From Rhizaria sp. SCN 62-66 (Eukaryota), in assembly GCA_001724265.1 (NCBI GenBank), contig MEDY01000056.1:62001-108181 (forward strand): DNA of 46,181 bases. The letters are read 5' to 3'. Made by a program: the position numbers and the translations under genes. Below are positions 1-46,181 of the stretch, piece by piece. The notes beneath the pieces were generated by a model. The model saw nothing but the letters and a program-made list of their open reading frames with translations. It made no database searches and had not been told where the DNA came from. Within the stretch, counting starts at the first letter, position 1. Each line of letters starts with the position of its first letter.

Positions 1-3000
1 TCGCGCCCGCAACTGCCTCCGCTGAAGCGCACCCCGTCTGGTGGCCGCAGTCACCGCAGCAACAGTAACCGCGTCGCCGGCGCTGACGCAGGCGCTGCGA
101 CTGCAACAGCGCTTGCTGCAATGGCCGCTGCTGTCGCCGCGACCGCCGCTGCCTCCGCGGGCGGGGCTCCCGCTCCCGTGCGCGCTTCGGCCGACATTGC
201 AGCGTACGACCCCGCCGCGCCGCCGCTGCTGCTGCCGCCGCTCTGCGCACCCGCGCCCGGCGCGGCGCACGCGCCGTCGCTGACCGTGCTGTTGCACGCG
301 TCGCTGCGGCTGCGCGTGCCCGCCGCCGCGCCTGTGCCCGCGCGCGCGCTCGCCGTCGCCGCACGCCGCCGCGACCTTGTCACCAGGTCCATCACGGCCG
401 CGGCTGACTGGCTGAGCCGCACCGCGCTGCTCGCGCAGGCGGTTCCTCCCACTGGCCACGGTCAGCAGCCGCCGCCGCAGTGGGAGTGGCAGTCGCGCGC
501 CGCCCCGTCCGCCTCCCGCGCGCAGGCCCGCCGCGAGGCGCGGCTGCGCGCGGTGCAGCGGTGCCGCGCGCTGTGGGCGCGCGCGGTGCAGGCCGCCCCC
601 GCGGCGGCCGCGGCGGCGCGGGCGCTGCTGCTCACGGTCACGGGCGATGGGCAGAGTCGCACGTTGCCGCTGCTCACGGTCTCTCTGCCCCCCGTTGAGG
701 CTGTGCCCGAAGCTGCTTTCGAGTCGAACGCAGATGACTCTGCTAATGCAGCAACCCCGAACGAGGCGAACGTGGTTGGTGTTCCTGCTCCTGAGAAGGT
801 TGCAGAAAACAATGACTTTGAGTCCAGCATCCCTCCTGTTCCTGCTGATGCACCCAAGAGCACCGGTTTCTCCGTTGCGGCCGGTTACGACGAGGACGAG
901 GGCTACGGCTTCGATGCATTCGATGCGGCCCCCACTCCAAGTGCAACAGTCAATGCCGACTCCGCTGCTTTGGCAGCCGGGCACGACACTATTGCGCCCC
1001 TTGCGAGCAACACAGGCGACAACGGCACCGATGCGTCGCTCTTTGCTGCGCCCGTGTCGCCGATCGCGAGCGCTCGCGGCGACGGCCGCGGTGAGGCTGT
1101 CAACATGAGTGTCAGCGGCAAAACCGTCGCTCAGCCGCCGAGTGTGCTGCTTGCGGACCTTGCCCCGCTGCTTTCTTGCATGCAGGTCTGTCTCAGGGTC
1201 ACGTTCGGCACCGCCAACGCTGACACTGCGATGACCAACGGCAACGACTCACAGTTTCCGATCACTGCACCGACGAGTTCGAGTACTGCGCTTGTCGCTG
1301 TCGACAGCATTAACTCCGCGCTCGTTCCTTTCAACCACAGCACGACTGCGAATACTGCCAACGGGGTTCATGCCGACGCTGGCGAGGGCCCTGCCACAGT
1401 CGTGTCAACGTCGTGGATGCCCCTCTTCCCTGCAGTCGCGATCGCTTCCGTCGTCACTAACCACGTGACAGCTGAGACCGCGAGGGGTTCTTCGGCTGCC
1501 ACTGCGGAGTCGTCGCTGTCGTGGCCTGACCCCGTGGCTGCCCCGTACCGCCCCCGTGCGCCTGCTCCCGTCACGCTCACTGCGCGCGCGCGCGTGCCGC
1601 GGCCGACAGGTTACCTCACAGCCGGCGAGACCACTGCGGCTGCGGCGTGGGCAGCCGCTGTCGGCCGCTGGCGCTCTGTCGTCGAAGCCGCTGCGGCTGC
1701 CGCGGAGGCCGAGATCCTCGCGTTTCGCGTCAACCTCGACGACGAGGACGAGGACGAGGATCAAGACAGTGAGCACGAGTCCGACGCCGCAAGCGGCAGT
1801 GACAGCGAGGACGAGCGCGACAAGGCTGCTCGCGCCGCCCGCGCGCAGAACGACCTTCGCGCCGCGCTGCCCGCCCTCCCCGTGGCACCGCAGCCGCAGC
1901 CGTGGTTCGAGTGGGTCCTCGGCGCGCACACGGGCTCGCTGCGGTCCATCATCGCCGCCGCGACCACCCACGCCGAGGAGAGCGCTGCGGTCAGCACCGT
2001 GGCCGGCGCGGCCGGGGCGAAGCTCGGCGCGCCGCGCGAGGCTGGGCACGCGTGGGGCGGTGCATTTGCTGCCTCCGCCGCTGCTGCTGCTGCTGCTGTC
2101 GCCAAGCTCGCTGGTGACGTTAACAGCACGGCGTTTACTCACGGCACCGTGACTGCTGACGCTGCATCAACGCCTACTGAGCCCGTCAGTGTGTGGGGCC
2201 AGCCGCTGCCGCCTCTGTCTCTCATTACGGCCGCATGCGGTCCCGCTCCGTCCGCAACCTCATCAACCTCCCACAGTGCAGCCAGTGTCAAGGACGGATT
2301 AAGCGACGGTGATGCAGATGCAAACACCGACATTCACTACGATATCGATGAAGCCAACACAGCGTGGGTCATCGCACCCCTGGAGTCGAGGCACAGTGAA
2401 CCGCACCCCGCTGTCGCGCCCGCGGTCGGCGCGTGGCTTTCGCACGGCCGCTACGACGGCCAGGGCCTGCTGCTGCCCGCGCCCGCTCCAGTCCGCGTGC
2501 TCCGGCCCGTGACGCCCGCGCGCCCCGGCTCGGCGGCGCGGATACGCGACCACGAAGCGAGTGCGATCGATGGCAGTTTTGCTGCCAATGCGACGCGTGA
2601 ACACAGTGTGTACGATGCGACTCTGAATGACGGTGATGCTCACGAGGATGTTCTTGAAGTCGACACCGTCAACGTTACTGCCGTTCACAACGAGACTGGC
2701 CTTGGCGCTGAAGCTGAGCCCATGGACACGTTTGACACCATCACTGCGACTGCTGCTGCTGAGGCTGCGGCCTGTACCGGTCTTCTTCCGGTCACAATGC
2801 GGCTTGAGCTCGGCGTGTCGCCAGCCGCGCTCGCCGCCGCAGTCCCCGCAGGCACTGCCGCACTCGCCGTGGTCGTGTACCGGGTGACTCGGGGCATGCA
2901 TGCTCCCGACTGCGTCATCGTCACGCACGCAGCCACCCCTGTGTCCGTTGCCGCCGCTGCCGCTGCTGCGAACAATGGCGCCAACAACACTAACAGTGCT

Positions 3001-6000
3001 GCCTCTGCGGCCCTCCTTGCGATCGAGTCCGCTCCTGAATGCAACTGCGAGCTGGGCCGGTGGATGCGTGACTGCACCGTCGCTGCCGCGCGCAACGCCC
3101 CTGTTCCCGCCCTCGCGCGAGACGGTGGCCCCCGTCAGACTGCGGCCGCGGCGGAGTCATTGTCACTGCTTGCGTGCCCGCTCGCGCGCTCTTCCCTCGC
3201 ACTGCTTGCGCCCTCCTATCCGTCATCACTCCCTGGCACGAACTCAAGTGTTGGTATCGGCTTCATTGGCGAAGTCGAGAACGCGAGTGCTGCTCTTTCA
3301 GTCACGCTTGAGTTTCCCGAGACCCTCAACCTCCCTGTCACCCCCGCGACTGCCGCTGCCGCCGCAAAATGTGCCCGTCGTGGCTCGCCGTTGAGCGCTG
3401 CCAGTGAGGACGCCGAGACGGTGTTTGTTGCGCGCGTGTACGCAGTGCCTGTGGGTGCAGTTGCCGAGGTCGGGCAAATACGCTTCAATACCTCCGGCGT
3501 GAGCTCGCAAACGGTTGCTGGCAGCGACGGCGATTGGAGCGAGAGCGGTGTCGTGGTCGTGCCGCGCGCGCTCGCGAGCACGCCGATCGTGTTCTTCCCC
3601 ACGGCCGCCGGCACCGCCGCCTCTCTCTCTGCCGACTCCGCCAACGCTGGAGCTGCAATGTCCGTGCTTGACCGCGAGACTGCGGTGTGCACTGCGCTGG
3701 GTCTGACGCAGTCCGCTGTCCCTGTGGCCACGGCTGTGATGTGCATGCGCGACATCGCCAACACCGAGGCCACGCCTCTCGCCATTTCCGCAGCTGGCAA
3801 CGCGGCTGACGGTGCGAATGTTGATGCCGTAAATGAGAGTGTCGACGGTGCTAAAGCGGACGCGCCTGTGCGCACCGCTGCCAAGCCCGGTGTGGGGGCA
3901 ACGCTCATCTTCGCGCCCGCAGTGGCCGCGAAGCTCGCCGCGTGGGGCTCTATTCCCAAGCGTGGCACCTCTGGGATGCCTATGTCTGCACCTGCGCAGG
4001 TGCCGCACATCGACAACGCACTTGGCGACACTGGCAGCGCCCACGGCGAGGAAGAAGAGGGTGAAAGTGAGCACGGAACTCGCGGCCTCAGGCTGTTCCG
4101 CAAGCAGATGGCGCTGGCGCCGGAAGACCCGAGCCACCCGCACACGGGCGCAGCAGGGCTCAACGGCAGCGGCTCCGGTGGTGGCGTTCTCGGCAACCTG
4201 AGGGCGATCATGGGCGCGCCGCCGACTAGCTCGGCTGAAATCGCGATGGAGAGCGACAACACATACGCAGCACCAGCGGTGCAGCATCGCGAGTTCGAGC
4301 CCGTGTACACGCGTCCCCAGCCGGAGTCACAGCTCCCTGTTGCTACTTCGTATGGTGCTCACGCTCCTTTACACTTGACCTACTCGACTGATGACACAGC
4401 CGCAGCGTCCCCTGCTGCAACGCTCTCCCTGGCGCTGCAGTCGCTGGCGCCCCCGCTGTCGCCCGTGTGGCGGCCTTCGGTGCTGCGCGTGGCGCCGTGT
4501 GTGGCCGTCGAGGTCTACCGCGCCGCGCGAGTCATTCAGGCCGCGCTGCGTGGCGCCCTCGCACGCAGGTGCATGGTGCGTGAACTTGAGGCCAAGGTCG
4601 CGTTCGTCGCGATCACTGCAGGCGCTGCGCTCGCTGTGCCGCCGTCCGCGCTACCGCCGGCTCCCGCTGCTGAGAGCGGGGGCGAGACGACTGATGCGAA
4701 TACGGGTGTCAATAACAGGCAAGCGCAAGGAGAGCTGGTGACGTATGTCAAGGCGTTGGCGACCGGCGCTGGTGCTGGCGTTGACGAGTCGTTGTACCAA
4801 CAATACGTGCTCAAGCATCAGATTAAGCAGAAGCAACTGAAGTCTCCGACGGAGTCTCTCGGCGAAAAGAAGGACGGTGACAGTACGAATGGCAAAGATG
4901 TTGTTGACGGTGAGCAGAGCGAAACATCAACTGCAGCTCTCAGTGACGCTGAGGACGATGATGCTGCGATCCACGGTATGCGCGTGATTATCGTTGCGTC
5001 CGCCCCCAAGGCGCTGCCGCCGGCGCGCAAACTGCAGTCGGTTTGGCGCAAGCACGCGCGCGACATCAACAAGGGTCTCAAGATTCCCGCCAACGACAAT
5101 GTGGACAACGCTGAAGCGGATGCGGGTAACGACACGGCTGTCGAGGCATACAAGAGTGTTGAGGCCACATCTTACGCTAAACACCTGGCCGCGTTCGAGG
5201 CTGCATTTGGCTCTTCCGAGGCTGTCGTTGCTGGACGCGTGACGTCGCGCCCCGTGCGGTTGCTGTCTGCTCACGGTGTCGTCATCACGGTTCCCCCGCC
5301 GCCCCCAGTGTGCTCTGAGCCGCGCGCGCGCAGTGGGTTCTTGCCTCTGATTCCAGCGCTTGACAACGCCGCTGTCGCTGGCGACGATGTCGCTGACGAT
5401 GAGGGCGGCTACGAAGATGAAGTCGCTGAGAATAACCTCGTGGGCTCTGACAACAACACAGCGCAGACGAAGCGCTCCCCGAAGGGCGCTGACGGCGTTC
5501 AGTCTCACACGTCGCCGATCTTGTTTCGGCGCGCGCTCACGACGACAACCACTCACCCTGTCTCTGCGTCCACCGCTGGCGCCGCCGCGGCCGCGCACGC
5601 GTTTGGCGGTGTGATCAGCGGCGACGACTCCGACTGGGAAGCCGGGTCCAACGCGTCTAGTCGCGCCTCTTCGCGCCCCGCCTCGGCCCGTGTCCGCAAC
5701 GACGCGAACGGCGGCGAGCAGCACACCCGTGGTCGCAGGCGCAACCGCGACAGCGCGGCTGGCTCACGTTCCAGCTCCCGTCCCGCATCAGCCTCGGGGA
5801 CGCGGTTTGACTCAGCCGCGGCCGCTGCTTCTGCTGGAACGTCCGCCAATGTTGCGCAGCCGCTCGCCCGCTCGCTCTCGCGCTCCCGCCGTAGCTCTGC
5901 TGCTGCGCCAGCCAGTGGCGCTGCCGCAGCCGCTGCTGGGGGTGATGTCCCGCGCGTCGCCCCGCTGCGCGGTCTCACTTACCGCCCTGCATTTGCCGCG

Positions 6001-9000
6001 GATGATGCGTATTCATTGAACCTGTATGCGCTGGCACCGTGGCTGATGGGCCCGCCGCTGTTGCTCGGATCAGCGTTGTTGCGTCCTCGCGAGCTGCTGC
6101 TGCGTGGCGCACACTGTGAGCTGCCCATCGAGCTTGTGCCTGCTTCATCAAACTCCGGCTTTAGTGACGATGGTGTTGCTGCGCAAAGCGTCCTGAGTGG
6201 CATGCGTGTCGTGCTCACGGTCGCTGAGTCGAAGCCGTTCCCGAGGCCTGACAACTCGGACCTCGCTGCGCTGCCTGTCATCCCGGCTACGTCTTCTGCC
6301 GAGTCATGGCCCACGAAGGAACCAGTTGCTGCGACTGCTGTCTCGACTCACGATGAAGCTGTGGGTGTATCATATAAGCCGGAACCTGTTTCAGTGGAAG
6401 TACATGACGCCAAGAACAGCGACAATGCAGAGAATGGTGAGACTATCACTCAAAGCAAAGCTGCCGAAGCTGTCACAGCTGAAGCTGAAGCTGCAGCTGA
6501 GGCCGAAGCTGCAGCTGCTGCTGAAGCTGCTGCGCTTGAAAAAGCTAAGCGTGAAGCCGCTGAAGCCAAGGCCGCCGCCAACGCAAAGGCTGAAGCCGAT
6601 GCAAAGGCTGAAGTCGATTCGAAGACTGCTGCAGCAGCTAAGGCAGCTAAGGCCATTGCTGCAGCTGCCGCACTTGTTTTGGCCCCCGCAGTTCCACCAG
6701 CGCCGCTGCCGAAGCAACCCGCATTCGCGTTCACACTTGCAGTCCCTGCCAATGACGTCATGGGTGTGGTTGGTAGTGACAAATGGCAGGTGACGATGTG
6801 GGCCCTTCCTCCGAACACCGACCGCGACAACTCCGGCGTTGCAAGCAAGAGGGCTGGTGGCGCTAGTCGAACTGGCGCAATTTGCGTCGGATGCACTGAG
6901 CTCATCTCGCTGCACGCGGCTACTTCTAACAGCTCAGATGCAGTTGTGAACAAGGGTGTGTTCAGGCTGCCGATTACGCTCTCACGCTCTGCAGCGCGTG
7001 CTCGTCCGACGCGATTCGCCGTTGTTCTCACTCGCGCGCACCATACCGCACCGAACACTGCATGCGATGCGAACAGTGCGCCCACTATGACACGCGTCGG
7101 TTCGGCCGTGTTCGAAGTGAAGCCGTTGCTTCGTGGAGCACCCGCACTTGCACTGACCGTCACTGACCCTGCGACAGTTCTTACTACAGGCCATGGCGCT
7201 GTCGCGACTGTGACAGTCCGTGTCGCTCCGGTGCCGTCTCCGTTTGCGGTATGTGCGCACGTGCTTACAGCGCTTCGCATGGCCCGTACGGCCGCCGCAA
7301 CGGATGCTGCTACTACAGCCTCTGCTCCTGCATCTAAGCCTGCTAACGAGGTAGAGGAGGAGGAGGAATCGGGTGTCAATGGCAAGCTTGCTAATGCCAA
7401 CTCAACGTCTTCTTTGATTGAGTCTGAGCCTCTCGTCAACGCGACGGCTTCGACTGTGATTGTTCCTGCTGGATCTGATCTCTGGCGCACATTGGCTGCA
7501 GCTGCTGCGCCCGCTGCTGCTGCACGTGCTGCTGCTCAGAGCCGACTTATATTCCTCTCAGCAACGGCTAATATGCAAACGAGCGCTCGTGCTGACGGCG
7601 CGGACGATGCCAGCAGTGGCGTCCAAACGCCGATGTGGACGATGGCCGCATTTGGCTCCAGTGTCTGTAGCTGTGATGATAATGACACTAATGTGGAGAT
7701 CTACCGTGAACCTCGTTTGCTCGGTGTTACTGAGGTCACCGGCCCCGCCTCTGTCGACCCTGCTGCCACGCAGCATGACGCTGACTCGTTTACGGGACTT
7801 GCACTTCCCATCCAACGCGAGAACGCGCAGTCTGGCCAAATCGCGATTGCGGTGTATGACGTCGCGGCTGCGCTGAGCAGCGTTGACGCTGCCGCAGCTG
7901 CTGGCCCTGCACCTGTCACGACGGCGCCCGTTGCTTCCGGCCCCGCGCACCGCCGTGCGCTGATGTCGTCGCAGCGCTCGTCGACGCCTTCGCTGCCTCC
8001 GCGCCCCGACGGAGACGAGGAGGAGGAGGAGGAGGAGGAGGAGGAAGAGAACGACGACACTGCCTCGCGCCGCCGCCGCCGCCCGGCCCCGCCGACCACT
8101 GCCGCGCCCGCTGCGCCGCAGTGGCAGCGCCCCGCGGCGGCGTTGCTAGCGGCGGTCACTGTGCCACGTCATGCGGCGACAGCCCTTCCTCTGTGGTTCC
8201 CGCTCGCGGTGCCGCGCAAAGCCGGCGTCCCCCTGCCCTTTGAGTTGACTGGGGATGAGACTGATGCAGGATGTGTGTGGGCGGCTCTCGTGGCACACGC
8301 ACCGCTACCAGCGCAAACTCTCGTTTCGCAGTCAGCTTTCCACTCGGACGATGTTTTTGTTGTTAACTCTGACGATTTGTCTGAGGAGAACGATCAATTT
8401 GTTCCCACTCCGTTCCCGCACGCAGCGCTGCTTGCCAGCCGTTCTTTTGACAGTGACAGTGGCGCGGTCAATGTGGAAACCATCGCCCCGGTGTCGCTCA
8501 CCCTCACGCTCGCTGCATCTGCTCCTGCGGGTGCTGGTGCTCCCGCCACGCTGACAGTCACTCCTGCAAGCTCCGAGCTTGCACGGGTCACCGCGCTCGC
8601 CGCCTCTCTTATGGCTGCAGTCGCTAACGCCAAGTCTGCCCCGACATCTGATACGAGCGCTGACTCAAGCTCAAGCGTGGGCTCTGCTTTTGACGCCGCG
8701 TTTTGGCGCGCTCTTCGCGCACCTGTTTCCCGTGCGCAAGTCTCTGCGGCCGTTACGGCGGCCGCCGCCGACGCTGCTGCATGTGCGCGCGAGGCCGCAG
8801 ACATTGCTGCGACGGTGCAGAGGTTGCGGAAGGAGGCAGCTGAGGCGCGCGAGCAGCTGCAGCGCGCCGAGCAAGAGGCGAACGAGGAGCGGATGCGCGA
8901 GGAAGCGGAGGAAAACGACCGCATCGAGAAAGAGCGTATTGAGCAAGATCGCAATGAGCAGGAGCGTATTCAGCAGGAACTGATTGCGCAGGAGCAGAAA

Positions 9001-9975
9001 GAAGATAGCGAGAGGCTTGCGCTGGAAGAGAAAAAGCTTGAACAGACTCGTCTTACTGCGGAAGCGGAGGCTGAACGCGAGGATGCAAACACACCCGCGA
9101 TGGCAGACGCTATCGAGGCAGAGGCCAAGTCTGATCATGTCGCAGCGGACAATGCAGGCTCTAACTATACTAATGCTGGGGCGGAGGCCCGTCCTGTCGA
9201 GTCGGAAGTTGTTCCAGCTCCTGACGCTAGTGCTCCCACTGGTGGCAACGCTGGGCAGCTTTCTGCTGACGCACTTGTGCCAGATGTCTCAGCTCACAAT
9301 GATGCTGCCGCAGCCGCCGCTCCTGATGATACGGCACCAGCTGGTGATGCAGCCACTGTTCAGGAAGCTCCTGCTGCATCGGAAGCCGTGGTCGGCACAC
9401 ATGCTGCTGAGGCCACGGTTGTTGCTGAGGGTGATACCGCACCTGTCACGGCTGCTTCTGCCGAGCCCGTCACGACGCACGCGTATGCCCCCGACACCAA
9501 CACAGACAATACCGACGCCGCAAAAGCGCCTCTCGATGTGCGCAGCGATGATAACGCAGCCTTTGTTGCGGTGGAAGATGGCGCACCCGCACTCGCGACG
9601 CCCACAATGACTCCTAGAGCGGGCGCTTCTGACGCGATTGCACCTGACTCGGCTGTTCCTGCTGCTGACGCGACAGAGGCACCCGCTGCTGCAGTTGTTG
9701 CTGACGCCGAAGAGGCAGAAGAGGACGACGCATTTGTCGTGCACACCGCTGTTCCTGTCTTCCCTGAAAGCGATACTAACACTGACAGCAGCAGCACGGG
9801 CGGCAACACTGCAACCGAGAGCGCAGCAGCGCCAGACGCAAGTGCTGATCTGCAGGGCTCTAAGCCCGCTTCTACGAACGCTGATGCAAGCGCTAGTTTA
9901 CCCGCCGACGGAGCAATGTCTGCCCCGGGTCCCATTGCGACGATCGCGGAGGAAGAGTACGAAGATGATTTCTAA
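1..9975 (+). CDS. Giant low-complexity protein (5'-partial, at least 3324 aa) with IQ calmodulin-binding motifs, possible degenerate C2-like segments and a C-terminal charged coiled coil
   Basis: Frame 1 is open from base 1 to TAA at 9973-9975, so the ATG at 121 may not be the start. IQ motif AARVIQAALRGALARR near 4522-4570 and IQ-like RKLQSVWRKHAR near 5026-5062. E/Q/R-rich coiled coil near 8810-9080. Acidic C-terminus EEEYEDDF, followed by AT-rich sequence. Confidence 0.8.
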   Translation, partial: SRPQLPPLKRTPSGGRSHRSNSNRVAGADAGAATATALAAMAAAVAATAAASAGGAPAPVRASADIAAYDPAAPPLLLPPLCAPAPGAAHAPSLTVLLHASLRLRVPAAAPVPARALAVAARRRDLVTRSITAAADWLSRTALLAQAVPPTGHGQQPPPQWEWQSRAAPSASRAQARREARLRAVQRCRALWARAVQAAPAAAAAARALLLTVTGDGQSRTLPLLTVSLPPVEAVPEAAFESNADDSANAATPNEANVVGVPAPEKVAENNDFESSIPPVPADAPKSTGFSVAAGYDEDEGYGFDAFDAAPTPSATVNADSAALAAGHDTIAPLASNTGDNGTDASLFAAPVSPIASARGDGRGEAVNMSVSGKTVAQPPSVLLADLAPLLSCMQVCLRVTFGTANADTAMTNGNDSQFPITAPTSSSTALVAVDSINSALVPFNHSTTANTANGVHADAGEGPATVVSTSWMPLFPAVAIASVVTNHVTAETARGSSAATAESSLSWPDPVAAPYRPRAPAPVTLTARARVPRPTGYLTAGETTAAAAWAAAVGRWRSVVEAAAAAAEAEILAFRVNLDDEDEDEDQDSEHESDAASGSDSEDERDKAARAARAQNDLRAALPALPVAPQPQPWFEWVLGAHTGSLRSIIAAATTHAEESAAVSTVAGAAGAKLGAPREAGHAWGGAFAASAAAAAAAVAKLAGDVNSTAFTHGTVTADAASTPTEPVSVWGQPLPPLSLITAACGPAPSATSSTSHSAASVKDGLSDGDADANTDIHYDIDEANTAWVIAPLESRHSEPHPAVAPAVGAWLSHGRYDGQGLLLPAPAPVRVLRPVTPARPGSAARIRDHEASAIDGSFAANATREHSVYDATLNDGDAHEDVLEVDTVNVTAVHNETGLGAEAEPMDTFDTITATAAAEAAACTGLLPVTMRLELGVSPAALAAAVPAGTAALAVVVYRVTRGMHAPDCVIVTHAATPVSVAAAAAAANNGANNTNSAASAALLAIESAPECNCELGRWMRDCTVAAARNAPVPALARDGGPRQTAAAAESLSLLACPLARSSLALLAPSYPSSLPGTNSSVGIGFIGEVENASAALSVTLEFPETLNLPVTPATAAAAAKCARRGSPLSAASEDAETVFVARVYAVPVGAVAEVGQIRFNTSGVSSQTVAGSDGDWSESGVVVVPRALASTPIVFFPTAAGTAASLSADSANAGAAMSVLDRETAVCTALGLTQSAVPVATAVMCMRDIANTEATPLAISAAGNAADGANVDAVNESVDGAKADAPVRTAAKPGVGATLIFAPAVAAKLAAWGSIPKRGTSGMPMSAPAQVPHIDNALGDTGSAHGEEEEGESEHGTRGLRLFRKQMALAPEDPSHPHTGAAGLNGSGSGGGVLGNLRAIMGAPPTSSAEIAMESDNTYAAPAVQHREFEPVYTRPQPESQLPVATSYGAHAPLHLTYSTDDTAAASPAATLSLALQSLAPPLSPVWRPSVLRVAPCVAVEVYRAARVIQAALRGALARRCMVRELEAKVAFVAITAGAALAVPPSALPPAPAAESGGETTDANTGVNNRQAQGELVTYVKALATGAGAGVDESLYQQYVLKHQIKQKQLKSPTESLGEKKDGDSTNGKDVVDGEQSETSTAALSDAEDDDAAIHGMRVIIVASAPKALPPARKLQSVWRKHARDINKGLKIPANDNVDNAEADAGNDTAVEAYKSVEATSYAKHLAAFEAAFGSSEAVVAGRVTSRPVRLLSAHGVVITVPPPPPVCSEPRARSGFLPLIPALDNAAVAGDDVADDEGGYEDEVAENNLVGSDNNTAQTKRSPKGADGVQSHTSPILFRRALTTTTTHPVSASTAGAAAAAHAFGGVISGDDSDWEAGSNASSRASSRPASARVRNDANGGEQHTRGRRRNRDSAAGSRSSSRPASASGTRFDSAAAAASAGTSANVAQPLARSLSRSRRSSAAAPASGAAAAAAGGDVPRVAPLRGLTYRPAFAADDAYSLNLYALAPWLMGPPLLLGSALLRPRELLLRGAHCELPIELVPASSNSGFSDDGVAAQSVLSGMRVVLTVAESKPFPRPDNSDLAALPVIPATSSAESWPTKEPVAATAVSTHDEAVGVSYKPEPVSVEVHDAKNSDNAENGETITQSKAAEAVTAEAEAAAEAEAAAAAEAAALEKAKREAAEAKAAANAKAEADAKAEVDSKTAAAAKAAKAIAAAAALVLAPAVPPAPLPKQPAFAFTLAVPANDVMGVVGSDKWQVTMWALPPNTDRDNSGVASKRAGGASRTGAICVGCTELISLHAATSNSSDAVVNKGVFRLPITLSRSAARARPTRFAVVLTRAHHTAPNTACDANSAPTMTRVGSAVFEVKPLLRGAPALALTVTDPATVLTTGHGAVATVTVRVAPVPSPFAVCAHVLTALRMARTAAATDAATTASAPASKPANEVEEEEESGVNGKLANANSTSSLIESEPLVNATASTVIVPAGSDLWRTLAAAAAPAAAARAAAQSRLIFLSATANMQTSARADGADDASSGVQTPMWTMAAFGSSVCSCDDNDTNVEIYREPRLLGVTEVTGPASVDPAATQHDADSFTGLALPIQRENAQSGQIAIAVYDVAAALSSVDAAAAAGPAPVTTAPVASGPAHRRALMSSQRSSTPSLPPRPDGDEEEEEEEEEEENDDTASRRRRRPAPPTTAAPAAPQWQRPAAALLAAVTVPRHAATALPLWFPLAVPRKAGVPLPFELTGDETDAGCVWAALVAHAPLPAQTLVSQSAFHSDDVFVVNSDDLSEENDQFVPTPFPHAALLASRSFDSDSGAVNVETIAPVSLTLTLAASAPAGAGAPATLTVTPASSELARVTALAASLMAAVANAKSAPTSDTSADSSSSVGSAFDAAFWRALRAPVSRAQVSAAVTAAAADAAACAREAADIAATVQRLRKEAAEAREQLQRAEQEANEERMREEAEENDRIEKERIEQDRNEQERIQQELIAQEQKEDSERLALEEKKLEQTRLTAEAEAEREDANTPAMADAIEAEAKSDHVAADNAGSNYTNAGAEARPVESEVVPAPDASAPTGGNAGQLSADALVPDVSAHNDAAAAAAPDDTAPAGDAATVQEAPAASEAVVGTHAAEATVVAEGDTAPVTAASAEPVTTHAYAPDTNTDNTDAAKAPLDVRSDDNAAFVAVEDGAPALATPTMTPRAGASDAIAPDSAVPAADATEAPAAAVVADAEEAEEDDAFVVHTAVPVFPESDTNTDSSSTGGNTATESAAAPDASADLQGSKPASTNADASASLPADGAMSAPGPIATIAEEEYEDDF
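8017..8049 (+). repeat. (GAG)n trinucleotide run encoding poly-Glu
   Basis: gaggaggag...gaagag read in frame as DEEEEEEEEEEEN. Confidence 0.9.
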
Positions 9976-10323
9976 ACCAAAGGGTTCAACGCGAACGCAA
10001 TGCATTACAAACTACAAACGTATTATTTAGTCTTACGAAATGTACATGAGTATTATATGATTTGAACTTGATACAAATACACAATACATTCCCCAATTAA
10101 TTTCAATCTACGCCGCAATAAGCTGTGTGTGGTGTGTACATTACTCTCAGACCGAAATATGTCACGTATCTGGAGCAATAAACGGTGGTGTATTTTTCTC
10201 AATGAACGCCAAAATATGACCATCCTAACTTCCCCCAAGGCTCTAACATCATGAATTCGCTATATATTCTCTGGTCGCAATTGTTGTTGCTGCTACAGAA
10301 GATTTTTCATGCATCGCTCTCAC

Positions 10324-13242
10324 TCACATCGGTGCATCAACGTCCGCCGCACTGGCGCTCGCATGCGACCCTGATGCAGCGGCCATCGTCGGCACATCCG
10401 CAAGCCCGTCCTGCTGTCCGGCATAGTACCCCGCGCCGCTGTCGGTCGCCGCGAAGCCCTGGTGCACATGGTCGCCGCCCCAGCCCCCCGCGCTGCCGCC
10501 GGCGTCGCCCCCGTCGTAGCCTCCGTTGAAGTAGCCCTCGGGGGCCGTGGCACCCATGCCAGCGTGGCGCGCGTTGGCCTCCCTGCGCCTGCGCGCGTAG
10601 TAGTCAGTCTTAGTGGACTGGAGCTCCTGCTGCAGCCGCTGCATGTCTGCCTTGTACTCGTACACACGGTCCTGGAACACCTGCAACTCGTGCTTCATCG
10701 TCTTGTACTTGGCGCGCTTGTCCTGCAGTGTCTCGGCGTACAGACGCAGCTGCTCGGCGGCCTCGGAGCCCGGCTGACGCGCGAGGACCTTGCGGAGCTC
10801 GACGTACAGCTTCTCCTTTTCCTGCAGAGCCTTGTCGCGCGACTCGACCTCGGCACCCTTGGAGATGATGAGCGTCTGCAGACGGCGGATGTACTTGATC
10901 ATCTTGTACGTGTCTGCGTTGGTTGCCTTAAGCCTGCGCCAGCGGTGGATGTTCAGCGGACGCTTCATCTCCTCCTGCAGCGCGCGCACCTTGAGCCTTT
11001 CGTCCACCAGCGCCTGCTGTAAGTCAGAGACGGCCTGCTGTAGTTCGTTGAACTTGCCGTTGTCGCCCTGCACATCGTCCAGCGCGGCCTGTAGATCGTC
11101 GCGCGTCTGTGACAGCGCGCGCACAGCTTCAGCCTTGCCGTCGAAGAAGGCGCGCGACTTCTCCAACACGGAGTTCTGCAGCTTTAAGTGTTCGTAAAGC
11201 TGCGCGACCTCACCGTTGCGGCGCACGAGCTGCTGCGACAGCACAGCGTGCTCGGCAACGACGCTGTTGTGCTGCTTGAGCTGTGCGCGCAGCTCCTCGT
11301 CGGCCGCAGCGACGATGGTGGATAGTGAGCGCACCTGCTGCTCCTGCTCGCTGACAATGCCCTTCTTGGCAGTGATCTGTCCGTCGGCGCCGCGGTTGCG
11401 CTGCTCCAATAGCATGATCGAGTGGCGCACTTCCTTGCACTCGATGTGTTCGAGCAAGTACTGCTGCTGCTTCTCGCGCACTTCGTCCTGCAGGCGTTTA
11501 ATCAAAGCCGAAAGCTGCACCGCCTTGCCGCGGCAGAGCTTGATCTCGTCGCGCTTCTCCACTACGCGCTTCTGCAAGTGGGTGCGCTCGGTGACGGACT
11601 TCTCGATCATGGCCTGCTGCGAGTGTAGGCGCGTCTCATTCTCCACGAGTTGTTGCTGCAGCTGCGCGAGCTTGAGCTGCCGGTCCGCAAGCTCCTCCTC
11701 GGCACGCGCGCGCTGCATCTTGCGCGACAACAACGCTTCCTCGTGCTCGGCGCGGTCGCGGCGCAACGCCTCAGTCACGCGCGTAAGCGTGCGGATCGAC
11801 GACAGATAGCCGTTGAGCTCGTTTTGCGCGTTGCTGAGCACGCTCTTGGCGGCGCGGATGGCGGCTTCGTTGAGGTGCGTCTTGTCGACGGACGCATTGT
11901 GTGCCTGTGAGAGCACCTCGCGCGCACGCACGTAGTTGTCCTTCTCCTTCTCGATTGCACGCAGCGACGAGCGCTTGCCTTCGCGGCCCTCGATCTGCGC
12001 CTTAAGCGACGCCACCTCACTTTCCCAAAACTTCTTCGTCTGCTCCGCGTCCGTCGCCTGCCCGGTGTACACGTCGACGGCGGCCGACATCTCCTCGAGC
12101 TTCGCCCGCGCCTCGGCCGCCGCGGACTGCGTCTTGCTGCACTCAGTGCGCGCCGCCAGCACTGCGCGCGCAACTTCCTCGCGAGCAGCATCTGTGCGCG
12201 CAAACTCGTCGTGCGCAACGACGACGCCCTTCTCCGTCGCCAGAGTCAAGTCGCGCAGCCGTAGCACTTCAGCCTTCTGCGCCTCCAGCACGATCTGCGT
12301 CTGCGCCAGCCGCTCGGCCGCGCGCTCGGCGTTCTTGCCCGCCGTCTCGCTCTGTGCGCGGCGCCCCTGTGCGGCATGATCGAGACGGACCTTCTCCGTC
12401 TTGAGCTCGAGCAACTTGCGCTCCAGGTCCTTGCGCCGCTGCGTCTCAGTCGCCGCGGCCACGGCGGCGGCCTGGAGCTTGCCGTCGAGTGCGTCGACGG
12501 CGGCCTGGGACTTCTTGCAAGTGGCGTCAACCTCGCCAAGCTGCTGCGCAAGCCCCATGTTGTGCTGCCGCACCTTCGTGAGGTCCTGGCGGTGGCGCGC
12601 GCACTGCTCGGCCAAAGTGCGGACCTCAGCCTCGAGCTTCGCCACCGCGGCGGCCTCCTCACCGACGCGGCCCTCGGGCTGGGCGCTGGGGCCCGCGGAA
12701 AGCCGTTCTGCGAGCTCGTCCATCGCGCGCTGCGCGGTCTTGACCTGGCCGCGGAGTCCGTGGAGCGTCTTGGCGAGCTCATCCTTCTGCTGCTGGGATG
12801 TCGATATCTCCTGCTTAAGCGCGAGGCGACGCTTCTTGTCCGACTCGTGCAGACTCAGAAGTGAGTTGAGCTTCTGTGCATCAAGACGAATCTGCTTAGA
12901 GAGAGACTTGCACTTGGCCACGAGCCTCTGTTCGCTCTCATGTGCCATGAGCAGCGCCTGTTGCAGCTTCGAATACTGGGCAACGAACACATCGAGAGAC
13001 TCGCCTTGCGCCGAGACGTTGAGAGGCGCAAGAAGAGACTCATCAAAGCGTACATCGCGAGGCGTAAAAGAGCCAGCAGCCGAGTTGGTCACAGGACCAC
13101 CCAGCGACTACAGGTTGTTTGTTTGCAGGAAAGTCAGGGCAATAAGGGAGAGGTCAGTTGGGTGAGCGAGGAAAGAACCACGGAGCGGCGGAGGAGAGTG
13201 GATAGCGGAGGTAAGTAAAGGTTAGAAACAAAGACGAACCAT
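10324..13242 (-). CDS. CFAP58: Cilia- and flagella-associated protein 58 (CCDC147 family), about 928 aa; exon 1 = ATG only (13242-13240), exon 2 = 13107-10324
   Basis: Long coiled coil. The C-terminal block RPLNIHRWRRL...LQEKEKLYVELRKVLARQPGSEAAEQLRLY matches the CFAP58 signature as I recall it. ATG is followed by GTTCGT, a pyrimidine-rich tract and CTGTAG, and splicing joins it in frame to the ORF. Stop is TGA. Confidence 0.9.
13108..13239 (-). other. Spliceosomal intron, 132 nt, phase 0, directly after the start codon
   Basis: GTTCGT...AACCTGTAG, C/T-rich, contains an in-frame TAA. Removal gives M-S-L-G-G-P-V-T-N. Confidence 0.75.
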
Positions 13243-13823
13243 GTTACGGAGATGTTTAGGAATAGACCTGTGGCGTGGCCACTCTCAGACGAATAGTCAG
13301 CGCTAGGAACGAGGGGTAGAGAGTATTGAGTGCTTGAAGAGCTTGGCTGTTGGATGGTCGAAAGATTTAAGAAGTAGCTTGTGAGGAATGATTTGATCGT
13401 CAATGTCAATTTGTCAAACAGCCTAATGTATAGCAGCAAGTATTTCATACTGCACAGCAATGGTATTCGTATTGGGCAGTTGCAATATAATCAGCAGTCA
13501 AGTTTACTGATGTGGCCTCGAAAGTAACCGTTTTTCTTTAGATACAGCTTTCTACTTCTTCGTTGCTCCGCGGTCGAAGATAGGATCCAAGCCACTGATT
13601 TTTGAGCATGTACAACCTGGGGCAAAACTCATTGAAACGTGCATTCTCTGGATTATCCGTGTACTATCTGTCGTAAATGATCATAATTTATTTTTAAATC
13701 ATGTGTTCAGGACTCCTGGTTGCGCGCACACACTCTTCCGTAGAATCGTTACTCACTTGCTTTCTACCATCATCTCCTCACGCTCTTTCTCGCTCGTGCG
13801 CTCTAAACCGCCCAGTTCTCCGC
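13243..13823. promoter_or_regulatory. Divergent (head-to-head) promoter/5'UTR region
   Basis: About 580 nt of AT-richer sequence between the CFAP58 ATG (-) and the ATG at 13824 (+). No specific motif identified. Confidence 0.5.
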
Positions 13824-14949
13824 ATGTCTCATCGCAAGAGCTCTAATGTGAAGGAGTTCCGTCCGTCCCGCCGCGTCATTAACTCCCGCGACAACTACAA
13901 GGACGGTGGTGACTATCTCCACCACGAGCATCTTCAGGGTGCTCCCCAGGTACGTCATTCAGCATCTCAGAACACCGTTCTCAAACGCATATCACTTGCA
14001 CCACACCGTCATCACACTCCTTTGCCTACATTTTGACGTCTTGTTTCTATCTACCGCCCCTTTCACCCAGGCCGCCGTCGGCGTCCCCGAGCCGTACCGC
14101 CCCGCGCGCCGCGTACAGACGCAGTCTGAGCAGGTCGCGCAACGCCGCGCCGAGGAGGACTCCCGCGACGAGCGCACGCGCGCGCACAACACGGCCCGCG
14201 GCGAGCGTCTGCAGGAGATTACCACGCGCTCCAAGAACATTAACGGCTTTGGTGACGAGTACGTCCCGCAGCGCAAGGGTCCCGCGCAGGTGAGCAACAA
14301 CTCAACGCTCGAGTTTGCTGACGGCGGCGCGGGCTCCGTCGCCCCCGTCGTGCCCTCGGCCGGCGGCGCCGAGGCTAACCGGCGTCTGATGTCCGGCCCC
14401 GCGCGCTTTTACGCCAAGTCCAACTCGCCTGACCGCGGCCGCGCCACGCGCCAGTACGACTCGTCCGTCGGCTATACGTCGTACGAGTACTCGGCCGCCT
14501 CGGCCGCGGCCGACGTCCCCACGGCCGCTGTCTCGGGCCCCCCCGCCGCGGGGCTTACCTCTGCCGCCGTCCACGCCCGCGGCCCCGCGAACGCCGCCGC
14601 TGGTTCCGGCTTCGGCTCTGGCGCTGGCGCTGGCGCTGGCCCCAGTGGGCTGTCGACGAGTGGACGCTTCTCCGCCGCCGCCGCCGCGCAGTCGCGTCCC
14701 TCGGGTGGCTTCATGCAGTACAACGAATCGGGCGTCTCCGACCAGCCCGTGAGCGCGCGCCGCCGCGGCGTTGGGGCGGGTGCCGGCTACACCGGCAACG
14801 GCAACATCCTGTCGCACCCGGAGGCAGTCCGCAGCAACGGCGGCGGCGATGTCCCCGCCGCCAAGGCCGCCGCCGCGCCCTACGCCACCGGCGACGCCGT
14901 CAAGCAGCCATCCAACAAGGTCTACAGCGGCATTCAGCGTCCTTATTAA
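13824..14949 (+). CDS. Hypothetical protein, about 334 aa; exons 13824-13949 and 14071-14949
   Basis: Two ORFs with strong C/G-ending codon bias are joined in frame by CAG|GTACGT...TTTCACCCAG|GCC. Repeated RP(S/A)RRV motif, Gly/Ala/Ser-rich tail, stop TAA. Confidence 0.8.
13950..14070 (+). other. Spliceosomal intron, 121 nt, phase 0
   Basis: GTACGT donor, T/C-rich body, CAG acceptor; removal resolves the frame change between the two ORFs. Confidence 0.85.
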
Positions 14950-15078
14950 GCGGTTGGCTAGACACGCGAAGCTTGGCACCAGTTTGTGTCCATTAGGCTG
15001 CTTAGCTGAGTGTTGATTGTGTGCTATGTTGTCTGTTGTGCGCTGTCATGTGACCTGCTTTGGCCGCCGTCGGCACTG

Positions 15079-15105
15079 TATGCCCTGTCACAATGACAGG
15101 GCATA
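15079..15105. repeat. Perfect 12-bp inverted repeat (hairpin) in a putative 3'UTR
   Basis: TATGCCCTGTCA-CAA-TGACAGGGCATA. Confidence 0.85.
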
Positions 15106-16066
15106 GTCTGCATGTGCGCCTACGTTCGGGTGCGGGTGCATTTTGGAGCCAATGTCAATCCTCTCATTCTGTACTCGCGCTTCACGAAATGTAAAGCTCC
15201 TGGAAGCTTACACATCAGCTGACACGTGCATATTGGGTGATTTGGCGTGGCTTATGTGATAACCGCTATAATTAACTCTTTTTTATGTTTCTCTTTTTGT
15301 ATCTCTCTTTTTTTTTTTTGCTCTGTTTTCTCTTACATTGTACTGTTTAGTATCTTCCCTTGTTCCGCTTGCTTTATGTCTGCCTGCTTTTGTTATTGTT
15401 TTTTGCTTCTGTGTCGTTTCATTTAATGGCATAGCTTGCGCGTCCGCTGTCACTCTGCCTAAATGAACAAATATCAGGGTGTTTTCTTGCCTTCTGCAAG
15501 ACAATCTTGCAACGCAAACGCGAATGCTGTGCCTAACTGTTTGAGTGCACACTCTCGTGTCACTCATTCAACTTTGCTTCTCACGTCACCAGGATCTACT
15601 TCAGTATTAATAAACCGATTTTTTCATGCCACCGCATATATTCTGTGTTGAAACTCAAAATCACAGTCATATACCTTGATTTCGCTGCAGAGTCGGTAGT
15701 ATTAATAAATATTGGCATTCGTTGCGACATCCCCTTTAAGCTGTCTGTCGGGCCGCGCACAAGATTCGCCGAGCCGATAACGATCGAGTTATCTCATTAT
15801 CAGATCCGTCAGCGAAACGTTATGGTCTTCTCCTAAGTTGCATATAGAGATTTCTTCGTGGTCATTAAAAAAAATCTTGACAGGTATCTAACACGGCTCT
15901 TAAATCTTCCATTGTGCTCACCCCGCCACAAAGTAGGACCCTCCATCTTTCTGATCGCGCTTCCCGGCGGTCTACTCGTCAGCCCTAGTGTCAACCGTCT
16001 CGTTACACACTTATCACGCGCCTTAGCGCGGCTTTTCTACTCCACCGAGCCCGCGCTCTGTGTGTG

Positions 16067-19000
16067 ATGAACCCCACTCTCGCAGCGCCGTTCCCGGCCG
16101 CCCCGTGTCCCCTCGCCGGTCGCGTCGTCCACAGCGTCTCGCTGCATCAGCTCTGCGACGCACCATTCCGCTCCGGCGGGGCTGCGAGCGGCGGCGTGGC
16201 CGAAGGCGGCTCGTCATCTCGCTACGGCGTCGAATACTTTCATTAGTACGGCCACGACGACGATGACGATGAGAACCGGCGCGTCGCCGCCTCCTTCCTC
16301 AAGTCCGAGCTCGTGATCCGATACCCGCTTCCGCCACCTTCAGCTACATCGCCATCGACCGCCGCGCTGACGCCCGCGTCGGCCGCACGGGGTCCCTACG
16401 ACCCTAAGCAGGATCCCGAGGCCGAGACGTTTGCCGCGCTGGCCCCGTTCGTGTTCCCGCGCGGCGTCCGAGTCGCACTCGCCCCGCGCCCGCCCGCCAT
16501 CCACTCGTTCGTGCTCTCAGCCACCGCGGCGGCGGCTTTCGCGCCCCGCCCGTCCTCGTCGACCGCCAATGACAGCAGCAACAGCATGGCTACCTTGGTG
16601 GCCGGCACTGCCAACGCGGAGGCTGCAGCGGCGGCTGAGGCAGCAAGAGCCAGTGCCGCAATGTTACAGTCAGCGGCCAGCAACGCCAGCGGCCTGCCGC
16701 CGCCGCCGCCGCGCGCGCCTGTGTACGGCGTGGTGATGATTCAGTGGGTGCCTGCGCGCGCGGCCGTGACGGCGACGGTTAAGATGCAGCTTGCGCGCAC
16801 CATGCTCCGCTGGCCGCACTCGGCCGCGAGCGCCGCGGGTGGCGCCAAGAGTGGCGACGGCGGCGGCGCCAATGCGGGCGACGGCGACCGTGCGCCGCCC
16901 GCGGCGGGCGACGGCGAGGCCGACCAGGGCCCATCGCTGGCGGTGCGCACACTGCTGCACAGCCAGTTCACGCCGCTGCCCACGGTCGTCTTCGAGCCGC
17001 GCGCCGTGGTCGTGCTGAGCTACAGCAACGCGCTCACTGTTGTCACCGAAGCGCTGACCAAGGTGATGCTGCAGACGGTGTTGACGCCGCACTCGGTGCG
17101 GTACTTGCACGACGTGCTCGACGCGCTGCCAGTGCTGGTTTCCCGCGGAGCCCACGCGCTGCCGCAAGTGGTCAAGGCGCCGAGTGTGACGCTGCGGATG
17201 ACGAAGCACGTGGTCACGGACAACAGCAGCAGCGCCAGAAATGAAAGCAGCCAAAACTCGAGCTTTGTGGAGAGCAACAACAGCTCTGAGCGCGGCGACT
17301 CGAACAATAAGAAGACCAACACTGAGAGTGCAAGCTTAAGTACTTCGGTAGTTGAGGCTCACCTCTTCCATTACTTAGAAGACAACAACGCGCCCCCTTA
17401 CATTCTATCAGAGTACTCTTACAACACGTTTCGCAACCTTAACATGGCTTCAGCCACTGCGGCGCTGGCCTCGTTCAGCGCCATGCCGATGCCGTCCCTG
17501 CCAGCGGCGGCTGCCGCGGCGGCGTCAGCGGGCGCGGCGGGCGCGGTCGCGGCCGCGATCGGTCTCATGTCTCATGGACTGGCTGTCAACACGAGCTACA
17601 ACGGTGGCGGCGTTAACGCCAGCGCAAGCATGAACATCAAGACGAATAGCGGTGGGCGCAACAGTGGGCTTGAAAATGGGAGCTTCAGTGGCAGCGTCGG
17701 CGCTGCAGCGAACGCGAGTGCGAGTGGGGGCAGTGCTGGTCTGAGCCGAAACAGTCTTAGCCGAAACAACAGCCTGCTGACTGCGAAGCGCGCCGCAGCT
17801 GACGCAGACACTTCTGCTGCGCGTGCTGCCGCTACAAAAGATAGCAGCGACAGCAGCATTAACACGAACATTAACGATGATCCGAACAGCTGTAACCGTA
17901 TCAGAACGTCCGCCGCTTCGTCGGCAGCCGCAGCAGCTGCAGCCGTCGTGGCAAGCGTTGTGTCATTCGAGCCTCCCACCGAGGGCTCCTGGGCTGCAAC
18001 CAGAACCGTCGCGCGCCGCAGCGCCGTTGTGCGCGCCGCGGGCGCAGCTGCGGCAGGCACCGCGGGCGCGGGCGCTGCTGCCGGCGCCGAGGCCGCCGCC
18101 GTTGCGGCCGTCACTGCCTCGCGCGTCATTGCGTGCGCGCGCGACGCGACTATGGCGGTGGTGGATGTGAAGCCGGGAGGTTCCTATGAACCGCCGCCAC
18201 CGCTCGCCGTGGCCGCGACGCTGCCGGCCTTTGTCTTCCCGCCATATCCGTACAACACGGTACCGCTCATCGAGCCGCTGCAGTACTCGATTCTCTTCGC
18301 GCGGCTGTCGGCGCCCGTGATCACGACTGTTATCAGCGCTGTACTCGCGCAGATCAGCGTGCTCTGCGTGTCGCACTCGATCTCGGCTGTCACGCCGTGC
18401 ATGGAGGCGCTCTCGTCGCTGATCCAACCGTTCCCGACGTCGTACGTGTATGTTCCGCTGCTGGTGCCGATGATGGAGCCCGTTTTGCATGCGCCGATGC
18501 CGTTCTTTGTTGGTGCACACGCCTCGATTGTCGCCCACTTGCCCGACGAGTCGCCGACGATTGTCTGCAATCTCGACACGAACCGTGTGTTCACGTACTC
18601 TGCCGCTGGCGTCGCCCCGTTTCCGCCGCCCTTGCCACTGGCTCCCGCGCCTGCCGCGCCCGCCACGACCACCGCGGCCGCCGCCGCAGTCGCAACTGCC
18701 GAAGCGGCGATTTCCGCATCAGCTGCCGCTATCTCGGGCACGACCGGCGCCGCTGCCGCCGACGCCGCGGCAATCGACTCGTACCACACCGCGCTCGCAG
18801 CCGCCATTGCGCTCGCATCAGCCCCCGTGGCGCCCGTGCTGCCAGCCGTCCCGGTCGCGACCGCGGCCGACACGGCGCTCGCAGGCGCCGCGCTGTCCGC
18901 GGCCGCGGCCCCTGCGGCGGCGCTGACGGCCCCGTTCCTGCCCGCGCTGCTGGGCGGCAGCCACCACCCGCCCGCGCCCTCGGCCGCGGCGACGGCGACA

Positions 19001-22000
19001 GCGACGCTGAGCAACAGCACGGGCGTGAGTCTCGCGGGTGTGGCCATCACCGCGCCGTCCGTGTGCGCTGAGGCCGCGGCCGCGCCGTGGACCCCGCTCC
19101 CGGGCTCGGCAGCCGCGTACCTTGTCTCGCCCGTCACGCCCGCGTACGCACTGGCACGCGCGAGCTCCGCGGCAGGCGCGCCCGCTGTGACGCCGACGCT
19201 GCGCCTGCTGCCGGCGCCGTCTCCGGCGGGGCAGCGCGCGCTCGAGACCGCGCTACTGCTTTGGCGCGCCCCGGGCTCCTCGCTGCGCCAGGCCGGCGAC
19301 GCGCTCTCGATCGCGACCGCCGGCGGCGCCGCCGCGGCAGCCGCGGCGGCCAGCGGCGCGGAGAGCGGGCTGGGCGCGCGCGAAGCTGCTCTGCTCACTG
19401 CGCTTGCCGGCAGCGCCGCGGCGCCCGCTCTGCGTGAGCTGGCGTGGCGGCGCTTGCTGGCGGCGACCTCGGGCCGCACGGCCGCGGGCGCAGTTGTCGT
19501 CGGCGCGCACGCGTACGGCCAGGTGCACCGCAGCGGCGGGTTCGCGCGCGAGGTTGGCTGGGGCATCGCGACTGTGGGCTCCGCGGGCGGCGGCGGCGGC
19601 GTCGGCGGCGCGGGCGCGGCGGTGAGGGCCGACATGATGTCGCTCTCGTCGCTGCTGCATTACCCGGCCATGGTTACAGCGACGAGCAACTCCAGCGCGG
19701 GCGCTGGCGCATTGGCAAACGGCGTCGGTGGCGACGTGACCGTGAGCGTGGGTCACAGGGGCGTTGACGCGCTGCTGTACTTGCTCGGCGCAACAGGGCT
19801 CACGGTCACTGGCCGCATGTCTCCGATTGTGCCCTCGACATCAGCGTCAGAATATGGCCAGTTGCATGCGCATCAGCAACAACAACAACGAAGCTTTGTC
19901 CTCGAGCGGCCGCGTGGCGCAACGACTGCGACGTTAGAGCGCGCACTCACCGTTGCCGTTGCAAGGGCAACTGCTGCTGCTCTTGCCTGCTATAAGGCTG
20001 CGACATCGCATAGTGTGCAAAGCGCTTCGCAAAACACCGAAACCGATAAAGACGCTGATAACCCTGAAGCTCTGTACCAGAAGCGCCGGCTGCAACGGCA
20101 TCATCATCAGCGCCGCGCTACTGCTGCTGCAGCTGACTCCGCGGTCGCTCTCGCGACAAAGGTGCGCGGCGCACTGCGTGAGCTCGCGTCCCTGGACGAC
20201 TCGGCGGCCGGCGCCGCGTCACTTCTTCGCCTTGCTGAGCAAGCTACTCCCGCGTTTGACGTAACGACACGGTCTAACAACGCTGCAAGAGTAATTGGGA
20301 ACAACGACAAGGTTGGTGTTGTCAGCGGCGGTCTCGTGGGGCTGGAGGCCGCACTATCAGGCTGGCTTGCCAACGCTGGCCTAGAGGGCGCGGCTGCGGG
20401 TGGAGCTGACTGGAGCGATGTCTCAGTCCCGTTGGCCCATGTCACTGCTGCCGTCACAGCTGCGGTTGCTGCGTCGTTATCGTCGGTTAATACCAAGGGC
20501 AGCGGCAATGACAAGTCGGCGAACATGAACATTGCAAACGTCGGTGGTGCAGTTGACGCTCTTTGTGCTGCTGCGGAGACGATGTCGACCGTCGGCGTGA
20601 CCGCGCAGCCGCCAGGTGCCACTGCGGGTATTTCTGCTGCGGCTGCCACAGCAACCGTATCTGCCGCGGCTGCAGCTGCGCGTGGCCACATCCTGCTCGC
20701 ACGTAAGATTTGTAGCCTTATCACCGCAACGAACACGAACTCGGATGACACTTTGAGTATTGGCAACGCCTTCGTTGATGATGAAGTGAAGCAACTTGAC
20801 TCTACAAACGTTCATGGTGCAAGGCGAAGTGCTGACTCGCAAAGGACTCTGCAAATGCTGCGTCGCCGGCGTGTACCTGTCCCTCGTTGGGGTACAGACG
20901 CAATCCTCCCGGCCTCGCTCGCGTCCATTACGGACCCCGGAAGCGCGCACGGTCACTTCGGCTCCCACAGTCACGCTACATTGTCGCAGTCACTGTATGG
21001 GAGCACCGGACTTGCGGGGACGGTCGATGATCTACTGACCACCGTCACTGACCCATCTGACGAATCCACAGCCACACTGCAAACTAGCAGCTGTACTACG
21101 AACAACAACGATCACGTCTCGGTCTCGGCTCCGCGCAATCGCCGCGCTGCTGCGGCCGCTGCCGCTGCCTCCGCGGCGGCTGCGACTGCCGCAGCTTCTC
21201 GGCGGCTCAGCGCTTTGTGGGACGGCGGGGACGACGAGTTCGCGGCGCTGTCATCGGCAGTGCGTCCTCCTCTCATTCACCCTGCGATGAGTCAGCCAGC
21301 GCTGCTCATACCTGGCTTTGCGGAGGACATCATCCCGAGTCTCTCGGTGTTCTTCTCCGGCGACAACAACGAGAATAGCATAAATGACAATCCTGAAGAC
21401 AGCTCTGATGGAGCTAAATTTTGCATGGAGAGTGATGAAAAGAAGAACACTGAGTCGCCAACTAAACCGAAGCCCCAAGACGTTACGGACTCAACAAGCG
21501 AGCTGCAGTCCGAAGCTCCCGGCGGAGTGGCCGAGGCCCGTGTCCGTATTCCTCACCCGGCGACGTTCCCCGCTGCCTCCACGCTCTACTTGCCGCCCGT
21601 CTCGGCAGCACCCGCACGCACGGTTACTGCCGCCGCGGCCGCCGCGACGCACACCGCGCTGGCGTCCTACACGCGCCTTCCGTGGGCGACTGCAACGCGC
21701 GTCGGCGCGTCGCTGCAGCACGCGGCCGCCGCGCTGGGCTCCGCCGCCTTCTACGACTCACACTTTCCCTCAGTCTGGCACTGGTTCGACCTGGCCACGA
21801 CGCGCGACGCCGTGGCGCCCGAGAGCGAGTGGGGCGCCGACGGGGCGCCCGGCGGCGGCGATGCGGAGGCCGCCAAGGCTGCTGCGGCGGCGGCAGTCAG
21901 TGGGCTTTCAGGGCTGACGCGGCTTGAGCGCGACGAAGACGAAGAGTACACTGCGCTCACACACAACACCAGTGCCGTTGCCGACGCGGCGGGGGCGAAC

Positions 22001-25000
22001 GGCGGAAGCCTCAGTCTCAGTGGAGTTGGCCTGCCGAGTCTCAGCCTTGCGGCGAGCGGCGGTAGTGCAGTGGGGCAACGCGTCACCTTGCTGTCTCCAT
22101 ACGGCGCGCATCCTTATACGACGTCTGCGTTTGCCCCACGCGCGCTGCCCCGCCCGCTAACGGTCGCAACGGACGATGCGAACGGTAGCACTGGTGTGAC
22201 GGCCGATGACACCGCTGATGTTGACTCCGCCCATGTTGCTGTTGGCGGCGGTGCGGCGGTGTCAGCCGCAGCTCTGCTCGCAGCAGCAACGTCGCCTCGT
22301 GCTGCGAACGCAGGTGGACCTCCGCTGCTTGCGCGTGCCGCGACTGTCGCTGCCTCGAGCGGAAGCAGTCGGCAACGCGAGAGTGGTTTTCACTCAATGC
22401 GCACAATTGCTCCCATTAGTAGTGTTTTTTCTCCACAAACACAATCACAAACGCTTACATCACCCATTCCAACAGCAAGCGCGGGTACTGTGGGTTCAGG
22501 TACCACGGCGCCTGTGCCGATGCCGGCCAGCGGCGTCGGTAGCCGGCTGCTAAAATCGCTTGCTCCTCCTGTGCTTTCACCAAAGCACAACAATCTTATT
22601 CACGGCCACAACCACGGAACTCAGCAACGCCAAGCTGCCGCTGTACAGGCACAATCAGCGGGGGGAAACAGTGGCGACTTTATTGTCGCTTCGGTGCTAA
22701 AGCACTTCGATCACGGCTCCGACACGGAAGACAACATGAGCATCTGTGACGTACAGCAACAGCAATAGCAAGAACCGCACAGCAATGGCGGTTATGGCCA
22801 CGAAGACCAAAGTACTGAAGGTGACCACGATCACAGTCATGTTGCAACGCGCGCTCAGCACACAAGGGGTCAGAGTCGCAGTCAGGCAGACGCACCAACC
22901 ACGCGCTCTAGCACTGGCATGAATGATAGCAATGGTGTGAGCACTGCTCCTATTGCGATTCAACGTGGACAAACCCCGCGCATCTCGTATCCCAATCACC
23001 GTTTTCCCTGTAATACCAGCAGTCAACAACAAACATCTGACAGTCTTCGTGGCGGCGGCGTGAGCTTCATGCGTCCTGCGTTGCTCTCTCGCGGTCTCAG
23101 TGCGACTGGACTTGACTCTGCCGGGAGCTGGGGTGGCCGACGTAGCGGGAGCTTTGTAAACGGCAAAACCGGTAACAGCGCGCATGATCAGTTCGAAGAC
23201 GGTGGGCTGCCGAGGACTGGGACGCTGACGACGCGCGCCGAGTCCCCGTCCCTGTTTTACGATCCACGTGCCTCGCCCCACACGAACAGCAGCAACAGTA
23301 GCGGGATTCAGTATCACGGCAATGACAACGGCAACGCGGATGCTGCACTGCAGCGCCAGTCTTCGCTGACAATGATCCCGAATGGAACTATTCTGGCACA
23401 GCCTGCTTTTTCGCCGACAGCCTCATTCTCGAACACAGGCAACAACAACTACACCGCTACCAGCCCTGCGTTTGGCGCGTTGTCACCGTCTGCGAGTCAG
23501 TCTGGAACTGCAGCGGCTGCGGCTGCGGCTCGGTACTTCTCCCGTCCAGACTCGCCGTTCGCGCTTTCTCACCAGTCGGCGGCGGGATCAGCTCATGCAG
23601 CAGCAAACGATGGTGGACTTGGCCGCAGCGTTGGTGTGATCACTTCGCCCACCGTCGTTGATATCACACTCACCAACAACATTGTTACGACAAGACGTCA
23701 CGCCAGCAGCCGCGATTCGAACAGCAGCAGTAACGCGAACAACGCCGCGGCCACAGCCGCTGCAGCTGCGGCTGCTGCCGTCGCCGCAGTCATTGCGGCT
23801 GGCACAGTGCCGTGGGCCGACCTGGCCGCTGCCGCTGCTGCAGCCACAGCCACCGCGTCTGCGAGGAATTCTGCGTCGGCGAATAACGCTGCGATCGGAG
23901 GTGGCCTGCCCCCGCGCTCCTTGAAGTCAAGTCGTGCGAACGTGCTTCGCGGGTCAACACACTCCCCGTTTCCTTTTGCAGGGCCGGCATCTGTAGTGAG
24001 GCCGTCGATGCTCGCATCGCCGCATGCGTCGCTCGCTGGTCTCAGCGCTTCCGGTGCGCTGCTCAATGCGCCAATCCCAACGCCGCAGAATGCGCTCTCG
24101 TCTCTTCGTTTCGCTCACTCCGCGGCGTCAACAGGCTCTGCGCCTACCGCCAATGCCGCTGCCGCTGCGTCGTCCGCAATCATCTCAGGGTCGCTCGCGT
24201 CCCCTGGTCTCCACGGGTTTCCCACCACATCGCCGTCGCCGATCCCACTCTCGCACACGGGATCCGCCACTTTTACCGCTGCACCCACAGCGCCCGCCGC
24301 GCCCACGCTGCGACTGACGCTGCCCACACCGCTGCTGCTGCGCGGCCCTCGCCCCCGCGCCGCGACTGCCCGCGCCGCGCTCGCGCCGCTGCTGCACTTG
24401 CCGCTGCCCGCGGCCGACGCTGCAGCCGCCGGCGCCGCGCCCGCGGCCGTGGCGTTGGGCTCCTGGGCGCACGGCATCACGACCGCGCTCGCCGCCCGCG
24501 CCGGCGCTGCCGCGGCGGGCGGCCGGGTACTGACGGTGAGCGCCGCCGAGGCCGCGGTGTCGGACCCGGGGGCGCTGTTCCTGCACCCTACCGTCGGCGC
24601 AGCGGGCGGGCCCGCGGTCGCGGCGGCGTTTGTGCAAGGCGCGCTGGCGGCTGCGGTGACAACTGCGATTGAAGAGGCTGTGGAGGACCGTGCCGTGTTT
24701 GGCATCGCTGGGCAGAAATCCGCGATGATGGGCGCGGTGAGGTCGGTAACTGCCACGTCGGCTGCCGTGGTCGCAGCTGGGGCGGAGAGGATGAGTGTGG
24801 CATCACATAGGCAGCACAGTCTCTCTGGCACGATCGGCTCCCAACTCGAGCAACAGCACCAGGGACACAATCCTAGGCAAGGACAGCACATGTGGAGGCA
24901 GCAGTCTTTGACGCTAGACGACCCCCACTTACTGGATCATCATGTCTCTCCTTCGTACCCAGGCTCTGCTCAAAATGCAAACGAGATTGGATACGGCAGC

Positions 25001-28000
25001 GACAGTGTTTCCATGAACAATGGGACTGCCGGTGTATCGGCGGCTGCAGCAACGCTCGCGGCTGCTGCTGCTGCCGCTGCCGCTGCGGGCTCCTCTGCAG
25101 CAACACTAGCTTATCTCCCACCACAAGCACTTGCAGAGCTACGCCAGCGCCAGCGTCTTGCTGCTCTGGCCACGCGCATCAACACGGCTGCGGCCGCGAC
25201 CGAAGCGCTTGCGGCGACCGTGGGCGTTGCTGTCGCCTCATCCTTCACTGTGGGTGCCGTTGGTGATGCCAAGGCCGACAAGGTTGCACGTCATAGCCGC
25301 GCTTTACGTCGCGCTGGCAAGACTGGTGCGTTGGGCGGGCTTGTACTGCCCTCAGCGCTGTCATCGGCAGGCTCGCACTCACGCGGTAGGAGTAGCCACG
25401 GCTTCGGCAGCGATACCGGCGCCGTGCTTAGTGACGAGGATGGTGATGGGGGCGAAACTGCTGAAGAAAGCGTTGCACGTCAAGGTGGTAACGCGAATGA
25501 CGATGAAGCGGTTAGTGATAGTGACAATGGTCATGATAAGCCCCACATAACTCGTCCTCCGTTACAACAGCAGGATCGCCCTCGCATCCGCAACCGTCGC
25601 AGCGGTCGTTGTACGCCCCTTCGCGGCGCCGGCACTGCAAGCCTCGCAGGCTCCAGCGCGTCCCTCCCGTCCCTGATATCGTCAGCTGCCCTGTTATCTC
25701 CGACCGCGCCGCTCGCCTTTGCAAGCAGCGGCAGCGCCTCGCGCGCCGGCTCGGTGGCCTTCACAACCGCGACGAGCGCCGCCGGATCCGCTGCGCACGG
25801 CCACTCAGCGCACGGATTCAGCGCGACTGGTTTCACCAGTGGCGCGTTTGCGAGCGCAAACGCCTCGATCGCGGGTCCGGTGCAATCGACCGCAGGCGGG
25901 GTCGCCGCTCCCTCCGCCGCGGCCGCCGCCTTCTCTTCCCCCGCGTCTTCCACTGGAGCGCAATCGAGCGTCCCAGCCACCGAGGCGCTGTCGCGCGTTA
26001 TCCTCGCGGCCCCGCTTCACCCCTGGGCGACGGGCCTGTCACGGCGCTCGCGCCCGCCCTCGCTACGTGCCACAGCGCCTGGCACCGCGACGGCGATGCT
26101 GCTCGCGGTCGACGTTGCGCGCGGTGTATGGGCGCGCAGGCTCGTCCGCCTTGCAGCGCGCGCGGCGGCGACTCGGGCGCGGGCGGCAGTGCGCGCTGGT
26201 GCTGCGGCTGAAACAGAGGCCACGGAAGCGATTGCGCAGGCGGCGCGCGTGGCCTTGGCTGCAGAGGAAGACGAAGACGCTCGATTCGATATGCGCCTTG
26301 ACTTTCATCACTGGGCGTCAGGCATGCCACTGCCATCGTCACACTGGCGTCCGCCGCTACCGCTCGTGCAAGCCTCAGCCGCCAGTAGCACGGTTCAGGC
26401 TGATGCTGAAGCGGCTGCTGCGGCTGCGGACTCGCTATCGCAACTCTTGCCGCCAATGTGCCACGAGATGCGTGCTCTTCGCGCTTCGCGGTCAGTTTTC
26501 GCGCTGCCGGCGGAAGGCAGGGCGGCGTTTCCTCTTGTGAACGGCGCCGCTATCGAAGCGTTAGCAGCCGCCTACGCTGTCGCTAATGGTGTCACTGCTT
26601 CTGATCGCATAGCAAGCAGTGGTATAATGCTTTATGACCGTGAAAGTGGACTGGCCAGCACGGTCCCTGCTGTCACCACAGCTGTAACTAATACCAAAAC
26701 TAACCATGTGGTAGTGTCAACGACTGCGTACCCTCAAGCTAACGACTCTCCTTTGACGGTGAACGATCTGGGGATTATTGTTAATCGCGGCGTTGTCGGC
26801 AACGTAGGACCGGCATTGCTACATATTGCAGATATTGATCCCACGTTTATTGCGCTACGTGCAACACAAGAACGCGATGCTCTTGTCGCCGCTGTTGCGT
26901 CCGTCGTTGCGGCTGATGCTTTGAACGCTGACGCAGACTCGGAGGTTGAGATGGAGGCCGCTGCGGTGGCTGCGTCTGAAGCCGCTCTCGACATGAAAAT
27001 GGCGATTGTGGGCAGCACTGCTGACGAACACAGTATCAGTAGAGACGGCCATGACGTCAATGACCACGTAAGTGATGTGCGAAGTCCTACAAAGCCCCAA
27101 GGACTCACTCTTGCGGTGCTTGCCGCGCTCGATGACGAAACTGGCGTGTCCCGGCGTAACGCTCGCCGTCGTGGCAGTGATAGCTGTGAAAGCGCGGACA
27201 ACAGTGATAGCACTGATCGTGACGATGACGGTAGTGAGGACAGCTTTTGCGACAGTATTGCGCTCACCAACACTGCGCCTCCAACCACGATTACAGGCGG
27301 AATCTGTGCACCTGCTGCAGCTACGTCTGGCACAATGTTGATGTCTGCCGACGCCACTGATGAGCTGTCGACAAGTGCTGGTGTCGTCATCTACGCCGCA
27401 AACCACACACACTGGCTTAACACACCGCGCGGACCCTACGAGAGCCTCACTGCTCGCGCCGCTCTTGCCCACGCCGCCGACACGGGAATGTTTGCTCCTC
27501 AACTCGCTCTCGCGTCTTCAGCGCATCCTGAGTGCCCCTTTGCACCCACTGTTGATCCAGACACCAACGAGACGATGAGTGTGGTACCGTACGTTGACTC
27601 GCGTTTCCGCCTAATCACTAACTCAGGCGCAGTTGATACAACCCCTGTGGCAAACACGACGGGAACTGTATGTGGCTTTTTTGGCTCGACGTCACCCGTT
27701 CATCATATTCCGTCTCATTCTGACGAAGGTGTTTCCATGACTCATGCAGATAGTACCGGCGCTGCTCCGAATGCATTGACTCTCATGCTCCCCTCGGCAT
27801 CATCATCGTCCACGTCATCGCGTTGTCCGTCAAGCAATATCCACAGTAGCAATGCGAACAACAACTCGGGCAGTGGCAGTGCAGACGAGGCTCGGACTGC
27901 ACTCAACAGCACCAATAGTGGTCTTCTTGCCGTAGCATCAGCTCCGATCTCAACGGTGCTTTCTCGTGCGTCAACAGAGCCCGAGAACGACAACGACCCT

Positions 28001-31000
28001 ACAATCGTTGTTCCTTATAACGCAAATAACATCAGTGGTAGTGCACGCTCGTTGCTGTTCGCGCCCGTGCCCTTTACTCTTCCGTCACTGCCGCCCGCGC
28101 CCTCGCTTGCACTCACTGTGACTCTGCCGCGCCACGCGCTCGCCTTGCACACTGGTGCTGCAATGACTCGTCGTTCAGCACGGTCATTTGCTCCTGTCGG
28201 ACTGCTGTCTGGTGCTGGCATTGGTGCGGGCACTGGTGCGGCCGAGGAAGCTGGTTCAGACCTTAGTGACGAAGAAGAGGCCGGTGTCGCGAGGGAAACC
28301 CAGAAGTATTACGCGCAGGGTACTTTGCCTGGCAATGTGGTTCATACTTTGGCGATGAGTCGCATGAACGCGCTTTTTGAATTTCCTGGTACGAACAACA
28401 GTGAGAAGTCATGTGCAACCACAATCACTGCATGCGCACAGGTCAATGACCAGAATGGTGCTGATAAGCAACAATCTCAAACGCAGTTCGTCACCCTAAC
28501 GCTTCCATATGCTGTGTTCCCTGCTCTGTGGGTAACGACGCCGCACGCGCTTGCATCTCCTGCCCTGCGCACGATGCGCGCTCAAATCATGTCCGACGTT
28601 GCAGGTGTCGCAGCTGACGCACTCGCAGGCTCTATTGCGCATGCACCGGTTGGCATCGTCGCTACAGTTGCCGACACTGATCCAACTTCAACTGCGACGA
28701 ACGGGCCAGATGCTGACATTGAGACCGGTGTTTCCGCTGCTGTCGGACCCAAACTCACAGCCGTCGCCACGGGAGCTGTTGCGGATCCTCTGGCTCCTAC
28801 GGCTAGTGCGGCGCCGTTCGCATTGCCGGGCGTCGTTACAGTGACGGCATCGACACCAGCACAACAAAACGCAGCTGTGACAAGTGTTGCAACGGTATCG
28901 GCCGCAGCTGCCGCCGGATCTTGCTCTGACTTAGGGACGCTGAATCCTGTCGGGGCTCACACGACGGCAAGTGCGCCAAACTTTATGCAGGCTTTGTACC
29001 ACACTGCAGCTGTGCTATCCGCGTCTGGCCGCGCCGCTGGGTTGGCCTACAGGGTCTACGACGCTGCAACTGCACTACAGCAGCAACAACAGCAGCAGCA
29101 AGCGCTGAAAAACCAGCAAAAGCAACAGCGGAAGCGCGCCAAGGCTCTCGCAAAGGTTAACACAGCAGCAGCTCATGCTACCTCGGTTGCCGATGCTCAT
29201 GCTGAAGCCATCGTTCACGGACTTACCGACTCAGGTTTTAATGTTGCAAGCGATGTTGTAACTATGCCAGCACAAGTAATGGCTCTTGCGCAAGCACTGT
29301 TGCCGCTTGCAGCGCCACTGTGGCGTCAGTATAGTACTGCTCCGGTCCAGTACAACCTCAATGCGACGACTGCAATTGGTGAACACAACGGCGGACATGC
29401 CATGGGCAAGGGTGTCGACGGTACCTCTGAGCATGCCGTTATGGCTCGTTTCCCTCCTACAGACCCACGCTTTGCCGCCCGTGGTCACTACTTAGCACGC
29501 CTTACTCACCCTGCGTCTGCGCACATGCTCACCACTCTGACGTCACAGAATCAGTCCTGGGAAGAGCTCGTAGCTCACCGCGCACGTTCACCGTTCGCTG
29601 CGCCAATGGCACGCGCCCTCGCCGTTGCAGCGCGCGTTGTGGCTGCGAACCTCGCACTACTCACGTCCACTGCCTCCACAACGACTGAGATTTCTCTCAG
29701 GCTTCAACGCAATCGCAGTGGCAGTCGTGTGGCACAGCGCTATGGCGTTGTTCCGTCCCTGTCTGCTGTCCCCGATGGACTCGGTGCCCCGCTTCGTGCA
29801 CCACTTCCGTTTTCGCTCCGTCTTTCCCTTCCCACACCGAGCCCATGCTCGCCCTTAAATCCCGTCACTCCGCAGCCGCTCTCATTCTACCATCCTCTGT
29901 CGCGTCAGCCTGACTGGCTTGATCTCACGCGTGCGCTTCGACTCCGTCGTCGTGCACTGACTCGTCTTGCCACTTCATCGTCTCCGCTGATGACCTTGAT
30001 GTACGTCTACCACAGAGGCGCGTTATCGGCCAAGTGGGCGCCCGTGTTTGCTGAACTTGGCGTCGGTGCGCGTGGACTTGAGCTCACACTGCTAACTGCC
30101 TCGGCCACTCTTCGAGACGCTGAAGCACGCGCTCGAGCCGCTGAAGTAGCAGTCCGCCGCGCGACGGCGGCGCTTGCGGCCGGTGCAAGTCTCACTGCGA
30201 CTCGGCTGCGGCGCACGCAGAACGCGTTGGCGGACACTCTCTCACAGCTTCAGCCCGCCTTGGTAGCCCGGGAGCGCGTGCGTGCGTCGCATTTGCTAAC
30301 GGTCATCACACTTGCAGAAGGCGCGACGCAGGTGGTACTTCCCAACACTCCGCGTGACGGCGCACCGTCTCCGTTTGTGCTCGATCTCTGCGTTGGTGCG
30401 CGCCGCGACAGGTCCGCTGAAGCTGCCGCAATCGCTTCCGGCGTTGTTGCGGGCGCCGCAGGTACTGCTCCTGCCGCTGCAGCGGCGCTGGCAGGCACAA
30501 GCGTGAGTGCGAGTGCGGAGGCGCTCGCGGCTGCTGGTGGCGGTCCAACGGCTGCAGTGCGGATTGACTTCAACCCCGCGCTTGCTGCAGGCGTGCCCAG
30601 CGCTGCTGCTGGTGCGTTTGCCGCGCTCGCCGGTGAAGCGACAGCTGCTGTGGGTGCGGAATATGCGATCGCGCTTTCTCGCGCGGGGGAGAGGCTATGT
30701 CCACTTGTTTCTGCTGCAAGTGCTGCGTCTGCAGCTGCTGTTGGAGTTACTGCTGCCGCTGTTGCCGCAGTCTCCGTCCCGTCAAACACCACGCGTGTTG
30801 TGTTGACGGGCGAGTCGGTGCGTGCGGTGGCGTGCGCTGTTGCTGGGGAACTTATGCGCGCGCAACCGCAGATCGCTGCCTCTGTTACAGATGTGATTGG
30901 TGCTATCTCTGCCCAGTCTGCGGTCTCCGCCAACGCAAAGTCAATGGGCGATGTGCTGAATACTGGCGCTGGCGCCGATGTGGTTGCTCAGGCTGAGGCT

Positions 31001-34000
31001 GAGGCGCTGCGCACACAATGGTCTGTGTCAGTTTTGGCTCTGGATTCATAGCATCATATTATTAATGCGTCTCCTATGAGCGCGATGATGTTGCGAAACA
31101 AGCAGTCTCGCGCAGCTACAAAACACGATGTCACGCATGCTCCTCTTGCCCGATGCCCTCACTGTCGTCGCCGCGCCTATCCTACTGTCTCTAATGCGTT
31201 TTCGAACTCAATATACGACTCCAACTGTGCTAGAGTCAGCGCAACATTGTACCCTCCCGCGACAGATGCGATTGCTGCAAATGTTGAACGCTGGTCTGTT
31301 TCTCCGCTCACCGTCACTCCATTCCAACCCTCTGGGGCCGCTGCCGTCGGGCTTACTGCTGGCGGCGCCACCGCTGCTGCCGCTGCTGGCCCTGGGCTGC
31401 CGCCCCAGTGGATGCCACTGCGACTGCCCGCGGGACTTGGCGCTGCCGGTAGAGCTGCCAGTGTCGCAGCGGGACCTTCGTCAATGCTGGGACAAGCAGT
31501 CGCTTCAGCGTCTCTGCTCGATACGTTGTCAGCTTCGGTGAGCGCCCCCAAGGGTGACGCTGCTGTGTCGTTAATTCGTGCGCTAATAAACGCTGACAAT
31601 GACGTGGCAAATAACGATGACAAAGATCATGTGCGCAACAGCGCTACCGTCAACAAGAACGGAGTTGCCGCGAGCTGCGATGCGAACGCGAAGAATACTG
31701 AGTCCGACGATCATGACAGTGACAGTGACCATGATAACGATATGCTATCGATGCTGAGTCAGCAGCGTGTATGCCCCATGTGCGCTGAGCTGTCAACATC
31801 CGCCTCCCCCATTGCAGTTCCTGAGCTCCCGGCGCTCGCACAGTCGCACTCATCGCAATCGCAGAGCAACGCGAAGGCGCTGTCGCGCGCTCAGTCTTGC
31901 ATGTCTGAAGACAGCGATGATGAGTGTAATCCCGCGACCACGCACGATGATTCGTTTAACACCAGCCGCACTGCGCGCATTAAACCCTCTCAGTTTGCTT
32001 CTTTGTTGCCTTCTCCATGTGTCAAGTCAGCACCTGTATTGTACCCCACGGCGCACGCAACCGGTGCGCTCTCTTTGCATGTCACGCTGCCTCCACGCGG
32101 TTGTTTCCTTCGCGACTCCGCTCTCGCCTTGCTTGATCCTGCCGTCACCTCGGCCCACCTCTCGCCCTTCGCGCCGACTTTAGCATCCGCTGCAGCAGCC
32201 TCGGCTTCCGCGCTCGCGATCCGTGCCTGCGCCGCTCTTCCGCTTCCTTCCGCACAGAGCGCCACTCCGGCTGATGCTGCAGCTGCTATTGCAGCGGCGA
32301 CAGCTGCGGCCACTGCGGCCGTCACCGAGGCAGGGGGCGAGTGGGTGCGCATCTATGACTCGTCCACGAACGTCGCCACGAACGCGCTTCTGAAGCGTCC
32401 CAGCGATGTCTCAACAGCAGCTGCAATGTGGGCTGTACCGCACGCTGCCGAGTATTTCTTTGGAACAACACTAACTCAAGGACCTCTCTTCACCGCGGGT
32501 TTGTCGCCTGCGTTGAATCTATTTACCAATGCGCGTGCATTCGTAGACTTATCGCCAGTTCTCGACTCGGTTGTGCTGCACACAACCTCGGGCACGGCGA
32601 CGGGCGGTCGCGCTGGTCTCGACGGCATTGGCGGGCGCGGGCGCGGCGGTCATGCCGCGGCAGGTGGAGCTGGTGGTTCCGGTGCTGGTGATGGCGAAGG
32701 TGTGTCGTACGGCATTCTTATTGCGGGCGGTGGTGGCAATAACCAGACTGGTTATTACGCGTCGGGTCCACCCAGTGTCGGTGTCGGTACCTCGGGTGGT
32801 GTTGTAAGCGGGTATAGTCCTGCTGTCATTCTTACCCGCAGGGCAGAACACATGGTTACACGCATGCTGAATCACCGAACCAATACTTCTGCTGATCAAA
32901 CTCCCAGTCACGTGGTTGCGATGCTCGGAGGTCAAGCCGTTCCCGTGAATGCAGCGCTGGCGCTCTCTGCGCGAATTAACACGAGTCACGTGACCAACAA
33001 TCCCACGTCTGCGTCAGCCGCTGTGGCAGCTGCCAACGCTGCCGCTGTTGCAGGCGCTGGAAGTAGTAACTCCAGCTCTAGCTCATCACTTGCGCCTGAT
33101 GTCACTGTCAATACTCTGCATCCGCATGTAGCAGCGATGTTACTTGATGCCGCTATGGTTCAACATGCAATCAACCAAGTCAACGCGAACACGAACAGTG
33201 GCTTTTTGATGAGTGCTGCTCCTGATGTGTTACCAGCTTTGCTGCGCTCGCCGCCGACTCTGGCGCTCTCACAATCGCCTCTGTTGCCGAATTTTACGTC
33301 TCGCCTCAGTATCCTCACACCGTTTTCTAGCGGCTCGAGTGACAACATAAACTCGAACATGAGCGTCAGTGTTGCAACAAGTGAAGCAATGTCGAGCCTC
33401 ACACACTCTGGCTTGTTCTCCTCTTCGGCAGCGACGCTCTTGTCTTCGAAGTCACACACAAACGTTGTTGCCACTCCGGGTGGTCTATCTGCAGGCACCA
33501 ACGCAGCTACAGACTCTGTTGTGCGCACCGTGACTCGCGCGCACCGGTTGACCGCGACCGCCCCGCCATTTCCTCTCGCGCTGACGACTCCACCGGACGC
33601 CTCTCTGCCAGCCACTCCGCCGCCGCGCGCGCCGCACGGCGTGAACCGCCCTGTGCCGCCGGGCGCGTCGCACCTGCACACGCCTGCGCTCACAGTGACG
33701 CTGTGCGCGCCAGACGCCGCAACACTGGCGCGGTGGGTTGAAGCAGTCACCACGCGTACACAAATCGCTATTTGTCGTGCGCCGGGAGTGGCGGGTCCTG
33801 CTAGCGCGATTCAAGATCCTGCGGCTGCGGCCAGGGCGGTCGTTGCTGCAGCGGCTGTGAAAGAAGCAGCGACAGCGACAACAGCTGCTGCGAACGTCAC
33901 CGCAAGGCTGGCGTCGGACACTGTTCGCGCGCACGCCATCGATTTTGCTGGGACAGCGGGTGCCGGCGGTTGCCGAGAGAGTCTGTCCAGCAACTCAGCA

Positions 34001-37000
34001 ATTGGTGATAACGACTGTGACGCTGTGTTGATGGCTCGCACGCTTGCCCAAGGTAAGAAAAGCAACGACTGCAACACCGCTGTACAAGGCCCGCAAACGC
34101 TCGCAGACGCTGTCTCTGTCCTCGCTGCCGTTACAGCGTCAACTCCTCTCAGCTCCGGATCTTCACCTAACAATGGCGGTGGACTCACGCTGGACAGTTC
34201 GCGGTCCCGGATGGCTCTGTTGACAGACCCTGCTCAGCACAGGTGGGTGTTGTCCTTCCTAAGTGCACTAACGGAACAGCAAGCCCAGCTTATGGCAACT
34301 GAAGCTGTTGTCAACAAAGGCTCTGATAACCGCACCAGCGCTGCCGCCTCACATGTTTCAATGATTTCTAACTGTCTTGGAGGGCGTTGCGATCGCGGTC
34401 TGTCTCGTCTTTGTTTGGCACATGCTGTTCTTCTTGCCGGCACCACTGCGACCGCCGCTGAGGCTACTGCGGTGCATGTTGTCAGTTTGCTTGGCGGCAC
34501 CGCGACCGCAGTAAGTGAGGCCGCACCTGTTGCGTCTGCAACTGGCGGATATAGCGACAATCTCGCAGCGCTCACATCCGCTGTCTCTGCAGCCGCCACC
34601 ACAACAACTCCTATTACAAGCCTTCACGACGTGACTGTGAGTTTCCCATCGTCTCCTGCACCGTCCTCGCTTCTCGCAGCATTGCTGTTACCGCGTATGT
34701 ACACAGTGCTTCCCGCATCGGCTTGGCCGCCAGTGTCATTATCCTCGCTCCCGCTTGCTCTCACCACTGCGGCTTCATCCACAGTAGCGACTGTGGCCAC
34801 TCACAGGAACTTAGGTGGACTCACAGCGCGCGACGTGTCAATATTGCGTAGCTACCTTGCTGCCCCACCTGCTATGTCTTCGCCACACTCCCTTGCGTTG
34901 TCTCCTGCAGCCCTGCTGCGCGTTCGTCTCACTGCGTTCTCCGCCGCAGCTGCGGAGTCATGGGTATCAGCAACTACTCGCGTTGCATCATCGCGTGCGC
35001 TTGTGTTGGCGCGGCTGTGGACATCGTTTGTGGCTCAAAACGCAAGTGTTGTCGAGAACGCGCTCGGAGTGGCGTTGACTGTCACAAACCAGGCTGCTGA
35101 TGACTCTCTTTCAACTGTAACGGAGCACGCGTTGATGGGTCGTCTCAAGTCGATGGGCAGCGATGTAAGCGTCAGCAAGTTTGATTTAGGCAACTCTGAA
35201 ACCAGCGCAAAGGCTGCGGCACTTGGATCGCCAGCATGGCGCGCTGCTGTCTGTGCGGCTGCAGCAGCAGCGGCTGGTGTCAAGACTGCTACCGCGCATA
35301 TCACTGCCAGTAGAGCTGCTGCAGCAACTGCTTCTGCGAGCAGTGGTGGTCAAACGGCAAAGACAGTACACGTGTTGGAAATCTCGAGTGATAGTGTTGA
35401 TGATGCTCCATTCACGACGCTGCTTACAGTCACTTCATGTGCGGCTGTCAGTCTCGCACACGATCTCTCCGCTCTTGCCTCTGGAAACGACAATGCCAAT
35501 TCGACTGCCGGTGCGAGTGAGGCATCGCTGGCATCTGCATCCGTTGCCCGTGCTGATGCGCTGTCAAGCCAACTCCTTACACACTTCTCGCAATACGTCC
35601 TCTCAATCCTTCCTGAACAAGGGCAGGAAAGCATCGATCTTGCGAACAGCAATCACAGGGACATTTATGCAAGCGCTGCCCCTAATACTACAACCATCGA
35701 CGCAGTGCCTGCAGCAGTATCCTCTCCGTTCTTACCCACACTTATCCCGGGCCGCGGGCTTGGCTCGACAACACACGCCGTCTCTGCCTTTACGCGTGCT
35801 TCTGACTCGCTCGCACGCACGGTTGCTGCAGAAGCCGCGGCCGATGTTGCACACGCTTTGGCTGAAGCTGCGGCACAGGCGACGCTTTGTGCCGCGGTGT
35901 GTGTCGACGTCGCAAGGAATGCGGCGCGTACGCGGCAGCGTAAATCGGCGCTGAACAGCAACAGCGCGAGAAACCCGCAGTCTGTATTGGCCGTGAATGC
36001 TGACGAGAGCAACAGCCGTGCGAGTGATGCGGCCGAGTGCCAATGGATGACAATGCCCACAGTTGACGCGATTCTCCGTCTCATTTCGCAACGCATGTCC
36101 TCGCGCGCTGCTGCGAGCTTCATTGTCACCCCCAACATTAACAGAATCCCGTCTGTTAGTTCCTCTGCGAGTGTGTCGCCGAGTGCGGTTGCATCGCATA
36201 ATCACTCACGCTCTAGCTTTGCGACTAACGCCGTCGCTAACACAAGCTCCGTCTTAGGTACTAATCGTGCGGGCAGTGAATCTATCTCGACCGTTGCCAG
36301 TAGGCTCCCTGCGCTTGTTTCGCACTTTGCCCCAGTTCAAGCGGCAGCTTTGGCATCCGCGTTTGCCGCCGCCGGCGCCTACACAGTCCCCGCCCCGCAC
36401 TCGGCCGCCGCGGTGCTCACATCGCACCTCCCCGGTGCGGTCCCAGGCGCCGTCATCCAGGCCACGCGCGCGCGTACTGCGCACGCCACCGCCGATGCTG
36501 CTGCTGCGGTGGCTGCCGCCGCTGCCGCTGCTGCTGCTGCTGCTGCTGCTGCGGCTGTGCCGGACATGATGGCTGGCTATGGTGGCGACCCTGGCGAGGA
36601 GCCTCAACACCAACAGCAACCGCAACAGCAACAGCACAAAGGAAGGGCTGTCGCAGCACTTACCGCGCCCACGCCGCTGCCGATCGCGGCCATCGGTACT
36701 GGTGCCGCCGCGTCTCCTATGCCTCCACCACCACTGCCGAGCCCCGGTCGCTTTGCGCGCAGTCTGCTCGGCCATGAGACGCACCTCCAGCGCCGACTGC
36801 GTCTGTTGCGCGAGTGGCAGTACCAGCGCGACTTGGCTGCGGTCGCGGCGCTGCTTGCGGCGGTGCGCGCTTGGGCTATGAGGGAGATTACTGTCCGTGT
36901 GCAGTGGGCTGCGGCTGGGGGTATTGTCCTGAAGCGCGCAGCTGTTGTTCCCCGCACTCTGTCCGACAACAGCGACTTTAGTAACAGGGTAGTACCTGTC

Positions 37001-39979
37001 ATTGATATTGAGCTGTACGACAGCGTCGACTCGCTGCCGCGCGACGCGCCGCCTCTTTCGCTTGCCGTTGGTGCGAATTCATGTGTTATAGGGAGTGGGT
37101 TAGCGGCTGCATTGAGCTTCATGCACCCCGATGGCATTTCACTTGACCCTATCACAGCCGAAAAACACGCAGCTGTGAGCAAGAGCTCGAATACTAGTGT
37201 TGGGAAGACCAAGTGGTTCGGCGTGGTTCCCCCGGCAAATGGTCGCCACGCTCACCCGCTTCGCCCTCTTGCCACAGCCATTAATGACAACGGGCGTGGT
37301 CGCGATGCGATCGACGACATCAACGCCTTCCCGTTGTCGCTACCCCCGTCTGCGCCGATTGCGGTCCACATGCCATTCATTGTGCAGACTGTGTTGGCGT
37401 CAGTGTTTGAGGATGTCTCGCGCATCCATGACGAATACGCTGCGCAATCATGGGATCTTTCATTGGCTCACGACCAATCCGCGAACAAAAGTCCACACGT
37501 CAAACATGACTCATGGAACCGCTCCCCGCGCGCCCACGCTGCCGCCCTGACGCGTCTACTGCTCTCGCATGCCCCGTCACCTCTGTCTACCCCCGCCGCA
37601 GCTGCATTGGACGAGCTCGCCCGTGCGCTTGCTGCGTGCAAGATGCTCACACGTGGACTCACGGCGCCGCGCGAGACTGCCCCGTTGCTTTCTTTCTTTG
37701 GGACAGCAACGCCCTTTGCAATTACTGGCGCAGATGCCGCGTCTGCCCTAGTTGGCGCTGGTATTGTTTCGGATCTGGCTGAGGCAGCGCGCGCGTGTGC
37801 GCTGATGACGGCCGCGGGTGCGCTTGCTGCGATGCCTGTCAAGGGCGCCGCGGTTGTAGACACGGCACAGAGTGCGGCTGCAGCAGCTGCAGCAGTGGCG
37901 GCGGCAGCGGACGCGGCGGGCGACGTCCCAGCACCTCTTGCGATGTCTGTGGCTGCTGCGACAGCGAGCGCGCTCTGTGTTGTGCCGGGTATTGATCCTG
38001 CTGCGACAACGGTGCCAGCCCAGGCACCGAGCGTAAGGGAGATTCTGAGTTACGAAAGCACGCACTCATCTAAGCCTCAACAAGGCGTGTGCGCTGACGC
38101 CGATGGTGTGCCGGCAGTTGTAGGAGGTGTGAAGATGACATTGTCTCATTCGTCTTTTGCAATTCCGCATGCTGCAGTGCTGCGCATCTCAGTGCCAACT
38201 CACGGCGCGAATCTTAGTGTGGTTAACCAACACAAAGATGTTCAATCAGACACGACGCAGTCGCGCGCTAAGGCATCGACTGATAGCTCTTTTGCTGCAG
38301 GTAGTGTTAGCAATTCTGGCAACACTCCTGGTGCACTGTATCAGTGGCTTGCAGGACACCCTCTGCACGGCCCACTCGCACGCGCTAACACATTTGTCCT
38401 CGGTGATGCTGAACCTTTACTTACACAGCAAAGGAACAACCCTAGTGACGGAACAAGCAGCCGCGACCCCGGCGCCCAAACTGGTTTCCTGGCTGGCTTG
38501 CTCGACTCGCCGCACAGTCGTGGACTATTTGAGGCTGCCTGGGCGCACTCCCCGCTGCCACGATCACCACTGTTTACTGTTGCGAATACGAGCAATGTGA
38601 ACGATCAAGCATCGGTAGGCTTTATGTCAACGTCGTCATCAGCTGCGGCTGCTGTTGTTACACGTGTTGTTGCTAGTGCTGAAGTTCAATCTTCATTGAA
38701 GCGTGTCATGAACGTCGAGACCGAGTCCAAATCGGCTGGTGACAAAGTGTGGATTAGTAACATCAGCTCGCAACGTTGCATTGCCTACACTGACAATAAC
38801 GCTAATATCAGTCTGGATACGATGGTGAGCATCAACTCACACACAACTTCGTCTGGCAAGGACAATATTAACAATCCGAGTCCCCTCTCGGCCCCAAAGG
38901 GTGTAAGTACCGCCAAATCCGTTTTCGTCGCGTTACCATCGCCTACCGAGTCCATCGGTCCCGTGTTTTCTCCGGCGTACGGCCCTGTATTCACCGCTGA
39001 TGACAGTGTGTACCGTTTCACGTACCATCTCCTTAGCCCGTTACTTCCATCAGTTGCGCCGTGTCCGATTCCGCCACTCTTCACCACTGCAGCCGCCGCA
39101 GCCACTTCGGTGGCGACTCGCCTCAATGCGCGCACAAGCGGCGCGGGCAACAGCGGTGGTGCTGGTGCGAATGCGAGGAATGTGCCTTCCGCTCCGTCTG
39201 TCCCCGGGCTCTGTCTCAGCGTGCTCCCCACCAACGCTCGCGCTTTGATTGCGTACTCGACCCTCACGCCCACTCCGGTCGACTACCTCATGGTGCGTGC
39301 ACTGCGGTTTGCGCTCAAAGATCATCTTGAGGAGCGACCGACTCTCCGTGCCCACGCTTGCGCCGCCGCCACCGCCGCTGCGCACACAAAGGCTCTTTAT
39401 GCTGGCAATGTGGCAGCAGCGGGAGCGCGGGGCGGCATGGGAGGAATCGCGGTGGGAGGCTTTGGCAATCCCGTTGTGACTGTGGGCGCCGGCGTCGGGG
39501 AGAGCGTAATGTTCCCTCTCGCTCTCAAACCGTCTCAGAGAGACAACCGCGAGGACGTCAATGAAGAAGATGATGACGACGATGATGTTGATACTGAAGA
39601 GGAGACGGAGCTTGAGCTGATGAAGGCTGAAGCTGCGTCCCATCTTCCAGTCCTCTGTTTCACTGCCGCCGCCGCCGCGCGCGCGCTGCTCGACTCGGAA
39701 CAGCTTGTCGCGACCGAGGCTGAAGCTGCAACGGTGCTCACGCGTTTGTTGCACTTGGAGCTCATTCACAACAACAGCTCGCGACACCCGGGACCTGGCC
39801 CCATGGTGGGGACGGCAGCCGAGGTTGCCCTTCCCGCAGGGCTTGGCAAGGACTTCGTGCTGCCGCCCAGCCCTGCCGTTGTGGCTGATAAGGGCAATAA
39901 CGTACTGCTTAAGGAGGTTGTCAAGGTGACTGGAAACGCTTGGTACTACTTTAGCCCCGTTGTTACCTCGCTTGGGTGA
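16067..39979 (+). CDS. Giant DENN-domain protein (putative Rab GEF), about 7970 aa, with a PH-like segment and two C-terminal DEP-like domains; contains 3 in-frame TAG codons
   Basis: ORFs 16064-16246, 16313-22768, 22919-31051 and 31076-39979 share one frame and are separated only by single TAGs (16244, 22766, 31049), with no other stop in the gaps. uDENN motifs KSELVIRYP, FVFPRGV, HSFVLS, VYGV, PRAVVVLS. cDENN at about 18281-18590: LFARLS...EALSSLIQPF...YVPLL...LHAPMPFFVG...CNLDTNRV. Ends TGA TAA. Confidence 0.75.
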
Positions 39980-40756
39980 TAAAAATATGAAGTTTCAAGT
40001 TTCCGACAAACATTGAAAGCGATTGAAAGCGGTTTTTAAGTTAACTTTAAGGCCTCAAGAATGTTGTCTATTGGCAATCACAAGACCGACTATGTTTACC
40101 ATATGTCGGTTTTAGTTAATGATTTTGTAGAATTAGTAATGATGTATAGTTTTTGTGGTGATATAGATGCATATAACAATATCATCCGTGCTTTATATAC
40201 ACTTGCTTTATTTAGAACCATGTGCACACTGATTTTTTACTTTGAGGGAATACTGAGACGAGATACATGCATCAACGTGTACATCTAACATATTCGGTAG
40301 GAACATCTGTTTATCTTCCGTCGTCGTTGAACATCTCGACATAACAACGCTTCACGATGTATGGACTGTGAATGTAAAGCAACAAGACGTTTGTGGTTGA
40401 CTGTCCACCGAACTGCAACAAATCCATCTAAGGCGAAGGCCGCCGCTGCAAAAGTTCAAACATGGTTAAGTGCGCTAGTGTGATCGTTGATATAAAATCT
40501 GTCATTGATTTCATAACGTCGCGTTTTTTTACTGTTGTATAAATCTATCTACACTTGAATTATGTTTACTTAATTCTGTCAAATCACTCTGACAATCACA
40601 CGACCCAATCCAATGCCGAGCCGATCTCTCCTCATCTCGCCTGTCTCTGCTATGTCATTCATAGTCAAGTCCTCATCGAGCGAAGAAGGCAAGTGTATAG
40701 ACCGAGACATTAAAACCCGTCTGTGCTTGCTTAAGCGCGCCAAAATCTTCTTAACG

Positions 40757-42919
40757 ATGTCCTTCCCGGCTCCCCCGCCAGCAGACCTTGCCGAGTCAGC
40801 GTCTCCACCGTCTCTGTCGCCGTCGGACCCATCGTACTCGCACGAATACCCATCATTTCTCGCCGGACTCACCGCGCCTGTGATTCCGCATGGATCGATC
40901 TTTATTGACCTTTCGCTTCGCGATGCTGCATTTGCGTACAACGCGACAAAGAAGATCTGGAACCGCGACCATCTCAAGGCCGACATTATCGAGCAATGGC
41001 GCTCTCTCGGTCACGTTACTGCCAATCGCTCTCACGGCAATAACCTTCTCATCACGCTCTCTGTTCGATCCGCGCTTGACCTCTTCCTAACCTGCCAGCG
41101 GTACCCGCAAGGGTCTTTGGTGCTGATCGGCGCTGTAAACATCCCCGACGTCGCCACCGTCATCCGTGCCCACGGCCTTGTGCCCGTCCCGATAGACATC
41201 GACGTCGACGCGTTCGACATGCGCCCCGACTTGCTAGAAGCAGCCCTGCAGCTGTATGGCACGCTGCCGCCGCACTGCCAACCTGCTACAGTTGCGAGCG
41301 CGGCCGCCAATGCCCTTGCTCCCAACGCGGCAGTTTCGTCTGTGCTTGCGGCTGTGAGCGCAGAGCCCCCGCGTGTCGCTTTCGTGCTCACCGCGCACAT
41401 CTTTGGCCGCATCACAGACGTCACACCGCTCATCACCCTCTGTTGCAAGCACAGCGTGCCGTTTGTTGAGGACCTGGCGGAGGCGCTTGTTGGCAACCAC
41501 CAGCGCTGTTTCGGACACCCGGACAGCGACGTCACGCTGCACTCGTTCGGCACCTCCAAAGTACTTTTTCAAAAGATCACACCAAATGATATTGTTTGAA
41601 TTTCTTTGTGGAGTTAGAAAGTTTGTTTATGAATCATGTTGGTTCACATATATCTCTATCTGTCTTTTTCGTCTGCTCTTCACAGTACTTCACTGCGCTA
41701 GGCGGTGGTATCGCTCGTGTGCGTGACCCCGTACTTTACAAAGCGATGAAGGCGTTGCTAGAGACGCAACCCATTACCCCCGACTCCGACTATGCTGCCA
41801 AAATTGCAAAAGTTGCACCTGTAATGACTGTGCTCAACTCAACAATGTTAAGCGCTGTGGGAATGCGGGCGGCGCACGCCTTCAACTACGACTACAAGAC
41901 TAAAGCTGTCACGATGTTGCGTGGTACGCAATCGAAAAATGTGCTGCTGGCTCATTATCATTAAACGTGGATGTTTTTTTGAATGTAACCTGACCCTTTA
42001 TCTGATTTACCCATTTCTATCTGTTGTTGATGTTTTTCTGTTTGGCGTCACAGGTTTCCCTGACCGCATGATCGAGCGCATCCGCGCGCAGCCGGCGACG
42101 TCGCACCTGGCCCTGCTGCGCCGCCGCCTGGCCCAACTTAACTCCCCCGCGGGCACTGCCGAGCTGCTCGCCTCCGCGCGCGTCTTCGCGCAGGTCCAGT
42201 CACTACTCGCGGCTCGCGACGCCGACGCCGAGATCGTCGCCACGGGCCGCAGCGTGATCCCGACCGCGCCCGCGGCCCCGCCGCGCGTCGCGCTGTCCGC
42301 AGCAACCGCGCTTCCGGGCGCCGCACCCGTGGGCCCGTTGCACGCGTCGTGGCTGTTCCCTGTCGCCTTCCGCGACGTCGACGCCGCCGTGGCCGCACTT
42401 TCAGGGCTCGGTGTCGACGTCTACCGCGGCGCCACGCAGCTCGCCGCGCTGCCGCCGCCCGAAGCGAGCGCCGTCAACGCGCCGGGGGCCGCGCCGGGGA
42501 CCGCGGGGTGGCGGCCCGCGGCGCGCGCGGCGGACGCGGAGTGGGCGATGGCGCACGTGGTGTACCTGCCGGTGAATAAGCGCATGAGCGAGGCGATGGT
42601 GAGCCGCGTTGCGCAGGCCGTAGTGGCCGTCGGTGGGGTCCGCAAGCTGGGGCAGGGGCCGATTCTGCGCTCGAGCTACGGCAACGGCCGGAGCCATAAC
42701 AATCGCGTTGAATCGAGACTGAATGCTAGCGCAAACACTGAGACAGCCACGGACGCCTGCAATGTTGACGCTGTTGCAAACTTGAGTAGCACAAACAATA
42801 GCGGAAGTGCGAACGGTGGAAATGCCGTTTCTGATGTTGCTGTGAGGTACAGTGCGGTTAACGGTAGAAGTGGGATTGAGCTGTGTTCGCGCGCTGGAAA
42901 GCTCGATGCGAAGCTGTGA
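40757..42919 (+). CDS. PLP-dependent aminotransferase, DegT/DnrJ/EryC1/StrS family, about 635 aa; exons 40757-41560, 41686-41923, 42054-42919
   Basis: Motifs LSVRSALDLFL, GLVPVPIDID, AHIFG and FVEDLAEA. Splicing restores SFGTSK|YFTALGGG, which carries the PLP-binding Lys. C-terminal VVYLPV. Stop is TGA. The start codon choice is inferred. Confidence 0.85.
41561..41685 (+). other. Spliceosomal intron, 125 nt, phase 0
   Basis: AAA|GTACTT...CTTCACAG|TAC; AT-rich; removal rebuilds the catalytic motif. Confidence 0.9.
41924..42053 (+). other. Spliceosomal intron, 130 nt, phase 1
   Basis: G|GTACGC...GTCACAG|GT; T-rich; removal gives MLRGFPDRMIERIR. Confidence 0.85.
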
Positions 42920-43244
42920 AATGTGCAGGCCGTCAACACGTCAACTGACTTTCACTTACCAAATGCTCCTCTTGTAATACTGGGGGCGTCAAAAGCAACG
43001 CGCGTAAATTATACACCACTGTAGAAATCTTGATTTAGTGTTTTGTAATGTACAATATACTTACAGTCGATTGTACAGATAGTGGTTGATTTTCACGGTT
43101 TTTTTAAACCGCGTCCGATTATTATTTGAATACATTTTTTATTGTCATTTCATAATGCCCAATTTAAATTAAAAAAATGCGCTCTCTTGACTCTATCCTA
43201 GCGATCGGAAAGATACTTTCGCAACTTTCGCAACTTCGACCCCT

Positions 43245-43770
43245 ATGCCGCCTAAGAGGAGGACGTCTTCGAAGCCTCGTGAGCCTCAAGCAGAGAGCCA
43301 AAGGCGCGTATTAACTTTGTAAGTCATCTCAACGGCACAGTAGTCGCGGTTCATTTGATGCCGTTGCGTTCAAGAACGTTTTTGAGTGTATTGTGCGCCA
43401 GCTGCGTCTCATGCACACTGGTGACACTCCTACTCTTGTGCTTGATAACGCACGCATTCATCACGCCAACATCATCCAGTCTTTGATTAAAACATGTGGT
43501 GTGAATATTGTGTATCTTTCACCCTATTCACCTTCTCTTAACCCGACCGAGAACCTCTTTTGAGTTGTGAAGAGTCTGATCAACAAGCGCTGGGTGCCAA
43601 ACCCGCCCACTGATAAGGCACAAGTCCTTAAACTAGTTAAAAACATCATCCGGGACCTCATGGAAAAGACAAGGAACTACACTCGTGCTTGCTACTACTC
43701 ACACTTGCGCAACCAAGTCAAGGCCATCGGGCTGAGAGGTGAGATTACGTATCCCTCGGAGGATGTTTAA
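43245..43770 (+). mobile_element. Decayed, internally deleted Tc1/IS630-superfamily (DD34E) transposase pseudogene
   Basis: The frame from 43321 reads RGSFDAVAFKNVF...LVLDNARIHHA...YLSPYSPSLNPTENLF*VVKSLI. Asp at 43444 and Glu at 43549 have 34 residues between them. Premature TGA at 43561. The first catalytic Asp region is missing. A short MPPKRR...RRVLTL* stub starts at 43245 in another frame. Confidence 0.85.
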
Positions 43771-44257
43771 CTCGTTGACTGGATCCTAAACTTGGGTTTT
43801 TGTGCGTATCTCTCTTGTCAGCAGCCTCAGTTAGCGGTAGCGCGAATGGCGGCAGAGTGGGTGACAAAAGATAAGAGCCGAGACACATAGTCGCATACCT
43901 TTTTGACGAAGCCCTGTTGCACTTGGGGAATCTTCAGCGAGACGCCATCCTCCTTCTCTTCTTTGCAGACAGCTGCTTGGAAGTCTGCGCTGACGCTTCA
44001 GCGATTGTCGTGTCATCCGGCGTAACACCTAGATTGTTCTGAACAGATAGGGCGGATGGGGATGATGGCGCGGATTGCGCGGCGTTGCGCGTCGGCCATA
44101 AAAAGTCCACCACTTAACATAAACCGAGATAGGAGACAAAGGGGAAGATGAATAGGAGCGGACCGTGATGTGAGAACAACCATGTGCCAAGTCACGGTTG
44201 TGTTTTACTATTTGCTTTTTACATATTCCTGTACAATGTACGGACATGCTCGTAAGC

Positions 44258-45278
44258 TTACTGTGTAAACTGCTCCGGAAACACTGCCTCTAGCCGAGTC
44301 TGCAAAATTGCCCTCTGATCAGCCCACAGCTTGTTGCTGCTGCTGTTATTGTTGTCATTGCTGTCACCAAGAGCAGTGGTAATAACTTGTAAGCGTTGAT
44401 TCTGCTCAAAAACATACTTGACCTCGTCATCACTCAACTTGGCCACCGTCTCCATTAACATATACGCACTTTGCGGCTAAGCCACAGTATCACCGGCGCG
44501 GCTTAGCTTAGCAGCAAGGCGGCTTAACATCGCGTCGAACCCATCTCCCATTGCAAACGCCATAACAGCTAATTTGCCAGCGGATTCGAACAGTGCACGC
44601 AAAGTGGTGTAAATTTCAAAACAGATATTGTTGTTTCGACGGGTATAGTCAGAGTGTTGTTGCGAAGCAGTGCTAAGGACTGTGATCAAGCGGGTAACTA
44701 AGCTGCTAGATGCTGAGTCAGCAGAGCTGGCGTTAGATGCTACGTCAACAGCGAGCGCGCTTGCTGAGTCAGCAGAGTTGGCGGAAGCTAAGCCGCCACC
44801 GTCGCCGCCACCGTCGCCGCCACCGTCCGTTGCAAATGCGTTATACCTACAGAGGCACGTGATCACAAGGCTGATTCGCGGCAGTAGATTCGCACTATTA
44901 TGACTCTCCCTTTCCAGCAGTGACAAGAGATCACTTAACGCTTTTTGCCTGTTAACGGCTGAAAACGCAGCCGTTTCCGCGAGTGCGAGTGTGATATGCA
45001 GTAACAGGTTGCAGATAAGGTCATCATCGGTGGTAGGGTGCTTCGACTTCGGGCTCAGAGTACAAAGGCGGGGGGAAAGGAAAAGAGAGGTCATTTTACC
45101 GCAGTCTGCGGCGTTGGCGAGGAGAGTTGAGCAGTCTAATTGGGTTTGGGGAGGCCACGACATGATCGTGTCACCGGTTACAAGGAGTTTAAGGATTTTA
45201 AGGAGTACTACCACCCGCTGCATCTGCTCCTGCTCCTGCTCCGCCTTCTGAGACTGCGACTACTGCTGCGGAGACTGC

Positions 45279-45371
<93 letters not shown>

Positions 45372-45672
45372 GTTGTTGTTGTTGTTGCTGCTGCTGCTGC
45401 GAGGCTGCTTCGTATAAGATCACAGGAGTTAGTTGCTGCATGAGCAGCGACACAACGTTGCTCTCAACCAGATCATGCATGACCATGTCACTTGTGAAGT
45501 CGTCGTCGTAGCTGTAGGGGTCACTTTGGCAGTCTCGAATGGCATTCCAAAGCTGACAGAGAGAAGCGAGGCTGAGAGGGTTAGAGTCTCTGGTAGTCAT
45601 CGAGGCTAGAACTTGACGGAGAGTGACCAAACGCCAGTCGACCTCGTCGTCGTCGTTAACGCTAGTTGGCAT
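44258..45672 (-). CDS. Hypothetical Leu-rich helical protein with a poly-Gln tract, about 471 aa; needs 2 TAG read as sense and a 1-nt correction in the CAA repeat (gene with assembly error, or pseudogene)
   Basis: ATG at 45672 (MPTSVNDDDEVDW). One base is missing near 45370 in (CAA)n. The corrected frame reads Q...QSPQQ*SQSQKAEQEQEQMQR (TAG 45262-45260), then GDTVA*PQSAYMLMET (TAG 44479-44477), and ends at TAA 44260-44258. Confidence 0.6.
44711..44829. repeat. Intragenic duplications: 22-nt direct repeat and (CCGCCACCGTCG) about x3
   Basis: TGCTGAGTCAGCAGAG(C/T)TGGCG at 44711 and 44762; the tandem 12-mer encodes DGGGDGGGDGGG on the - strand. Confidence 0.8.
45275..45399 (-). repeat. (CAG)/(CAA)n microsatellite encoding about 40 Gln
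   Basis: (ttg)n and (ctg)n on the + strand, with one gat interruption and one 2-nt unit near 45370. Confidence 0.95.
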
Positions 45673-46181
45673 GGCAGCAAGGGGGACTCTTTGGTAAGTG
45701 CGGATAAGCGTGGGGAAAAGATGTGAGCGCGGGAGAGGAGAGGCAAGTGAGGGGAGAGAGAGTGGCAGTGCGTGGAGGCAAAGAGGTGTCAACGAAAGAA
45801 GGGATTTGCGTTATCACATACAGCGAACTAAGGAAACACAAAAATATAAATCATTTCAACCAAACCATATTGTTTTGCGTTAATATCAGTCGCGGAAACG
45901 GTAATCTCAGCGCAAACCAGAGCGTGAAACTTTGAAGATTTTGGAGGGTCTGTCTGACCACAAACGATAAATGTCAACGAGGTCTGCCAGAATCATTTTT
46001 TGGCAACTTGGGTGAGCTCAACATATAGTGTTTTGCGTGTCTGCCCCTCAGAATGTTGTATCAAGAGATTGATATTATTTTCTCTATATATAATTCTCCT
46101 TAAAACACCTTTATTTAACACGCATACCTGTCACCTCCGACTCTCCCAAAGCTCACCGCTCTTCCTTTCAATGGCGCCACC

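Follow-up and report, generated by a model that had tools for sequence, protein, structure and literature searches.

UAG is very probably translated in a giant DENN gene of this organism. We regard it as moderately probable that, at least in this DENN-PH-DEP gene and probably across the nuclear genome as a whole, the codon is decoded as an amino acid, while termination is left to UAA and UGA. The original prediction had likewise read UAG as sense and UAA and UGA as stops, and its core stands: reading frame, coding signal and colinear homology indicate that TAG is no terminator in the giant gene, and TAA or TGA end the genes, all of this on the evidence of one 46-kb contig. Within the window (the whole stretch of 46,181 nt analysed here), in-frame TAGs were found at all five positions proposed for them, 16244, 22766 and 31049 on the forward strand and 45262 and 44479 on the reverse strand, in the peptide contexts that had been described, and the frame stays open past each of them. 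The two genes and five codons are the following.

16067-39979, + strand: giant uDENN-DENN-PH-DEP gene (the DENN gene), 7970 codons and a TGA stop, with TAA directly after; long Ala/Ser/Thr-rich inserts
16244-16246, + strand: TAG1, codon 60, context G-V-E-Y-F-H-TAG-Y-G, within the first strand of uDENN
22766-22768, + strand: TAG2, codon 2234, in CAG CAA CAG CAA TAG CAA (QQQQ*Q), between the DENN core and the PH-like part
31049-31051, + strand: TAG3, codon 4995, between the PH-like and DEP-like parts
44258-45672, - strand: g6, an orphan gene, with its N-part from ATG 45672 and its C-part in another frame ending at TAA 44260-44258
44477-44479, - strand: TAG4, in g6, context TVA*PQS, followed by 72 more codons with strong coding signal and then TAA
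45260-45262, - strand: TAG5, in g6, context QSPQQ*SQSQ

Two other TAGs were considered and rejected. One, at 15986-15988 (+), lies upstream of ATG 16067 in non-coding sequence, with no coding signal in 15890-16066, and the other, at 13110-13108 (-) and in frame with CFAP58, closes a 133-nt intron behind the ATG and is not a coding codon.

With TAG read as a residue, positions 15881-39979 (+) form a single frame of 8032 codons. From ATG 16067 onward, the 7970-codon frame holds three TAGs and neither TAA nor TGA, compared with 31 TAG, 35 TAA and 129 TGA (195 in total) in one off-frame and 61, 70 and 200 (331 in total) in the other, and no frameshift was found across the 24 kb. Coding log-odds, calculated in 900-nt blocks from codon usage trained on two TAG-free genes, stay positive along the DENN frame throughout the 27 blocks that span 16067 to 40366, as they do on either side of every TAG, and are negative upstream of ATG 16067.

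A family profile was built from the five closest single-chain uDENN-DENN-dDENN-PH-DEP homologs, two of which carry Pfam uDENN, DENN, dDENN, PH and DEP in one chain of 1575-1843 aa. It matches the DENN frame colinearly at aa 115-153, 219-252, 302-427, 721-855, 4560-4780 and 7131-7299, and the last three of these matches correspond to the following regions.

18227-18631, + strand: DENN core, aa 721-855, 82.5 bits to the family profile; Pfam PF02141 at aa 729-839 (E 3.4e-14); before TAG2
29744-30406, + strand: split PH-like region, aa 4560-4780, 24.3 bits, profile positions 937-1144; between TAG2 and TAG3
37457-37963, + strand: DEP-like region, aa 7131-7299, 4.5 bits, profile positions 1232-1389; after TAG3

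The three pieces of the frame between the TAGs belong to one protein, the profile of single-chain homologs matching them in order. None of 100 local shuffles of aa 2235-7970 reached the PH-like or the DEP-like score, the best giving 1.5 bits. Pfam reported no dDENN, PH or DEP in the DENN frame at E up to 0.01; its DEP match was faint (E 0.33) and lay farther downstream than the DEP-like region of the profile, and its uDENN match was weak (E 0.013). The architecture recovered is one of a DENN core, uDENN and downstream modules in one chain, in which dDENN was not detected. Library homologs P0009, P0010, P0013, P0017 and P0039 resemble the DENN gene in domain order, in the motifs FxFP..HSFVLS and VKMQ, and in the split PH-like and DEP-like regions, whereas they measure 1473-1843 aa and the DENN gene reaches 7970 codons via Ala/Ser/Thr/Gln-rich inserts. 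Colinear homology on both sides places the three TAGs of this gene within independently supported coding sequence, and TAG4 is followed by 72 coding-like codons. In the protein library 698 proteins matched with E up to 0.001; apart from two pieces that come from the window itself, the matches listed align to the DENN core alone, with identities no higher than 43%. BLASTP of the full DENN frame against 148 library matches gave one HSP outside the core. The middle DENN piece had no related locus among the metagenome contigs or genome contigs searched, the sole contig related to the first piece is 1122 nt long and identical to the window, and neither a close relative nor a sister species was present in the libraries searched.

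TAG1 lies inside the motif L-[VI]-[DE]-Y-F-x-[VLI]-[VFI]-[GS] of 33 homologs. The original prediction could identify no TAG in a conserved column, but TAG1 is aligned to the conserved first strand of uDENN. The residues in its column are V13 L8 I5 C2 E1 T1 with three gaps, that is, V, L or I in 26 of 30 and never Q; BLOSUM62 ranks Q as 11th of 20 for this column, which is a single site, and in this strand polar H adjoins it. The next in-frame ATG after TAG1 lies beyond the FxFP and HSFVLS motifs of uDENN. An AF2 model of aa 1-438 was poor (mean pLDDT 53.7), and its strand at 55-63 (block pLDDT 66-79) gives a weak hint only.

The six gene ends are as predicted, TAA at 9973, 14947 and 44260 and TGA at 10326, 39977 and 42917, with TAG at 0/6; under the standard code the probability of no TAG among six gene ends would be 0.08-0.26. 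Gene 1 (3324 codons) and CFAP58 (927 codons) are indeed free of in-frame TAG, as had been reported, and TAG is absent from the 4886 codons of gene 1, CFAP58 and a DegT-like gene, for which a three-exon model of 635 codons contains no in-frame stop. TAG occurs in two of the five readable gene models (13,189 codons), the two with the lowest GC3, and in-frame TAA or TGA in none of the five. The four safe cases in 13,189 modelled codons give a frequency of about 0.3 per 1000 codons, and TAG/CAG is 0.027 in the DENN gene versus 0.46 for the analogous synonymous pair TTG/CTG. Two of the introns are located as follows.

13108-13240, - strand: CFAP58 intron, directly after the ATG (13243-13241), 133 nt, ending in TGTAG
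41561-41685, + strand: intron 1 of the DegT-like gene, GT..AG, 125 nt, GC 0.32

The three known introns are all 125-133 nt long, two of them with GC of 0.32 and 0.38, and from the CFAP58 intron it is clear that introns of this organism can end in TAG. From residue 35 onward CFAP58 aligns to chain 8glv_LP at residue 36 (E 8.1e-73, the best PDB match), a chain probably from Chlamydomonas. A protein search with CFAP58 at E 0.001 found no homolog, 8000 word-sharing candidates having crowded out true relatives; since CFAP58 has clear PDB relatives, this is no sign that homologs are absent. The TAGs are not in introns of this known type, as GC within 60 nt on each side of them is 0.50-0.64 and their flanks score as coding, compared with introns of 125-133 nt of which two are GC-poor.

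For g6 there is no Pfam family of note, and a protein search with its C-part at E 0.001 found no homolog, which, given the CFAP58 result, is not evidence of absence; here too 8000 word-sharing candidates crowded out true relatives. Its frame changes by a 1-nt shift near 45372, inside a (CAA)n run at 45279-45387 just upstream of TAG5, and the gene may be damaged by this shift in the repeat. TAG5 is doubtful because g6 shows a frame shift or an intron there. Within its Gln run it could be a sense codon; alternatively, it could close an intron or belong to a damaged gene. The GT..AG pair 45423..45260 (164 nt, GC-poor) would remove the repeat together with TAG5 and mend the frame, and g6 holds 187 frame-restoring GT..AG pairs, so that enumeration singles out none. 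For TAG4, coding log-odds are +16.5 before the codon and +39.2 after it, and the 72 codons that follow score -65.3 and -51.7 in the other two frames.

The TAGs are real bases and not errors of one assembler. Runs X1-X4 contain this contig, whose family of contigs extends to 153,568 bases. In the comparison with run contigs, which took in TAG3, TAG4 and TAG5, TAG3 is covered with 0 differences by record 10 of run X4 (29797-33542) and record 4 of run X2 (30191-31354), both runs coming from other studies than the probable source of the contig. TAG4 is covered by X2 record 8 and X6 record 30 with no other letters, and TAG5 by X2 record 8, while X6 record 31, a strain variant, keeps TAG5 beside an in-frame 6-nt insertion behind 45251. 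TAG1 recurs in JGI contig L001, whose 1122 bases are all identical to the window, and ORF call P0005, which ends just before TAG2, was found on four contigs. The same TAGs turn up in samples from at least three studies, dated 2015-2025, and across 20 kb just 7 single bases differ. Run X6, of the cDNA type and labelled probably DNA, yielded a spliced contig of the DegT-like gene (joint 41560>41686), the positive control for spliced RNA of this organism in that run; its contigs carry TAG4 and TAG5 unchanged, the TAG5 contig continuing into the repeat, and X6 may also hold DNA. In the polyA run X5, which may contain DNA, a contig runs unspliced across intron 1 of the DegT-like gene.

These observations could have other explanations. 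One is a standard code in which UAG remains a stop and readthrough, leaky or programmed, occurs at a few sites of weak context through near-cognate tRNAs (Gln, Tyr, Leu), an explanation that we consider rather unlikely, yet one that would account for several features of the TAGs. All five are followed by C or T, compared with a pyrimidine share of 0.37 among first codon bases in the DENN gene and g6 (p 0.007), whereas at five of the six true stops the next base is A, G, A, G and G (Fisher p 0.013 against the five TAGs). A pyrimidine after the stop is the look of leaky termination contexts, and termination at UAG may accordingly still be active. A free synonymous codon would also be about 17 times as frequent as TAG, which is restricted to the two genes of lowest GC3. 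However, pyrimidines follow Gln codons in 242/422 cases, so that the bias weakens to p about 0.06 if TAG behaves as a Gln codon, and the full CAR-YYA type motif occurs at 0/5 sites. Three stops lie inside one ORF (codons 60, 2234 and 4995 of 7970), the first of them in a folded domain, and each readthrough step would multiply the loss. In known cases of programmed readthrough, a single leaky stop at the usual end of the ORF, with a defined 3' motif or structure, gives the protein a C-terminal extension; here the one feature that the TAG sites have in common is the pyrimidine at +4. Gene decay would make the TAGs nonsense mutations, either of pseudogenes or of giant genes that evolve fast and can be dispensed with; it is unlikely because no frameshift was found in 24 kb and because five TAGs out of five have p about 0.011. 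This value was obtained from the genes' own codon content, by which random nonsense would produce TAG with P 0.47 in the DENN gene and 0.31-0.34 in g6. Nonsense changes make up about 2% of random substitutions in the DENN gene, so three such changes correspond to about 150 substitutions, among which, with an indel for every 20 substitutions, the probability of no indel would be at most 5.5e-4; yet these 24 kb are without frame shift, TAA or TGA, the coding signal is undiminished after each TAG, and the TAGs recur across the studies named above. What decay would explain is that CAG>TAG is a transition and two TAGs stand where the repeat pattern predicts CAG, that g6 carries a frame shift in its (CAA)n run and yielded no homolog, and that the DENN gene and g6 are both low-complexity with the weakest codon bias. 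The rarity of TAG likewise fits tolerated nonsense or site-specific readthrough.

It seems quite improbable that the mRNA lacks the TAGs, whether because short in-frame introns are spliced out or because U-to-C editing alters the codons. The TAG-ending intron of CFAP58 and, for TAG5, the pair 45423..45260, which removes the TAG and repairs the frame, would be in keeping with splicing, but around TAG1-4 the flanks are rich in GC and keep a coding score up to the TAG itself, and any such intron would need a length divisible by three and no further stop. Against both splicing and editing, X6, the run with the spliced DegT-like contig, retains TAG4 and TAG5, with the reservation that it may also hold DNA.

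If UAG is decoded as an amino acid, the most likely mechanism would be a suppressor tRNA of the cytoplasm whose anticodon is CUA, perhaps combined with a weaker response of eRF1 to UAG. With three internal stops, one already at codon 60, there would be almost no full-length product unless decoding were efficient, and efficient decoding would act on every UAG of the cell. ARAGORN found no tRNA in the 46-kb window, Rfam found nothing in it, and eRF1 is not among its genes. Since TAG is rare and always stands before a pyrimidine, the change may be young or still competing with termination.

As for the inserted residue, we give Gln about an even chance; Leu or another aliphatic residue is possible with clearly less weight, and any residue outside these is unlikely. 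The prediction of Gln agrees with the placement in Gln runs but conflicts with the conserved column of TAG1, in which Q never occurs, and its statement that two TAGs sit in Gln runs is correct for TAG2 and TAG5, of which TAG5 may not be in the mRNA. QQ precedes two of the five TAGs versus 43/268 Gln residues and 20/8096 other residues, while no Leu residue of the DENN gene or g6 is preceded by QQ. Such contexts fit Gln, but if new TAGs originate from CAG>TAG changes at sites that tolerate them, the contexts are compatible with every other meaning as well. We tentatively entertain, as a somewhat doubtful refinement, that a deep-branching GC-rich flagellate from wastewater is early in a UAG-only change, at an ambiguous-intermediate stage, with possibly Leu or another aliphatic residue inserted rather than Gln. 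UAG would then be translated well enough for three sites in an 8000-residue protein, one of them in a folded domain, while staying confined to weak termination contexts with a pyrimidine at +4 and about 17 times below the frequency of a free synonymous codon.

UAG and UAA are reported to change meaning together nearly always, and the UAG-only cases described are few, namely exLh, Iotanema, Scotinosphaera, Protocruzia and some phyllopharyngean ciliates (PMC5304391; PMC11687900). Among them, UAG=Gln with UAA and UGA as stops is described for Iotanema spirale (Fornicata), Protocruzia tuzeti, Hartmannula sinica and Trochilia petrani (PMC5304391; PMC11687900). The present window resembles these systems in that only TAG interrupts frames, TAA or TGA end genes, and two TAGs are in Gln runs. 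They differ in the hundreds of in-frame UAGs reported at conserved Gln columns of many genes (PMC5304391; PMC11687900), whereas here there are 4-5 TAGs in two genes and the conserved column is aliphatic. UAG=Leu with UAA and UGA as stops is described for the sainouroid rhizarian exLh (PMC5304391), and UAG=Leu together with tRNA-Leu(CUA) for three TARA phyllopharyngean ciliate genomes (PMC11687900). The UAG-only change is common to these systems and the window, and Leu would fit the V/L/I column of TAG1; nevertheless, 384 in-frame UAGs in 71 genes are reported for exLh (PMC5304391), in contrast to the low frequency of TAG found here. In ambiguous stop/sense codes (Condylostoma, Blastocrithidia, karyorelictids), a codon is described as sense inside genes and stop at gene ends (PMC5304391), and the rare internal TAGs in weak contexts would fit a codon still seen by eRF1. 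The codes so described, however, also involve UAA and/or UGA, and in the window none of the six gene ends is at TAG.

The organism is probably one more member of the already known UAG-only codes. In our judgement it is unlike ciliates, being GC-rich, with a multi-gene contig and introns of 125-133 nt. If the reassignment is true, a further unrelated lineage would provide an independent data point on stop-codon capture, and the combination of a very rare TAG with a biased downstream base would be informative on the order of events in a code change. Gene callers working with the standard code break the 7970-codon gene up, giving a piece of 59 residues, one of 2151 and further parts, and proteins of this organism in public catalogues are therefore fragmented. 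The organism is an uncultured, GC-rich flagellate eukaryote from wastewater.

The giant DENN gene (16067-39979, + strand) runs from ATG 16067 to TGA 39977 over 7970 codons, with three TAG and neither TAA nor TGA in its frame, against 195 and 331 stops in its two off-frames. The original prediction had placed five in-frame TAGs in two genes, at 16244 (TAG1), 22766 (TAG2) and 31049 (TAG3) here and at 44479 (TAG4) and 45262 (TAG5) on the - strand in orphan gene g6 (44258-45672), and had all six gene ends at TAA or TGA; positions, peptide contexts and gene ends all held. Codon log-odds, with the two TAG-free genes as training set, were positive in the DENN frame for each block of 900 nt and to either side of every TAG, and negative upstream of ATG 16067. 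Another in-frame TAG, at 15986, lies upstream of the start codon and is irrelevant. The gene ends with a tandem TGA TAA.

The TAGs are real bases. TAG1 lies in an independent JGI contig, identical across its 1122 bases; a gene call that begins at residue 83 and ends with the last residue ahead of 22766 is recorded on four contigs; contigs from two sequencing runs (X4 and X2) cover TAG3 with zero differences; and contigs from X2 and the cDNA-type run X6 cover both TAG4 and TAG5.

The library search with the DENN protein found no close relative. It recovered the window's own two gene calls, of 59 residues (ending at TAG1) and 2151 residues (ending at TAG2); among 698 library proteins with E up to 0.001, the listed matches beyond these two concerned the DENN core only. 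Public protein catalogues contain the gene cut at the TAGs, the 2151-residue piece having a GTG start, and the organism's proteins are therefore fragmented there. A family profile made from the five library matches forming the nearest family, two of which carry uDENN, DENN, dDENN, PH and DEP in one chain according to Pfam, matched the DENN frame in the same domain order:

aa 115-427, + strand: uDENN parts, by family profile
aa 721-855, + strand: DENN core, by family profile, 82.5 bits
aa 4560-4780, + strand: split PH-like part, by profile, 24.3 bits, between TAG2 and TAG3
aa 7131-7299, + strand: DEP-like part, by profile, 4.5 bits, after TAG3

The best score in 100 local shuffles of aa 2235-7970 was 1.5 bits, and since the colinear matches exceed the shuffles, the three pieces belong to a single protein. 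Translation of TAG in this gene is well supported. Its length exceeds the 1473-1843 residues of the nearest homologs by Ala/Ser/Thr/Gln-rich low-complexity insert, the uDENN domain included.

TAG1 was further placed by an N-terminal alignment of 33 homologs, picked solely for carrying an FxFP..FVLT motif preceded by 45 residues or more. The stretch G-V-E-Y-F-H-TAG-Y-G aligns with L-[VI]-[DE]-Y-F-x-[VLI]-[VFI]-[GS] in the homologs, and a poor AF2 model has a strand at residues 55-63, so that TAG1, too, is inside the protein. The original prediction had identified no TAG in a conserved column, but TAG1 falls in one. That column holds V 13, L 8, I 5, C 2, E 1 and T 1, but never Q, which ranks 11th of 20 by BLOSUM62, and so points away from Gln. 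Other contexts favour Gln, the meaning proposed in the original prediction: QQ precedes two of the five TAGs, compared with 43 of 268 Gln, 20 of 8096 other residues and no Leu, and the repeat CAG CAA CAG CAA TAG CAA predicts CAG at the position of TAG2. Gln is also the commonest outcome among known cases. Nevertheless, whichever residue TAG encodes, CAG codons at tolerant sites can mutate into new TAGs, and Gln as the meaning of UAG is not established.

The case from g6 is weaker. No homologs were found in a protein library search with g6, and its frame is interrupted at one feature:

45279-45387, - strand: (CAA)n/(CAG)n run of 109 nt, with a 1-nt slip near 45372

There, five CAA are followed by CA and then CAA again, so that the N-part of g6 (from ATG 45672) and its C-part stand in different frames; this reflects either a damaged gene, a mis-assembled repeat or an intron bridging the frames. 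The example GT..AG pair 45423..45260 would turn TAG5 into an intron end. TAG4 is on firmer ground, with an in-frame score of +39.2 for the 72 codons that follow. A strain in run X6 has a Met>Ile change at 45092 (-) and an in-frame 6-nt insertion (an extra Ser-Gln unit) at 45251 beside TAG5, with the TAG retained.

We regard a genome-wide reassignment of UAG in this organism as fairly probable. Decay of the genes by nonsense mutation, which, as originally argued, should also yield TAA and TGA, is improbable: from own codon content a random nonsense mutation would be TAG with P 0.47 in the DENN gene and 0.31-0.34 in g6, so that five of five has p about 0.011. With nonsense making up about 2% of random substitutions, three would imply about 150 substitutions, after which a 24-kb frame without any frame shift is very unlikely; moreover, samples of 2015-2025 all share the TAGs, with 7 differing bases in 20 kb. 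Introns or editing that remove or change the TAGs in mRNA are less likely still, given that the flanks of TAG1 to TAG4 are GC-rich and coding-like and that X6 contigs hold TAG4 and TAG5 unchanged, although X6 may include DNA.

The most serious rival, though an unlikely one, is a standard code with site-specific readthrough. It could account for C or T after all five TAGs versus a purine after five of six true stops (Fisher p 0.013), and for a TAG/CAG ratio of 0.027 versus 0.46 for TTG/CTG in the DENN gene. However, three serial leaky stops, including the one at codon 60, would allow little product to form without efficient decoding. Because efficient decoding is hard to restrict to single sites, the downstream-base bias is taken here as a sign of a UAG change that is young or still competing with termination.

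UAG-only changes are listed for the rhizarian exLh (Leu) and Iotanema (Gln) in PMC5304391, and for Scotinosphaera (Ser), for Protocruzia, Hartmannula and Trochilia (Gln) and for three TARA ciliate genomes (Leu, with tRNA(CUA)) in PMC11687900. Our literature search found no GC-rich wastewater eukaryote with a UAG-only code, which is no proof of absence. If confirmed, this would be a further UAG-only lineage, unusual in its very rare usage and biased downstream base.

The contig is eukaryotic and comes from wastewater-type metagenomes. A search with 36200-46181 found at least part of it in 13 runs from eight studies, labelled bioreactor, wastewater, activated sludge and microbial fuel cell, half or more of its words being present in four of the 13. 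Between samples, the DENN gene differs at five single bases (25493, 29746, 35597, 36636 and 39697). Two of the changes are synonymous (GGC>GGT, TCG>TCA) and three replace a residue conservatively (A>T, V>I, H>R), a set too small to test for selection. GC of blocks across the window is 0.49-0.73, with GC-rich exons and intergenic values of 0.38-0.46, and three introns, each 125-133 nt long, were delimited. The neighbouring genes include:

1-9975, + strand: gene 1, an Ala-rich open-ended ORF of 3324 codons with a TAA end
13108-13243, - strand: CFAP58 ATG and first intron, exon 1 being the ATG alone and the intron 133 nt
40757-42919, + strand: DegT/DnrJ/EryC1-type aminotransferase gene with two AT-rich introns

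Gene 1 has no in-frame stops of any kind and matched no Pfam family. The CFAP58 intron starts with GTTCGT and ends with TGTAG, the in-frame TAG at 13110 being this intron end and irrelevant. Under this intron model, the alignment of CFAP58 to axonemal CFAP58 in the PDB (best chain 8glv_LP, E 8.1e-73) begins at the protein start and marks it as a full-length ortholog, and the organism therefore builds a flagellum. The three-exon model of the DegT-like gene gives 635 codons without a stop; its intron 1 is spliced out in an X6 contig, and a contig of the polyA run X5 reads through it. The Atlas clusters nearest to it are exclusively bacterial or viral, which suggests a possible bacterial origin for what is now a spliced eukaryotic gene.
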